Source: Nemertoderma westbladi (Eukaryota; Animalia; Xenacoelomorpha). Taken from it: a stretch of 64,000 bases of DNA. The translations under genes were made by a program, and so were the position numbers. Positions within the stretch are counted from its first letter, which is position 1. Every line of letters begins with the position of its first letter. The notes under the pieces were generated by a model. The model did not search any database, had not been told where the DNA came from, and saw only the letters and a program-made list of their open reading frames with translations. Positions 1 to 64,000 of the stretch are shown one piece after another. The stretch lies in NCBI GenBank assembly GCA_032718475.1, contig JAUCBJ010007673.1, forward strand, positions 1 to 64,000. The letters run 5' to 3'.

Positions 1-3000
1 TGATCTACCCATTCACTACTCGTTTATTCCAGTTGTTATTGTAGTTGGTACACCTACCCATTCACTACTCGTTTATTCCAGTTGTTATTGTAGTTGGTAG
101 ATCTACCCATTCACTACTCGTTTATTCCAGTTGTTATTGTAGTTGGTACACCTACCCATTCACTACTCGTTTATTCCAGTTGTTATTGTAGTTGGTACAC
201 CTACCCATTCACTACTCGTTCATTCCAGTTGTTATTGTAGTTGGTACACCTACCCATTCACTACTCGTTTATTCCAGTTGTTATTGTAGTTGGTTGATCT
301 ACCCATTCACTACTCGTTTATTCCAGTTGTTATTGTAGTTGGTACACCTACCCATTCACTACTCGTTTATTCCAGTTGTTATTGTAGTTGGTACACCTAC
401 CCATTCACTACTCGTTTATTCCAGTTGTTATTGTAGTTGGTACACCTACCCATTCACTACTCGTTTATTCCAGTTGTTATTGTAGTTGGTACACCTACCC
501 ATTCACTACTCGTTTATTCCAGTTGTTATTGTAGTTGGTTGATCTACCCAATCATTACTCGTTTATTCCAGTTGTTATTGTAGTTGGTACACCTACCCAT
601 TCACTACTCGTTTATTCCAGTTGTTATTGTAGTTGGTACACCTACCCATTCACTACTCGTTTATTCCAGTTGTTATTGTAGTTGGTACACCTACCCATTC
701 ACTACTCGTTTATTCCAGTTGTTATTGTAGTTCGGTACACCTACCCATTCACTACTCGTTTATTCCAGTTGTTATTGTAGTTGGTACACCTACCCATTCA
801 CTACTCGTTTATTCCAGTTGTTATTGTAGTTGGTACACCTACCCATTCACTACTCGTTCATTCCAGTTGTTATTGTAGTTGGTACACCTACCCATTCACT
901 ACTCGTTTATTCCAGTTGTTATTGTAGTTGGTACACCTACCCATTCACTACTCGTTTATTCCAGTTGTTATTGTAGTTGGTACACCTACCCATTCACTAC
1001 TCGTTTATTCCAGTTGTTATTGTAGTTGGTACACCTACCCATTCACTACTCGTTTATTCCAGTTGTTATTGTAGTTCGGTACACCTACCCATTCACTACT
1101 CGTTTATTCCAGTTGTTATTGTAGTTGGTACACCTACCCATTCACTACTCGTTTATTCCAGTTGTTATTGTAGTTGGTACACCTACCCATTCACTACTCG
1201 TTTATTCCAGTTGTTATTGTAGTTGGTACACCTACCCATTCACTACTCGTTTATTCCAGTTGTTATTGTAGTTGGTACACCTACCCATTCACTACTCGTT
1301 TATTCCAGTTGTTATTGTAGTTGGTACACCTACCCATTCACTACTCGTTTATTCCAGTTGTTATTGTAGTTGGTACACCTACCCATTCACTACTCGTTTA
1401 TTCCAGTTGTTATTGTAGTTGGTACACCTACCCATTCACTACTCGTTTATTCCAGTTGTTATTGTAGTTGGTACACCTACCCATTCACTACTCGTTTATT
1501 CCAGTTGTTATTGTAGTTGGTACACCTACCCATTCACTACTCGTTTATTCCAGTTGTTATTGTAGTTGGTACACCTACCCATTCACTACTCGTTTATTCC
1601 AGTTGTTATTGTAGTTGGTACACCTACCCATTCACTACTCGTTTATTCCAGTTGTTATTGTAGTTGGTACACCTACCCATTCACTACTCGTTTATTCCAG
1701 TTGTTATTGTAGTTGGTACACCTACCCATTCACTACTCGTTTATTCCAGTTGTTATTGTAGTTGGTACACCTACCCATTCACTACTCGTTCATTCCAGTT
1801 GTTATTGTAGTTGGTACACCTACCCATTCACTACTCGTTTATTCCAGTTGTTATTGTAGTTGGTACACCTACCCATTCACTACTCGTTCATTCCAGTTGT
1901 TATTGTAGTTGGTACACCTACCCATTCACTACTCGTTTATTCCAGTTGTTATTGTAGTTCTGTACACCTACCCATTCACTACTCGTTTATTCCAGTTGTT
2001 ATTGTAGTTGGTACACCTACCCATTCACTACTCGTTTATTCCAGTTGTTATTGTAGTTGGTACACCTACCCATTCACTACTCGTTTATTCCAGTTGTTAT
2101 TGTAGTTGGTACACCTACCCATTCACTACTCGTTTATTCCAGTTGTTATTGTAATTCTGTACACCTACCCATTCACTACTCGTTTATTCCAGTTGTTATT
2201 GTAGTTGGTACACCTACCCATTCACTACTCGTTTATTCCAGTTGTTATTGTAGTTGGTACACCTACCCATTCACTACTCGTTTATTCCAGTTGTTATTGT
2301 AATTCTGTACACCTACCCATTCACTACTCGTTTATTCCAGTTGTTATTGTAGTTGGTACACCTACCCATTCACTACTCGTTTATTCCAGTTGTTATTGTA
2401 ATTCTGTACACCTACCCATTCACTACTCGTTTATTCCAGTTGTTATTGTAGTTGGTACACCTACCCATTCACTACTCGTCCATTCCAGTTGTTATTGTAG
2501 TTGGTACACCTACCCATTCACTACTCGTCCATTCCAGTTGTTATTGTAGTTGGTACACCTACCCATTCACTACTCGTTCATTCCAGTTGTTATTGTAGTT
2601 GGTACACCTACCCATTCAGTACTCGTCCATTCCAGTTGTTATTGTAGTTGGTACACCTACCCATTCACTACTCGTTCATTCCAGTTGTTATTGTAGTTGG
2701 TAGATCTACCCATTCACTACTCGTTTATTCCAGTTGTTATTGTAGTTGGTAGATCTAGCCATTCACTACTCGTTCATTCCAGTTGTTATTGTAGTTGGTA
2801 CACCTACCCATTCACTACTCGTTTATTCCAGTTGTTATTGTAGTTGGTACACCTACCCATTCACTACTCGTCCATTCCAGTTGTTATTGTAGTTGGTACA
2901 CCTACCCATTCACTACTCGTCCATTCCAGTTGTTATTGTAGTTGGTACACCTACCCATTCACTACTCGTTCATTCCAGTTGTTATTGTAGTTGGTACACC

Positions 3001-3780
3001 TACCCTTTCACTACTCGTTTATTCCAGTTGTTATTGTAGTTGGTACACCTACCCATTCACTACTCGTTTATTCCAGTTGTTATTGTAGTTGGTACACCTA
3101 CCCATTCACTACTCGTCCATTCCAGTTGTTATTGTAGTTGGTAGATCGACCCATTCACTACTCGTTTATTCCAGTTGTTATTGTAGTTGGTACACCTACC
3201 CATTCACTACTCGTTCATTCCAGTTGTTATTGTAGTTGGTACACCTACCCATTCACTACTCGTTTATTCCAGTTGTTATTGTAGTTGGTACACCTACCCA
3301 TTCACTACTCGTTTATTCCAGTTGTTATTGTAGTTGGTACACCTACCCATTTACTACTCGTTTATTCCAGTTGTTATTGTAGTTGGTACACCTACCCATT
3401 CACTACTCGTTTATTCCAGTTGTTATTGTAGTTGGTACACCTACCCATTCACTACTCGTTCATTCCAGTTGTTATTGTAGTTGGTACACCTACCCATTCA
3501 CTACTCGTTTATTCCAGTTGTTATTGTAGTTGGTACACCTACCCATTCACTACTCGTTTATTCCAGTTGTTATTGTAGTTGGTAGATCTACCCATTTACT
3601 ACTCGTTTATTCCGGTTGTTATTGTAGTTGGTACACCTACCCATTCACTACTCGTCCATTCCAGTTGTTATTGTAGTTGGTACACCTACCCATTTACTAC
3701 TCGTTTATTCCGGTTGTTATTGTAGTTGGTACACCTACCCATTCACTACTCGTTCATTCCGGTTGTTGTAGTAGGTACAC
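1..3780. repeat. 49-bp tandem repeat array (about 77 copies visible, runs off the left edge), intronic in the PHM-like gene
   Basis: Unit TGGTACACCTACCCATTCACTACTCGTTTATTCCAGTTGTTATTGTAGT repeats head-to-tail with only scattered point variants. The right-most unit merges into the coding exon at 3739-3868. Confidence 0.98.
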
Positions 3781-3868
3781 CTCCCCGCGATGTAATCTCC
3801 TGGTCTAATAGAAAGTCCTTTTGTTGTGGTCGGATAAAATCTTTGCGGCAATTTTGGGCTTTTCTTCC
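3739..3868 (-). CDS. PHM: PHM-like copper monooxygenase, exon 6 (GKKSPKLPQRFYPTTTKGLSIRPGDYIAGRCTYYNNRNERVVNG); later exon(s) lie off-window
   Basis: Acceptor tttcag at 3869 and donor GTAGGT at 3738; phase matches the previous exon. Resembles the PHM segment GKxxPxxPQxFY...I.xGD.+A.RCT. Confidence 0.9.
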
Positions 3869-4237
3869 CTGAAATTGGTTAACATTTAATTCAAACATCG
3901 TACAGAATCTAAGGGCTTCAAAGATATTTTAGCAAGGCACATTTTGTTGAATATATTAAATTGCATGACTTTACTTTCATTTAATGTCACCTTTATACAT
4001 TTACTTTCTTTAAATAATCATTAAATTTTTAGACTTACCGGAACTATCAAAAAATATCATGTACTTTTAGTTATGATGGCAGCGTTGTTCATATTACCTG
4101 CAAACTTCAGATAGTGGCAGATAGTGTGCGATTGTGGCTCACATTGTGGTGCACATAGTGCGGCACATAGTGGCGCACATTAACCACAATGATAAAAGTC
4201 ATCTCCAGCGCAAATTGGTCGCATGTTGTTTTGGTTA

Positions 4238-4364
4238 GGCCCAGGTCACACATTAGCTTTCAACTTAAAGATTGAACACATTTGTAGCCTATGGGAACCT
4301 TCACACATACATAAACTTATTTATATTAAAGTTGAAAGTTGAGAGCTAATGTGTGGCCTGACCC
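4238..4364. mobile_element. PIF/Harbinger-type MITE (127 bp) in a PHM intron
   Basis: About 30-bp imperfect TIRs (GGCCCAGGTCACACATTAGCTTTCAACTT / AAGTTGAGAGCTAATGTGTGGCCTGACCC), with TTA on both sides (4235-4237, 4365-4367). Confidence 0.75.
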
Positions 4365-4493
4365 TTAAACAGCACCGCCACTGTAACCTGCTCTTTTCCC
4401 TTAATGTTTTAAATTAAATTAAATTAGGTTTTTAAACAACTAAACACATATTTGGTGGTTGCGGTCAGTTTGCACGATTAACTACAAACTCAC

Positions 4494-4628
4494 CAATTTC
4501 ATTCCAAATACCATTTCTAACGATGTACCCCGAGATCGCTACTCCGGTAGAATGAGAATGAACGTGGTACTGAAATGGATAAACAGTTGGACCGTCGTCA
4601 GGCCATTTACAAACTATTTCTGTCACTC
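4494..4628 (-). CDS. PHM: PHM-like exon 5 (GVTEIVCKWPDDGPTVYPFQYHVHSHSTGVAISGYIVRNGIWNEI), carrying the CuM HxH ligands
   Basis: Acceptor tatttccag and donor GTGAGT. PFQYHVHSH..G..ISGY matches the PHM motif PFAYRVHTH.LG.VVSGY. Confidence 0.9.
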
Positions 4629-4754
4629 CTGGAAATATACATAGATTAGTGAAGTAAAATTCGGCTGAGTCAATTGTTAATTGTTCATTTATTATTTTAT
4701 TAACACAAATAAGATTAAACAATATAAACTGCTGAGTGGCTCAATAAAACTCAC

Positions 4755-4819
4755 CAACTGAATGAGGATTCGCTTGTGATCCACCCAATATGAGGTAAAT
4801 GCTGGCGATATATTTGGGC
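4755..4819 (-). CDS. PHM: PHM-like exon 4 (PKYIASIYLILGGSQANPHSV)
   Basis: Acceptor ttgtttcag and donor GTGAGT. The 65-nt length gives the correct phases on both sides; matches the PHM interdomain linker P..IAG+YL. Confidence 0.85.
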
Positions 4820-5243
4820 CTGAAACAAAACAGGAATAATATGGACTATAAAGTAAAAAAAGGCCGATAAATTCAGGGAGAGGTATTTTTGGAATGTCTT
4901 AGACCTATACAAATCATTAAAATAAACCAACTCTAAGTCAGAATATAATATGTGCAGGCAAGTATTATTATAAAAAAATCATGAGATTATCAGAATTAAC
5001 ATTAAAAAAAAATAAAAAAACTTTAATATTAAAAATATTGAAATCAATAAAACTGTAACAGAACGACTTCCTAGAATAAAAATTAATAATAGAAAGTCTT
5101 TTCCTCCCTTAAATTATTGAAACAAATCCACAATAATCAACGATATTAGTTCTTTCTTTTCACTATTTTTATTTATTTTTGATAATTAATTTCAATGTGT
5201 CTCATTGATTCCAGTTGTTAATCTCTCAGATAATAAAACTAAC

Positions 5244-5519
5244 GCCTCATCGGTTATAGTCAGCTTCACTCCGGAATCATCGGTTAGTCCCGGATTCATA
5301 CTGAACTCATCGACCTCTGCATAATGGACCTGTATAATTATAGAACCGACCCCGGTGTCTCCGCCGATCGCTAATCCAACATCTTTCGGGAACACAACAC
5401 CACCTTGGGCGTCCATCGCCCAGTCGTAGACGAAGGTGTGGTTCCTGGAGTCCCGACAAGCTGAGTCAGTCCGGTCGGGGATTGGTCGAGGGGACGCAGT
5501 TCTATCGCCACCGCAATGC
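5244..5519 (-). CDS. PHM: PHM-like exon 3 (HCGG...VYDWAMDAQGGVVFPKDVGLAIGGDTGVGSIIIQVHY...TDDSGVKLTITDE), carrying the third CuH His
   Basis: Acceptor ttttctag and donor GTTAGT. Contains the PHM motifs YxWAxDA, PxxVGxxIGG, QVHY and DxSGV. Confidence 0.92.
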
Positions 5520-5914
5520 CTAGAAAATATTGCCAAGTATTATTTTATGACTGACAATCTAAGTTGACAATTAAAAAACGGATGATTTATTTGGTAATAA
5601 ATTGATACCGGTAGTCTAAATTAAAATTTAGAATTATACTATACTATAATGTATCTGTTATGAGATAAATATAAATCAACCATAACATCAATAAAGCACA
5701 TTTCTAATAGTAGCAATGATCTTTTAGTTTGAAATACATGACAATTTTAACCAAATATTTTGATATAAATTTTATTTATATTTGTGATAAATTTAATAAT
5801 AAATTAAGTAACTGAATTTATTTTATATATATTTTTCAATCAGAAATATCGATTCCTCGGATAGTAGATTATTTTACCTGCTCGTACACAATTAACCAAA
5901 TGAATTTAACTAAC

Positions 5915-6063
5915 CAAACAACTCCATATGCTCTAGCAGGATGTTTACAAGCCCAAACTAATATATGATGCACTCGGTGTGGTTTAAAGACCGGGTCGAA
6001 CCCAATAATATATTCTGTTTTGTTGGAATTTGTTGGGAATTCGTAACAAACATATTCGTCATT
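5915..6063 (-). CDS. PHM: PHM-like exon 2 (NDEYVCYEFPTNSNKTEYIIGFDPVFKPHRVHHILVWACKHPARAYGVVW), carrying the CuH HH ligands
   Basis: Acceptor ttttttag and donor GTTAGT. DxYxC...YIxGFxP...HHxLxxxC matches PHM; TG|G restores Trp across the intron. Confidence 0.92.
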
Positions 6064-6092
6064 CTAAAAAATACAGTGCAAATTGAAATTTG

Positions 6093-6188
6093 TGTGGATA
6101 TTAGAGCGCAGCGCCTATTACTATTGGTTGGTACTAACTATGTGGATATTAGAGCGCAGCGCCTATTACTATTGGTTGGTACTAACTA
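6093..6188. repeat. 48-bp perfect tandem duplication
   Basis: TGTGGATATTAGAGCGCAGCGCCTATTACTATTGGTTGGTACTAACTA occurs twice in tandem. Confidence 0.9.
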
Positions 6189-6419
6189 ATGACATACAGT
6201 ACTTGTGTGTAAAGTAGCACTTTATAGTGTGGTGATCCGAGTGCTTAATGTTCAAATAAAGTCACACGAGGATCAGAACACTGTAAAGTACTTTGCAACA
6301 AGTGTGTATGTAGTTTTATTCCAATATTGTAAAATTACGAAATGATTGTACATATATTATAAGTGATTGTAACTGCACAAATTAAATTACACCATGACCC
6401 GTATTATAGTGTCATTTTC

Positions 6420-7261
6420 TGATGACAAGGGATCCCCCCAAACTTTTCTACAAATCTTTATCATATTGCTTGAAATTTGAAACACAACTAGCTCAACTCA
6501 CCGTGGTTGTTGCCATGAAGCAGGAATTTTCGATTTCGCCTTTAAATTTTTTAAATAAGCGTTTTAAAAAAGTGTCTTTTGCGAAATCGCACCATCCGTA
6601 TCATTGCCATTCTTCACTTTAGTCGTAATTTTTTAGGGGCATACGATTTCCTAACAAAGATACATTTTCAGACACGCCGGTCGAATTTAAGGGTGGCGCA
6701 CGGACAGCGGCGCGCGCCGCAACGGCACATCGGCCCGGCGCGACTAGAAGGAGTGGGAATTTCGAAAAAGTATGAAAGTAAAAAAAGTCATAAAAAAAAA
6801 CAAAAAATGTAATTCTAGGGGGTCTACCGGACCGTCGAAGATTTCTGATTGGTCGATCGCGTTTTCGTCGATTTCGGCGGGAAGTAAGCGAATAAAGTAC
6901 AAACATGTACAAGCGATATGGTAGGGAAGGGGGTCCTCTATCCAACGGAAGCGGTCCCGATGTGGCCTATTAAGTAGTTCTCGAGATATTGATAGAAGTA
7001 CCGAGTCTACAGAAAAATGCACTAATTAGCAATTAGCGCTAATTAAGAGTTAATTAAAAATAAATTGGCGAAAGTAACGATGCCAATCGATGTAAATCCA
7101 TTAGAGGAATACGCCAATTTTTAAAATTTCGAAAAAGACCCAAGAAGAGCAGAGTTATTCAACTTTTTTTAAAATTGAGGTCTTTGTCGCCAAGGCGTGT
7201 CAGGGTCTCGAATGCCCGCCGATCCATTTTTTGCTATTATTGAGAAAAAAAGGGAATATGA
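6420..7261. mobile_element. Probable unclassified non-autonomous interspersed repeat into which BEL-1 inserted (appears to continue after 19257); boundaries uncertain
   Basis: Abrupt shift to CpG-rich non-coding sequence in the style of non-autonomous DNA-transposon repeats. No termini could be defined. Confidence 0.35.
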
Positions 7262-8523
7262 TGTAAAAGCTTCTGTGGGATATAACTGGCCCCTTTGCTT
7301 CGCAATCCAGTTTCCCCCCAGGCGCTGGAATACTCTAAAAAGGTTCTCTAACTGTATATATATTCCCCTCGCCCGCAAGGTACCGTTATAGGTGTTTTAA
7401 CGGACATAAAAGTCATTCTGCTATATACGTGTTTTGGCGGACATGGTAAGGCAAAAAACCTGCAATGCACCAAATACCTTTCACAGCTTAGCCGTGATCA
7501 TTCATATTACGACATCTAACAGCTGGTTGCTGACATGGAAACAGCCATTGGACGCATGGTTCTTTGTTTGGCTTGAGCCAATCAGAGCGATTTTTCCTGT
7601 CGACGTGTAGCTTTTCGGCCGATCATAAGGAGAGTGTTCAGTCTTACTGTTTTTACTTGATACTTTGTGTTATTGATATCTAGGCCAGGAACAACGGCTC
7701 TAGAGTCAATTCGTTTTCATACTTTAGAAGAAACATTAGTAGGCTTAAATTATAGAGCATATGACTGTTATCGATTCATATCAATGCATAACAATACTTT
7801 GTTCACATCTTGTCATATCATATCTTAACTTACCGTCTTAATGCTGTTTACTGTTGTGTTTTGGTTGAATATTATTTGGAGAACATATATAAAGAACCCA
7901 AATTTCCCAATTTTCTTGATACACTACAGGTTAGAGAGGCGGGTTATATATAGCGATTGCGACTTATATTGTTGTGGTTTGTAGTGAATTTAATGCTATT
8001 TGATAAGCACTACATTGGTCCGTTGCTGTTCTCTTTATATATGATAAAATTCATTGATGGTCGGCAAATTAGTGTGCAGTATTGTGTGTTACCGGTAGTG
8101 TGCATGATTGTGATTGATAACTAAGCATTTCCTAAAGAATGCGCCTCATACATGAATCTTAAGCCTTACCGACTTACCATTGTGATTAGTATAAGTCATA
8201 TCTCGGTTTACTTAGATAGAGCGCCACGTCCTAAAGGAACTGTTAATATTTCCCGAAAGTAAATAATATTAGTCAGAAATTAATTATTAACGATCAATCG
8301 AATAATACAATACAGTAAGCTTCACTGCAATAATAATTTAAGCCCTCAGAATCCAGTCTCCCGGGATTATCCAGCGGGTGAATGGACGCGCACTAGGCTG
8401 GCTTCTGCTAATGTTGTGTTTATTGGTATTAAATATTTGTCATCTTCTAAAGTATATTTATAAACCAAAAGACATATAAATTTTGGCGGGTTAAACTGCT
8501 AAAGGTCTTCAAAAGCGCGTACA
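7262..8523 (+). repeat. BEL-1 5' LTR (1262 bp)
   Basis: TGTAAAAGC...GCGCGTACA. Direct repeat of 17989-19252 with about 8 substitutions and one 2-bp indel by eye. Confidence 0.97.
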
Positions 8524-8534
8524 ATAACAGTCAT
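8524..8534 (+). promoter_or_regulatory. BEL-1 non-canonical primer-binding site ATAACAGTCAT, complementary to LTR positions 7761-7771
   Basis: Abuts the LTR end, lacks the TGG of a tRNA PBS, and is the exact reverse complement of ATGACTGTTAT at 7761-7771 and 18490-18500. Confidence 0.75.
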
Positions 8535-8564
8535 TGACTTTATTGCAGTAAGCAATAAAGTTGA

Positions 8565-9470
8565 AAGTACCGGTCGACCGGTAAACCTGAACCGGTACTT
8601 CTGTAGGTCCGTAGGCCCAACTGCCATAACCGGTACTGCTGTAGGTCCGTAGGTCCAACTGTCAGAACCGGTACTTCTGTAGGCCTGTAGGCCCAACTGT
8701 CCTAACCGGTACTTCCAGTATAAGTACATTAGTATTATTCGATTTTGATTATTGTATACTGGTAGGTCTTAGTATTTAATCAGGGACTGCAGCCCTGGTT
8801 TTTTATTGAGATTTTACTCATTTCTGTCGGTTTTATTTACATGTAAGTTAATATTGAGCTGAAGACGTGTAAGTCTGCTCAGATTGTTCAGATAATTGTA
8901 GGCCGGACTGTTGTTAGATTGTTGTTGAGTTTGGAGAGATTACGGCGTGTGTAGAGTTTGTCCGATAGAGTGCCAGTTAGTAAGTTGGGGCAGCCATAGC
9001 TGTAAGGTCAATCCCCTCTTAAAGAATAAGTCGTACTACCGTGTTAGAACGCATACTAACTAACAATTTTGGAATCTGCACATACTGTAGTTTATTTAGG
9101 CTTGACAGTATTCTGCCAGCGTTTTGGCTTGTGTTTGTTTGTGTGGTCTGTTCAGATACCGTAATAGTTATTACTCAGATATTTTGTAGGCTGGATTGTT
9201 GTCTAGCTATTATTAGGTCTGAAGAGATTGCTGCTTGTGTAGAGTTTGTCTGATAAAGTGCCAGTTAGTAAGTTGGGGCAGCAATAGCGGTAAGGTCAAT
9301 CCCCTCTTAAAGAATAAGTCGTACTACCGTGTTAGAACGCATACTAACTAACCGTTTTGGAATCTGCACATACAGTAGTTTATTTAGGCTTGGTGGTAGT
9401 CTGCCAGCATTTGGTCTGTATTTTGTTTGAGTATTCTGTACGGGTAGCGTAATATTTATTATTCAGAGTT
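8565..9470 (+). repeat. Tandem repeats in the BEL-1 5' leader: about 39-bp ACCGGTACT..GTAGGCCCAACTG units (8590-8720) and an about 289-bp duplication (8900-9470)
   Basis: GTCAATCCCCTCTTAAAGAATAAGTCGTACTACCGTGTTAGAACGC recurs at about 9007 and 9296. The larger duplication is also present in the BEL-3 leader (about 63560-64000). Confidence 0.8.
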
Positions 9471-10788
9471 TATGCGATTATTCGCAACATTCATGTCCCC
9501 AAGTTTATTAATACAGTAATTGTGCTTGTTATACATACCGTTATAGTTAAATTAACCCCGGTACTACACGGGCTGCTTGGCGTAGGTAAAGACTGGTGAC
9601 TTTGTGCTTCGGTCACTCCAGCAGATGCCGTGGTTCTTTTAACTGTTCAAGTATATTTAACTACTGATTATTTGTTGTACCAGTACTTGTACCTAATTTA
9701 GGGTTTAGTCTACAGTGCTTTCCGAAGTAATTAGTGTGTAGGCAGTATATTTGTGTTGTAAAGTGGTTAATAGGCACGCTGGATCTGGTAGTCCGCGGTA
9801 ATTAACTTCTAGGTAGGAACACTCCGTGATACATAACGTAGTACCTATAGCGATACGGTTATAGGTCGTCAGGCGGTGGTATTTTCCTATCTGGACAGTG
9901 CAATATATTTACTACTACTTATTATTTTCAAATACCGTAGTACCCTGTCCGTTGTAATAACCAGAATTCTAACCCTTTGTTAGGCTGGTTTGTAGACTTC
10001 CTGTAAAATTACCCTAAAAATTAGTACGTAATATTTTTGTTGTGTTTAATTAGAGATTTAATCTCACCTGTATCGTAAGTAATTTGTAGTATTAAGTAAC
10101 TTAGGTAAATTAGAATAATCTGTTTTAGTGTCCCATAGGTAGCACTTCACTGAGAGCGCACAGCTTCTGTGTAGTGACTCCCCCAGAAATAATAACATTT
10201 ATTTCAAATCTTGACAAAACCCCTTTTAAACGGGTATATATCTATTATAAATCAACTCAAACGATTTATAAATAGTAGGCCTGCCATACAATAACTAGGT
10301 CTTAATATCAGTTGGACTGCTGCTTAAATAACGGTAATAAAGTAAGTTAAAGTAACCAAGTAACCCTAAAATATTCAGAAATTCAATTATTCTAAAATAA
10401 TTGACATACCGGTATTTACCATAGGCTTATTATATTTATTTCTATGGATTTGTGCTGAAATCATACCGGTATTCTGTAATTAATTCTAGTTCATAATTAT
10501 ACTTATATATACTATAAGTGTAAGCTGCATACCGGTATTCACGATAGGCCTATTATATATTTATATATATTTGTGCTAAAATTATATACCTGTATTCTGT
10601 GACAAATCTAGTCTGTAATAATACTTATATATCTACTATAAGCATACCGGTATTCTAATATATTATATATATCACGCTACACTGAGTAGCAGTATCGGTA
10701 ATTAATTATTAGGCTAACAGTGATACTGAATTACTAGACTTGCTTTAGCTGTAATCATAGCAGTAGGCATTCAACTGTACAAACAAAC

Positions 10789-13700
10789 ATGTCTGACACA
10801 ACCCAATCACTGTCGGATAGTCTCTTAGAAAGTGTTAGAATGACTGTTAGACAGTGTCTTAAAAAGATCAGTGACCCAGATCCAAGTATAGAACATCCTA
10901 GATCCAAGTCTAAGTCACCTACTATTGTCAAAAAGGCCATCCCTACAGTAGTAGTGTCAGACCCTAGGCTAGTAGATCAACGTAGGTCTATCATCGGTAC
11001 TCGGGCCCAAGTCAAGCGGGATCAAGAAGCAGCTGTCAAACAGCAGCAACATCCTAGCCTAGAACCTAGCTCCAGTAGTTCGGATACTGCTGAGCGGACG
11101 CCCGAACGCGGAGCGAAGATGGTGGATACGGTTTATGATGAACGGCCAACCTATGAAGAATCAACCGACGCCACTTCTTCTCAAGTGGAAAGCGAAGTGG
11201 AAAGCGAATTAACAGCAGAGAAGCCGCGAACTAGAGACGCCATTGACATCTATCTGTCAGACTATCAGCGATTCCTAGGAGACGAAGAGTTGAGGAGACG
11301 ACTGTCTGGACTTCGCCCCAATAATGAAGGAACCAAGCTTGTGTTGGACGCAATCGATGCGGAAATGTTAGCTGCTAACCAAGCAGAATTTGATGAAAAA
11401 CTCCGCCTCGCTAGAGTCCAAGAAGAAAAAGTAAAGAAAAGACGGATAGAGGAACAAAAGGCGGCGGCTACGGCAGAAGCAGAAGCAGAAAGAAAAGCAG
11501 CAGCGGCAGAAGCAGAAGCAGAAAGAAAAGCAGCGGCGGCAGAAGTAGAAGCAGAAAGAATAGCAGCAAAGGCAGCCGCGGCGGAAGCAGAAGCAAAAAG
11601 AAAGGCAGCGGCGGCAGAAGCAAAGGCGGAAAGGGCAGTGGCAGAAGCGGAACGGAGAGCGTCTGAGCAGACTACCCAACTGGAGTTGGAAAATCTGCAA
11701 GAGACGCAAGACAACATAAATAAACAGATAACTGCTAGTCAAATGCAGATGATGAGACGATCTACTCCCAAACGCCAGGGATACACATCATCGGAGGAAA
11801 GCAAAACCACCGATCCTGAAGGCGGAGGAAATAGATCTCGTCTAAGCAGGCGTAGAAAAACAGCTCACCGTCACAAATTGCCTGATTTGCCCCCAGCTGT
11901 TAGAAGACAGTTAGCTAGCGCAGACTTAGGTAGTACGGAATCCACATACCAACCTATTCAGGTCAAAAGACTCCCTACAATAGTTGATGAGCCTGAAATA
12001 ATTAGGCCTGTCGTTCCAAAAGTCACACCTGTGCTAGAGACCCCTGTACTTCCAGAGCTTAACTCTAAGTTCCCTTTACACAGTACTACACTGCCTGTAC
12101 CCGGTAGAACAATCCATGAGAATATTCCTGTCCTGGAAGCTGAGAGAGAAATTAAAGATTTGTCTCCCGTCGTCCCACGTCAGCCCGCTACAATGTTGGC
12201 GACTCCCGCTTCGGCGGTCGAGTGGGTAGAGGAGGGACGGCGGGGGATGAATCTCCTGCTCGGACAGATGCAGGAGACTGTCCACCAGCTTAAGGGAACA
12301 GTAAGGGAAAGTAGGGCAGAGTTGCAAGAAGTGCAGCAAAGTATCGCACTGGAACGCGACAAGTTAGTCAATATACAAAAGGGCATACCAATACCCCCTG
12401 TAACATTGTGTCAACCTGTTAGGTCTGAAGTATTACATGCGCAAGGTGTGGAGCCTACACGCATCTATACTGCTAGTGAAGTAGAAACTCCTATAGCAAA
12501 CCCTATTAAGGGTGATTATAGACCTGTTATTAATGATATTCCCTATAGACCTGATAATGATCCGAGAAATTTATATACCGATAATTCGATATTAAATAAT
12601 ACGATGGCCCAAGAAAGCTTTACGCGTCAGATGGCTAGAACAGAAGCCCGCCAAGCGGTCAAAGTGGGAGAGATCGTCAAATTCAATGGAGATGAGATGA
12701 AATGGTTACCTTTCAACGAATATTACAAAGACAGCATACAGAACTCTGTACTATCTAACGGAGAGAAACTTAGGTTCCTCATCAAGTGCTTGGAAGGACC
12801 TCCCAAGTTAATGGCGTTAAAGTTTATTGGACATCCAGAAGGATTAAGACAAGTATGGGATACATTAAACATCAGGTATGGTAACAAGGATAACATAGCT
12901 AAGTATTTGTATGCAAAATTAGTAGCCCCCCGACACTTCCTTAGTAGCGGGATTATAGAGTTTTCCGATGAGATTCAAGAGATCTGTAGACAATTGGACT
13001 GGTTAGGTAAGTCTCATGAATATCAGAGTTCCATGGTTATTGGAGCCGTAGTCTCTACTTTACCAAAGGGTGGAGTATGTACACGCTGGGACAAGAAAGT
13101 GTTGTACATGAATGAACAACAACGACGAAGCCCTACCATGGCTGATCTCATGTCCTTCTTAGATGGTGAGGTAAAACTACAACTCATCAAGCAGGCCAGA
13201 GAGAAAACATCGGAAAATAAGGTAAGTGAGAAACCCGTTTCTAGGAGAAGGATAATACCAGTGTGTTATACTGACGACGGCGAAAGCCAAGCTTCTCAAG
13301 AAGAGGACAGCGGGAAAGACACAGCAAAATCTTACTATGACAACAAGACCTATAAAGACGTAAGTAAATACAAGTCTCGAATCAGTGACAGGAGAGAACA
13401 GGTAACAACAACTCCTCCTACGTCTCCTAAGAGAATTCACGGAAGAAAGCCCGAAGAAAGAACGAGAGTGCATAACGTTACCCAAGGTAAGGTGAGTAAC
13501 ATCAAACCAAAATGTGCGCTGTGCGACGGGCCCCACCGTTTGAGTGCGTGTGCTGAATTTCTAAAGAAATCCCCTGTAGACAGACGTACAGTCCTGTGGA
13601 GTAAGCGGTTATGCTATAATTGCCTCAGATCAGGACACCAACGGCGAACCTGTTACTCCGACGTAAAGTGTGCAAAGTGTGGCGCGAAACATCACATCTT

Positions 13701-14946
13701 GTTACACAGTGAGTTCGAACGAGACAACCCGAGTCAGGTAAGTGAGCCCGAACTACATGTCCAATTCAGTGATGTAAATGACACTGATCAAGAGTCTGAG
13801 ATGGAAGGATTCTATACTGACGAATTCTCCGACGCCAATGAATCCTGTTACCTAATAAATATCTCAGTGTATCGAGCACTTACTTATGAAAAGGACACCG
13901 ACAATGAGTTCCCCCCAACTACTTTTGCCAGACAACCATCTTGGAAAGCTCCAACTTCCAACGTAGGAATCAGAGAATTTCCTGTAGTGCAGGTAAGAGT
14001 TCATGGTCCTAACAAAAGTTACATAGTGAACGCCCTCCTTGACTCCGGCAGCACAGGAACATTCATCGATCAAGAACTAGCCGAAGATATCTTTGCTGGA
14101 CAACCCAAATTCCGGACTAAATTGAATATGTTAGGAATTATGCAGGTTTGGAAATCTACCCTAACGGCAGATTACTATGTAGGTGTGTTGTCCACCCCCC
14201 AGGATAAATTAGGAGCACAAGGTATAAGGTCGGTAAAAATGGTGGCTATAAAGAACTTCGCTACTACCCAAGCAGACCTTTATAATTGGGACGAGGATGA
14301 GAGCATCCAACATCTTAAGATACCTCGATTCCAGACAGATTATCCTGGAGTGCAAATACTCATCGGCCAAAACGCGCATGAGGCGCTCGAGACATTGGAG
14401 AAACGGCCTGCTCAACCGCAGCCACTACAAACCTATGCGGTAAGAACTAGAGTAGGTTGGTACTTCACTGGCCCTTCCCGTAGAACTCTCAAAGAGAGAT
14501 TACCTCAACAACAGGTATACCAAGTAAAGGAATGGGAAGTGGAGAGCAGTGATGTGGACGATCCAACTGAGGGAACACCATACTCCTCAGATAATGACGA
14601 TATTAACTCCAATGTAGATCAATGGAGACATTGCCTTGGGACGATTAATCCAGCCGACATCGCTTCCAGAGGAGCAACTCCTCAAGAACTGATAGATACT
14701 CCAGGCTGGTTAGGTGGATCCGACTTCTTAAGTAAAGAAGAAGAAGAATGGCCTCCTCATTTTACAACGGCGGAGATTAGACAGGCCAAGGGAGCGGAGA
14801 AAGTAACACAACAACTCAATCGCCCAGCTAGTCGTTTATGTTTACTGGAAAGAGACCGAAAACTGTCCGGAAACTATGGAAGGCAAGATACTCTTCCTAC
14901 GACCACTTCCCTAATCCGACAAATATCTAGGGACTCTATAACGTAA
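10789..14946 (+). CDS. gag: BEL-1 Gag-protease polyprotein (1385 aa); RT, RNase H and integrase removed by in-frame deletions
   Basis: Ala/Glu coiled-coil repeats; DUF1759-like KFNGD..W..F...EKLRFL segment; three Bel-type zinc knuckles (CALCDGPH..C, CYNCLRSGH..C, CAKCGAKHH.LLH); protease LLDSGS. Only short pol remnants follow (QWRHC..INPADIASRG; RPASRLCLLE). Confidence 0.92.
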   Translation: MSDTTQSLSDSLLESVRMTVRQCLKKISDPDPSIEHPRSKSKSPTIVKKAIPTVVVSDPRLVDQRRSIIGTRAQVKRDQEAAVKQQQHPSLEPSSSSSDTAERTPERGAKMVDTVYDERPTYEESTDATSSQVESEVESELTAEKPRTRDAIDIYLSDYQRFLGDEELRRRLSGLRPNNEGTKLVLDAIDAEMLAANQAEFDEKLRLARVQEEKVKKRRIEEQKAAATAEAEAERKAAAAEAEAERKAAAAEVEAERIAAKAAAAEAEAKRKAAAAEAKAERAVAEAERRASEQTTQLELENLQETQDNINKQITASQMQMMRRSTPKRQGYTSSEESKTTDPEGGGNRSRLSRRRKTAHRHKLPDLPPAVRRQLASADLGSTESTYQPIQVKRLPTIVDEPEIIRPVVPKVTPVLETPVLPELNSKFPLHSTTLPVPGRTIHENIPVLEAEREIKDLSPVVPRQPATMLATPASAVEWVEEGRRGMNLLLGQMQETVHQLKGTVRESRAELQEVQQSIALERDKLVNIQKGIPIPPVTLCQPVRSEVLHAQGVEPTRIYTASEVETPIANPIKGDYRPVINDIPYRPDNDPRNLYTDNSILNNTMAQESFTRQMARTEARQAVKVGEIVKFNGDEMKWLPFNEYYKDSIQNSVLSNGEKLRFLIKCLEGPPKLMALKFIGHPEGLRQVWDTLNIRYGNKDNIAKYLYAKLVAPRHFLSSGIIEFSDEIQEICRQLDWLGKSHEYQSSMVIGAVVSTLPKGGVCTRWDKKVLYMNEQQRRSPTMADLMSFLDGEVKLQLIKQAREKTSENKVSEKPVSRRRIIPVCYTDDGESQASQEEDSGKDTAKSYYDNKTYKDVSKYKSRISDRREQVTTTPPTSPKRIHGRKPEERTRVHNVTQGKVSNIKPKCALCDGPHRLSACAEFLKKSPVDRRTVLWSKRLCYNCLRSGHQRRTCYSDVKCAKCGAKHHILLHSEFERDNPSQVSEPELHVQFSDVNDTDQESEMEGFYTDEFSDANESCYLINISVYRALTYEKDTDNEFPPTTFARQPSWKAPTSNVGIREFPVVQVRVHGPNKSYIVNALLDSGSTGTFIDQELAEDIFAGQPKFRTKLNMLGIMQVWKSTLTADYYVGVLSTPQDKLGAQGIRSVKMVAIKNFATTQADLYNWDEDESIQHLKIPRFQTDYPGVQILIGQNAHEALETLEKRPAQPQPLQTYAVRTRVGWYFTGPSRRTLKERLPQQQVYQVKEWEVESSDVDDPTEGTPYSSDNDDINSNVDQWRHCLGTINPADIASRGATPQELIDTPGWLGGSDFLSKEEEEWPPHFTTAEIRQAKGAEKVTQQLNRPASRLCLLERDRKLSGNYGRQDTLPTTTSLIRQISRDSIT

Positions 14947-16577
14947 TAACATATGGAGTGGGCGTGTGACTATATCATTTTATATTTGTTTTTATTTTAT
15001 ATTTATGTATGTATTATTATGTAATTTTATTATAATCGTTTTCTTTAATTTTATTTAGTAGAATGTTATTTTAGTGATTATTTAGTAGATTAGTGCAATA
15101 TATTAGTGTTTATTACGTACGTAATTACTTATAATATATATTAGTGCGACGGCGAGAAATAATTATTTTTTCTCTTTCCTTACTGTCCGTATCATATTAT
15201 AAATACGTGACTACAGTAAGATGAAATGTCCGTACTTATTAAAGTACAATAAAGCTCCTACTATACTTCAAGTATTATTGGTAGGCAGAGTATTAGGAAT
15301 GCAAAGTTCAGATCCTCGTGTCTCGGCTAAACCAAGCTCTGGGTAGACCTTGGAAACGACTTGCCTCTTCACACTGACATTGCTTCGTGCGATATTGCTC
15401 TTCTACCTTATATTAAATAATACATATAGTAGCGTGATGTCCCTCTAACAGTAGCGTAAAACGCAAATAAATCTGTTAAACCTTTTGACCATCTGTAATT
15501 CTAGTCGATTAAGATATCGCGGCACCCACCGATATACTTGAAAGACAAATTCTAGAATCAGTGGTTAACGTCCCCAGACAAGTTCTGGAATAAATCGGTG
15601 CCCATCTTAAATATTAATTAATATTTATTAAAATCTGTAAAATTCGGATACTTTAAAATTTCTAGTCAATTAAGATATCGCAGCACTTACCGATACTCTT
15701 AAAAGACAATTTTATAGAATTAAAGATCCTCAGTCCCCAGACATGCTCTGGAATAAAATTTGTGTCAATTTTAACATCAAATAATAAAATTCACGGGAAT
15801 AAATTTAAATTCATATTTTTAAATGAATTTCATAAATTGTCATTTTGTACAATTTATAACATTCCCAAAATTCCATTAATTAATAGATCACGGGAGCGGA
15901 GATTCATCCTATTGAGTGTATTAGAGTGCGAGAATCTCCAACATATAGTCAATAGCCGATAAAATTAATAAAATCATACATAGAGAGGATATTGACAATT
16001 AAAGAATTATTATTAAATAGCATCCCAGATCTGTATGCATGAGAATTACCCTAATTCTACCGCTAGCATTCCATAATGTCACCATAGCAACACCCACGCT
16101 AGAATTAGAAGCAAGTTAAGAGAACAATAGAAAGCTTGTCCCATTGCATAGCATAGAGAATACATAATACACTGTTAGTATCCAAGGATACACAGTAATA
16201 ACGTGACATTCTGGAATGCACTGACTAACGGACAAATGGCCTGTATGTGTACAATTGGTGACAGTTGTGTGGAATTTGTGCGTTTATAGGTGAATGTTAC
16301 TGCTAAAGTATGTTTACAGTAGCTAGTCGCAATTGTGAAAGTAGCCCAACTCTCCTATAGAAAGAACCTAAAGTGGATTCAAGCCTTTGGGACGGACAGT
16401 GGAGTGACTTGTGCCGGTTATCGTTGTCGTGCTGTTGCTACATGTTAGCGTAAACACCGCGACGACGGTACATCGGCGCTGAGAATCCCACTGTCCGGGG
16501 GCGAAGAGAGGTAGGCAGCGACGCCCGCTCGCCTAAACATAAACTCATTACAATATTAATAAACTCAGATAGCAGAT

Positions 16578-17910
16578 ATGACGGAGTTGATAGAAGATGA
16601 TCTTGGTATCAGGGAGCGATATACTCTAACTTTACAAGCATTTGTGGATAGCTTGATACGCGGTGAAACCGATCCAACCATTACGGAGGACGATGGTCGT
16701 CATATCGAACCGCCGATGTCCCAAGAGCAACTTACGCGTGAATTGGACTATCGAAAATTCACCGCTCGCTATACGCATCGTAATAATACGTATATGGACC
16801 TCCTAACTACCGGCCATCCTATCGATTTACATGATACGGACGATGTAGACACCGAAAGGGAAATGGTTCTATTTAAATATCATACCCAGCGACAACGATT
16901 ACATCCTAGAATGGTATCAAGGTCCACAGTGTCTCACTGCGTACAATTATCGCCATGCCAACTATGTTTCTCGGCAACGTTGTCGGTTATGCGCATCGAG
17001 AGACCATGTTACGCCCATGGACACAAACGTCCGCTGTTCCTATTTCCACGAACAACCGGTGATGGAAATTTATTGCGCGTATTGCAGACTCAATAACTTG
17101 CACATTTTTGCGGTTTGCCCTCAATTTATGACTCAATGTCACCATTGTCAACTAAAGGGACACGCCAGTTTCGATTGCCCTTTTAATCACGATTTGGAAA
17201 GCGTAGATGAAATGATCACACTACGTTACATCAGAGCTTGGGAAGCGAACGCTGATTTACATTGTGATTCGCGCCATCGTTATTATCCTGGACGCGCTTA
17301 CGAAGGAATTTATGCGTTCCATCCTTATCTATTCGCTTCTGTCGAACAGAAATCACGCATATCGAGTTACGAACTACTGAAGCGCGTCGGAGAATGTATT
17401 TCAACCAAGTTCGTACGCAAATTTCTCAGGAGTGTTAATCCTAGCGACCTTCATTCCTATAACTTAATCAATTATATCCGTTAGGATCCGGACTATGGAG
17501 ACTTATTTGTTAACTCACACCCCGAGTTACAGGAAGTGTATCGACGACCTTACGAATACCGAGCCCGCGAACGCGAGTTGGAAAGAACCATTAAACCCAG
17601 GAGGTTTCTAACTGCCTATGGTCCACCCACGGCCCTCGTTCAGACCACTCGTAAAGGACCCGTAAGAGCGGCTGTCTTGAAACGAGCTCTCAAAGCCGTT
17701 AGACCCCTCTCCCCTGACGTTGATGTCAATCAACCCGGTACTTCGACTGGCGGATACACCGACCATAATCCTACACCCTCTGATGCAATCATATTGCACC
17801 CTTCACCCAGGAGTTATAGCCCTCCTTGTAAAGTGGCTCGCCCCAAAGAGAAAAGGACTCTGGCTAGCTTTAAAAGACTGCGTAAACGCCGTCCGCGCAA
17901 GAAAGACTAA
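16578..17910 (+). pseudogene. BEL-1 remnant of the extra ORF3 (N-terminus joined to the zinc-knuckle C-terminus; exonuclease core deleted, frameshifted)
   Basis: Matches BEL-3 52941-52628 and about 49735-48717. The junction falls at microhomology CAGCG near 16890. Confidence 0.88.
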
Positions 17911-17980
17911 CTGTTTAGAGTATTTACGTATATTAGAAACTGTGATTTTGTATATTTTATAGACTCAAATCCCATTTTCT

Positions 17981-17988
17981 GGGAGCGG
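17981..17988 (+). promoter_or_regulatory. BEL-1 polypurine tract GGGAGCGG
   Basis: Immediately precedes the 3' LTR, after a T-tract. Confidence 0.85.
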
Positions 17989-19252
17989 TGTAAAAGCTTC
18001 TGTGGGATATAACTGGCCCCTTTGCTTCGCAATCCAGTTTCCCCCCAGGCGCTGGAATACTCTAAAAAGGTTCTCTAACTGTATATATATATTCCCCTCG
18101 CCCGCAAGGTACCGTTATAGGTGTTTTAACGGACATAAAAGTCATTCTGCTATATACGTGTTTTGGCGGACATGGTAAGGCAAAAAACCTGCAATGCACC
18201 AAATACCTTTCACAGCTTAGCCGTGATGATTCATATTACGACATCTAACAGCTGGTTGCTGACATGGAAACAGCCATTGGACGCATGGTTCTTTGTTTGG
18301 CTTGAGCCAATCAGAGCGATTTTTCCTGTCGACGTGTAGCTTTTCGGCCGATCATAAGGAGAGTGTTCAGTCTTACTGTTTTTACTTGATACTTTGTGTT
18401 ATTGCTATCTAGGCCAGGAACAACGGCTCTAGAGTCAATTCGTTTTCATACTTTAGAAGAAACATTAGTAGGCTTAAATTATAGAGCGTATGACTGTTAT
18501 CGATTCATATCAATGCATAACAATACTTTGTTCACATCTTGTCATATCATATCTTAACTTACCGTCTTAATGCTGTTTACTGTTGTGTTTTGGTTGAATA
18601 TTATTTGGAGAACATATATAAAGAACCCAAATTTCCCAATTTTCTTGATACACTACAGGTTAGAGAGGCGGGTTATATATAGCGATTGCGACTTATATTG
18701 TTGTGGTTTGTAGTGAATTTAATGCTATTTGATAAGCACTACATTGGTCCGTTGCTGTTCTCTTTATATATGATAAAATTCATTGACGGTCGGCAAATTA
18801 GTGTGCAGTATTGTGTGTTACCGGTAGTGTGCATGATTGTGACTGATAACTAAGCATTTCCTAAAGAATGCGCCTCATACGTGAATCTTAAGCCTTACCG
18901 ACTTACCGTTGTGATTAGTATAAGTCATATCTCGGTTTACTTAGATAGAGCGCCACGTCCTAAAGGAACTGTTAATATTTCCCGAAAGTAAATAATATTA
19001 GTCAGAAATTAATTATTAACGATCAATCGAATAATACAATACAGTAAGCTTCACTGCAATAATAATTTAAGCCCTCAGAATCCAGTCTCCCGGGATTATC
19101 CAGCGGGTGAATGGACGCGCACTAGGCTGGCTTCTGCTAATGTTGTGTTTATTGGTAATAAATATTTGTCATCTTCTAAAGTATATTTATAAACCAAAAG
19201 ACATATAAATTTTGGCGGGTTAAACTGCTAAAGGTCTTCAAAAGCGCGTACA
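17989..19252 (+). repeat. BEL-1 3' LTR (1264 bp)
   Basis: Direct repeat of 7262-8523, followed by the TSD TATGA. Confidence 0.97.
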
Positions 19253-20053
19253 TATGAGGTATATTGATAAAATTATTTGCGACCTAGAGCGCTGCGTACA
19301 AGTAATGTTATATGAAATATAGTTATTTTTAATCCATTTAGGGTCTATTCTCTATTCTATGTTATCCTAATGACCTGAGTAAATGTAACATACTTAGTGA
19401 AAGCGTCCCGATGTTAAATACAGTATTTTTAGAACTAAACCTTGATTCTTTTTATAAATGCTATAAACTCGGACAGTTGAAAACTGTTGTTCACCCAGGC
19501 ACGGAGCGAGTGGCTGGGTGAACAACCAAACATTTATATTCGGAGCGCTTCCCCCCCCCCCCCCCCCCCCCCCCCTCGAAAAATTGCGGGGGGAGGGGGG
19601 GGGGGGGGTATTAGTGACAACAACAAACATCTTTGTTTTATAACTTGCGATATTCAAAAGTTATATTCGATTATCGTATATAATAATTAATAATTCGAAT
19701 TAAGCGATAATAAATTAATACATCTCCTTATACTGAGATTTACTTCGAGACTGTTCCCAATTCTCTCTCTCATCTTCATATTTTTTTCAAGTCAAAACTT
19801 AAATATTATCGTACGTGTAAAAATAGCGTCTCTTCCCTCCTCGTATCTTCTCTTCGATTTGTCACCCGCTCTCTTTATCATCTTATTTACTCTTCTCTTC
19901 TATGCGTTTCTTTTCTTATCTCTTCTCTACTATTGTTATTTCTCTCATCTTCTAAAACTTCTAAAATTTTTAGTATGTGGGGCGAGCCACGAAGTTGGCG
20001 GAGCCTTAGCGAATTGACACTGTTAGGGGGTGGGTCAATTTATGCAAATAGTT

Positions 20054-20085
<32 letters not shown>

Positions 20086-20475
20086 CGTCGTCGTCGTCGT
20101 TACGATTTTGACATGCTAATAACTTTGTCGGATTTAAAGCTGCCAAGTTGAAAATTTGTAGGTATCAATATGAGCAAAAGTTGAGATTTTTGAGAGACTT
20201 TCAGACACCATCAGTGCAATGGTCTCCCGCTAGAGGGCCACATGTCTAAACATTAAATGCCCTCCCATTTCTTTGCTTTTAATCCGTTTAAGCTGAAACT
20301 TGGCAGATATGTATTAGACCATTAGCTGTGACTTTCAAAGGAGGCGAATCCATCTGCAGTTCTCCAGTCTGCCGCTAGAGGGCCAAAGGTCTGAAAGTGA
20401 AATCGTTGTCGTCGTTACGATTTTGACATGCTAATAACTTTGTCGGATTTAAAGCTGCCAAGTTGAAAATTTGTA

Positions 20476-22401
20476 TATAGAATTATATTCCCTAAATGCC
20501 GTGGATTTTCAAAATTTTATTTTATTCGAATTAACTTTGTAAAGATTGCTTTGAGTTCTCATTAGTATTGGTTCTATCTATTGTGTATCTATCGGTCAAG
20601 TGGTTCAGTAGCTCAGTTGGTAGAGCGTTGGAAATTATATGTGTAGTAGGTATCGAGTTCGAATCCTAATAAGTGCGAATTATTTTTTGTGCAGAATTTC
20701 AACTCATTTAAATTAACCGCTACAAATTAATTGCATTTGTCTGTACCAATGAGACCGTAGTTATTTGATTGTAACCAATGTTGTGTAAGTTATATATTAG
20801 CTGGACCAATAAGCTATCTTTAAAACCTTGTTAGAACCTATAGAACAATCGAGAATTTTCTCGATTGATTGCGGCACAAATTTGGTATAAAAAGGTGCGA
20901 TTTCGTTCATTAATAAAATCTACTTTAGTTCACTTACTACTACTTTAGTATACATTATCTTATCAATATTCTGTCGTGCTTAGTTTATTCTCAGATTACA
21001 TTGTATTATAATTGTATCTTCTGTAATAAAGTCAGAATATTCTCTCAGCTTTTCTGTTTTACTATGGTTTCACTACGGTGAACAAACTCGGGGACAGGAT
21101 GGCCAGCTAGAGATCGGGCCGCAGCAATGAACGGGAACATCACGGGAATGTAGACGAGAGACAACCCGCAATACCATTTAGAGTTATTCGCCCATCGCCT
21201 GAAAGGTTAGACAGCGTTCGATCCTTGCTACCTAAGTGTAAGACCAAAAGATCAAAGGTAGACGTAGTGACACGCTGTAAGCCTAAAATTACATCATAGG
21301 GACTGTACTGTCTTGATTCAGGAAAAAACCGCAGTAGACCTTCATATTCCTACGGGAGGAGAGAGAGCAGATACTAGTACGCAGATAGGACGTAGGCACA
21401 CCGGTACAAGGCATACACATTGGTTAGGGTGCAGCAAACTGTACGCTTAACTCTTGCTAAGTACAGGTGTGTGTGCGACTATTTGCAGTACGACCGTGTC
21501 TATTACATCAGAACTTGTAGGCTAGGGGGTTGCTGTGTTTTCACCTGAATTGGGATTGTACCGTTCAGGCGGTAGGGCAGTTTACGCTAGGCGCAAATAA
21601 ATTGAGGCTATCAGGGATATACTAACATCTACCGTGTCCCCGCCAACGCCCTAATAGGAAGTTACCCGGACTACCTGGGTGACTAAAATTCTGGATAGGA
21701 GCCAGGATAGCTATTAGTACCCGTACGCCTACAGTAGTAAACTAACACATCTCTTCTTAGTATCAGGGACCTGGTACCTAAAATTGCCGAATTCTGGGCG
21801 TAGTATTAACCTTATGCCTGAATTTGAGTCCTGGAAATACGCAAGAGGGGAAGGAACCTTATCATTCGTGAGTATTAGACCTACAAGTTATAAAATTAGA
21901 ATATTCGTAAAATGCACACCGTACCCAGTAATTATATATGTGAAGGAGCAAAACTGCTTTGACCGTTCAGAATTAACACGCGCGCGTTAGAAATTATTTA
22001 CACCTCAAAATATATAAAATTAACTTTCGTCCTTACTGCACTTTGCTCGCTAGTTAGACATCTCCAAATATCTGCCTCTGTACCTAGCTAGCGTCTCTTT
22101 GCCCAACCATATAAATCACACCGCGGCAAAGTATACGAGCCCCTTAGTCCGTCAGTGAGTCAGCCTGATTTTAGGATTCGCTGCGCGGGATTTTGTTTTA
22201 TCGAAGTTTGTCTGCTCGTAGACTGTTTTCTGCCTCACCGGTTAAAAGAGATCGATACTGCAATATATTCGCTTACTTAGGGTTTACTGTTTTGGTGAGA
22301 AGGTCGGATTTATGATTTGATTTACAAACTTTACAGTAGGATATTGCAGGTATTGTTACCGTCTCTTCCGATAGTAGGAATAGGCGTATCTCTCCAATTT
22401 A
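20476..22401 (+). repeat. BEL-2 5' LTR (1926 bp), termini TATAG...ATTTA
   Basis: Direct repeat of 38361-41522 once the nested insertion is removed. TATA-like TATAAAAAG at about 20886. Confidence 0.95.
20602..20676 (+). ncRNA. tRNA-derived Pol III promoter-like cassette inside the BEL-2 LTR (second copy at 38487-38561); not a functional tRNA
   Basis: A box TAGCTCAGTTGG with D-arm GCTC/GAGC and B box GAGTTCGAATCC. Anticodon and acceptor stems are degenerate. Confidence 0.7.
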
Positions 22402-22412
22402 GTAGGAATATG
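22402..22412 (+). promoter_or_regulatory. BEL-2 non-canonical primer-binding site GTAGGAATATG, complementary to LTR positions 21343-21353
   Basis: Abuts the LTR end, has no TGG, and is the exact reverse complement of CATATTCCTAC at 21343-21353. Confidence 0.72.
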
Positions 22413-23211
22413 TTTTACTGAACTACGGTTCGGTAGGACTAAAGTTATTTGAAAATTCTGTATTTTGAGGTAAAAATTTGTATTTGATTAGCTAAGTGCT
22501 AATTTTTTGAAATAAAATTTGATTTGAACCGCGTGTAAAATATTTTTGGAATTGAATACCGGTGTTTAAAAAAGGGTTTAAATACCATATTGTACCGGTA
22601 CAAAATTTTCGTAAAGTAAAACCTAACTCTTTTGTTTTTTCAGGATTCAGAACTCATTTCTAGGCTGTAACGGGAGCAAGACCGTGTTTAGCAAGTTTGG
22701 GAGATAGATAACTCAACAACTTTGGTTGGGAAAATCGCGTTTCGTCCGCAACGTTAAAAACGGAAAGGTTCACGTCCGGTTTGTATCTGGGAATCTGTTT
22801 TTCTGGAGAATTATTGGAGTGGGTGAGTTTGAAAAGTTGCATAAATAAGTTAGGCATTACCGTATTAGTTAAAATTATTGTGGGTTCCACTGTCTCAAGT
22901 ATTTATGCATTCCGTACGATTTCTTTGTTCATTGCTGAATTAGTCCGTATTATTGTATTTAATTTACCTTTTGATAACGCATATCGTTATCCGATTTATT
23001 TGTTGTAAAATTGGCCGCTAGGCTAATTTTATTATATACTTATTCCGTGACATTTATTTGCTGTAAAATTGGCCGTTTAGGCTAATTTTATCCATCTGCT
23101 ATAAAATCGGCCGGTAGGCTAATTTTATATGACTGTAATTAGTACCGTTTTATACAAATACGGTAAACTCGATACTTTGACACTCACTTCACTTGACTTA
23201 CAACTACCGAA

Positions 23212-26200
23212 ATGAGTGACAAACAAGACTATACGAAGAATACACAAACCGACTATGACTCATGTGACGGAGATAAGTCAGCAGCGGAAGAACAACAGGG
23301 GAAGACTCGCGAGCCTACCGAACCTACACCGTGTGCGTCACCAGTACATCCAACGGGAGTACCGGATGCCGTAGTACGAGGCGACGGCAGGACCGAGGAC
23401 TTTCTAACTGTTCCGCAACCTAGATATAGGGAAACGGAAATGGTAAGTTCAGCAGGAAGCACAGAAAGTGTGGTTAGAAGCGTCGGTGGATACATGGCGC
23501 ATATAACCAGGAGTATTGGAGAAGGCCAACGCATATTAGATGGGTTGACCGCTCCGATGTCTCGATTCGAGTTCTACACCCTCCAGGTTAGAGTACAGAG
23601 TAAAGTATATAAGTCCGTAGATAATCTAGTTGGCCTACAAGATCTAGCTAGACAGAGACAGGACATGGATACTCAACTTAGAATCCTCGAGAAACTAATG
23701 ATCACTAGAGAGAAACTAATTCAGTTTAAGTCGACGATTAGACAGATACAACAGGAACAAGCGGACCAGTTGTTAGGTGAGTCAGTTTCGGACGAATTAT
23801 TACAACCCGAGGAAGAACAGGAACTGTACCGACTGGATGGACAATTGGAACACCTGACGGACCACTTACGCATGTGCGGCGAAGACGTCGGCGATTTGGA
23901 AACCGTGCCGGAATACACGAGGGAAACTTCATTTGCACAAATCGAATCGGCACCGGGAATACTAAATCAATCATTGGTAAGTATTCGTAGCGAAATATGC
24001 GAAGGAAGTATAGTCACGTCAGAAGTTGCTCGACAACAGCAGCAGTTCTACAGACAGCAACACGAGATGGAAGAACAAACTCAACTGCTAATGATACAAA
24101 CAGCAGTAGAGGAAGAGAAAATACGTGTTGCGAATGTAGCGAGAATCTCTCATCTGCAGGAACAAGCCGAACTCGAAGCGGCCGAAATGGAAAGGTTAGA
24201 GTTGGACATTGCCCAACAAGCGGCAGCGACCGAGTTAGCGCAACGAACGGCAACAGCCGAGTTAGAGCGACAAACGGCAGCGGCAGCGGCAGAGTTAGAG
24301 CGACAAACGGCTGCGGCAGAGTTAGAGCGACAAACGGCTGCGGCAGAGTTAGAGCGACAAAGATTAGTTTCGGAAGCCAGAGTCGAGATGAAGACACGGC
24401 AAATAAAAGCCCAACAAGCGATACGACAAGCAGAGTTCGAGGCGCAACAACAACAAACGGAACAACGAGAAAAGGAAGTTAAACTTCGTTTCGAACTTGA
24501 AAAAAGGGCGAGAGAATTAGCCGAAACCAAGGAAAATCTGGATCTTCTAGCCCGCGACCGATCGATGAGATCTCGTGACGGACATGATTTGGACCAGTTA
24601 GAGGTAAGACATCGCCAAATTCAGGAACGGAAGAAGGAAGGAAGCGTAGGAGCACCCAGACGGGAACGACAATTAATAAAAGACGTGTGTCAACGATTCC
24701 CACAGGTAACTCATATGTTTGCACCGGTTACGACTAAGGAACCTGTTTCGATTGCGGGTAGTAGTGATATTTCTCCTATCCATGGTGCGACGGAACACAG
24801 GTTTGTTATTCCGGACGAGTTTATACCGCCAAGAGCAGCGTCGTCGCCTATTCCGAGAGTCAAGGTAAGTAACCCACCGATTACAGATCGTAGTAGTTTA
24901 TTGACCGGACCTGCGCTACTGACGACAAAACAGGTGAGTCCACCTTTGACACCTAAACCCGTTACACATTACGCTTACCCAATGACGTTTCGACCTACAA
25001 GGCCAGCGGTTTCAAATGCTGTCATCCGACCACCGGTCCAGTTTACATCGCAATCTACGACTTCGAGGAAGACTTGTGAGCCTACCGAACAACGGAGAAC
25101 AGTGGATACGCGACCGTTTAACCAGTTCACATCGCAATCTACGACTTCGAGGAAGACTTGTGAGCCTACCGAACAACGGAGAACAGTGGATACGCGACCG
25201 TTTAACCAGTTCACATCGCAATCTACGACTTCGAGGAAGACTTGTGAGCCTACCGAACAACGGAGATCAGTGGACGATGTTCCGAAACGAGCCGTTAGAA
25301 TTCGAACGACGCAACGGACGCGAGCACGTCGACCACCATATCCAGATGATAGTAGTACTTCGAGCGAATCGGATTACCCGAAACGCGAGGTATTTAGAAC
25401 AGGGGCGGCCGATGAATATAAACGCGAGCGTTCAGACAACTCCTTTGCAGACAATCCTCCACAGAATACACCAACACAGAAGGCGTTACAACCAACGGAC
25501 GCAATTAGTACACAACAGTTCGCCGACATTCTGCGACCAGTTGTCAACAAGTTGGCTCAGATCGAGGAGCGTCTGGAGGAAGTTCAAACCGATAGTTCGA
25601 GGAACACCGAATTCGAACACAATAGACACCCGAAGGCACCACAAAGACCGGTACCTTCAAACCCCACATCGTATCAGGGAAAAGCGCCCAGAAGGGAGAA
25701 CATCAACCAGGTTACCAACCAAGGACGCGAAACTCTGAACGTTGCCGAGGAGATAGCGAAATTCGCAGCCAGACAAGGATTGCCGGTACAACAACCACCG
25801 AAGTTCTCCGGTAGCTCAAAACACTGGCATACCTTCGTAGACTATATCGAATCCCAGATCGCCGTGTGCGCCTTTACATCACGGGAGAAGTTCAATTACC
25901 TGCTCCAAACGTTGTCAGGAGAACCTAAACGTTTGGCGGAGACCTTCGTCGGTGTACCGGACGCTTTCGAACTAGCGTACGATCGTTTGACTTCGATATA
26001 CGGAGGTACAGTGAGTATGGCCAGGTCAGTAATAGAGGAACTCTGTAAGGGAGGGGCTATCACTAAACCCGTCGACTTACTAAAACTGGCTGACGAGATT
26101 AAGAACGCTATCACTACCTTAAGATCAATTGGACAACTTGATTACGGGAATACCCCTACAGTTCTATTAAAGATAATAGGACGACTCCACCATCGACTTC

Positions 26201-28151
26201 GTCGGGAGTGGAGGAAGGTCGAATACCAGCGAGAGGAGCGGGGAGGATTCTTAAAATTAGAAGATGTGTACCTTTTAATATCCAGGGAGGCGGTAGTAGA
26301 AACTCGATCTAACTATACCGACCAGCACATCGTGGCAGAAGGGATCACACTGCCATCCTCCAACCGACAAAAACCCCAGACAACATCCACAAAGACGGCC
26401 ACTTACGCCACACCGACGGAATCACGACAATTCTCAGACGGTAATAGAGTATCTGCGCCCATTGGGACGAAACAGACGAGACAGCAACTCAGCGCCGACT
26501 TCAACGGCTGCCAATACTGCGAACATCTAGGTAAGCGGTATATTGGTCACAAGTTACGAGGTTGTCGACAATTTCGCGAGTTGAACTCGGAAGAACGACG
26601 GCTGCAGATACGGCCACTGGACTCTTGTTGGCGGTGTACGCGACACGGACACGTCCGTAAGGATTGCCCAAATACCGACACTTGTCCATCCTGTGGACGC
26701 AACCACGACGGTCTGCTCCTCACAGACAGCCACACGCCGACGAAACGCTTCGCCAGGGAACACCCGGAAGCAGCAGCGAGATGTGATGCAGCCTACCGAA
26801 AACGAGAATCGAAAACGACTCCAACTTTCGTGACCCATATTGAGGATTGCTTCTCAGAACAATCCGGATCGTCGGACGAAGAATCAGAAAACGACGACGA
26901 ATATTCTAATGGAAACGAACAACCGTCAATCGCGCTCCTGACCACTGACCAACTGAAGGGATTCAGTGTAATCCCGATTAAGGTTACTGGCACAAAGGGG
27001 AGTAAGAGGATTTACGCGATTCTAGATTCAGCCTCATCTCACAGTTACGTGGATGAAAAGATAGCTGACGTCGTAACGGATCTCAGACAAGGTAAACACG
27101 TCAGTTATACAGTAAGTAGTATGCATGGCCAGCGTGCAATACCAGTGACACGAGTTAAGTTGGACTTAGACTCTCTTCTTCCAAAATCGCAACACAGCGA
27201 GAGGGAGAGATCTTTGTTACCCTTTAGAGATCTAACCTTTGCGGCCACGAAGGACTTTAGTAACCTACTAGGTCCAGTGCCGGAACAATCTCTGGAGGAC
27301 CGTAAGTATTTCAGACACCTTGGTGTACCCGAATGTCCTGTCAATTATAGATCGGTAGCAATGCTGATCGGGACGGACCAATTCAACCTACATCAGGTGT
27401 GGGAAACCAGACCGTCGGCAGTTGTAGCAGGAAACGCATACGCCTGCAGAACGCCGATAGGGTGGTATACTCGAGCGCCTGTGCGCACACTAGACGTAAG
27501 TGACGAGGAAGACGATGTACAGAGTACATGTAGTTTATTAACTACAAATTCAATTCATTCCTTTTCACACGACATGGACCATACTACACTACAGTCGACA
27601 AAACATGACAGACGTGTAACTAGTATGATAAGTCACAAGGAGCAGCTAACCCACAAGGTGAGTTTAGAACTTGGGGAGAAGACGAATCAGCTAGAGATTC
27701 CATCGACGACAGATGATAGGCTTGCGAGTCTACCTACCCCAATAACCTCAACAGTGCCCGTCGATATCGATGATGACGCGTTGAGAAATCATCAGTTGGA
27801 ACAAGCCGCCTTGGACAAAGAATTAACGGAGAAGACTATCAGGTGGTTAGAACAAGATACAGCTGAACCTGGTAGCTACGAACCTTGCATGTCGGAACAG
27901 GAGAAACAATCTCTAAAGATCATGGAAGATACTATCCGACAGACGGAGGACGGACATTACGAGGTGGGGATGTTATGGCGTAGCCAAAGTCCTAAACTTA
28001 TAAATAACTACCCACTGGCTTTAAGACGTCTACACTCAATACGACAACGTCTATTAAAGGACGAGAAAGCCCATCTGCAGTACAACACTCAGATGGAGAC
28101 GTATTTGACTGAAGGATACGCTATCCGAATGACTAACCCGGAGCGAGTACC
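23212..28151 (+). CDS. gag: BEL-2 Gag-protease part of a Gag-Pol polyprotein, interrupted at 28152 by an insertion
   Basis: DUF1759-like PKFSG...W..F...EKFNYL segment, zinc knuckles (CQYC..H..C, CWRC..GH..C, CPSCGRNH), protease ILDSAS and pre-RT segment GHYEVGMLW..NNYPLALRRL. Confidence 0.92.
25038..25275 (+). repeat. 84-bp in-frame tandem repeat (about 3 copies) in BEL-2 gag
   Basis: QFTSQSTTSRKTCEPTEQRRTVDTRPFN repeated. Confidence 0.9.
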
Positions 28152-29336
28152 TAAAGAGGTGAGGTCTCTATAGGGGTGCTCGGAAAAGGCGGCGGCGGAC
28201 TCGTGAGGGTCTGGGGGCACGTTAAATCTGGGTTTATAGTGCTAGGGAGATACTTAAGGCCCTCGTGTCTAACGAACCATGAATTGCCATGGTGCCGTGG
28301 TTCCGTCTAGTCGGCCTGTTGCCGTACTGCCAGTCCTGTACACAGTAGGGGTGGTGGCATGGCGTGATTTGTGGCTCATGTGGCGTGAACTATGTTTTGT
28401 ATGTGGGCGATCAGTGGCAGTTTGCTTGGGGCTTGGATGGTTCCATTGACCGTCAGCTGTTCCGTTTTTTTGATACTATATGTTATTGTCTCCATGTTCA
28501 GCTGATTGGTCTTTGGTGGCATTGGAAAAACCGTCGGGTCTTGAGCTTTCTGTTGCTGTGGGTACGTGAGTACACGTGATTGTATGTGTGGCCACTGCGA
28601 GTGGGTATGGGAACCCTTGCCAGTTGGACAAGACGCCGCTGGTATTAGTAGGACCATACTCTACTGCACCCCAGCATACTTTGTGCACACAAAGTTATTT
28701 TACCCTGTCGGTAAAATAAGGTACTCTCGACTCTTTTCGAGTTTCAGTCGATACAATTTTGTCCCTTCCGATTTTGTCTTTCCCGATTTTGACCTCGATT
28801 TTGTCTTACCCGATTATGTCCTCTGTGTGTGCATGGTATGTGTCAGATTTTGTGTTTACCGTAGTGTACTTGATTTCGTGAACATCTGTTGAGTACACGT
28901 GTACAGGACGGGTAAGTGGTTACTTGTTCCTAGCTTTCGAGTTAGTCAGTATTGTTGAGGAACGGTGTCCCCTCAATACTGCCGGCGAGGCAGGTGAAAA
29001 CGTGTCAATATTCCATGTTGGGTAGCGCAAGCCCGCTTGGGACAAGACCGTCGGTTAGGCCCAAGGGCGACCTTGGTGCTCGATCGCTATCGACTGGTCC
29101 ACCTGCCGGTTGACTCTTTGTTATACTTTGAGTTGGCTCAATGTACAGTCAGGCCACAGTAAGTTGACAGTAGCCGCTCATCTGGCTACACGTTCGACGA
29201 GCTGTGCCGGTGTGATCGGGGGACCGAAAACAGAACCCGGGAAGCATCGGGCCACCCTGCGGCCTGGTTTGGTTTGTCACCGGCCCCCAGGGTGGTGGAA
29301 AGGTGTCCGCCTCGTGGGTGCGCCTCGGGGAGGAGC
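28152..29336. mobile_element. Unclassified 1185-bp hairpin-rich insertion splitting BEL-2 gag-pol
   Basis: Flanked by CC on both sides. Its removal restores ERVPEGHKWTDQTYYLPHH in frame, paralleling BEL-3 ERVPEETPITERTYYLTNH. Confidence 0.85.
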
Positions 29337-32300
29337 CCAGAAGGACACAAGTGGACCGACCAGACATACTACCTGCCACATCACTATGTGAGACATCCCG
29401 ACAAACCAGATAAAGTACGCGTAGTCAATGACTGTGCGGCTCTGTTTGAGGGAATGTCCCTCAATAGTGAGTTGATGGATGGACCGAACATGAATAATTA
29501 TCTTATGGGGGTGATTATGCGCTTCCGTCAGCGTCAAGTAGCCTTTACTTGCGACGTTGAAGCGATGTTTCACCAAGTAAAAGCGTTAGAGCGAGACAGA
29601 GACAGTTTGCGGTTTCTCTGGTATCCGGAAGGGGACTTAAGTCTACCACCAGCGACTTACCAAATGCAAGTTCGCGTTTTCGGTGCCAGAGACAGCCCAA
29701 ATTGTACGATGTACGCCTTGAAGCAAGCCGCTAGAGATCAGAAACATCTGTATGACCCAGAGATAATTAGAATTGTAGAACGTGACTTTTACGTTGATGA
29801 CGGTTTACAAAGTTGCGACACAGTAGAACGTGCTACAATAGTAGCACATCAATTACGGGACTGCTTGGCGGGCGGAGGTTTTAACCTCACCAAATTCGCC
29901 TCAAACAGTGCCGAATTAGTTGACTCATTCGGAACTACTGAGCGTGGAGGAGGTGATATAGACCTAGAGTTCGAACCACTACCGACGACTAAGGTGTTGG
30001 GGCTCTTTTGGGACCCAAACACAGACAACTTTCGAGTGAAGGTGAGACTGGACAGTCAAGGGAACACGCTGACCAAGAGATCATGCTTGTCAAAATTGAG
30101 CCGATTGTTCGATCCGTTAGGATTCATCAGTCCAGTGATACTGCAAGCCCGCATTTATATGCGCAGTATATGGAAGGATGGACTAACATGGGACGAGCCG
30201 ATCTCATCAGACCAAGTGGACTTATGGAAGACCTGGGAGGCGGAATTGTCTTCGCTAGAGGATTATTTCATACCCAGGGTTTACTTTCCATTACAGAGTA
30301 CATTTCCTGACAACTTGGAACTACACTGTTTTTCTGACGCCAGTGACAACGGTTTTGGTGTGGCAGCGTATTTGCGCAGACAAGTAGAATCAGACGAGTT
30401 CGATGTTTCGCTCATTACTTCTAAGGCTAAGACCATGCCTACTAAGTATATGACGACACCACGAGCCGAGCTACAAGCCGCAACCCTGTCAACCACCATC
30501 GTGAACCTCATACAGACAGAACTACAGTCGAGTTTACAGATATTTTATTGGACTGACGCGACGTTAGTTTTATTTTACATAAACAACGACACTCTCGAAT
30601 TCAAGACATTCGTAGCTAACCGTCGCGCGGAAATTCTAGACCGTTCAATAAAAGAGGATTGGCGACATTGCCCCGGACCACAAAACCCAGCTGATATTGC
30701 GTCGCGAGGAATGATGCCTGAGGAATTCTGTAAACCGGAGAACAAAGAGTTTTGGCAACACGGACCCCAGTTCTTGCAGAAATCGACACAAGATTGGCCT
30801 CCGTTATACGACAACAAGTCCAACACTATTCCCAAGGACGCCGAAATCAAAAAACCAAAAAGGGGGAAGACAAAGAAAAAGACAACGGCGGCAAAACTCA
30901 AGAAAAAACCGAAGGCGAAATGGAAGGATATAACTTCAAAGGTCAAGAGAGGAAGACTTGCGAGCCTTTCTACACCAGACATATCGCCAGACGGTCAACC
31001 AGACACGTTACCAGACGGTCAACCAGACATGTTACTAGACAGCCAACCAGACATTTTGCCAGACATATCACAAAATGTTCCACCAGACGCTAGTAACACA
31101 CTGACATACAGTAAAGCCGCAGTTTCCCTATTGGAGCGGCCTTCTATTGACAAACAACCAGATACGTTACCAGACGTATCGCCAGACACATTACTAGACA
31201 GTCGACTAGACATTAGTAATGTATCGACTAACAATAAAGCCGCAGTTTCCCTATTGGAGCGGCCTTGTATTGACAAACTACCAATTTTGACACACTTGAG
31301 CAACCATAAGCATGGTGAAACCTCATGTATTACAGATGTGGGTAGTACCTACGCTAATGTAAATACAGGTGTTACTTTGCGCTCAAGAGACATACCGAAC
31401 TTACAACCTACGGTGAGACCTGGGATTAATGTCGGCAGGAAAATAAGTTTACCGAAACCTGCTGACCCCATAGAGTTCAAACCACCATTAACGATCGACT
31501 TACAAAGTACCGACAATCAAGGTAAGAAGACAAAGAAGGACAAATTACTTGTAGACCCGGACGGATCAACAGTCAACAAGGGAATACTTACCGGCGGACC
31601 CGTGGGCCCTTCTAGTAATTCAAAACCTTCCAAATTCTCCATTGACTTACCTGATGACGTCACAAATACTCATGTCGACCGTATTGTAAACCTAACAGAT
31701 TCTTGGTCAAACGCTTGCCGAAAATTAGCGTGGATTGTACGTTTTGTACAATACGTTAAAGGCAAACGTGACTTTACACGTCGACTTACATTGGCTGAGA
31801 TTGACAGGTGTGAGATTAAATTAATTCGCCATTACCAACTGCGATATTTCGCGCGCGAATTCACATCTATACATCAAGGTCAACCAATCAAGTCGTCACC
31901 GATACTGAGTTGGAGTCCGATTATTTACAATGGCTTAATTTGTCATAAATCTCGGCTTCAAAACATTGACTTTAACACAAACTTTAGGTACCCAATAATA
32001 ATACCGCAACACCACGAACTACAACGTGCAATGATACTGGACGCACATCTACATCTGAAACACGCTGGAAGACACCACTGTCTTTCCTACTTACGTACTA
32101 GATTTGTATTAATTAGACCCAGTAAAGCATTAAGTTCCGTGACACGTACGTGTATTATTTGTAAAAAGGTACATTCTAGAATAGGTACCCAAGAAATGAG
32201 TGAACTACCACAAGCACGACTTCAAGCATTCAGACCACCTTTTACAGAGACTGGAATTGATTGCTTTGGTCCCATACATACGAAACGTGGACGTATACTA

Positions 32301-33182
32301 GTAAAACGCTGGGGACTGATTTTCACATGTATGTCCAGTAGGGCAGTTCACATTGAACGTGTGATGGATCTTTCCACCAACGCGTTTATACTAGCACTGC
32401 GGCGATTTATCGCTAGACGCGGACTAGTAAAATGCTTGTACTCAGACCAAGGGACAAACTTTGTTGGTGCTCGGAATGAGATTGCTAGAGCCTTTAAGAA
32501 ATTAGATCATGATCAAATCTCGAACGAACTGCAACCTCACAAGATTGTTTGGAAGTTCAATCCTCCAGATAGTCCTTGGAGAGGCGGAGTCTGGGAGAGA
32601 TTGATTAGATCTATCAAAACGGCCATGGCAAAGGTCATTCCAGTAAACCACATATTAACAGACGACCAACTGACAACATTGTTTGTTGAAATCGAGGCAA
32701 TACTAAATACTAGACCAATAGTATTAGTACCCGATGACAAACAATCTCAGTTCGCTTTAACACCAGCACACCTGCTTATGCAGGCACCGACCACATTGAC
32801 GCCGATTTCCATTCCAATGGAAAGCGATAGCTACGGTAGAAAAGCGTGGAAAATCACGCAACTACTGGCTAACAAATTCTGGGAAATATGGCAAAACCAT
32901 TATTTGCCCTCTATTTCTGCCAGAACAAACTGGTACAATAACACCCGCGCATTAAAGCCGGGAGATCACGTGCTGTTGGCAGAAGTGAATCTAAAAAGAC
33001 GCTTCTGGATAACAGGTGTCATTTTAGCCACACATCCATCTATGGATGGAGTGACAAGAACTGTGACGGTACGGACAATTGACGGTCGTACAGTAGACAG
33101 ACCGACTCAACGTCTCGTACTTCTTGAAGAGACTCGTAACGAGTCTGGAGATTACAAATCTCCACCTAATACTAGTAAATAA
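29337..33182 (+). CDS. pol: BEL-2 Pol: reverse transcriptase, RNase H, integrase
   Basis: RT: KVRVVNDC, DVEAMFHQV, FGARDSP, FYVDD. RNase H: LHCFSDAS, PRAELQAA, WTDA, NPADIASRG. Integrase: H..H..CIIC, GIDCFGP, SDQGTNF, GGVWERLI, then a DUF5641-like tail. Confidence 0.95.
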   Translation, partial: PEGHKWTDQTYYLPHHYVRHPDKPDKVRVVNDCAALFEGMSLNSELMDGPNMNNYLMGVIMRFRQRQVAFTCDVEAMFHQVKALERDRDSLRFLWYPEGDLSLPPATYQMQVRVFGARDSPNCTMYALKQAARDQKHLYDPEIIRIVERDFYVDDGLQSCDTVERATIVAHQLRDCLAGGGFNLTKFASNSAELVDSFGTTERGGGDIDLEFEPLPTTKVLGLFWDPNTDNFRVKVRLDSQGNTLTKRSCLSKLSRLFDPLGFISPVILQARIYMRSIWKDGLTWDEPISSDQVDLWKTWEAELSSLEDYFIPRVYFPLQSTFPDNLELHCFSDASDNGFGVAAYLRRQVESDEFDVSLITSKAKTMPTKYMTTPRAELQAATLSTTIVNLIQTELQSSLQIFYWTDATLVLFYINNDTLEFKTFVANRRAEILDRSIKEDWRHCPGPQNPADIASRGMMPEEFCKPENKEFWQHGPQFLQKSTQDWPPLYDNKSNTIPKDAEIKKPKRGKTKKKTTAAKLKKKPKAKWKDITSKVKRGRLASLSTPDISPDGQPDTLPDGQPDMLLDSQPDILPDISQNVPPDASNTLTYSKAAVSLLERPSIDKQPDTLPDVSPDTLLDSRLDISNVSTNNKAAVSLLERPCIDKLPILTHLSNHKHGETSCITDVGSTYANVNTGVTLRSRDIPNLQPTVRPGINVGRKISLPKPADPIEFKPPLTIDLQSTDNQGKKTKKDKLLVDPDGSTVNKGILTGGPVGPSSNSKPSKFSIDLPDDVTNTHVDRIVNLTDSWSNACRKLAWIVRFVQYVKGKRDFTRRLTLAEIDRCEIKLIRHYQLRYFAREFTSIHQGQPIKSSPILSWSPIIYNGLICHKSRLQNIDFNTNFRYPIIIPQHHELQRAMILDAHLHLKHAGRHHCLSYLRTRFVLIRPSKALSSVTRTCIICKKVHSRIGTQEMSELPQARLQAFRPPFTETGIDCFGPIHTKRGRILVKRWGLIFTCMSSRAVHIERVMDLSTNAFILALRRFIARRGLVKCLYSDQGTNFVGARNEIARAFKKLDHDQISNELQPHKIVWKFNPPDSPWRGGVWERLIRSIKTAMAKVIPVNHILTDDQLTTLFVEIEAILNTRPIVLVPDDKQSQFALTPAHLLMQAPTTLTPISIPMESDSYGRKAWKITQLLANKFWEIWQNHYLPSISARTNWYNNTRALKPGDHVLLAEVNLKRRFWITGVILATHPSMDGVTRTVTVRTIDGRTVDRPTQRLVLLEETRNESGDYKSPPNTSK

Positions 33183-33841
33183 TTAGGAGTTTAAAAATAG
33201 ATTTCCACGTACCTGTACACCGTAGTAAGGACAGCGGTAGAATTCCATTGTCTTTATATGTGAACATTGAGGGTAGTACCCTTATGTGTCACATAGGAGC
33301 GGGATTTGTAGGTATAAGAAATGGAATTCTACTTGGAACTCACAATATTGAGACATTTTCGAAATTTTAGACAATCCATTTGGATTTGAAAAATTTTTAA
33401 AATTTTCTCCAGTGAATAGATTTCAGGGTACAGTCGGGTGGAACTTAAAATTAGAGAAACAAGAGAGGAAGACTTGCGAGCCTTTCTTAAAATTTTAATT
33501 AAATTTTACACGGTCTTGTTTCAATAAGTTACGTCAAAATAGACTCCCCTATATTTATTACTAATTCTTGACTGCTTATTTTCTGATAATAGTTTGGGAT
33601 CAAAAAGTGAGTATTTTAGACTCACAGCCAGTTTAGCCCAAAATTCGTTTTTATTTCGGCAAAAAATTTTAGATAAGAAGCAGCGTGTCATTAAAGAAAC
33701 CCTAGATCTTAGGCTATGGGTAGGAGGTTAGAGCGTTGTCGAGCCCAAAGGGCAGACGAAACTCTCACGTCTCCTCACAACTAACTACAAACTCTGTTGT
33801 ATTCCCTCTAGTAGTAATGATTATGTAACTACACCCTAATT

Positions 33842-36800
33842 ATGGAGAAAGGGATACAAGGAGAGCCGAGATGGGGATATGATATCCAAGAGGAGGCAGC
33901 AGCGCCATTCGAAAGATTTGGAGCCAAGGATTACACTATATTTGGTATAAAAGAATTATCGGAAAGTACAGCGAAACTCGCGAGAACTAAATATGACTCG
34001 AATGTATTAAAGAGAAGGCAAAACGCATTGAACGAAAGAATCGAAAGTTTGCGCCAAACCTTCAATGAACTTTACCCGTACGATGCTTTGTGTGACACGG
34101 GAGACATTAGCGAAGACCCCGATACTGAAATTAGTCGTTTGTATCATACCATGCAATACCTAAAGGCGCATGAACCTATGCCCGCGGTACGCGATGAATT
34201 CGATGGAATGCATCTTTACAGACGAACTCGAGGGGACGATAGAGAAACCAAGGAAGCATTTTCAGTTTATAAACTTTATTATCAATGCGGTTCTTGTATG
34301 CGCGAACAACGAAATGCGATTCCGATGCGTTTGAATAAGGAAAATCCCGAACCGATATTGGCGAGGTGTTCGAATCATCAACAACTACGCTACCAGGAAG
34401 GAGGGTATCCTTTATCGAATCCATATCATTCATTTGCTATGACCGGACCAAAGGCGGGAGAAACTGTCATTTACCCACCTAAGGTTGTTGAACCCGATGT
34501 ATTTGAACTTACGCTGGACGAGGCGAATCAGTCAACCCGCGAAAAGAAAGAAGCTCTTAGCCTATACAGAGCCTACAAGGCTTTCGAGAAAGGTGAGATG
34601 GAAGAATGGGGTGGAAGACTCGCGAGCCTACCTTGCCATTGGACGTCACACGATCAAACTTCAGCTAAGGAGATGACACCGGAAGTTTTCGAGAGCATAA
34701 ACTTTGCTCAAAACGTTATTCAGAGACTACAGATTGCATCCCCGGAGAGGCCAAGAGAAATGCAACCGTATAGTACTTCAACTACGAAACCATTGAGTAC
34801 GACACTCAATTTCCCTATTAGTATACCAGTCCGACAGGATACGACGTACGAAATACCCATCGTGGATCATCCAGAAATCATTTCAAACTTGGAGTTTCTT
34901 CCTGCAGTTGTTTTCAGCGATATGAGTAAGATATATGATTTACGTAGACATATTACTCAAAAGGTCGTGAACAACGTTCCACCTCATATCCAAGATTTTA
35001 AGGAACTGGATAGAGCTGGTGCCGACATAGCTCCGAGTAATCTGAAAGGATATCTAACCAAGACGATTCGTTTATGGATTGGAACCGGAACCTTCGAGTC
35101 GGATACGGATATTGCCGCAGATTGGCGAGGTAAGGTTATTCGTTTCGATGAGGATAAGGATATAGAGAAGATTTGGCAACCTTCGGAAGAATTGTTGGAT
35201 GAATGGACTAGGACGTTTAGATCGTTTCAGGAAAACGGTTATATGTTTTACGATAACGAGGGCGGCAGTCATCAGCAGAGTTTGACTTCTAAGACTATAC
35301 AGATTAGAGCGGCGGACGGAGTCCTGCACGTTTTCAGTAGACAGAGGAGCGACAAACGAATGCCGATACCTCCAGCGAATACAAAGCGACACCATCTTAT
35401 CACCGATATAGTAAAGAAGATGGACCAAGCTTGTAATATTGACGCTAGAATGCTACCGAAGATGGTAAGAAACATGATTTTAGATAAAACTGTTGTAAAG
35501 GTTGGATCAGGAGTAAGGGAGGATCTAATTAGCGACTTCGCCGGCATGACGGACAGCGATGACCGACTACCGACACCATACGTCGACACTCGACCTCTTA
35601 TTCTGTGGTCTATAGAACAGGGATATTTTCGTGAGTATAATACTCAGAAGACTGGCACTGGATACATTTCCTACCTGTTATTCAATTGGGATTATAAGGA
35701 AGGTAAAAGGAACAAGTATATTGAAACTTATGGAGAAGGTGATACTCCAGATATGAGTGAGTTTGAATCACAGCTTAAATGGAGAGGATGCGTGTATTGG
35801 GCTATTACGTCACCTCCAAGAGCGGTCTTACAATATTATTTAGCGATAGAGTCGTCAGTGAATGTTTGCCTAATCGCCGACATTGTGTCTCGGACTCTCA
35901 AAAGACATCCACTTTGTCTCGGAGAAGATCATACGTTCTACATGGAAGGGAGAATTCGTACCGACGTGTTTAGACGATTCCTTGAACCCTTCTACAACTC
36001 CGACGCTCAGTGTAATGCCTTTACTCGAGCAGGATTTAGTATATTTCGAGACGTGTATCTTCGCTGTGCGGGATCTCTTATCGAAAGACCATCTATGTTT
36101 ACATTGTTACCCTATGAAGGAGAACGTATCGTGGAGATTATGGATGAATCACGGCAGACGCGCGCGCCTATCGGTCACCTTGGTGATGAATTCGAAGTAA
36201 CTACTACGATCGCCGACGATCCTTTAGAGGAACTTCTTGAGATTGAAAGGAACCTCCCGAAGAAATCTCAGACGGAGATTCGACAACTTGAAGCAACAGA
36301 TGCTATAGTTTGCCTACAACCTTCAGAAACCTACCAACCCATAGACCCAGATGATTACGATTATAGTATGGGAGGAAGCGCTCGACCGATTGGAGATCTT
36401 ATATACGAACGAGTGTGGTACCCTGCCAATACGATGTGTAATAAATGTGGCGTCGCTGGACATCATATGGCAAAGTGCAGTGGAAAGCACATTACTACGA
36501 CTCAGCTAATCTGTGGATGGTGTGGGGATCAAGGGTCTCATACCTTTTATACTTGCTGGAGATTTATGGCTCAATGTACTTACTGCAATATAAAGGGACA
36601 TCGAGCATCTGAATGCCAACTGAGAGACATACCTTATGAACACGAATCTGTAAAACTCGTGAGGAAGTTATTTGATGAGTGGGAAGATTTGGCCGACGAA
36701 CATGTATCGGCACAAAGAAGACGGTTTCCGATGAGAGCGCATCTCGGATTTTGGGCGGTAAATCCTCAAACGATGATGTCGGAAGGATATATCTCCGCTA

Positions 36801-37567
36801 TGCCCCAATATGACGAACTTATCGAGGTTGTCGATATTTTGCCCCACTACAGCGGATTCCGAGTGGTGCGCGAGTATCTGTTACAAATTCACCCGGATAA
36901 CAAAAACACGTGGAATTTTCAGAAAGTCGTTAATCGGATTACGTATGGTGAATTCGATCGTTTCCGAACTGAAAAGCGGAACAAAGGAGCTTGGTTAACC
37001 GTCGCATGGGCGTACCGAGCCGCGTTTTACCACAAACGTATACGAGCGAGCGTATTCGAGGAAGAAGAGGTCCTAGAGGCGACAAATATACCAGCCACTC
37101 CGGTTGCGCCGTCTGCACGTCACCCTCGAGAGGACGGACAGGGTAGGATCATACGGGTCCAGAAAGTGGGCCAACAATTGAAGAAAATTATTAATGTAGA
37201 AGAACGCAAGGGAGTTGAGCCGACTATTCGAGTTACTCGGGATACGGTATCACTTCCAAGAGAACCGGTAGGAGGATCGGGACATACACCAGCTGATCAA
37301 CAGGGGGCGCAAGCTACTCTTGGGTCTGCGTCGTCCACTCCTCGCGCGTTCCCAGACGTTCTACCAACTGTAGCGACAACTGATCGGTCACGAGGAATTG
37401 GTCGAGGTTTTGGGATGCCAAATAGACGAATTTGCGAGGAAATAGTTGCACCGTCTCTCAACGTCCCAAGTAAACCAGTGACTCGCCCCATTAGTCCCAT
37501 ATCGCGAGCAAAGTCACCTGTGCGCAGTTTTCGAGGACGCGGCAGGGCTCGATCTACTAAGCGATAA
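33842..37567 (+). CDS. BEL-2 ORF3 (1241 aa): putative DEDDy (WRN/EXD/mut-7-like) 3'-5' exonuclease with an N-terminal CCCH-like finger and three C-terminal CCHC knuckles
   Basis: ExoI FYDNEG, ExoII KVGSGVREDL, PYVDTR, ExoIII-like QYYLAIE. Knuckles CNKCGVAGHHMAKC, CGWCGDQGSHTFYTC, CTYCNIKGHRASEC. Same motifs in BEL-3 ORF3. Confidence 0.8.
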   Translation: MEKGIQGEPRWGYDIQEEAAAPFERFGAKDYTIFGIKELSESTAKLARTKYDSNVLKRRQNALNERIESLRQTFNELYPYDALCDTGDISEDPDTEISRLYHTMQYLKAHEPMPAVRDEFDGMHLYRRTRGDDRETKEAFSVYKLYYQCGSCMREQRNAIPMRLNKENPEPILARCSNHQQLRYQEGGYPLSNPYHSFAMTGPKAGETVIYPPKVVEPDVFELTLDEANQSTREKKEALSLYRAYKAFEKGEMEEWGGRLASLPCHWTSHDQTSAKEMTPEVFESINFAQNVIQRLQIASPERPREMQPYSTSTTKPLSTTLNFPISIPVRQDTTYEIPIVDHPEIISNLEFLPAVVFSDMSKIYDLRRHITQKVVNNVPPHIQDFKELDRAGADIAPSNLKGYLTKTIRLWIGTGTFESDTDIAADWRGKVIRFDEDKDIEKIWQPSEELLDEWTRTFRSFQENGYMFYDNEGGSHQQSLTSKTIQIRAADGVLHVFSRQRSDKRMPIPPANTKRHHLITDIVKKMDQACNIDARMLPKMVRNMILDKTVVKVGSGVREDLISDFAGMTDSDDRLPTPYVDTRPLILWSIEQGYFREYNTQKTGTGYISYLLFNWDYKEGKRNKYIETYGEGDTPDMSEFESQLKWRGCVYWAITSPPRAVLQYYLAIESSVNVCLIADIVSRTLKRHPLCLGEDHTFYMEGRIRTDVFRRFLEPFYNSDAQCNAFTRAGFSIFRDVYLRCAGSLIERPSMFTLLPYEGERIVEIMDESRQTRAPIGHLGDEFEVTTTIADDPLEELLEIERNLPKKSQTEIRQLEATDAIVCLQPSETYQPIDPDDYDYSMGGSARPIGDLIYERVWYPANTMCNKCGVAGHHMAKCSGKHITTTQLICGWCGDQGSHTFYTCWRFMAQCTYCNIKGHRASECQLRDIPYEHESVKLVRKLFDEWEDLADEHVSAQRRRFPMRAHLGFWAVNPQTMMSEGYISAMPQYDELIEVVDILPHYSGFRVVREYLLQIHPDNKNTWNFQKVVNRITYGEFDRFRTEKRNKGAWLTVAWAYRAAFYHKRIRASVFEEEEVLEATNIPATPVAPSARHPREDGQGRIIRVQKVGQQLKKIINVEERKGVEPTIRVTRDTVSLPREPVGGSGHTPADQQGAQATLGSASSTPRAFPDVLPTVATTDRSRGIGRGFGMPNRRICEEIVAPSLNVPSKPVTRPISPISRAKSPVRSFRGRGRARSTKR

Positions 37568-37609
37568 AAGGGAGGGCAAGGGTGGACGGAAGACTCGTGG
37601 GCCTTTCTT

Positions 37610-38140
37610 ATGATTTGTGATTTATTTTGAATTATATGTTTTATATTTAGAAAATTTAGTAAACTTATATTTTATATTTGTGCTTATTTCGAACTTATGC
37701 AATTTGTATTGTTCCGAATTTATGAAATTTAGAAATAAGAACTCATATTTAGTAAACTTATATTTAGTAAGAATTTATATTTTATATTTACGTGATTATT
37801 TCGAACTTATGCAATTTATATTATTCTGAACTTATGCAATTTATATTGTTCCGAATATTATGCAATTTATATCTTATAAGCAGTATTTGTATTTACAGTG
37901 AAATAGAAAGTTTTATAGATAGAAAATTTGTGCCCAGAAAGACTCATATTTGTAATTATTCCAAACTTATGCAATCTACATTTAGGTACGAAAGTATTTG
38001 TAATTACTTGAATTTATGCAATATTTGAGATGCAATAGTAGATGGAAGACTCGCGAGCCTTTCTTATTGTTTTCATTTATTTGTATTTGTAATTGTTTGA
38101 ATTTATGCAATATCTGAGATGCAATAGATTTATATTGGTG
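37610..38140 (+). repeat. AT-rich degenerate tandem repeats (GAACTTATGCAATTTATATT) in the BEL-2 3' UTR
   Basis: The motif recurs many times between the ORF3 stop and the PPT. Confidence 0.7.
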
Positions 38141-38353
38141 AATTTAATTTAGATTTATATTGTACTTACTTCGTAAAGCCTTAACTACGTAAAGTTTGAA
38201 TTTGTAATTATTTTTGTATCGAATCATTACGTAAAAGGGAAGTATTGTTTGAAACTTAATTGTAAATATGTAAGTACGCCCTAAGTATTTTATAGTTTGA
38301 TTGATTATTGGTGAAAACCGTATATTTTATGCACGATAATATCCTGTTTTCAT

Positions 38354-38360
38354 GGAGCGG
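38354..38360 (+). promoter_or_regulatory. BEL-2 polypurine tract GGAGCGG
   Basis: Immediately precedes the 3' LTR; same motif as in BEL-1 and BEL-3. Confidence 0.85.
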
Positions 38361-41300
38361 TATAGAATTATATTCCCTAAATGCCGTGGATTTTCAAAAT
38401 TTTATTTTATTCGAATTAACTTTGTAAAGATTGCTTTGAGTTCTCATTAGTATTGGTTCTATCTATTGTGTATCTATCGGTCAAGTGGTTCAGTAGCTCA
38501 GTTGGTAGAGCGTTGGAAATTATATGTGTAGTAGGTATCGAGTTCGAATCCTAATAAGTGCGAATTATTTTTTGTGCAGAATTTCAACTCATTTAAATTA
38601 ACCGCTACAAATTAATTGCATTTGTCTGTACCAATGAGACCGTAGTTATTTGATTGTAACCAATGTTGTGTAAGTTATATATTAGCTGGACCAATAAGCT
38701 ATCTTTAAAACCTTGTTAGAACCTATAGAACAATCGAGAATTTTCTCGATTGATTGCGGCACAAATTTGGTATAAAAAGGTGCGATTTCGTTCATTAATA
38801 AAATCTACTTTAGTTCACTTACTACTACTTTAGTATACATTATCTTATCAATATTCTGTCGTGCTTAGTTTATTCTCAGATTACATTGTATTATAATTGT
38901 ATCTTCTGTAATAAAGTCAGAATATTCTCTCAGCTTTTCTGTTTTACTATGGTTTCACTACGGTGAACAAACTCGGGGACAGGATGGCCAGCTAGAGATC
39001 GGGCCGCAGCAATGAACGGGAACATCACGGGAATGTAGACGAGAGACAACCCGCAATACCATTTAGAGTTATTCGCCCATCGCCTGAAAGGTTAGACAGC
39101 GTTCGATCCTTGCTACCTAAGTGTAAGACCAAAAGATCAAAGGTAGACGTAGTGACACGCTGCAAGCCTAAAATTACATCATAGGGACTGTGGGGCGAGC
39201 CACGAAGTGAGTGAGCCTTAGCGTAGTGGTACCATTAATCAACCTGTCGTTCTGTCGTTCTGTCGTTCTGTCGTTCTGTCGTTCTGTCGTGTTCAATTTT
39301 AAACGTTAATAACTCAGCCAATCTTTGATGAAATCTATCCAAACTTGGTACACATGTTGTTTGGCAAAAGTTTAGAAATTTTCCAAGTAGAATTTCCGTG
39401 TGGCCTTCGAGAAGCTAAGATAATAGCAGTTAATTAGTTAATTAAGTTGATTACGGTGAAAACACAATTTTCAACCTGCCTTTTAAAGGAAATTAATTGT
39501 TTTACAGTATAAGATTTAAATAATTATAATTAAAAATTATACAGATGTAATCCACATACGCCATTCTATTATAGTTTTTAATTAGTTCAAGTGATTTGCT
39601 TTAATAATTGTGTCTTTAATTGATCTAAAGTAATTAAAACGGCATAAAAAATGGATTCTCATTAAATACTGATCATTTATTGGCCAACTTGCAAGTTGGC
39701 TGGTACATAGATGGGGGATGTGTGTGTAAGGGAGCCAGTTGCTGGGAATGCCAGTGGAGGGGGGTTGTATGTAACTAGCCACACGGCTGCCAGCTAGACC
39801 TAACGAGATTGAAACCTGCATTCCCTACCTCCTATTACACTATAGAGTCTGTGTTCTTTAGTCTCAGGTAATAGACAGATCTCATTTAATGATTGTCAGT
39901 CAATAAGATTACCACTGCAGAAGGCTTATATCCAAAATTGTTTATTTCTCAAAATATTATGCTTATTATTTTTTGATGGGATTTCTGTGTATTTTAATTG
40001 TCTAAGTTTTCAGAGGCATTAACAGTATATTAAATAAATTATTTGAATATCATTCATTACTGCATCGACTGTATTTAGTACTGCGTAGATTATATTCCTA
40101 TAAACCACCTGGCTTCGCATATTGAACGTGCGATTGGAAATAAGTTCGTGCTACCTTCCGTGGGTGGTAGATGTCGCGGTTATGTATTGGTGGGTGGGAA
40201 GGGTGGGGGGGGGGGGGGGGTGGGGTGGGGTGGGGTGGGGTGGGGGTGCAGATTTAAAGGGCTGAACACGTACTGTCCCTCTTTTTTTGATTGATTGGCG
40301 GTGTGGTTAAATTTCTAAATTTTACTAATTTATAAAGTTAAATACTGATTTTGTGATACAGTCGCTCGATATTAATTTGTATCTCATAACTGGGCCTCGT
40401 GTTGCGCGAAGGCCCCACGAACGTGTACTGTCTTGATTCAGGAAAACCCACAGTAGACCTTCACATTCCTACGGGAGGGAGAGAGAGCAGATACTAGTAC
40501 GCAGATAGGACGTAGGCACACCGGTACAAGGCATACACATTGGTTAGGGTGCAGCAAACTGTACGCTTAACTCTTGCTAAGTACAGGTGTGTGTGCGACT
40601 ATTTGCAGTACGACCGTGTCTATTACATCAGAACTTGTAGGCTAGGGGGGTTGCTGTGTTTTCACCTGAATTGGGATTGTACCGTTCAGGCGGTAGGGCA
40701 GTTTACGCTAGGCGCAAATAAATTGAGGCTATCAGGGATATACTAACATCTACCGTGTCCCCGCCAACGCCCTAATAGGAAGTTACCCGGACTACCTGGG
40801 TGACTAAAATTCTGGATAGGAGCCAGGATAGCTATTAGTACCCGTACGCCTACAGTAGTAAACTAACACATCTCTTCTTAGTATCAGGGACCTGGTACCT
40901 AAAATTGCCGAATTCTGGGCGTAGTATTAACCTTATGCCTGAATTTGAGTCCTGGAAATACGCAAGAGGGGAAGGAACCTTATCATTCGTGAGTATTAGA
41001 CCTACAAGTTATAAAATTAGAATATTCGTAAAATGCACACCGTACCCAGTAATTATATATGTGAAGGAGCAAAACTGCTTTGACCGTTCAGAATTAACAC
41101 GCGCGCGTTAGAAATTATTTACACCTCAAAATATATAAAATTAACTTTCGTCCTTACTGCACTTTGCTCGCTAGTTAGACATCTCCAAATATCTGCCTCT
41201 GTACCTAGCTAGCGTCTCTTTGCCCAACCATATAAATCACACCGCGGCAAAGTATACGAGCCCCTTAGTCCGTCAGTGAGTCAGCCTGATTTTAGGATTC

Positions 41301-41522
41301 GCTGCGCGGGATTTTGTTTTATCGAAGTTTGTCTGCTCGTAGACTGTTTTCTGCCTCACCGGTTAAAAGAGATCGATACTGCAATATATTCGCTTACTTA
41401 GGGTTTACTGTTTTGGTGAGAAGGTCGGATTTATGATTTGATTTACAAACTTTACAGTAGGATATTGCAGGTATTGTTACCGTCTCTTCCGATAGTAGGA
41501 ATAGGCGTATCTCTCCAATTTA
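38361..41522 (+). repeat. BEL-2 3' LTR, interrupted by a 1.2-kb insertion
   Basis: 38361-39191 plus 40427-41522 reproduce the 5' LTR. Confidence 0.95.
39192..40423 (+). mobile_element. Helentron-associated/DINE-1-like non-autonomous element B, inserted in the BEL-2 3' LTR
   Basis: Absent from the 5' LTR. Same termini as element A (GGGGCGAGCCACGAAG ... GCGCGAAGGCCCCACGAACG), a (CTGTCGTT)n microsatellite, a 3' hairpin, and TGT on both sides. Confidence 0.75.
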
Positions 41523-42371
41523 TTGTAGGTATCAATATGAGCAAAAGATGAGATTTTTGAGAGACTTTCAGACACCATCAGTGCAATGGTCTCCCGCTAG
41601 AGGGCCACATGTCTAAACATTAAATGCCCTCCCATTTCTTTGCTTTTAATCCGTTTAAGCTGAAACTTGGCAGATATGTATTAGACCATTAGCTGTGACT
41701 TTCAAAGGAGGCGAATCCATCTGCAGTTCTCCAGTCTGCCGCTAGAGGGCCAAATGTCTGAAAGTGAAATCGTTGTCGTCGTTATGATATTGACATGCTT
41801 ATAACTTTGTCGAATTTAAAGCTGCCAAGTTGAAAATTTGTTTTGTTGAAAATCAGTTCAACAGTCACCCGCTATAGGACTACTTTATGCCTGAAAGTGA
41901 ATAGATTCTCCCGTCTCATTGATTTTAATCAGTTTAAGCTGAATCTTGCCATATATTCTGGACCACATGCTGCGTCTTTGTGGGGGGGGGGGGGGGGGGG
42001 GGGAGATTTAATCGGTCTGCCGCTATACGACGAAATTTCTGAAAGTGAGATCCGTCTCTCATTTCGTTATCCGTTATTCAAGATTAAACTTGGCCGATGT
42101 ACGTATGTACTATTCATCCATAGGCTGTGTCTTTGTGGGGCTGGAGACCCTAATCCATCTTCAGTTCTCACTATACCGCTAGAGTCAGAAATGTCTGAAT
42201 AGAAATGAAAGAGGTAAAAAGTGATTAGGCGAAATCTGCTTAAAATTTGCTAATACAGTAATACTTTCGAATTAGTACTTAAATTAAATTTAAGTCACGT
42301 GCTGCGCGAAGGCCCAACTTCGTGTAAACTCTAGATTATGTTTGATGGTACAAACACAACGTCATACTTAC

Positions 42372-42476
42372 GTATGTTGGATGATACATCGGTAATGTTA
42401 CATCCTGTTTATATACAACCGCAGAAGCTCGCAAAATGGCATGGCTGGCCACAACTAGTACCAATAATATATTCAT
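42372..42476 (-). CDS. PHM: PHM-like first coding exon with signal peptide (MNILLVLVVASHAILRASAVVYKQDVTLPMYHPTY)
   Basis: ATG, hydrophobic leader ending A-S-A, and a perfect phase-0 donor GTAAGT. Joined to exon 2 it gives DVTLPMYHPTY-NDEYVC, matching the PHM N-terminus DxxMPxVxPxxxDxYxC. Confidence 0.85.
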
Positions 42477-43081
42477 TTATAATATGTTCAGACTTTATCT
42501 ATATAATATCACTATATAAACTACATAATAACTATATAACTACATATTTAACTAACTTCATTAACTGTATATTGTATAATAAGACAATAGTTAGGATTAA
42601 TTAATTAGTTAATAAATTAATCAGAATTACAATAATATGACACTAAATGTTACTAGCTCACGTGTATATTGTATAGTATAAATCATGCATTATCATATCA
42701 AATTATTCTAAACTATTTTCATAAAAGTCTACAACACATGTTGTTATAAAATTATTTGCGTATAACATGTAAAACATTTATGCATTGGATATATGCGTAA
42801 ATGGTAATTAATAATTCACAATATATTTTATGCTGACATTAGCCAAGTTTAGGCAGTAACGTGGATCTATATGTGCAATGATTATTATATAAGGGTTTAT
42901 ACATTTAGGTACTCCTGTTGCCAACACTCAAGATAAACATTGCAGTTGGAAAACTATTCGCCAGGTCAGTCAGTGCCAGACGAGACGTATGTAGATCGGT
43001 ATGCAAAAGATGGCCTATATTGCTATTCGACCAACTGCTTCTCACAACTTATATCTTACCCTAAATGACTTGGGTGGAGTC

Positions 43082-43327
43082 GGGTGTAAATGCTACGCCG
43101 ACAACCGACAGCCGACAGCCGACAACTACTGCCGACAACAGACAACATCAAAATATGAAAATGTAACCTGAGATCGTGACTCTCGTTTATTGTTTTGGTT
43201 AGAATAACCTTCAACTGTAACCTGTTCATTTCCCTCAATTAATGAATAACATTAATTAGCTTTAATAGTGGTTGTTGGCGTTGGCGTTGGTTGTCGGTAG
43301 TCGGGTGTCAGCATAGCATTTACACCC
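43082..43327. mobile_element. Mutator-like MITE (246 bp)
   Basis: TIR GGGTGTAAATGCTA / TAGCATTTACACCC with inverted CCGACA subterminal repeats, and a 9-bp TSD GGTGGAGTC (43073-43081, 43328-43336). Confidence 0.85.
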
Positions 43328-44119
43328 GGTGGAGTCCTGGCTTCAGGCCTTCCAAGAGGCAGACATAATATCTGCAAGCCCTATATTATTTTATGTACAA
43401 AAATTGTTGCTGTCACAAGTTAGACCTGAAATTAATCTGCGTTGATTGGGTGACTGAATTGTTGCGATACCGAGTCGTGTGGTTGCCGCGCTGTATCGTA
43501 AACGTGAGCTTGTGGACTACGCGGCCAGCCAGGTATGGATGGTTCATACAGTTAGTAAAAAGGTCTGATGTTTCGGTAGACTATGATATGTATATTGTTC
43601 GTTGGTTATAATAGACTGTGTCAGCTGATTAATGTACAGCTACCAAACCTGGCCTTCTCTATAGTTACATGGGTATGTTATACATTATAACACTGTATTG
43701 TCCATCCTCTCTCCAATAAGCTTTTCGAGAACCAATATGCATTCCCTTTATATTTATTGGTGATATCTACTTAACAACGAAATCTTAGGCCCATAATATT
43801 ATTGTGCTATTATATTTGCTCTGATTAGAGGTAGCCATAGCTTTGGTTCCGGCGCTTAACAAACTCGATAATTAATAGCCGAGCCAATAGCAGGGGTTTA
43901 TACTTAGATTAATGTTACATTTCATACAACAGGTTGACCTCTGTACAGAGTAGCTCCCTATAAGTATAGTACACTCTATTTCTCATGTGTCATTAATTCA
44001 CATTGTCAGTATGTAGGTAGCTAGCTTGTCGGTTTGTGCTGTCATCTATTTAGCAGTGCAGTACATCAGTCTTGGCCATCTAAGGCCTACAGTTATAGCG
44101 GTCACTTAATTTTGGTTAC

Positions 44120-44181
44120 CACACGCGCTCACGCATGCACTCACACACGCGCTCACGCATGCACTCACGCACGCACACACG
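44120..44181. repeat. CA/CG-rich microsatellite
   Basis: CACACGCGCTCACGCATGCACT repeated. Confidence 0.7.
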
Positions 44182-45539
44182 AATTATATTCAAATGCAGT
44201 TCTGTTGTTCGATGGTGCTATTGTCTCTTTGTCAGCGTGAGCAGTTTGGAGAATCAAATCAATTACAAACTTTGGAAGCCGTGTCTCTCTGGTCTGTTAG
44301 TTCGTGCTGGTTTTTCATTGTGCAGATTATTCAATGCCAGTAAGTCACCTTTTCTGTTATTTCCAATACTTGTTATGTTTGTAAATGTAAATGTGGGACA
44401 TTAGTTTCTAGGCTTATTGACAGCGATTGATTATATTATAGATACATTTTTTATACAATGAACCACTCTGCAATTTTCACATCCTCAGCCCCATAGCCAG
44501 ATCCCTAGCAGCCCGCTGTAAGAGTTTGAACAAAACACCCCCCCAGATATCACTGCATCAGCAACCCTCGGCCAGACAGTCAAACCCCATGGACTACTCC
44601 ATCCTCACAATTCGTGCGTGTGAACCAGTGATGCTGCGCTGACTGATGCTGCTGCTACTGCAGCTGCACTGCACATCGGGCTGGAGATCCAACTATCAGT
44701 GGGCTGCTACTCGCCTGGTGTATTATCTACGGGGAGGTATATTCGCCACGTACTCACAATCTTATTCATATGACCCATAGCGGTCACTAACCCCAACAAC
44801 ACTATATTGCACCTAAGTTTCCCATATGGTTTAATGGTGAGATTGTTCCCCTTAATTGATTCGGTGCCAACCGAATCTACCATTATTGTTATTGGGTTGC
44901 AAATATCTGGATTGGTTTCCCTCCGAGGACGCTTTGTAATCGATTTTTCGCACCTCTGTAGGCAAACATACACTCTGTCATGATTCTGATTTAAAAATGC
45001 AATAATCACTACACAATTATTACCTATTTCCACCTCTCCCACCATAATATTTCATTCCGTTAATATCAAATATTACAACATATTTCCATCCCAAACATCC
45101 TTAACCACCCTCACCCACAATTCCAACCAATATTGCTGGCTACTCCCCTACAAATCATTGCTATCCAATGAAGGAGATTGCTACACAACCTCCCTCCTTT
45201 CTATCATTGGCCTCTTAGTACGCCAACCTTCACCCACCTATTAGTCTCACCCAGTTATTAATAAAGGAATAATTGATAACCAGCAAACTCTATTGCCATT
45301 CATCATCAGTAATCGGTTATTGGTCAGTCTAACAACCACGTATTAATTATATTTTACATGGGTTGAATGTAAAATCACTGCACAAGAAAGACAAACTGTG
45401 TTTAGGTGATAATTAGGGGTCAACTTCTTATTGACCCCACACTGGGTTTAAAAGGGGCCACATTTGGATGAAAAAATGAGTCCAAAAACCAGCCTTCATA
45501 GTTGGCCACCTCGACAGCTAAACTAGGCTTTGCTCTAAT

Positions 45540-45740
45540 TGGACTTCTTTCTTCCCAGGCCAGCCTTAGCGGGTTCGTGGTTGCTGGGAAGGTAAGACGT
45601 TACCACCAAGGACTGAGTTTGGCTGACTAGCCTTGAAGTGAGCTCTGCTCCATGGTATTGCACTTCTTTCTTCCCAGGCCGGCCTTAGTGGGTTTGCGGT
45701 TGCTGGGAAGGTAAGACGTTACTGCCTTGGACTGAGATAG
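45540..45740 (+). repeat. 119-bp-period duplication containing a stem-loop and splice-site-like cassette
   Basis: CTTCTTTCTTCCCAGGCC...GCTGGGAAGGTAAGACGTTAC at about 45544 and 45663. Confidence 0.75.
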
Positions 45741-45848
45741 ATCTCTGGCTAACTAGCCCCAGAGTGCTTGCACACGCTGTCCACTGGCTACTTAGTTCGT
45801 CTCAGGACCGACATTTAGTTTTGGGTGCAGAATAGCAGTGTGAAAGTC

Positions 45849-47140
45849 TCAAATATTTTCGGACGTATTTGGTGGAAATACACTCACAAACGCATATATT
45901 AATTCGTAGCTGGGAATACGAGTTTTTTTGTTCGACCTGGGGAAAGAGATAGGGGTGAAATACATACACTCCTTCGTAAGTGCGTCCTGTATAATACCAA
46001 TGGCGCGACTTGCAGTGAAGATCTGCGCTAGCTTCCCAAGCTCATATGTATCGAAGTACAATCAACTCGTCTACACTTTCAATGTCTTGGCTAAAAGGGC
46101 AATCCCAACTAGCGTGTCCTTTTAGTTGACAGTAATAACGGTATTGCGTCATAAATTAGGGGCAAACCGCAAACATATGCTTGTTGTTGATCAGGCAATA
46201 AGCACAGTAAATCTCCATAGCTGGTTGATCCTCAAAATAAGACAAAAGCTCTTCTGATTCTGGTGAAGTAGAATCTCGGTATGCTTCTCCACTACCTGAT
46301 TCCTTTCGTCACATTGACATCACTTTTCTTCTAAGAAATCAGATAGGGAGTATACATATCTCGAATCGATATCTTTCTCTAGGTTCTCGATTTGAATTTC
46401 CATTACTGAGTATCCCGAGGGTATCTTGGGTTGGGTCGCTACAGGACGGAGGAATGCGGGTTCTAGGTGCAAACATCTTTAAAGATGGCAAACCCAGTGC
46501 TAACCAGTTTCTCAGCAGCGGCATCCTGGAGGCTGAGTTTGATCCACACGTGATCTTTGAACTGACTATCAACGTTCCGAAACGGAGTCAGAAAGTGCCT
46601 AAAACATTCATATCGAATGAACTTATTATGTTTGTATTACGCTCGTATTTTAGGAAGTTAACCTGGGATGAAGGGGTGAGAACGCATTCTTCGGCTGCAC
46701 ACATCAGCTAACCATCCAGAAAGTGCGGTGTTCTCAAATATGGCGTAGATGGCCAAGGAAGTACGGAGGAGAACACTCGTGAAACTATAAACTGCGCCAA
46801 TCGCGATATGCTTCTCCTCGAGCTGATTCTCTCTTCTGGTCGTCTGAGTGTTTCCCTAAAAACTCATGGTAGAAAATACACGCATTCGAGGTTGATGTCA
46901 TGATCGATTCGTGGTTTATCGCGACATTACGTTGTCTTTGCGCATGGAATCGAAATAAAACCATCTCAGTTTATATGTCTAGATCATCTGTATCTCATAG
47001 ATCAATAGGGTTTCCCATAGTTAGGAAATCCATATACGTATAATTTCGATGAATGTAACGCAAGGTGAATTTTCGATATATAAATTCATGCTGGAGTTGT
47101 ACTTTGGTCATCGGTGACTCGATGTAGGGTCCATCATCCG
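45849..47140 (-). pseudogene. Highly decayed relic of a fourth Bel/Pao ORF3 (exonuclease/zinc-knuckle) copy
   Basis: Colinear nucleotide similarity to BEL-3: 45850-46190 with 49200-49560, 46560-46780 with 50010-50230, 46970-47140 with 52670-52830. Many indels. Confidence 0.8.
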
Positions 47141-47147
47141 CTGCAGT

Positions 47148-47424
47148 TTCCACCTTGGTGTAGTGGTTGCATTGAATTCACATCTCCTGTAGGTCGTGGG
47201 TTCGATCCTCACATGGACCAGGGCAGTTTTCGTTTCGGCACGAATGCTTTAAAGGGACCAGCCAGGGCGCATCTCTGCCTTGCATCCTTAAGTGGTAGTG
47301 AAATGAGTACTGGTGTTTCCTCTGGGGAGTAAAGTTCTGGGGGGACCGCACTGGAAATAAGTTGTCAGACTTTGAGCGTAATCCCTGGCATAGTGGCTGA
47401 AGAAAATTTACTTTTATTTTACTT
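47148..47424 (+). mobile_element. tRNA-derived SINE with a Meta/Sauria-like core
   Basis: A box TGGTGTAGTGG, B box GGTTCGATCC, core CTCTGCCTTGCATCCTT..GG..GAAATGAGTAC and a TTTAC-repeat tail. Possible TSD TGCAGT (47142-47147, 47425-47430). Confidence 0.75.
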
Positions 47425-47462
47425 TGCAGTCTATTTACTAATATCACCGCTTAATAGACTAT

Positions 47463-48638
47463 TGTTCGCGCTTTCAGACCTTTAGCAGTTTAACCTGCCA
47501 AATTGGGATGTCTTCTAGATAATAGATAGTCTTTAGCCTATGACGAGTATTTGATACACTACATTAGCCGAAGCCAGTCTATGCGCGATCATTCACCCGC
47601 TGGATATACCCGGGAGACTGGATTCGGAAGCCTAACCGTATTGCGGTGTAGGCCTACTGTATTATTCGACTGATCGTAATATATAATCTCTGACAAATAT
47701 TATTCACTTTCGGGAAATATTAACAGTTCCTTTAGGACGTGGCGCTCTAAATATGTAAACAGAGTTATGACTTAAACTAGACACAACGGGATGGCTATAG
47801 ATTCACGTATATGGCGCATTCTTTAGGAGATGCTTTGTTATCAGTCACAATCATACACAATACTGCACAATGCTGCACACTGATCTGCCGACCTTCACTA
47901 ATTTTAGTCACATATAAAGAGAACAACAGACAATACATGTAGTGCCTATGAAATAGCATTAGATTCACTTCAAAACCACTTTAATGTAAGTCGCAATCGT
48001 TATATGTAACCGGTCTCTCTAACCTTCAGTATATCAAGAAGATCGAGGGTTTGTAATTATTTATCGGTATTCCCAATATAATAATATTCCATCAACAGAT
48101 ATAATGAATAACCGACAGTAAATAGCAGTACAAATGTTAAGGTATGAATTGATATGATATGTGAGTTATGATTGTAAACATGCGATAACAGATATACGTT
48201 CTATAATTAAGCCTACTAATGTTGGGCTAAAGACTGAAAACACAGAGATTCCAAAAGCCGGTCTTCTGGGCTCAGGACAAAATGTAAACATTGACCCATA
48301 ATGCATTGCGCGATTTCTCGGAGGTTTCTGTACAAAAAGCAGGAGAATCGCTCTGATTGGTTGACCGAACAAAGAAACATCAGAGAACAAGGAAAAAGCT
48401 ATACGTGTACAGCTCAGCTGTTAGCTGTCGTCATAGTAACTACACTGTTTCAAGAGGATCTAGCGCATTGCGTCACAGAATTGCTAATTATGTCCGCTAA
48501 AGTACACATACAGAAGAAATAGCTTTTATGTCCCCTAAAACACCAGTACAGTAAGGATACGGCCTTTTATGCCTGTTAAACCAACTACAGAGTACTTTAT
48601 GGGGAAAATAACCGGTTAATTCCGCAAAAGCTTTTACA
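47463..48638 (-). repeat. BEL-3 3' LTR (1176 bp), with PPT GGGAGCGG at 48646-48639
   Basis: Diverged reverse-complement homolog of the BEL-1 LTR, with TGT...ACA ends. Confidence 0.92.
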
Positions 48639-48716
48639 CCGCTCCCAGAAAATGGGATTTAAGTCTATAAAATATAACAAATCACAGTTTCTAAAATATA
48701 AAAATACTCTAAACAG

Positions 48717-51700
48717 TTAGTCTTTCTTACGCGGACGGCGTTTACGCAGTTTTTTGAGGCTAGCAAGAGTCCTTTTCTCTTTGGGGCGAGCCACTTTACT
48801 AGGAGGGCTGTAACTCCTGGGTGAAGGGTGCAATACAATTGCATCAGAAGGTTTAGGATTACGATCGGTGTATCCGCCGGTCGAGGTACCTGGTTGATCG
48901 ATATCAACTTCAGTGGAGCGAGGTCTAACAGCCTTTAGGGCGCGTCTTAGGACAGCAGCTCCTACGGGTCCTTGACGGGTCGTTTGGACAATGGCGGTAG
49001 GTGGACCGTGAGTGGTGAGAAACTTCCTCGGTTTAATGGTTCTTTCCAGCTCGCGTTCTCGGGCTCGATATTCGTAGGGCCGTCGAGATACTTCCTGTAA
49101 CTCAGGGTGCGAGTTGATAAATAAATCTCCATACTCAGGGTCTTGACGGATGAAATTGATCAAATGGTATGAAGTAATATCGTTAGGATTGACGTTCCTG
49201 AGATATTTTCGAATTTGGTGGAAATACACTCACCAACACGCTTCATTAGTTCGTAACTCGGTGTGCGTGTTTTTTGTTCAACAGATGCGAATAAATAAGG
49301 ATGGAACGCGTAAACTCCCTCGTAAGAGCGTCCAGGGTAATAGCGATGGCGGGACTCACAATGTAAATCCGCGTTCGCTTCCCAAGCTCGAATGTAGCGC
49401 AGGGTAATCATCTCATCTACGCTTTCTAAATCGCGGTTAAAGGGGCAATTATAACTGGCATGTCCTTTAAGTTGACAGTGGTGGCATTGAGTCATAAATT
49501 GGGGGCAGACTGCAAAAATGTGCGAGTTATTAAGTCTGCAATACGCACAACAGATCTCCATCATCGGTTGTTCGTGGAAATAGGAGCAGGGTACGTCTGA
49601 GTCCATAGGGGTGAAATGGTCTCTCGATGCGCATAATCGACAACGTTTTCGAGAAACATAGTTGGCGTGTCGATAATCGTATGCGGTGAGACATTGTGGA
49701 CCTTGATACCACTCTAAGACGTAGTCGTTATCGCTGCTCCGGGGCGCTGTAGGCTGAATCGCCTCAGATTCTAAGCATATTGGTTCGTCTTCCAATTGCA
49801 TAGCTGAGGTAGGTGCGGCTGTCTCTGCAAGCGGACCCACTGTCTGAACTTCCACGACAGAATAACCCGTGGGTATTCGGGGTCTTTGTATAACAGATGA
49901 ATGTAAGTTCTGTATACAAACGTCCTGAAAAAGGGCAAATCCCGCGCTGTTTAGCTTCTCCGCAGCTGAGTCTCTTAGGCTGAGTTTGGTCAGAGCGCGG
50001 TCCTTGAACTGACTATCAACGTTACGGAACGGAGTCAGAAAGCGCCTGAAACATTCGAAGCGGATGAATTTATTGTGTTCATCTAACTTGGCGAGTTTGG
50101 TTCCAAGTATTAAGGGATGGGCGCGTATGGTACGACTGCACACATCGGCTAGCCAACCGGCAAGTGCTGCGTTTTCAAAGATCGTGTATATAGCTAAGGA
50201 GGGACGAAGTGGAACACTCATAAAGCTATACACGGCGCCAGGTGCGGACAATGGTCCATCAAAGTATAAACGAGAATAATGATCTCCATATACTTGTTGG
50301 TAATTGATAGGATTTCCAACCTTGAAATTCCATCCGTATTCTTGAAAGGCGAGATGTCCGATGGAGGTTCGTTGTACTTTAGTAATGCCGCTGGGTGTAT
50401 TGGCATACATAGTGCGGAAGAAACCTCGGCCTTCTGCCCAGGGAGCAATCAGCTGAGTATCAATGAAAGGGTATGGAATGTTCTCCATATTCCGAAAGTC
50501 GTTTTGTAGATCTCCATAAACAGCTGAGCCGATTTTAAGGATTCTTTCGTTAAACAACATCTCGAGCACGGGCTGGGGTAACATCGATCCATCGATACCC
50601 ATGGCCGGTTTGCGCTCGGTGTCGGTGACGTAACGCTGCGCGAGTTCAAATTGTCCATGTCGGAGTTTCTTTTGTGTCTCAGTAAGAGTTTCAAAAGAAT
50701 AATCAATCACATCGGAACACGCTCGAGTAAATACGTGGGTAGAACCAGCGAGTCCTCGTATGTGTATCATCCGCGTAGTTCCCAGTTCTCCAACCGGAAC
50801 GCTACCTTCGTTATCGTAAGTGACAACTCCATACATATCGATAACGTTAAGAGTCTCGTTCCACTCTTTAGTGGCGTTCTCGAGGGTCATTCCCACTGGG
50901 TGCCACAAGGTAGCACATTCGCTAGCATTAGGTAGATCTCTATACTTTAAGTATTGTGTAGTACATGTTTCCACATCTCCATATCGTTGTATTCTTTCCT
51001 CCTCGAATAACACGTCAAGATTCCAGTGTACTAATCGAGTTTTGATGAATCCATCAAGATTATGCGGAGGTATTGTTTCTTTCTCTATTCTGGAAACATT
51101 ATATGGTTTTCGAAATGAGTTTATTTTAACTAACTGATCCAGATGTTTCTGCAGTTGTTCGAGTTCGACAAGATCGAGAGGATTTATTAGTGGTAGAAAC
51201 CTCAGACTATGTGTAGGATCTTCCGGTTTTACCATGTAATATTGTGTTAGATTGACGTAATAAGGGTGATCTTTGATCCCATAAAACGAGTCCGGTAAAG
51301 GTCTAGCGCGTATGTTAACATTGTGTACCATGCGATGGACAAGATCCGCTCTATTGTCCGGAGGTTCAATGAGTATACCATCGACACGAGCGGCTTCGAT
51401 GGGCGGATGTTGCAACATGGGAGCGTCAGCAATAAGATCTCGAGATCTTAGGTTGATATCAACCGGTTGGGGTTGTACCGTCGCAAAGAGTTTGTCTCCG
51501 AAATGGGGAACCATCGAGGGATGAAGGATGGTTTTAGAGTAGAGATCCGTCATAAGGATTTGAGCTTCGGGTTGGGCTAAAGCTGCTTCTTCTCTCTCAT
51601 CTAGTTCTATATGTCTCTCCTCGAGCTGATTTTCCTCCGCTTGTTGTTGTAGACGCTCATCTAGGAACTCTTGTAAAGAGTAGGTTCGTCCACGTTTGAT

Positions 51701-52941
51701 GTCCTCCTCGAGATTTTGTATTTCTCTATCGAACTGGGGTAAAGCTAATTCCTTCACCGCTTGTACTTGTTGCTGCAATTTACGTTTCTCCAAACAATCG
51801 TAAGTTCCCTTTCCGATTTTCTGCCGAATAGCGTCTAACGCGTTTCGTACGACGCTCTCTTCGACTTCCGTAACGGGTTGTATTGGGGTGAAGCCGGGAC
51901 GGTTGTACGGGTTAAACGGCGATATTATATGACCGCGTCCTAATCCGGCTAGGTAGGGTTGGCGAATATCTAGCGAGCCTACTACCGGAGTGCCACCGAT
52001 CAACTGTTCGGGTAACACTAGATCTTTGAACAGTGAGTACAGTTCGGGAGGATCAGTGATACTATTAGGATCAAGAGTCTGAGGTCTAACTGAGGAATGA
52101 GGAGGTCTGACCGAGTATTCCGGAACTCTGATCATTGGTTTATTCAAGGATCGTTTGAGTCGAGCGACCGTAGGTGATACGTCGAACAGGTTTCGCTCGA
52201 AACTCCCATAAGTATATCATGTAAAACTGTGTTTAGCGCAACGTCTCCGCGGATGTTTATGTCTTTCCGTTTGCTGATTGGGTCTAGGGCATTCGTCGCA
52301 GTAATACCAAAGACGCACGTCCTGCAGGGGAAACGCGGGTGATTGTTCTCCAGTTTTACAATATTCCTCCATCTGTTCGAAGCTATCTGGGATGACAGGT
52401 AGCGGTCGATCGGCGGTAAGATACATCATAGTGAAATAGAGTCGTTTGAGTTCTATCATAGGATCATGATGTATACCTTGAGGATATCGAGTTTCGAGAT
52501 TTTTTTGGCTAGCAATTCCAGATAATCGTTGAAGTCGCTGCGTTTATCCGGTTCTTCAACGTCTTCCCTTGCGAGTCTGTTTCGAATAGAGTTCTCGTGT
52601 TTTATTCTCGGTTTATCATTCCGACTCCGCTGGGTATGATATTTAAATAAAACCATTTCCCTTTCGGTGTCTACGTCGTCCGTATCGTGTAAATCGATAG
52701 GATGGCCAGTAGTTAAGAAGTCCATATACGTACCATTACGATGCGTATAGCGAGCGGTGAACTTTCTATAATCCAATTCATGCGTAAGTTGCTCCGGGGA
52801 CATTGGCGGTTCAATATAACGACCATCATCCTCCGTAGTAGTGGAACCAGCGTCGCCGGGTATCAAGCTATCGACAAACGCTTGCAAAGGTAGAGTATAT
52901 CTCTCCCTGATACCAAGATCATCTTCTATCAACTCAGTCAT
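48717..52941 (-). pseudogene. BEL-3 ORF3 (about 1400 codons in four pieces; largest is 995 aa): DEDDy-like exonuclease plus zinc knuckles
   Basis: TYDNEG, KIGSAVYGDL, PFIDTQ, SIGHLA, PL...AIYTIFE; N-terminal CDEC...CAKH; knuckles CAYCRLNNSHIFAVC and CHHCQLKGHASYNC. Confidence 0.82.
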
Positions 52942-54661
52942 ATCTGCTATATGAGTTTATCAATATTATAATGAGTTTATATATTAGGCTAGCGGGCGTC
53001 ACTGCCTACCCCTCTTTTGCCCCCAGACAGTGCAAGATCCTCAGCGCTGATGTACCGTCGTCGCTGTGCTTTCGCCAACGATGTAGCTACACAATGACAA
53101 CGATAACCGGCACAAGTCACTCCACTGTCCGTCCCAAAGGCTTAGATGTACTTCAGGTTCTTTCTGGAGAGTTAGGGCTACTTTCACAATTGCGACTCGC
53201 TACTGTAAACACACTTTAGCAGTAACATTCACCTATAAACGCACAAATTCAACACAACTGTCACAAACTGTACACATTCGGGCCATTTGTCCGTTAGTCA
53301 GTGCCTTCCAGAATGTCACTTTATTTATTATGTATCCTTGGATACTAGCAGTGCGCTATTTATTCCCTATGCTATTCAATGGGGCAAGCTTTCTATTGTT
53401 CTTTTAACTCACTTCTAATTCTAGCGTGGTTGTTGCCATGGTGACATTATGGAAAGCTAGCGGTAGAATTAGGGTAATTCTCATGCATACAGATCTGGGA
53501 TGCTATTTAATAGTAATTCTTTAATGGTCAATATCCTCTCTATACATGATTTTATGAATTTTATCGGCTATTGACTATATATTGGAGATTCTCGTACACT
53601 AATATACTTAATAGAGTGAATCTCCGCTCCCATGATCTATTAATTTATGGAATTTTGGGAATGTTATAAATTGTATAAAATGACAATTTATCAAATTCAT
53701 TAAAATATGAATTCAAATTTATTCCCGTAAATTTTATTATTTAATATTAAATAGACACAATTTATTCCAGAACATGTCTGGGGACTGGGATCCTTGATTC
53801 TAGGAAATTTGTCTTTTTAAGAGTATCAGTAAGTGCTACGATATCTTAATAGACTAGAATTTTAAAGGATCTAAAATTTGACAGATTTTGTAAATATTAA
53901 TAATTAATATTTAGGATGGGCACCAGTTTATTCCAGAACTTGTCTGGGGATGTTAACCACTGATTCTAGAATTTTGTCTTTCAAGTATATCGGTGGGTGC
54001 CGTGATATCTTAATCGACTAGAATTGCAGATGGTCAAAGGGTTTAACAGATTTATTTTGCGTTATACGCTACTGTTAAAGGGACATCACGCTACTATATG
54101 TATTATTTAATATACGGTATGAGAGCAATATCGCACGAAGCAATGTCAGTGAGAAGAGGCAAGTCGTTTCCAAGGTCTACCCAGAGCTTGGTTTAGCCGA
54201 GACACGAGGATCTGAATTTTGCATTCCTAATACTCTACTTTACCAATAATACTTGAATATAGTAGGAGCTTTATTGTACTTTAATAAGTACGGACATTTC
54301 ATCTTACTGTAGTTACGTATTTGTAATGTAATACGGGCAGTAAGGAAAGAGAAAAAGAATTATTTCTCGCCGTCGCACTAAATATATAATATACGTAATA
54401 TAACGTATATAACGTATAACGTATATATATACGTAATATACGTACGGACAGTAAGGAAGGAGAAAAATAATTATTTCTCACCATCGCACTAAATATATAA
54501 TATATAAGTAATTAAGCAATAAACGCAAATATATATTGCACTAATCTACTAAATAATCGCTAAAATAACATTCTACTAAATAAAATTAAAGAAAACGATT
54601 ATAATAAAATTACATAATAATACATACATAAATATAAAATAATAAGAATAAAATAATATGG

Positions 54662-57600
54662 TCACACACCCACTCCAGCTGGGGAGTCCCTAGATGTTTG
54701 TTGGATTAGGGAGGTGGTCGTGGGAAGAGTATCTTGTCTTCCATAGTTTCCGGAGAGTTCTCTGTCTCTTTCCAGTAAACATAAGCGACCAACTGGGCGA
54801 TTGAGCTGCTGTGTCTCGAAGACAATTCCCGGTTTCTTGAAGTTACGTCGCATGACGACGAGTTCTACCGATCGCACCAAACCGTCATCCGAGATGTGAG
54901 TCTCAATGATACGACCTGTCTGACCACTTAGTTCGAAGTTGTAGCGTGGGCAGATAATGTTTTTCGAAATGGTCAGCGAAACGACGGGATAACAACTGCA
55001 TGAGTTGCCAAGTTTGCCGGCAGTATTCGTCTCTGTCTGTGATTTCCGATTGTGGGAGCATGGCTACAGGTTTCTTCAGTAGGAAGTGCGCGGGTGTTAG
55101 CGCTTCCAGGGAATCGGGACTCGATGAGACTGGCATAAGCGGTCTCTCGTTGAGATAGGCGGCGATTTCCTCCATTAATGTCCGCAAAAGTTCGTCGGTG
55201 AGATACGTGCGGCACGGCACTATAAAGTGAAATGCGGTCTTCACACTTCTTATTAATCTCTCCCAACTTCCTCCCCACCAAGGGGCGTCGGCGGCGTTGA
55301 AGGTCCAGCTAGACGCTGTTACTCGTAGGTGATCGTCCATCTGTCTTTGGTTCCAATCTTTGACGTAAGCTTTGATTTCATTGTTGGCACCAATGAAGTT
55401 TGTTCCCTTATCAGATCTCATCGTGTTACTAGTTCCAAAGCGAGCGATCTGTCGTCGTAAGCTTAATAGGAAGCTGTTGGTAGATAAATCGTTCACCATA
55501 TCGAGATGGATAGCTCTACAAGTCATACAAACAAAGATGACACACCATCTCTTGACTATAGTCCTAGCACGATATACTTCAATAGGGCCAAATAAATCTA
55601 CACCGGTATTAGTAAAGGATGGTTCATAGAAGCTTACTCGTTCCCTAGGTAATTCTGCCTCTCGCTGTGTTAAAGGCCTACTGAATGCTTTCCTACAGGG
55701 TATGCAGTTCCTAAGAACTTGGTTCAGAGCTCTACGGGGTTTATAAAAATAATAGCGAGTTCGAATTTCGCTAAGAACTCGTTCTCTACCAGCATGATAA
55801 AGTTTGCTGTGAACATCTACAATCATCTTGACTTGTATCTCAAGATTTCTAATGAGTATGGGAAACTTAGTGTCAAAGGATAATGGAGCATTCGTTAATC
55901 TTCCTCCAACACGTATCAACCCATCTATCATTGTACTAGAGAAACGATCCCTTAAACGCATCTGTGGATTTCTCAACAACAGAAAATACTTATCGGAATC
56001 CTCATAGCATTGCAGGAGTCTCAGCATCTGCTTGTTGGTTTCTTCATGCTCCTGATAACTGATCTTCTCCTTCAGAAACCTGTCGGATATCTTATATTTG
56101 GGAAGATCTTTAACAACATGGACCTGCACCGATGTTAGTGGAGCGGTATCACTTTTGGTCTTCATCCCGGAGTAGTGATGGTGAAAACATCTTTTTAAAT
56201 ATGTAACGGCCTTACAGAGCCGATTCCAGGAACTGTAGTGATGTATCGCTCTCTGCAGGAGAGGTGAGAGTCCTTGCGAGACGTCTGGTATTCCAGATTT
56301 CCAATCCTTCTCACGGATTTCCACAACAAACTTATTTGTGGCTGTGGGTTTCTGATCCAAAGCGTCGTCTCCGGAAGTATGTAGTACAGACAGATCTACC
56401 ATAGGTTTGAATAACTTCGATTTACTCGCCCGAGTTTTAGGTTTGACTTTCTCCGCTCCCTTGGCCTGTCTAATCTCTGCTGTAGTAAGATGAGGAGGCC
56501 ATTCTTCTTCTTCTTTGTAGAGGAAGTCGGGTCCACCTAACCAGTCTGGAGTATCTACCAGTTCTTGTGGAGTAGCTCCCCTGGAGGCGATGTCTGCTGG
56601 ATTGATCGTTCCGGGGCAATGTCTCCATTGATCCATCGTCGTGCGACTGAGTATAATAGCTACTCTGTTGGTAACGAAGACGCTGAACTGACAGACTTCA
56701 TTGGTTATATACTCCTACACGAGCAAAGCGTCGGTCCAATAGACAGTTTTCTCCAGTGGATAGTCGATCTGTTCTGTTACATTCCGGCCGATGGCTGTAG
56801 CGTATAGAGCCGCTTTTAACTCCGCTCGAGGAACTTTCAACTTGTTGTTATTGATTCCGTCCGGAGTTTCCACCCTTAGGTAGGCTACTATACCTATTCC
56901 CATATCGCTGGCGTCTCCAAATACATGGAGTTGATAGGAATACGTAGGGAGAACATGACCAAAATATGAACAGGAAATTATAAAGTTCTTGATGGCTGGT
57001 AGAGAATCTTCCCATTTCATCCACTTCTTTAATAATTCTCCCTTAAGTGGATCGTCCCATGAGTGGTTTTCAAGCCACATTTGTTGTACTAAACTCCAAG
57101 CAATCAATATAACTGGGCTAATAAATCCCAATGGATCGAAATAAGTGCTCAGGATACTTAAACAAATCCGTTTTGTCCGAACTGGATTATCTCGCTGTTT
57201 TAGCTGGAAAAACAGGATATCTCTCTCTGTGTCCCATTTCAAACCAAGTGTCTTGGTTTCTGGAAGATCATCTTTGATTAGATCTAGGTCTTTCGCTCCT
57301 CGATCTTCTACCGGGATTGACTCCAGAAACTCACGGGAGTTGCTGCTGAATTTAGTTAATCGAAATCCACCTCTTTTTAAGCACTCTACCGTTCCTTTAG
57401 CGACATCAATGGCTTCTTCGACTGATGGAAGGGACTTTAGATTGTCGTCCATGTATATATCCCGTTTGATGTTGTCTATCACCTCTTTAGAGAAGGCTTC
57501 CCGGTTGTCATCTGCAGTGGTGCGCACCACTGAACAGGCGTTTGAAGGGCTTGAGATTATCCCAAAAGCCTGGATGGTCATCCAGTACTCCACTGGTTTC

Positions 57601-58690
57601 TGGTTGAGGTCTCCTTCAGGCCACCGCAGAAATCGTAGGCTATCTCGATCCCTATCCAGCGCCTTGACTTGTAAGAACATGCCTTCTATATCTGAGGCGA
57701 AAGCGATTGAATATTGTCTTAATCTTAAGAGTATTCCCAACAAGGATTGGAGTAAGTTGGGTCCGGGTAACAATTCGGAATTAAGGGATTGGCCCATATA
57801 GAGGGCAGAGCCGTCAAACACCACTCGTACCTCATGGGGTTTACCGGGTTTGGGAACGTAATGGTTAGTTAAATAATACGTTCTCTCAGTTATAGGTGTT
57901 TCTTCCGGTACTCGCTCCGCATATCCCTTGCTAATAAATTTCTTCAACTGCGTTTGATACATTTCTTTAGCTGAAGAATTTGCCGTAAGGCGTCGATGTA
58001 GTTGAGCAATTCTTTTCTCCGCCAAGGGTCTGTTGTTTATGAACTTTGGTTCTCGCTTTCGGAAAGGTAGACCGATCTCATATCTACCTTGATCTTTAAG
58101 AAAACGTGTAGTTGTCTCTTGGATCTGCTTGGCTCTTTCTTCCTCTACCGATAGGGCATTATCGTAGGAATTGGGCTCTACAGCCTCTTGAGTAAAGAAT
58201 CGTACGGCGTGTTCATCCCGAGTCTTGGCATTATAACGTTCAATGACGTCATTAAGTTCGTCATTATAGTCATCTCGTTCTGATGGACGGAGTAGCTGAC
58301 ATAAGTTCACTTGGTTTTGCCAAGTCTCGTTTTCCTTAAGGAGATCAATGGTATTCTCCTCATCGAAGAGTTGGTGGACATCGTCATTATCTGAGGAGTA
58401 TGGTGTTCCCTCAGTTGGATCGTCTAACTCACTGCTCTCAACTTCCCATTCTCTTACCTGATATACCTGATCTTTCGGTAATCTTTCCATGAGAGTTCTA
58501 CGGGAAGGGCCAGTAAAGTACCAACCCACTCTAGTTTTTCCCGCATAAGCTTGTAGTGGTTGCGGTTGAGCAGGCCGTTTCTCCAATGTCTCGAGCGCTT
58601 CATGCGCGTTTTGACAGATAAGTATTTGCACTCCAGGGTAATCGGTGTTGAATCTAGGTATTTCGAGCTGCTGGGTGAAATCGTCCTCAT
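54662..58690 (-). pseudogene. pol: BEL-3 pol (RT, RNase H, integrase) with an in-frame TAG at 56715-56717 and a frameshift near 54900
   Basis: IYMDD, LHVFGDAS, NPADIASRG, H..H..CIPC, GVDLFGP, SDKGTNF and GGSWERLI. The two long ORFs are in the same frame across the stop. Confidence 0.93.
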
Positions 58691-58691
58691 C

Positions 58692-61600
58692 CTAGTTATA
58701 AGGTTCCACTTGGCTGGTAGCGAAGTTCTTTATCGCCACCATTTTTACTGACCTTATACTATGTTCTCCTAGTTCATCCTGGGGGGTGGACAACGCACCT
58801 ACATAATAATCTGCGATTACTGTAGATTTCCAAACCTGCATAATTCCTGACATATTTAGTTTAGTTCGGAACTTGGGTTGTCCAGCAAAGATGTCTTCGG
58901 CTAGTTCTTTGTCGATGAATGTTCCTGTGCTACCGGAGTCAAGGAGGGCGTTCACTATATAACTCCTTTTAGGTCCGTGGACCCTTAACTGTACTACAGG
59001 AAATTCTCGGATTCCTACATTGGAAGTTGGCGCTTTCCAAGATGGTTGTCGATCAGAAGTAGTTAGGGTGAGGTCGCTGTCTGTGTCTTTTTCATACGTA
59101 AGTGCTCGATACACTGCGGTATTTATCATGTAACAGGATTCATCTTCGTCGGAGAATTCATCCGTATAGAATCCTTCCATCTCAGAACTTTGGTCAGTGT
59201 CGTTCACATCACTGAATTGGACATGTAGTTCGGAACTCCAATAACCATAGAACTCTGATATTCATGAGACTTACCTAACCAATCTAATTGTCTACAGATC
59301 TCTTGAATCTCATCGGAACTCTATTATCCCGCTGCTAATGAACTTTCGGGGCGCTACTAATTTTGCATACAAATATTTAGCTATGTTATTCCTATTACCA
59401 TACCTGATGTTTAGTGTATCCCAAACTTGTCTTAATCCATCTGGATGTCCAATAAACTTTAACGCCATTAACTTGGGAGATCCTTCCAAGCACTCGATGA
59501 GGAATCTAAGTTTCTCTCCATTAGATAGTACAGAGTTCTGTATGTTATCTTTGTAATATTCATTAAAAGGTAACCATTTCATCTCATCTCCATTGAACTT
59601 GACTATCTCTCCCACCTTTACCGCTTGACGGGCTTCGGTTCTAGCCATTTGACGCGTAAAACTTTCTTGGGCCATCGTGTTATTTAATATCGAGTTATCG
59701 GTATATAAATTTCTCGGATTATGATCAAGTCTATAGGGAATATCATTGTCAACAGGTTTATAATTACCCTTAATAGGGTTCACTATAGGAGTTTCTACTT
59801 CGCTAGCAGTATAGATGCGTGTAGGCTCCACACCTTGCGCATGAGATACTTCAGACCTAACAGGTTGACACATTGTTACCGGGGGTGGTGGTATACCCTT
59901 TTGTGTATTTACTAATTTATCACGTTCTAATGCGATACTTTGCTGCACTTCTTGCAACTCTAACCTACTTTCCCTTACTGTGCCCTTGAACTGCTTAACA
60001 GTCTCCTGCATCTGCCCGAGCAGGAGATCCATCCCCCGCCGTCTCTCATCCACCCACTCGACCGCCGAAGCGGGAGCCGCCAACGTTGTAGCGGGCAGAC
60101 GAGGGACAACGGGCGACAAATCATTAATATTTCGCTCGGAGTCCAGAACATGAACTGTCTCCTGGGCTGTTCTGCTGGGCACAGGTAGCTTAGTGCTATG
60201 CAAAGGGAATCTAGAGGTAGGTTCTGGGAGTACAGGTGTCTCTATCACCGAAGGGGTGGATTCGAGAACAGGCCCAATTATTTCAGGCTCATCTACTATA
60301 GTAGGGAGTCTGTCTATTTTAATAATTTGGTCTGTGGGTTCTGTACTACCTAAGTCTGTGCTAACTAGTTGTTTTAGAACAGCTGGGGGCAAATCAGGAA
60401 TTTCTGATGGTGGGACATTCTTCTACGTCTGCTGAGACGAGATCGATTTCCTCCACCTTCAGGATCTGTTGTATCGCCCTCATCTGATGATGTAAAACCC
60501 TGTCTCTTGGGAGTAGATCGACTCATCATCTGCATTTGACTAGCTGTTAACTGTTTATTTATGCAGTCCCAACTCTCCTGAATATCCTCCAACTCCAGGT
60601 GGGTGGTCTCTTCAGCTGCTCTTCGTTCTGCTTCTGCCAATGCTCGCTTTCTTTCTGCTTCTACTGCTGCCACTGCCGCTTTTCTATCTGATTCTGCCCG
60701 CTGCAGCTTTTGCCTCTGCCGCACTTCTTTCCGCTTCTACTGCTGCCACTGCCGCTTTTCTATCTGATTCTGCTGCTGCAGTTTTTGCCTCTGCCGCTCT
60801 TCTTTCCGCTTCTACTGATGCCACTGCCGCTTTTCTATCTGATTCTGCCGCTGCAGCTTTTGCCGCTGCCGCTCTTCTTTCCACTTCTGCCGCTTTTCTT
60901 TCTGCTTCTGCCTCTGCTGCTGCCGCTGCTGCTATCTTTCTGTCTTCTATACGTTTTTTCTTTACTTGTTCTTCTTGGACTCTAGTGATGCGGAGGCGTT
61001 CATCAAATTTAGCTTGGTTCGCAGCTCTCATATCCACATCGATTGCATCCAACACAAGCTTGGCTCCTTCACTATTAGGGCTAAGCCCCTCCAGCCTTCT
61101 CCTCAACTCTTCATCTCCTACAAAACGTTGATAGTCCGACAGATAGATGTCAATAGCATCCCTCTGATGCGGTTTCTCCACCGTCGCTTCACTTGAGAAA
61201 CTTTCCACTTGAGAAAATGTAGCGTCTGTGGATTCTCCATGGGTTGAGCGCTCAGCTACCTGAGATTTCCACGGGGCAGTTCTTTGAACTTGGAGACTCA
61301 CCCGCTGTAACCAAGTTTTTACGGCAACTTGCAACGACGTGTCCTGTTTTCTTTTCGAAGCCTCCTCAAAGGCCGATAGGATTAGTCTGATTCTTAGAAT
61401 TCTTTCTCGAACTTGATAAAGCAGCTCTCCCTGCTCTTGAGGTCCTTGTGATTGTCTAAACAATTGTTCTTCTAATCGCTCCATGGAGCTGAAGAATCTC
61501 TGTACGTATCCGGCTGCGGACCTCTTCCACACAGCTGGTTCGATGGTTTCCTTGGTTACTCCCATCCTGTGTATGTCTTCCCAGGCAGCTTCCGATAAAT

Positions 61601-62120
61601 CAAACGGGAGTCCGGGTCCGGGGAAGTTCCATTGCGACTCGACCATAGGCTTCAGTTCTTCCCTTGTGTATCCCGCATAACTATCCTTAGTCGATCGCTT
61701 ATTTCTCGCCCAATCAATCTGGTGTTCCTCCACCGCAATCAATAACCTAGTGAGTACGGCTGCAGGAAGGATGAGAAGGGGATCCGAATAAACCGCATCT
61801 GTCATCTTTGCTCCGTGCTCGGGTGTCAGCTCTACAGTATCCGCACTGCTGGAGCTGTCGGGCTGCTGAGAAATAAGTTCTCGGCTCGCGGGTAGTTGCT
61901 GTTCTGCTGCTTCTTGGTCCCGCTTGACCTGAGCTCGAGTGCCTATGATAGACCTACGATGTTGGACTAGCCTAGGGTCTGATATTACTACTAGAGGGAT
62001 GATCTTTCTTACAGTAGGAGGTGAGTTGAACTTCGGTCCCACACGTTCCACACTCCTGTCTGGGTCACATATGGTTGTATCTAGGAGACTGTCTGACAGG
62101 TTTTGCTTTGTGTCAGACAT
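58692..62120 (-). pseudogene. gag: BEL-3 gag-protease, frameshifted, with an approximately 0.7-kb deletion (junction near 59234) removing the zinc knuckles
   Basis: The pieces align to the BEL-1 1385-aa ORF; protease motif LLDSGS is retained. Confidence 0.9.
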
Positions 62121-64000
62121 GTTGGTTTGTACAGTTGCATGCCTACTGCTATATTACAGTTTAAGCAAGTCTAGTAATTCAGTATCACTGTTAGCCTAGT
62201 AATTAATTACCGATACTGCTACTCGGTGTAGCGTGATATATATATAATATATTAGAATACCGGTATGCTTATAGTATATATAAGTATTATTACAGACTAA
62301 GTTTGTCACAGAATACCGGTAGGTAATTTCAGCACGAATATATATAAATATATAATAGGCCTATCGTGAATACCGGTATACAGCTTACACTTATAGTATA
62401 TATAAGTATAATTATGAACTAGAATTAATTACAGAATACCGGTATAATTTCAGCCTAAATTTATAGATATATAATAGGCCTATCGTGAATACCGGTATAC
62501 AGCTTACACTTATAGTATATATATAAGTATAATTACAGACTAGAATTGATTACAGAATACCGGTATGATTTCAGCCTAAATTTATAGAAATAAATATAAT
62601 AAGCCTATGGTGAATACCGGTATGTCAATTATTTTATAATAATTGACTTTCTGAATTTTAGGGTTACTTGGTTACTTTAACTTACTTTATTACCGTTATT
62701 TAAGCAGTAGTCCAACTGATATTTAGACCTAATTGTTGTATGGCAGGCCTACTATTTATAAATCGTTTGAGTTGATTTATAATATATATACCCGTTAAAA
62801 TGGGTCTTTGTCAATATTTGAAATAAATGTTATTATTTCCGGGGGGAGTCACTACACAGCGGTGCGCTCTCAGTGAAGTGCTACTTGTTGGACACTAAAA
62901 CAAATAATTCTAATTTACCTAAGTTACTTAATACTACAAATTACGTACAATTCGGGGTGAGATTACAATCTCTAAATAAACACAAAAATTTACAAGTACG
63001 AATTTTTAGGGTAATTTTACAAGAAGTCTACTAACCAGCCTAACAAAGGGTTAGAATATCTGGTTATTACAACGGACAGGGTACTATGGTATTTTGAAAA
63101 TAATAAGTAGTAGTAAATATACTGCATTGTCCAGATAGGAAAATACCACCGTCTGACGACTTATAGCCGTATCGCTATAAGTACTACGTTATGTATCACG
63201 GAGTGTTCCTACCTAGAAGTTAATTACCGCGGTCTACCAGAACCAACGTGCCTATTAACCACTTTACAACACAAATATACTGCCTACACACTAATTGCTT
63301 TCGGAAAGCACTGTACACTAAACCCTAAATTAGGTACAAGTACTTATACAACAAATAATCAGTAGTTAGAAATACTTGTACAGCCAAAAGAACCACGGTA
63401 TCTGCTGGAGTGACCGGGGCACAAAATCACCAGTCTTTACCTACGCCAAGCAGCCCTGATGTAGTACCGGGGTTAATTTAACTATAACGGTATATATAAC
63501 AAGCACAATTACTGTAGGAATAAACTTGGGGATATGAATGTTGCGAATAATCGCATAAACTCTGAATAATAAATATTACGCTACGCGTACAGACTACTCA
63601 AACAAAATGCAGACCAAATACTGACAGACTACTATCAAGCCTAAACAAACTACGGTATATGCAGACTCCAAAATGGTTAGTTAGTATGCGTTCTAACCCA
63701 GTAGTACGACTTATTCTTTCGAGGGGGTTTACCTCACAGCTCTGGAAGCCCCTACATTCCCAACTGGCACTTTATCGGACATACACTCTACACACACCGA
63801 AATCTCTTCAGACCTAACAACAGCCAGACAAAATCCAGCCTACAAATTATCTAAATAAGAAATATTACGCTACCCGTACAGACTACACAAACAGAGTACA
63901 GACTAAACGCTGGCAGACTACTATCAAGCCTAAATACACTACAGTATATGCAGACTCCGAAATGGTTAGTTAGTATGCGTTCTAACCGAGTAGTACAACT

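Follow-up and report, generated by a model that had tools for sequence, protein, structure and literature searches.

Organisation of the three elements

The window analysed here, 64,000 nucleotides of the Nemertoderma westbladi contig JAUCBJ010007673.1 (assembly GCA_032718475.1, positions 1 to 64,000 of the forward strand), contains two LTR retrotransposons, BEL-1 and BEL-2, and part of a third, BEL-3, with the following features.

BEL-1
7257-7261 and 19253-19257: TSD, TATGA
7262..8523, + strand: 5' LTR, 1262 bp, TG...CA ends
7733..7760, + strand: block common to BEL-1 and BEL-3 (LTR alignment), just upstream of the 11-mer, ending TAGA-N-C-N-T
7761..7771, + strand: candidate self-primer 11-mer, predicted pair probability 0.90
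8524..8534, + strand: candidate primer-binding site, no TGG, zero spacer to the LTR, variable among sister copies
8535..8563, + strand: predicted 11-13 bp hairpin directly 3' of the site (fold prediction)
10738..14946, + strand: gag-protease ORF with DUF1759, short RNase H remnant at 14617-14799
17989..19252, + strand: 3' LTR, PPT abutting its 5' side, 11-mer copy at 18490-18500

BEL-2
20471-20475 and 41523-41527: TSD, TTGTA
20476..22401, + strand: 5' LTR, 1926 bp, TA...TA ends
21343..21353, + strand: candidate self-primer 11-mer, preceded by TAGA-N-C-N-T, predicted pair probability 0.92
21358..21364 with 22389-22395, + strand: predicted 7-bp side helix near the LTR end, pair probability 0.91-0.98
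22402..22412, + strand: candidate primer-binding site, no TGG, zero spacer
22413..22438, + strand: predicted 11-bp hairpin directly 3' of the site (fold prediction)
23197-28173, + strand: gag-protease ORF with DUF1759
29163-33182, + strand: RT-RNase H-integrase ORF with Peptidase_A17, Integrase_H2C2 and DUF5641
33821..37567, + strand: third ORF, 1248 aa, Cys-His knuckle-like motifs
38361..41522, + strand: 3' LTR with a ~1.2 kb insertion at about 39192-40423

BEL-3
47463..48638, - strand: 3' LTR, 75% identical to the BEL-1 LTR; the 5' LTR and primer site fall outside the window

Pfam comparison identified DUF1759 in all three gag ORFs; BEL-2 and BEL-3 additionally have Peptidase_A17 with integrase domains after it. 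The Bel/Pao domain order PR-RT-RNase H-IN, the LTRs, the TSD and the PPT are present, and the 18-nt primer-binding site for tRNA-Arg or tRNA-Gly of the ICTV definition is absent from the window's elements. As Bel/Pao domains are present and a chromodomain match is absent, they do not belong to the Tf1/sushi group, which is part of Ty3/gypsy. The window's elements are young Bel/Pao LTR retrotransposons, still placed there by their proteins despite the missing tRNA site. The two LTRs of BEL-1 are 8 substitutions apart and those of BEL-2 only 4, one of which is the single mismatch between the primer site and the 11-mer copy in the 3' LTR (40462-40472); the empty site of BEL-2 is seen in a second host-repeat copy near 20150. 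BEL-1 is non-autonomous, RT and integrase being absent and only the RNase H remnant being left, while the gag and pol ORFs of BEL-2 (23197..33182 overall) have ~1 kb of unrelated sequence in between. The third ORF of BEL-2 has no Pfam match and is not recognisably env; an atlas search with it returned one weak lead (0.82, to a CCHC cluster).

The best protein relatives are 40–45% identical and come from cnidarians, molluscs, echinoderms and fish, with the listed best homologues carrying Peptidase_A17. No close relative was present in the database searched (best ~45% over most of the RT region), and named Bel/Pao references (Sinbad, Sparrow, Surcouf, Suzu and others) were not among the matches listed.

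Complementarity between the LTR and the adjoining site

Directly after the BEL-1 5' LTR, ATAACAGTCAT (8524-8534) is the reverse complement of 7761-7771 (18490-18500 in the 3' LTR), and directly after that of BEL-2, GTAGGAATATG (22402-22412) is the reverse complement of 21343-21353; neither duplex extends beyond 11 bp. A preliminary description had reported these coordinates, the exact 11-nt complementarity, the lack of a spacer and the lack of a TGG start in both elements, all of which hold on recomputation, as does the dissimilarity of the two LTRs, whose longest common stretch is no more than 15 nt. Its chance estimate of 3-5e-4 for each match is somewhat low, the figure rising to 6e-4 to 9e-4 by base or dinucleotide composition. 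Empirically, 7/9443 and 16/15937 internal 11-mers of the two elements have a complement in the LTR, giving a chance of ~1e-3 per element and ~1e-6 jointly.

In both elements the duplex closes the predicted fold. That of BEL-1 vanishes when the RNA start is set at 7720 or earlier, so the model requires a transcript start near the 11-mer. The block at 7733..7760 is a candidate promoter or transcript start, and sequence depth peaks over its BEL-3 equivalent (48190-48234). Two further candidate structures were rejected: a pretzel-type side helix in BEL-1 (8324-8333/8540-8549) has a predicted probability of 0.0, and a tRNA-like stretch in the U3 of BEL-2 (~20595-20680), considered as an encoded primer, was called by neither ARAGORN nor Rfam, and the best match to the site lies outside it.

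Variation of the site among sister copies

Sister copies on assembly contigs vary within the BEL-1 site at 8524, 8528, 8529, 8531 and 8532; additional loose-end forms also occur, while the end of the LTR and the hairpin following the site stay constant. Such variability between conserved flanks is unlike a tRNA site, which would be expected to be fixed, and none of the listed variants creates a TGG. Sequence depth drops across the site. The homologous 11-mer of BEL-3 (48185-48195) differs from that of BEL-1 at two positions, those pairing with 8531 and 8532, and both of these site positions vary among the BEL-1 sister copies. An advance prediction for the BEL-3 site, A at 8531 and T at 8532 in BEL-1 numbering, was only weakly borne out: A at 8531 occurs in a single contig each of X1 and X4, the X4 contig carrying four other changes, and no link of this A to T at 8532 or to BEL-3 was seen. 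The variant rows listed include none at the LTR 11-mer, which leaves covariation in the families of the window unphased.

Own-LTR matches in related families

The preliminary description had proposed collecting related elements and comparing their sites with their LTRs. Among related families (~40% RT identity) whose LTR end could be mapped, represented by one locus each, 12/12 lack a TGG and have a strict Watson-Crick match of 10–15 bp to their own LTR, in other letters than those of the window and differing across the 12, under a relaxed search that was set after misses had been seen. When sites and LTRs were swapped between families, at least 10 bp was reached in 11/182 pairs and 11 bp in 7/182, six of these seven lying within three close families. 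The first, stricter test gave 13/17 own against 4/258 swapped matches, and a blind scan of 18 further loci gave 13/18 against 43/306, leaving five of the 18 without a match. Wrong-strand controls at 10 bp were positive in 3/14 cases, BEL-1's own among them. Fifteen loci whose ends are mapped were chosen by eye among the rows listed of 97 loci (about L081-L085 being covered in part); distant loci meant as tRNA-primed controls (L083, L088, L093-L096) were left out as their LTR ends were unmappable.

The geometry is uniform across the 14 families (12 related plus those of the window): no TGG occurs within the first 8 nt past the LTR (0/14), and the duplex ends 0–4 nt from the LTR end with the 3' end of the LTR strand towards U5 (14/14). 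All 13 best duplexes scoring at least 10 are strictly Watson-Crick, G-U pairs being absent. Paired changes on both sides were found in close families (L054, L058, L014), one A-T pair has become G-C between L011 and L034, and L048, a locus of the family grouping next to BEL-2, has a contiguous zero-spacer match of 10 bp. Predicted pair probability is low in L029 (0.03), L045 (0.00) and L058 (0.27).

For 10 of the 12 related families, the own-LTR match requires removal of a GT-AG intron. At one locus (L075) the 3' LTR has the intron and the 5' end has the intron-free form, which extends 83 nt upstream of the junction. Since the match spans the splice junction in most relatives, their primer RNA probably carries extra 5' bases.

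Trees nest BEL-2 among related self-complementary families; these are quick trees in which the window's rows form long branches and which include no named Bel/Pao reference elements. This placement within a wide marine-invertebrate Bel/Pao clade bearing the same signature points to an older, shared origin. Scans of viral and metagenome contigs for the LTR-end and post-site hairpin patterns found nothing, and an RT search of viral contigs returned 0 loci.

Proposed self-priming and alternative explanations

We regard Tf1-like self-priming in place of a host tRNA, inherited within a marine-animal branch of Bel/Pao, as the likely explanation of these sequence patterns. Self-priming as the mechanism, put forward in the preliminary description, gains from the own-LTR matches without TGG in 12/12 relatives, the swap controls and the variable site; its emergence as a private invention of two families does not stand, as BEL-2 nests in a wide clade with the same signature. 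An origin apart from that of Tf1/sushi is retained.

It is improbable that the pairing is selected for a structural role, such as packaging, dimerisation or translation, with priming by a host small RNA, a protein primer or a second RNA copy in trans. Conserved hairpins do flank the site, and sequence cannot separate trans pairing of two packaged RNAs from cis pairing, but the primer geometry at the LTR end in 14/14 families, the absence of any alternative primer site, and duplexes free of G-U pairs (13/13), which suit templated copying better than selection for folding, argue against such a role. Less probable still is priming by a tRNA half or internal fragment, the LTR match being a coincidence or a copy captured from the site. 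Half-tRNA-Met or half-tRNA-Ile sites are known in some Ty1/copia lineages and need no TGG, as outlined in PMC6317226; here, however, up to five of the 11 site positions differ among sister copies and the site changes from family to family, the element's own exon-exon junction is matched in 10/12, and neither ARAGORN nor Rfam calls a tRNA in these LTRs. Inverted repeats arising by chance in AT-rich LTRs, or rearrangement leftovers in defective copies, are the least credible source, for although BEL-1 lacks most of pol, BEL-2 pol is interrupted and LTR-complementary 11-mers occur elsewhere at the rates given above, both elements have their match exactly at the LTR end (joint ~1e-6) and the swap controls part own from foreign pairs, largely refuting it.

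Under self-priming, the 11-mer is predicted to pair with the site that immediately follows U5 and to close a loop of 0.75–1.05 kb with the hairpin stacked 3'. By analogy with Tf1, the RNA would be cleaved immediately 3' of the 11-mer, with the element's own RNase H the probable agent, which would leave a 3'-OH that abuts the LTR end and could be extended by RT; the predicted RNA ends are 7771 (BEL-1) and 21353 (BEL-2). Plus-strand synthesis would then copy the primer, so that the site may be rewritten in each cycle as its strict Watson-Crick complement. Such rewriting would explain the joint drift of site and 11-mer and, being templated by RNA, the match of relatives' sites to an exon-exon junction present in RNA alone. 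The trait would be ancestral to a wide marine-animal branch, of which the window's families would be the intron-free form.

The balance tilts slightly towards a broader scenario, in which a large Belpaoviridae branch of marine invertebrates, and probably fish, would have given up tRNA priming, the ancestral primer being made by host splicing of an LTR intron and the site being rewritten in each cycle; the window's families would be a derived form whose primers are contiguous and which has giant LTRs and a third Cys-His ORF. If so, self-priming would have had a separate origin in a third LTR superfamily, and reverse transcription would be conditional on splicing. A self-primed Bel/Pao branch would place the mechanism in all three LTR superfamilies. 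Silencing by tRNA fragments acting at the tRNA site would be inapplicable where no such site is offered, and annotation tools demanding such a site would under-call these elements.

Comparison with known systems

To our knowledge, self-priming has been demonstrated for Tf1 alone, with predictions extending to its gypsy relatives and a few copia lineages of plants. Within Bel/Pao, Cer7 of C. elegans has been proposed to supply its own primer through an element-encoded tRNA-like sequence and a tRNA-type site rather than a short LTR match. A literature search of titles and the openings of abstracts, with subscription papers, GyDB pages and Repbase reports outside its scope, yielded no report of Bel/Pao self-priming, and PBS, tRNA or priming have 0 occurrences in the main texts of PMC554778, PMC3118150 and PMC6238403. 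The question of which came first, hairpin or tRNA priming, is raised in PMC3601003, and a self-primed Bel/Pao branch would bear on it.

ICTV describes Belpaoviridae as having an 18-nt site for the 3' end of tRNA-Arg or tRNA-Gly, LTRs of 0.2–1.2 kb and genomes of 4.2–10 kb (PMC8742986). The window's elements resemble Belpaoviridae/Semotivirus in having gag and then PR-RT-RNase H-IN between LTRs, a PPT, a 5-bp TSD and DUF1759/Peptidase_A17/DUF5641; they differ in their LTRs of 1.2–1.9 kb and, in BEL-2, a length of ~21 kb with insertions and TA...TA ends. More than one origin of self-priming has already been proposed in connection with the plant TAR lineage. In plants, self-priming has been predicted for Tcn1 (Ty3/gypsy) and TAR/Houba/Osr-1 (Ty1/copia) from a match that covers at least 10 bp and starts 0–5 bp past the 5' LTR (as outlined in PMC6317226). 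The window's elements show a match of this kind, and these plant lineages belong to other superfamilies.

In Tf1, as outlined in PMC7175516 and PMC4600332, the RNA's first 11 bases pair with the primer-binding site and RNase H cleaves between bases 11 and 12; a pretzel fold of three duplexes is outlined in bioRxiv 2022.12.06.519325. Unlike that pretzel, as far as it is outlined there, the fold predicted here has a local hairpin after the site and a side helix, a single one, in BEL-2 only. Like Tf1, Tf2, Tj1 and the Tf1/sushi group, as outlined for these elements, BEL-1 and BEL-2 have an 11-nt site just past the 5' LTR that is complementary to their own LTR RNA, with no tRNA-type (TGG) site; unlike them, they belong to another superfamily and would close a loop of 0.75–1.05 kb, and their relatives pair across a splice junction.

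Anatomy of the Bel/Pao elements

Self-comparison, ORFs and Pfam matches delimited three Bel/Pao LTR retrotransposons in the window:

7262–19252: BEL-1, LTRs of ~1262 bp with 8 substitutions between them, TG...CA ends, TSD TATGA, PPT abutting the 3' LTR
20476–41522: BEL-2, LTRs of 1926 bp, TA...TA ends, TSD TTGTA
47463 to beyond the window end, minus strand: BEL-3, LTR 75% identical to the BEL-1 LTR
33821–37567, plus strand: third ORF after pol, BEL-2
49160–52216, minus strand: third ORF after pol, BEL-3
16870–17466 and 45865–46804: remnants of the third ORF

BEL-1 retains gag-protease and has lost RT and integrase. BEL-2 is interrupted by ~1 kb of unrelated sequence in pol and a ~1.2 kb insertion in the 3' LTR, and its target-site duplication is confirmed near 20150, where another copy of the target repeat stands unoccupied. 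The RT regions of BEL-2 and BEL-3 are only 44% identical, and the longest stretch common to the BEL-1 and BEL-2 LTRs is at most 15 nt. The large third ORFs of BEL-2 and BEL-3 (27% identical to each other) carry Cys-His knuckle-like motifs, have no Pfam match and do not look like env; an Atlas search gave a single weak CCHC lead (0.82).

The BEL-2 LTRs (20476–22401, 38361–41522) have TA...TA instead of TG...CA ends, and TATA also terminates the related loci L008 and L069. Their U3 contains a tRNA-like stretch with A-box and B-box (20595–20680 and 38480–38565), uncalled by ARAGORN and Rfam, which is perhaps a SINE head or pol III promoter. The 3' LTR insertion (39192–40423) and BEL-2's target repeat (~19975–20475 / 41523–42330) have similar short motifs at their ends, opening with GGGCGAGCCACGAAG and carrying GCGCGAAGGCCC close to the other end; they are probably one small-DNA-element family nested both ways. 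One contig of X2, a public sequencing run of the same species, links a BEL-3-type LTR end to the start of another LTR with ~20 letters between (47458, 48638), representing either tandem LTRs or a circle junction. Elsewhere, a tandem satellite occupies 5–3786 (49-bp unit, 77 copies, 96% matches), and exon-like stretches at ~5240–5520 and 5860–6070 (minus strand) tentatively resemble, judging by eye, a PHM/DBH-type copper monooxygenase.

Complementarity between the site and the LTR

The self-complementary feature of BEL-1 and BEL-2 is real. The candidate primer-binding site (PBS; the 11 nt abutting the 5' LTR) is the exact reverse complement of an 11-mer inside the LTR in both BEL-1 (8524–8534 with 7761–7771) and BEL-2 (22402–22412 with 21343–21353), with zero spacer and no extension, and the match and coordinates of the preliminary description hold. 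Its naive chance of 3–5e-4 each was somewhat low, the value per element from composition being 6e-4 to 9e-4; empirically, 7/9443 and 16/15937 internal 11-mer positions have an LTR complement.

When the RNA was folded from the 11-mer through the site, the predicted duplex was closed in the MFE and centroid structures of both elements (pair probabilities 0.90 and 0.92; energies −12.4 and −13.7 kcal/mol), with a predicted hairpin of 11–13 bp directly after it. With earlier RNA starts, the BEL-2 duplex is predicted to be kept back to 21240 (0.86–0.92), and that of BEL-1 is kept from 7753 and gone from 7720, 7660 and 7600. TAGA-N-C-N-T immediately precedes the 11-mer in 3/3 LTRs (1, 3 and 2 total occurrences per LTR) and, having been spotted after the fact, may serve only as a lead to the transcript start site. 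The LTRs of BEL-1 (7574–7592) and BEL-3 (near 48345–48365, minus strand) share a CCAAT box 160–185 nt upstream of the 11-mer.

Recurrence in related families

An RT alignment search gathered 97 related loci, mostly 38–45% identical, which are evidently host-animal DNA inside metagenomes and MAGs; the Bel/Pao elements L080–L097 sit on contigs of bacterial MAGs, most likely through host-animal contamination of the bins. The 5' LTR end was mapped via the 3' copy in at least 15 of the 97, chosen by eye among the loci listed, and a TGG site was found in 0/15. GT-AG joins were permitted in the match test because partial complements in related loci begin directly after pyrimidine-rich AG acceptors.

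In a strict test (match ≥10 bp, offset up to 3), 13/17 sites matched the LTR of their own element (11/15 loci plus the two window elements), none of the 13 with a G-U pair, versus 4/258 when sites and LTRs were swapped between elements. The four misses were recovered by an offset of 4–5, a weaker acceptor tract or the 5' LTR copy, a post hoc relaxation. The corresponding control, in which each family was represented by a single locus (12 related families plus the two window elements), gave own matches in 14/14 versus 11/182 swapped at ≥10 bp, and 13/14 versus 7/182 at 11 bp, six of the seven falling among three close families; on the wrong strand, 10 bp was reached in 3/14 and 11 bp in 0/14. 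Another 18 loci, for which the LTR start but not its end was known and some of which repeat families already counted, were scanned blind, and matches numbered 13/18 own versus 43/306 swapped; ten of the 13 were spliced after a CA end, one was contiguous and two were ambiguous, and five loci had no match. Matched changes on both duplex sides are seen in the close families L054, L058 and L014, and between L011 and L034, where one A-T pair is replaced by G-C.

A splice is required for the match in 10/12 related families (introns of 71–511 nt; GTRAGN-type or GTACGT donors); L058 and L069 match contiguously, as do the window elements. The 5' LTR copy of L075 (1–214) lacks exactly the 117-nt GT-AG intron of its 3' copy (6935–7265), the appearance expected of genomic RNA with a spliced leader, although possibly due to a mosaic assembly. 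Since this intron-free form includes 83 nt of sequence on the upstream side of the junction, it hints that the primer does not have to lie at the very 5' terminus of the RNA.

Variation among sister copies

Sister copies were surveyed as assembly contigs of public runs (X1–X4) aligned to the window LTRs and site. The BEL-3 LTR family is very abundant (11459 contigs in X1). Over 8478–8575, depth falls across the BEL-1 site and the LTR end and hairpin remain covered. T at 8532 occurs in 28 X1 contigs and in every X3 contig that covers the position (16/16). A single X4 contig has changes at 5/11 site positions, and more site forms are present as loose ends; no TGG occurs among the variants listed. 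This variability argues against a tRNA, since a tRNA-templated site should be fixed.

Given two changes in the BEL-3 11-mer, its site was expected, as recorded beforehand, to carry A at 8531 together with T at 8532 (BEL-1 numbering). A at 8531 occurs in one X1 contig, and 8528 and 8529 are unchanged within the same run; as a change at a single position, this agrees with the prediction weakly at best. Variants inside the 11-mer are absent among those listed for contigs aligned to the BEL-3 LTR. The 11-mer copy in the BEL-2 3' LTR has one mismatch. Of the four substitutions between the BEL-2 LTRs, three fall in a 70-nt stretch around the insertion point, including two near the 11-mer; the mismatch may have come with a tract from a different copy or arisen by later mutation.

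Phylogenetic position

The RT-RNase H region was placed in quick maximum-likelihood trees, with the root set by very distant rows; there, BEL-2 and BEL-3 grouped together on long branches within a 41-row group (SH-aLRT 99) containing all 12 self-complementary families. Without BEL-3 and most outgroups, BEL-2 joined L046 and L015 (98). Constraining 15 self-complementary loci to one clade excluding BEL-2 and L046 was rejected (p-AU 0.025), a result weakened by long branches. L048, of L046's family, has a contiguous 10-bp match that directly abuts the inferred CA end of its LTR. The self-priming in Bel/Pao proposed in the preliminary description remains likely, though, given the 12 families and the tree, as a trait likely ancestral to a wide branch instead of private to the two window families.

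Proposed mechanism and comparison with known systems

Complementarity, position, variability and clade-wide recurrence are established by sequence, and we consider it quite probable on these grounds that the elements are self-primed. The transcript would fold so that the 11-mer pairs with the site, and, on the model of Tf1, RNase H would cut 3' of the paired segment and extension would proceed into U5. In the standard scheme, the primer is the template for the PBS that terminates plus-strand strong-stop DNA. Every cycle would then rewrite the site from the self-primer, and such rewriting would account for the strict Watson-Crick matching, the joint drift and the matches to exon junctions. A structural role of the pairing, with another primer, is unlikely. 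Priming by tRNA fragments is more doubtful still, tRNA priming being disfavoured by the variable site among sister copies, and a chance match is the least credible, at very low probability.

Among the titles and abstract openings listed for the openly accessible literature, none reports self-priming in Bel/Pao. PBS, tRNA and priming go unmentioned in the main text of three Bel/Pao surveys (PMC554778, PMC3118150, PMC6238403), and in PMC8220671 the PBS comes up just in general terms. The ICTV profile of Belpaoviridae gives an 18-nt site for tRNA-Arg or tRNA-Gly (PMC8742986), which was found in 0/14 families tested here, window included. In Tf1, according to PMC7175516, RNase H cuts 3' of the paired segment and extension follows; the pretzel fold described for Tf1 is not predicted for the window elements. 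The window proteins are Bel/Pao, excluding membership of Tf1/sushi, Tcn1 or TAR, and the likeness to these elements would lie in the same way of working, self-priming.

Follow-up and report, generated by a model that had tools for sequence, protein, structure and literature searches.

A self-matching primer site in Bel/Pao retroelements of Nemertoderma westbladi and its relation to a predicted exonuclease gene

Introduction

Bel/Pao elements are described as tRNA primed, and their replication has been called "poorly understood" (PMC8742986). The ICTV account of the Belpaoviridae gives an 18-nt tRNA-Arg/Gly PBS, LTRs of 0.2 to 1.2 kb, and genomes of 4.2 to 10 kb (PMC8742986). In Tf1, according to the cited passages, RNase H cuts after base 11 of the primer (PMC7175516, PMC4600332, PMC10085805). 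A published test for self-primers, as worded in the part of the source cited here, calls for complementarity to the 5′ LTR over at least 10 nt, beginning 0 to 5 nt past the LTR (PMC6317226). For ORF3 of the rotifer retroelements Juno and Vesta, a role in RNA 3′-end processing has been put forward as a proposal, and the main text mentions neither a PBS, priming, nor tRNA (PMC5408684). Here, we describe a Bel/Pao lineage with a self-matching PBS and a predicted exonuclease ORF.

Results

The window is a 64,000-nt stretch of contig JAUCBJ010007673.1 of Nemertoderma westbladi, to which all coordinates refer. Its elements and their parts are as follows.

7262-19252, + strand: element A, Bel/Pao
7262..8523, +: A 5′ LTR, TG..CA termini, 99.2% identity to 17989-19252, 5-bp TSD
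7761..7771, +: A LTR 11-mer exactly complementary to the PBS, putative self-primer
8524..8534, +: A non-tRNA PBS, reverse complement of 7761-7771
8534..8564, +: A predicted 13-bp hairpin beginning at the final PBS base (folding z, -4.9)
10738..14946, +: A ORF for gag and protease; a deletion has removed RT and the greater part of pol
16849..17484, +: what is left of A ORF3, namely the zinc-knuckle part, the exonuclease part having been deleted
17989..19252, +: A 3′ LTR, with a polypurine tract just before it
20476-41522, +: element B, Bel/Pao
20476..22401, +: B 5′ LTR, 1926 nt, TA..TA termini; 5-bp TSD at 20471-20475 and 41523-41527
20603..20689, +: B LTR degenerate tRNA-like stretch (A box, B box, T run)
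21343..21353, +: B LTR 11-mer exactly complementary to the PBS, putative self-primer
22402..22412, +: B non-tRNA PBS, reverse complement of 21343-21353
22412..22439, +: B predicted 12-bp hairpin beginning at the final PBS base (folding z, -4.1)
23212..28173, +: B gag (DUF1759, zinc knuckles), protease, and RT start
28164..29350 (approximate edges): ∼1.2 kb of unrelated DNA splitting B gag-pol at the RT start
29350..33182, +: B pol (RT, RNase H/Peptidase_A17, integrase, DUF5641)
33842..37567, +: B ORF3, 1241 aa, intact, with a predicted DEDD-type exonuclease domain
35249, 35498, and 35837, +: acidic motifs of B ORF3; its three zinc knuckles lie at 36437-36616
38361..41522, +: B 3′ LTR, with a ∼1.2-kb insertion at ∼39189-40423
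40462-40472, +: B 3′ LTR copy of the 11-mer, one substitution (at 40464)
45853..47147, - strand: element D, from a related subfamily, present as a degraded piece of ORF3
47463 to the window end, -: element C, a relative of A; its PBS lies beyond the window
47463..48638, -: C 3′ LTR; the equivalent of the A 11-mer, at 48195-48185, differs at 2/11 bases
49163..52216, -: C ORF3 main frame, ∼30% identity to B ORF3, with the same three acidic motifs and the knuckles

The assignment to Bel/Pao is based on Gag-PR-RT-RH-IN order, the Bel/Pao Pfam signature, and RT clustering. LTRs, PPT, and TSD are present as expected of the group, the TA..TA ends of B being atypical. Once its two insertions are subtracted, B measures ∼18.6 kb, and pol identity between the two families is ∼44%.

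The initial annotation had noted an 11-nt self-complementary PBS in both families, and this observation holds exactly. Each PBS has a perfect 11-nt complement in its own LTR, 499 nt into that of A and 867 nt into that of B, and in both cases the match runs from offset 0. The complement of the PBS occurred in 18/20000 shuffled LTRs for A and 7/20000 for B, and among 11-mers of the window outside the LTRs, 124/61463 (A) and 42/58901 (B) had a complement in the LTR, which puts the chance of such a match at ∼1e-3 per element. Neither PBS begins with TGG or corresponds to the 18-nt tRNA-Arg/Gly site of the ICTV description, and in neither LTR was a spliced junction found that beat the contiguous match. 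Given this exact complementarity, it is likely that A and B prime reverse transcription independently of host tRNA, as had been proposed; the types of primer site found in relatives (below) point the same way. The plausible promoter motifs reported upstream of the 11-mers are also present in both LTRs. The tRNA-like stretch of the B LTR was called by neither ARAGORN nor Rfam and was rejected as a primer, its 3′ end not being complementary to the PBS. The identity between the A and C LTRs does not rise at the 11-mer but ∼200 nt later, and this step was dropped as a marker of the U3/R border.

No ORF3 match was found in any of 110 related loci, and no ORF3-bearing relative turned up; a search of viral contigs returned no Bel/Pao loci. 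Primer sites were typed in the 22 related loci with a defined 5′-LTR end. Nine carry a TGG PBS with no self-match, nine have a PBS that matches a GT-AG splice junction within the LTR of the same element over 11 to 15 nt (0/300 shuffles each), one has a contiguous LTR match (1/300 shuffles), and three gave no PBS call. With eight further junction matches, 18 related loci have a self-complementary PBS, none of them with an ORF3 match, and in 17 of the 18 the match is to the exon-exon junction left by a predicted LTR intron. Swapping PBSs and LTRs between loci gave 0/210 matches, and between loci L082 and L093, the end of exon 1 and the PBS differ in a compensating manner. The putative primer of these relatives spans a splice junction to which exon 1 contributes just 3 to 9 matched nt, and TATA-like motifs lie 120 to 156 nt before the donor in 5/14 LTRs, which supports the earlier suggestion of a primer that may lie away from the 5′ end of the RNA. 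A poly(A) hexamer follows the acceptor by 8 to 99 nt in 13/14 loci. In 12 of the 14 splice-junction loci measured, pol is complete to its C terminus and the 3′ LTR begins 39 to 388 nt past the stop; the gap between pol and LTR is 5.2 kb in B and 6.1 kb in C. Locus L077 has an intronless self-primer, a 764-nt gap, and no ORF3 match.

In the phylogeny, the two families of the window come out as sisters (B + C, 99.9/100), grouping with L001 and L002 at 95.1/77; L001 has no room for ORF3, and L002 has a junction primer and a 62-nt gap. Since the families are sisters, they are not independent, and the co-occurrence of self-matching PBS and exonuclease ORF on which the initial annotation had based its link counts as one event. 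That pairing is visible in a single copy only in B: in A, RT has been lost together with the exonuclease part of ORF3, and C has ORF3 with its PBS outside the window. Support for the node uniting all self-primers is weak (81.3/74), and self-priming may have arisen more than once.

The ORF3 product likely holds a DEDD-type 3′-5′ exonuclease domain together with three zinc knuckles, a call made from motifs, placed by eye, and remote-homology tools. The ExoI DxE and ExoII D motifs are conserved in B and C, and the stretch around ExoII lines up in register with exonucleases of the RNase D/PolA type; ExoIII reads YxxxE in both, not the YxxxD of DEDDy enzymes (PF01612). HHalign scored ORF3 against a PF01612-type exonuclease at 29.5, versus at most 17.2 in 40 shuffles, the same match having a probability of 22% and an E value of 0.001. 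In the Atlas, 24/30 and 25/30 ORF3 matches were PF01612-type exonucleases (score, 0.93), and the sole PHROGs match was an exonuclease family (E, 0.24). Pfam, phmmer, and PDB sequence searches returned nothing relevant, and two AlphaFold models were unusable (pLDDT, 30 to 31). ORF3 is under purifying selection, with dN/dS of ∼0.06 in the knuckle part. Homologues were found neither among 4583 candidates, nor by phmmer in 1.84 billion representatives, nor with a two-sequence profile against longer proteins, and 63 long Bel/Pao proteins contained no fused ORF3. The ORF3 search also gave three weak 72-aa viral matches (E, ∼2e-4).

When folding begins at or near the 11-mer, a helix between it and the PBS is predicted with P of ∼0.9 for both A and B. 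This helix is lost once the upstream sequence included reaches 20 nt in A or 50 nt in B, although forcing it costs just 3 to 4 kcal/mol out of 200 to 360. Long-range folding was rejected as nondiscriminating for locating the start site. In relatives, the helix is predicted in spliced folds and not in unspliced ones, and cis pairing is predicted in 4/6 spliced relatives even with an exon 1 of 60 to 150 nt; it did not form in folds of L077 or in those of L082 and L093 with a longer exon 1. In the predicted folds of both A and B, the stretch 3′ of the PBS pairs with itself, and in B a short duplex joins the post-primer sequence to the U5 end. The 12- to 13-bp hairpin abutting the PBS is common to A and B and absent from 15/15 relatives tested; hence, the A/B lineage did change its priming region. 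The ∼240 nt between the B 11-mer and the next AATAAA are strongly structured (z, -4.4), and in A the closest poly(A) hexamer is ∼650 nt from the 11-mer. Setting A and B apart from their relatives are the intronless primer (shared with L077), the very long LTRs, ORF3, and the PBS-abutting hairpin.

Discussion

The initial annotation had proposed that the ORF3 exonuclease makes the primer by trimming annealed LTR RNA, and had named self-complementary families lacking ORF3 as an outcome that would refute it. Comparing ORF3 presence with PBS type across relatives produced just that outcome, in 18 loci. With so many relatives carrying a self-matching site and no ORF3, ORF3 is probably not the primer-making enzyme, and the exonuclease link is not supported. 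Trimming from the poly(A) end would, moreover, have to pass the ∼240 strongly folded nt of B.

The explanation we favor, to which we give an even chance, is that A and B prime with their own LTR 11-mer, that RNase H cuts the 3′ end of the primer as in Tf1, and that ORF3 is probably an accessory captured later. The 5′-LTR copy of the 11-mer would fold back onto the PBS within the genomic RNA, and a cut immediately 3′ of the duplex would leave a 3′-OH at the LTR edge. Strong-stop DNA would then span U5 and the rest of R before jumping to the 3′ R, a jump that would require a poly(A) site downstream of the 11-mer. The ancestral primer would have been made by splicing an LTR intron, the A/B lineage, like L077, representing an intronless version. 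ORF3 would be an RNA-binding protein with a 3′-5′ exonuclease fold that selection has retained for some other function, the most plausible being to trim RNA or to interfere with silencing by small RNAs. Both the cis pairing and the RNase H cut are carried over by analogy from Tf1, which belongs to an unrelated Gypsy group. The persistence of the LTR intron in relatives would be awkward for cis pairing because the 3′ copy must stay unspliced.

That awkwardness would ease if the primer acted in trans, with either the genomic 3′ end or a short transcript of the LTR, spliced in the case of relatives, annealing to the PBS, RNase H or host nucleases cutting or trimming it without ORF3, and the genomic 5′ end left intact; an unspliced 5′ copy would then account for intron retention. 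The poly(A) hexamers shortly past the acceptor in 13/14 relatives would define a short spliced RNA, and in A and B the site could be held open by the adjoining hairpin. Against this stand the cis pairing predicted for 4/6 spliced relatives with even a 60- to 150-nt exon 1 and, in the window, the ∼240 structured nt before the B hexamer and the ∼650 nt before that of A, and we consider priming in trans possible but somewhat doubtful. A lineage-specific role for ORF3, in which the captured exonuclease, after intron loss, trims annealed LTR RNA to the 11-bp duplex, would draw on the PF01612-type resemblance (Atlas and HHalign), the purifying selection (low dN/dS in the knuckle part), and the co-occurrence of ORF3 with the intronless primer, long LTRs, and PBS-abutting hairpin. 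That co-occurrence is one phylogenetic event, however, and L077, with its 764-nt gap and no ORF3 match, has an intronless self-primer as well. Structure 3′ of the B 11-mer should also stall a duplex-stopped exonuclease early, and the final catalytic motif has E in place of D in a protein whose exonuclease activity is predicted only. We regard this role as unlikely, and equally so the fuller scenario of a large Bel/Pao clade that self-primes, ancestrally via LTR-intron splicing, and in which the window lineage, once rid of the intron, acquired a hairpin capping the PBS and an exonuclease that matures the primer. Priming would then be wholly encoded by the element, free of tRNA, and served by an enzyme of its own. 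A host RNA, such as a tRNA fragment or other small RNA, might instead be the primer, the LTR 11-mer being a mere structural partner of the PBS; half-tRNA priming is known in Copia groups, according to the cited part of one study (PMC6317226). The PBS nevertheless varies by family and tracks its own LTR (0/210 on swapping), even across a splice junction, which makes a host primer very improbable.

If the favored explanation is true, Bel/Pao self-priming, with a splicing-dependent primer in relatives, would mean that tRNA-free priming had arisen one more time; replication of the relatives would be tied to host splicing, and the PBS would escape control by 3′ tRNA fragments. For annotation, Bel/Pao elements without a PBS call should be checked for a self-matching site. 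With the predicted exonuclease ORF, Bel/Pao joins the retroelements that have DEDD-type genes, for which primer synthesis as a general function is unlikely.

Comparison with known systems

With the Belpaoviridae of the ICTV, the elements share a Gag with DUF1759, the Pao peptidase/RNase H, integrase, DUF5641, PPT, and 5-bp TSD, and B departs from that description in its 11-nt self-matching PBS, 1.9-kb LTRs, and length of ∼18.6 kb without its two insertions. In the rotifer elements Juno and Vesta, as presented in the cited sections, ORF3 is of the DEDDy type, an RNase D-like exonuclease ORF with an altered acidic motif that follows pol (PMC5408684), as the predicted one does here. Those elements form rotifer clades with a DEED motif, whereas the Bel/Pao ORF exceeds 1000 aa and has a DEDE pattern and three knuckles; the two are likened by description. 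The plant TAR Copia elements Houba and Osr-1, together with Tcn1, are predicted self-primers by the published test, which A and B pass too; they belong to Copia and Gypsy plant lineages, and the cited part of that source mentions neither a splice junction nor an exonuclease (PMC6317226). In the primer site, there is a close likeness to Tf1, Tf2, and Tj1 of the Tf1/sushi group, which in the cited passages likewise have a non-tRNA PBS complementary to 11 nt of their own LTR (PMC7175516, PMC4600332, PMC10085805). Tf1/sushi elements have a Ty3/Gypsy chromovirus pol, whereas that of A and B is Bel/Pao. The Tf1 primer is described there as the first 11 nt of the RNA, whereas in relatives of A and B the putative primer spans a splice junction. 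In the three-duplex "pretzel" of Tf1, the stretch 3′ of the PBS pairs with the LTR; the corresponding stretch of A and B is predicted to form a hairpin of its own, B having also the short duplex between the post-primer sequence and the U5 end.

The Bel/Pao pieces of the window

Self-comparison and an ORF listing of the window delineated four related pieces, with gag and pol assigned to Bel/Pao by Pfam.

Related Bel/Pao pieces in the window
A, 7262-19252: young copy; RT and exonuclease part of ORF3 deleted
B, 20476-41522: 1926-nt LTRs with TA..TA ends; intact 1241-aa ORF3
C, from 47463 to beyond the window end, minus strand: ORF3 present; PBS outside the window
D, 45853-47147, minus strand: ORF3 fragment

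The LTRs of A differ by 8 substitutions and one indel, and its internal region is 85 to 90% identical to that of C. The gag-pol of B is broken by ∼1.2 kb of foreign DNA in the RT (28164-29350), which carries short reverse-strand frames and has no match elsewhere within the window. An insertion in the B 3′ LTR (39189-40423) starts nearly like a repeat at ∼19978 (19978-20010), into the downstream part of which B itself is inserted; insertion and repeat are probably a small non-autonomous element family. The B LTR termini (20476, 22401, 38361, and 41522) are not TG..CA, and those of L091, a locus collected for comparison, are likewise non-canonical. Each B LTR also holds a tRNA-like stretch (20603-20689 in the 5′ copy) with an A box, a B box, a T run, and degenerate stems; it may serve as an insulator or a Pol III promoter. 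Positions 1 to 3786 are a tandem array (period, ∼98 bp; ∼96% identity).

Self-complementary primer-binding sites in A and B

Immediately 3′ of the 5′ LTR, at the primer-binding site (PBS), both A and B carry 11 bases that are the exact reverse complement of an 11-mer within the LTR (7761-7771 in A and 21343-21353 in B), so that the 3′ end of the putative primer falls at the LTR edge. Shuffled LTRs contained such a complement in 18 (A) and 7 (B) of 20,000 trials. The self-complementary PBS described in the initial annotation is real. Its combination with an exonuclease ORF (ORF3, downstream of pol) was claimed for both families; within a single copy it is seen only in B, the exonuclease part being deleted from A.

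A perfect hairpin begins at the last PBS base in A (13 bp, 8534-8564) and B (12 bp, 22412-22439), where it could hold the PBS open or stack on the 5′ end of the primer. Such a stem of 12 occurred at 2 of 3,000 random window positions and in none of 15 self-priming relatives, whose longest equivalent is 6 bp.

Over their 1.9 kb, the two B LTRs are identical except at 21278-21358 and 21525. The 4 substitutions, the 3 one-base indels, and the site of the insertion (∼21304) all cluster here, around the 11-mer and the arm facing it in a long hairpin predicted for this region. The A and C LTRs are 73 to 81% identical from ∼200 nt past the 11-mer to the end (7960-8523) and 45 to 61% identical earlier (from 7460), which hints that R/U5 contains an RNA element under conservation.

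Putative splice-junction primers in related elements

Relatives were collected by pol alignment, giving 76 metagenome loci, drawn from the 80 best of at least 587 confirmed stretches, and 34 from a prokaryotic genome collection (L077 to L110), most likely animal host DNA in bins. An ORF3 match at an E value of 0.01 was found in 0/110 loci, many of which are too short to exclude one. A repeat of defined 3′ end was present in 27, from which L051, L073, L084, L094, and L096 were dropped because the repeats were not LTR ends. Nine of the remaining 22 have a tRNA-type TGG PBS without a self-match. In nine others, the PBS complements, over 11 to 15 nt, the junction left by removal of a GT-AG intron from the element's own LTR (0/300 PBS shuffles for each), under splice-site patterns fixed only after the sequences had been inspected. 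L077 has a contiguous self-match, as in A and B, and three (L015, L033, and L087, the last a 10/11 match by eye) received no call. When the PBS of one non-TGG element was set against the LTR of another, a match of ≥11 nt arose in 0/210 cases.

In 22 additional loci, a scan that presupposed no boundary yielded three hits (null, 1/440), all directly following a CA, which the scan did not demand. Four hits of 11 to 13 nt and one of 10 came from a less strict scan, run with no null, of 17 regions that were chosen by hand and in part belong to this set; the L002 match was spotted by eye and then checked. The self-complementary total is 17 junction loci plus L077, including the close kin L037/L041, L082/L093, and L024/L027.

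Putative junction-primer loci
L002, L024, L027, L030, L031, L037, L041, L048, L067, L068, L073, L082, L083, L091, L093, L094, L107

The introns span 76 to 1,022 nt where measured, and no junction locus has an ORF3 match. From the pol stop to the 3′ LTR, 14 measured junction loci have 39 to 388 nt, although in two of these (L093 and L107) pol is truncated and the gap less informative. The gap is 764 nt in L077 (longest open frame, 142 codons), 5.2 kb in B, and 6.1 kb in C. As a general mechanism, the exonuclease-made primer thus fails on the initial annotation's own terms, self-complementary elements being common without an ORF3 match.

ORF3 and its place in the phylogeny

ORF3 is probably an exonuclease, judging from its motifs and profile comparisons. 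Pfam, phmmer (1.84 billion representatives), word-based, and PDB searches returned no homologue or domain. The B and C proteins, only ∼30% identical, both keep the DxE, KxGS..DL, and YxxxE motifs (E replacing D in the last) and three zinc knuckles. HHalign aligned the ExoII region with RNase D/PolA exonucleases (nine such domains of 10 matches; score, 29.5; E value, 0.001; probability, 22%), against ≤17.2 for 40 column shuffles and 16.4 for the reversed alignment. In the Atlas, PF01612 clusters made up 24/30 and 25/30 hits at 0.93; the Atlas itself states that shuffled proteins attain 0.9 in 4 to 10 of 100 cases. ORF3 is under purifying selection (C versus A, dS 0.88 and dN 0.05 over 175 codons; C versus D at the exonuclease end, pS 0.78 and pN 0.14 over 122 codons).

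An RT-RNase H tree (41 rows and 446 columns, with unlabelled loci omitted) places B and C as sisters (99.9/100); therefore, ORF3 plus the self-complementary PBS counts as one event. They cluster at 95.1/77 with L001 (LTR ∼110 nt past pol, no PBS seen), L019, L047, and L002, which has a junction primer. The node uniting this cluster with the principal junction clade (itself at 99.4/99) has a support of only 81.3/74, and L018, a TGG element, branches immediately outside. Self-priming is likely, though not certainly, older than ORF3.

Candidate priming mechanisms

Self-priming of some form is very probable, and priming in A and B is likely tRNA free; a host RNA as primer is highly improbable. Among the relatives, a TATA-like motif lies 120 to 156 nt before the donor in 5/14 loci, eight have none, and L094 has one only at -224; 13/14 have a poly(A) hexamer past the acceptor. 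Together with the short match contributed by exon 1 (3 to 9 nt), these positions indicate that the primer is likely internal and that R likely extends past it, bearing out the initial doubt that the primer is cap proximal. In predicted folds of the relatives, the primer helix appears in 6/6 spliced with a minimal exon 1, 4/6 with a longer one, and 0/6 unspliced. For A and B, it is predicted with ≤10 nt (A) or ≤30 nt (B) of upstream sequence; with more, it disappears, although the difference is just 3 to 4 kcal/mol, so the start site is not placeable by folding.

Priming in cis with an RNase H cut has about an even chance of being correct, and self-priming in trans without ORF3 is a weaker, rather doubtful candidate. 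That ORF3 makes the primer in this lineage specifically appears improbable: the hairpin peculiar to A and B counts in favor of a lineage-specific change at the PBS, but ORF3 and the self-complementary PBS are a single event, and exonucleolytic trimming is opposed by structure in the 272 nt 3′ of the B 11-mer (fold z, -4.4; equivalent A stretch, +1.3).

Cer7-type Bel elements of C. elegans reportedly encode their own tRNA-like primer. Literature listings and the openings of abstracts, from a library with few subscription papers or Repbase reports, did not mention self-priming, priming from a splice junction, or an exonuclease ORF for Bel/Pao. Bel/Pao elements are described as tRNA primed (PMC8742986), and a DEDDy ORF3 in LTR elements is already published (PMC5408684). 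Tf1 priming involves pairing of the initial 11 bases with the PBS and an RNase H cut behind base 11 (PMC7175516), and a three-duplex fold is required (PMC10085805). The relatives differ from Tf1 in that exon 1 supplies only those few matched nucleotides of the primer.

Follow-up and report, generated by a model that had tools for sequence, protein, structure and literature searches.

Self-complementary sequences in genomic RNA that can form either a hairpin or a stabler extended duplex are described for the DIS of HIV-1 (PMC7599994) and for PAL1/PAL2 of Ty1 (PMC6844567), and the parts of these papers on which we draw locate one or two of them in the 5' leader. In MS2 and HBV a sequence-structure motif recurs many times within genes; these dispersed packaging signals are, in the section of the source at hand, a short loop motif carried on varied stem-loops (PMC6281560). 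At the level of DNA, the VANC targets of VANDAL, plant DNA transposons of Arabidopsis with an extra gene, are described in the available portion of the report as family-specific, non-palindromic, non-coding motifs of 8-9 bp that share an orientation, are tandem-amplified and are gained or lost between copies (PMC5735166). Bdelloid Juno/Vesta elements have, 3' of pol, a third ORF that includes a DEDDy domain (PMC5408684), and the CERV of Cer1 is made from spliced RNA (PMC10309623); the accessible parts of these two papers report no dispersed cis-motif in either. Few LTR retrotransposons have had their RNA choice, dimerisation and packaging worked out in detail; our literature search turned up no work on cis-acting RNA signals in BEL/Pao elements, and nothing resembling the motif described here.

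We note here a near-invariant 20-mer whose 12 copies, representing 10 independent sites, are confined to one BEL/Pao element (BEL-2) in a 64,000-nucleotide stretch of Nemertoderma westbladi DNA which, as a whole, we call the window. Our preferred but tentative reading, to which we give a probability of roughly 0.35 on the basis of modelled pairing, is that the 20-mer may provide dispersed, dimer-linkage-like pairing sites on the sense RNA. The element and its motif copies are laid out as follows.

20476..22401, + strand: 5' LTR, with TA...TA ends, target duplication TTGTA in front and no motif copy
22823..33811, + strand: probable intron removed from the ORF3 transcript (donor GT at 22823, acceptor AG at 33810-33811)
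23197..28173, + strand: gag-protease-start of RT ORF, with DUF1759 (E=3.6e-11) and three Cys-His knuckle motifs read from the translation
23300..23319, + strand: motif copy in the gag N-terminal region, KTREPT frame, exact match
25067..25254, + strand: three motif copies, starting at 25067, 25151 and 25235, within gag's 84-bp tandem repeat
27715..27734, - strand: variant motif copy between protease and RT, RLASL when read on +
29163..33182, + strand: remainder of pol, with RT, RNase H and integrase, 3' of a 1.2-kb insertion, with Peptidase_A17, DUF5641 and Integrase_H2C2
30951..30970, + strand: motif copy in pol, within the linker that follows RNase H
31593..31612, + strand: degenerate motif copy, 4 mismatches, symmetric changes at pairs 4-17 and 8-13
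33467..33486, + strand: motif copy in the pol-ORF3 spacer
33842..37567, + strand: ORF3, with a unique N-terminal 350 aa, a DEDDy-type 3'-5' exonuclease domain and three CCHC-type knuckles
34613..34632, + strand: motif copy within ORF3, 5' of the exonuclease domain, 18/20 bases kept in a sister subfamily
36153..36172, + strand: degenerate motif copy, 3 mismatches, symmetric change at pair 8-13, between the exonuclease domain and the knuckles
37588..37607, + strand: motif copy 20 nt past the ORF3 stop
38044..38063, + strand: motif copy in the 3' UTR
38361..41522, + strand: 3' LTR, >99% identical to the 5' LTR, with a 1.2-kb insertion (about 39192-40423) and TTGTA after it

The 5-bp duplication TTGTA on both sides, and a Gag with DUF1759 ahead of a PR-RT-RH-IN that has Pao-type domains, identify the element as BEL/Pao, with ends TA...TA instead of TG...CA; its best RT-RH relatives are 41-45% identical and have the same Pao-type domains, and those that are named come from marine invertebrates and a fish. 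ORF3 is a candidate trans factor. Its N-terminus, which contains a Cx2C-x23-Cx2H motif, matched no recognised family and no DNA-binding family, and is without similarity to the ORF3 of BEL-1, the second BEL family of the window. Structure models of ORF3 were weak (pLDDT 29.5 from the single sequence, 37 from five sequences), supporting the exonuclease fold only; a word search returned no homologues, a full-library search 5 weak matches, and no locus related to ORF3 was found in metagenome contigs. ORF3 is likely made from spliced RNA, as is the Cer1 CERV (PMC10309623): donor and acceptor are consensus-like, and the GT..AG joint is present in one contig of run X2, with 29 letters on the short side. 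A third ORF with a DEDDy domain after pol recalls what is described of Juno/Vesta (PMC5408684), although this ORF3, unlike theirs or CERV, belongs to a BEL/Pao element and has three knuckles and a unique N-terminus.

The first-pass annotation had listed ten motif copies, and all ten coordinates and sequences proved correct; two degenerate copies, at 31593 and 36153, had been overlooked. Its pattern has nine exact matches on the + strand and none on the - strand when both strands of the 64 kb are scanned; the chance expectation is about 1e-6 in 16 kb. A symmetric pattern relaxed to at most two mismatches gives 10 matches where 0.04 are expected. Our 12 copies comprise the nine exact ones, the 27715 variant and the two degenerate ones, with the three 84-bp-repeat copies counted as one independent site, and the host-DNA control is the remaining 48 kb of the window. 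The 36153 copy scores 22 bits (maximum for shuffled sequence, 11.7), while 31593 is the weakest accepted, 0.19 such matches being expected in the element by sequence alone. A candidate at 32067, within the integrase zinc-binding motif, has 8/8 pairs but six mismatches (E=1.1) and was kept out of all counts. No copy was found in the LTRs of the element, between its 5' LTR and the gag start, or in BEL-1, where a de novo search of both copies (both damaged) found no dispersed motif.

Seven of the ten sites lie in ORFs, in two reading frames, and three further places are non-coding; the frames are as annotated, KTREPT or KTCEPT at 23300 and in the 84-bp repeat, RLASL at 27715, 30951 and 34613. The sites are spaced more evenly than random (p=0.017-0.065), about every 1.5 kb. 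The claim that every copy lies on the sense strand held for nine of the ten sites and is doubtful for the other: 27715 departs from the pattern at two positions on the - strand but at four on the +, and from its letters is most simply taken as an inverted copy.

Beyond the element, the exact pattern had 0 matches in viral contigs, and its metagenome matches were attributed to chance, 53/53 being single, with no second copy, and unlike the element by BLAST; an Rfam search of 19900-42400 returned a single match, at chance level (E=0.97). A tRNA primer-binding site was rejected (only 2/12 copies begin TGG), as were a polypurine tract (the motif is unlike the sequence preceding the 3' LTR) and a MITE or footprint (target duplication around the copies was not seen). 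Egl has an exonuclease-like domain, for which reason an Egalitarian-type localisation signal was also considered. This candidate was set aside, such signals being, in the available part of the source, longer two-helix bulged stem-loops (PMC13186709).

The 8-bp sense stem that had been proposed was found in no copy: the nine exact copies form 6/8 pairs (five copies) or 7/8 (four), and A6 faces C15 in all nine, this A.C mismatch being present in 11/12 copies overall. Changes in the arms do mostly keep pairing, as claimed. The predicted sense hairpin of the exact copies reaches -0.4 to -2 kcal/mol, folding z-scores of eight sense 40-mers run from +0.75 to -1.73, and in 220-nt context a sense hairpin probability above 0.4 is predicted at 3/12 copies. 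Covariation among the copies scores 0.233, equalled by 6/500 shuffles, with slid controls at or below 0.114, a signal that depends on three copies, two of these the weakest. The sister subfamily (~81%), whose whole site is visible in one contig, retains one site, 34613, where it keeps 18/20 motif bases and differs at no fewer than 7/19 bases directly upstream; its two changes, synonymous in GRLASLP, break the YGYG loop by altering a loop G, alter the A.C mismatch, abolish the self-complementarity of the core and add one arm pair. Of the "distributed RNA signal" that had been suggested, a distributed, selected signal at the nucleotide level is supported, because the motif occupies two frames and non-coding DNA, is family-specific, is fairly evenly spaced and shows some covariation; a stable sense hairpin for packaging is not predicted. 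Many copies (12) along a genomic RNA, some within genes, are what MS2 and HBV would lead one to expect, whereas 20 near-invariant bases with a weak predicted sense stem-loop are not (PMC6281560, in the section cited).

The central 8 bases are self-complementary, with G.U allowed, in 12/12 copies on the sense strand and in 4/12 on the antisense. Within one change of CGCG the only self-complementary 4-mers are CGCG, CGTG and TGCG, and the loops observed are exactly these plus TGTG; the unpaired core changes in the window are 7/7 G.U-tolerant (p=0.016), or 7 vs 1 with the sister variant added (p=0.07). CpG decay was rejected as a source of the motif, and methyl-C decay is unlikely as the cause of the core changes, because the element has no CpG depletion (o/e 1.15). 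Self-duplexes are predicted at -15 to -24 kcal/mol for 9/10 sites (the isolated 20-mer folds at -0.4 to -4.2), so that by prediction the duplex is stabler than the hairpin, as for DIS and PAL sequences. Pairing is favourable net of opening cost at 6/10 sites, against 3% of 227 random 20-mers, and the best predicted partner of the canonical copies is the inverted 27715 copy (-25 to -30 kcal/mol).

As modelled, each copy is barely stable as a hairpin and, we propose, would pair with another copy instead. With A.C mismatched two pairs down from the loop, the hairpin top is predicted to stay weak, so that the core could engage another copy and extend into a duplex of as many as 20 bp, probably chaperoned by Gag nucleocapsid knuckles as for retroviral DIS elements. 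Such links might hold two genomes together, or compact one, at points about 1.5 kb apart, assisting the pairing-up and packaging of a very long RNA genome, roughly twice the usual length. New copies may come from the copying of short patches and from tandem duplication, settling in linkers that tolerate them, single copies being presumably dispensable, and any-to-any pairing would explain why the sequence, beyond its shape, is so constant. As in the DIS and PAL systems the element encodes Gag/NC knuckles; unlike the one or two leader sites reported there (PMC7599994, PMC6844567, in the parts cited), which itself counts against the RNA pairing reading, there are here ten sites over about 15 kb, seven of them coding, and dimerisation is putative. 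The 84-bp-repeat copies, moreover, self-pair at only -8 kcal/mol, 4/10 sites show no net gain and the sister core has lost its symmetry. Pairing between copies might also cause motif-to-motif deletions, of which there were none among the joints listed (15 of 65).

Two readings are close rivals of RNA pairing. The one favoured by the first-pass annotation, a weak stem-loop caught by the zinc knuckles of Gag (as a dispersed packaging signal) or of ORF3 (in Rev- or CERV-like export or RNA protection), seems to us possible but doubtful. Loop positions 2 and 4 (G10 and G12) are G in 12/12 window copies (10/10 sites) and are the proposed contacts, matching the way HIV NC knuckles grip G7 and G9 of a G6-G7-A8-G9 tetraloop in the part of the source used (PMC7599994). 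G.U at pairs 2-19 and 8-13 works on the sense strand only, which together with the covariation favours this reading, as does an ORF3 with Air2/Lin28-like knuckles and a DEDDy fold that is probably produced from spliced RNA, like CERV. Zinc knuckles, however, read few bases, and are ill-suited to a near-invariant 20-mer. Four copies (34613, 36153, 37588, 38044) come after the likely acceptor at 33811 and persist in the spliced form, so these copies cannot mark unspliced RNA and do not, as a Rev/RRE-like signal would, lie in the spliced-out part; BEL-1 has the same ORF3 domains yet no dispersed motif. Since the sense hairpin is largely unpredicted, one copy looks inverted, and the sister alters a loop G and the A.C mismatch, this reading is weakened, and a self-pairing RNA site or a double-stranded DNA site explains the data as well or better. 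The latter, likewise possible but doubtful, would consist of GRWAGRCT half-sites around a 4-bp centre that tolerates change, and would bind a dimeric protein, either a host factor or ORF3, perhaps to keep the internal region open, by analogy with VANC on VANDAL. Folding is then unnecessary, 27715 matches the left/right asymmetry better when inverted, and both it and the sister variant merely recombine letters already present in the half-sites; self-duplex energies cannot separate such a site from RNA pairing, because any palindrome scores well. The motif also resembles VANC targets, as partly described (PMC5735166), in its family specificity (one other family, BEL-1, being compared), shared orientation at 9/10 sites, tandem amplification and variable copy number, and in belonging to an element with an additional gene; the Cx2C-x23-Cx2H motif of the ORF3 N-terminus and the dissimilar ORF3 of motif-less BEL-1 fit as well. 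The near-palindrome and the 7/10 sites in ORFs are unlike those targets, the DNA-binding protein is here a candidate, the LTR promoter has no copy, no CpG depletion hints at methylation silencing, and a DNA model does not call for the double, symmetric changes seen at 31593 and 36153 (the six stem pairs all survive random mutation in 6% and 11% of trials).

Alternatively, the copies might be a by-product of reverse transcriptase template switching into tolerant linkers, partly kept for a short peptide and with no function at the nucleotide level. RLASL is presumably an R-x-x-S-x-P-like site, the sister changes are synonymous, 28 nt are common to the 30951 and 33467 copies, the 3' UTR copies have flanks in common, three copies are tandem, and a minority variant of the element has an extra 3' UTR copy; without the sister rows, variable positions number 4/46 in flanks and 0/20 in the motif, which is not significant (p=0.31). 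We find this unlikely, given the same 20 bases amid mostly unrelated flanks in two frames and three non-coding places, a probability of 3.5e-4 for the codon choice given the peptide, and the excess of motif over upstream bases kept in the sister. Less likely still is that the antisense strand does the work, as a 5-6 bp hairpin with G.U on antisense RNA or on minus-strand cDNA in reverse transcription. That strand folds better because A.C turns into G.U there (predicted -2.8 to -4.9 kcal/mol for exact copies; probability above 0.8 at 4/10 sites in 220-nt context), but its loop takes four variants, its closing pair is broken at 37588, and as DNA it folds at only 0 to -1.7 kcal/mol.

More speculatively, and with rather low probability, the motif could be a self-recognition tag read by the unique N-terminus or knuckles of ORF3, which would recruit the DEDDy 3'-5' exonuclease, at intervals of ~1.5 kb, to the chromatin or nascent RNA of the element itself, there to trim small-RNA silencing complexes. 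If so, this would be family-specific anti-silencing in an animal retrotransposon, a counterpart of the plant VANC proteins. Recurring at intervals of about 1.5 kb in spacers as well as in two frames, the near-invariant 20-mer is in any case a small, sharply defined target. If it provides multi-point linkage, it would show how a retroelement copes with an unusually long genome; were ORF3 its reader, the unexplained DEDDy ORF3 found in retrotransposons would gain a function.

The motif, a 20-nt near-palindrome with a YGYG loop, is a family-specific, near-invariant pseudo-palindrome at the nucleotide level. Its exact pattern matched nine times on the forward strand and never on the reverse strand in a scan of the whole window (chance expectation about 1e-6 per 16 kb), and allowing up to four mismatches across the window added just three copies, named by their starts 27715, 31593 and 36153. 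Weight-matrix scores were 22 bits for 36153 and 13 bits for 31593, the maximum of 20 shuffles being 11.7; sequence alone would yield 0.017 hits like 36153 in the element and 0.19 like 31593, so the latter is the weakest copy. With the 84-bp repeat taken as one independent site, the total is 12 copies at 10 independent sites. A covariance model of these ten sites found no further copy with E<1 in the window, and a stretch at 32067 (E=1.1) was left out of the counts; this stretch (32067-32086), within the integrase zinc-binding motif, shares the motif's 5' arm, has an unbroken 8-bp stem around a different loop, and is possibly a thirteenth site. The setting of the motif is as follows.

20476-41522, forward strand: BEL-2, the BEL/Pao host element; LTRs more than 99% identical, TTGTA duplication
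20476-22401: LTR of BEL-2, ending TA...TA; TGG primer-binding site absent downstream
20604-20680 (approximate), in this LTR: stretch that by eye resembles a tRNA and has motifs like the A and B boxes; no tRNA called on it by ARAGORN
28144-29353: insertion of about 1.2 kb that breaks pol and splits the RT region; insertion-free form also in contigs of all four sequencing runs; no intron family over it in an Rfam scan
39192-40423: 1.2-kb insertion in the 3' LTR, its ends by eye resembling the repeat that hosts the whole element (near 19977 and 42300)
7262-19252: element of BEL-1, the second BEL family; LTRs 99.2% identical, most of RT apparently missing by eye
5-3786: 49-bp satellite in 77 copies, with which the window opens

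The motif is absent from the LTRs, from both BEL-1 copies and from the remainder of the window, and for the exact copies the first-pass annotation was right that all are on the sense strand. Both BEL-1 copies have a homologous ORF3 core yet lack the motif. Towards the end of its pol sequence each holds one palindrome that has GGAAG arms and is loosely motif-like (14878-14897 and 54723-54742); single as it is, it may be due to chance. The sites are spaced more evenly than random (P(CV) = 0.017 for all ten, 0.065 for the eight strong ones), and all coding copies fall outside Pfam-matched domains. Their surroundings are polar in gag and pol (67th-96th percentile), whereas the ORF3 copies rank at the 44th and 56th. 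Given the peptide, the probability of the motif's codons is 3.5e-4.

The sense stem is not the 8 bp proposed at first: A6 opposes C15 at nine of the ten sites and pair 3-18 is broken at five. On their own, the exact copies have predicted folding energies of -0.4 to -2.0 kcal/mol in sense and -2.8 to -4.9 kcal/mol in antisense, and the probability of the sense hairpin exceeds 0.4 in 220-nt context for 3 of 12 copies. Pairing of the arms seems to matter: both sides change in three of eight pairs, solely through 27715, 31593 and 36153, and 6 of 500 shuffles attained the covariation score of 0.233 (a proportion that the tool warns against reading as a probability), slid controls giving at most 0.114. 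All six stem pairs survive in 11% of random mutants with three mismatches and 6% with four; 36153 and 31593 retain all six, as had been claimed of the arm variants, but 27715 read on the forward strand loses pair 2-19. The central eight bases are self-complementary, allowing G.U, in 12/12 sense and 4/12 antisense copies. Self-duplex energies run from -15 to -24 kcal/mol (-8 for TGTG copies), and 27715 against canonical copies gives -25 to -30, as expected of an inverted copy; that every copy lies on the sense strand is doubtful. Pairing yields a net gain after opening costs at 6 of 10 sites, compared with 3% of 227 random 20-mers, a test flattering to any palindrome.

Viral and metagenome scans returned nothing related to the element, and family relatives are here contigs of the sequencing runs. 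Over 34560-34685 the four runs show 11 variable flank positions and none in the motif; seven of the 11 belong to a single divergent type of contig, which in run X2 differs at 16 of 84 bases and whose motif differences are hidden because the variant table seems to list differences only when at least 31 bases from a contig end. Without the divergent rows, 4/46 flank versus 0/20 motif positions vary (p=0.31). One loose-end contig of run X1 spans this divergent sister site and keeps 18 of 20 positions; its two changes, at 6 and 12, are both synonymous, and a contig of X4 confirms the one at position 6. The A.C mismatch and the YGYG loop can thus both be lost, the loop pattern holding among the window copies and failing in the sister at position 12. 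The excess of C-to-T in the loop (p=0.03) drops to p=0.125 once the sister variant is included. Copy number varies too: a minority variant that carries one more copy in the 3' UTR is marked by joints 37911-38037 and 38072-37904 (joints listed, 15 of 65; variant rows listed, 40 of 854).

ORF3 (33842-37567) carries a DEDDy-type exonuclease domain: the acidic motifs are conserved in a five-protein alignment, the atlas match is a cluster with DNA_pol_A_exo1 in 34% of members, and a low-confidence model matches the folds of NrnC, EXD2 and WRN. A DEDDy ORF3 is already known from bdelloid LTR elements, according to excerpts of PMC5408684. Three zinc knuckles resemble those of Air2 and Lin28, and the build of DEDDy domain, three knuckles and C-terminal motif recurs in both BEL families (at 33842-37567, 49160-52216 and 16563-17910) and in three unnamed proteins, P0122, P0124 and P0125. 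The N-terminus (33842-34900) has a Cx2C-x23-Cx2H motif, and no relatives of it were detected, the BEL-1 ORF3 included. One X2 contig joins 22821 to 33811 at GT..AG with a short side of 29 letters, so 22823-33811 is likely an intron giving a spliced ORF3 RNA, X2 being of guessed type and perhaps RNA or holding a processed copy. The 30951 copy and an A-rich tract lie beside a roughly 13-fold fall in summed X2 contig depth near 30.9 kb (30410-31477); an RNA end is not something that contigs could reveal.

We tentatively favor dispersed sense-strand RNA-RNA pairing sites (roughly one chance in three), as this covers the weakness of the hairpin, a core that tolerates G.U, the covariation, the constancy of the sequence and the usable inverted copy. 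The sister variant would trade core pairs for arm pairs, which RNA pairing would tolerate. Alternatively, and somewhat less probably, the knuckles might read a sense hairpin; the pattern of loop G residues fits this, but the weak fold and the sister variant do not. Taken together, the sense-strand RNA-level readings are on balance favored. About as doubtful as the knuckle-read hairpin is a double-stranded DNA site, for which the half-site alphabet, the inverted 27715 copy and several traits in common with targets of VANC proteins (excerpts of PMC5735166) speak, while the LTR lacks any copy and most sites are coding. Searches with the ORF3 N-terminus, which only the motif-bearing family has, gave no family or other match. 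Less probable than these three are that the motif is a by-product, which is improbable, and that it acts as an antisense hairpin, more improbable still.

The HIV-1 DIS is described as a pseudopalindrome whose hairpin NC converts to an extended duplex (PMC7599994), and PAL1/PAL2 as dimer signals of Ty1 (PMC6844567). The proposed pairing sites resemble both but depart from their single position in the 5' leader. A full-text literature search, with few subscription journals in its scope, turned up no description of a motif of this kind in any retrotransposon. The motif is a real and unusual feature, a variation on the known cis-acting elements of retroelements, and its mechanism is directly testable.
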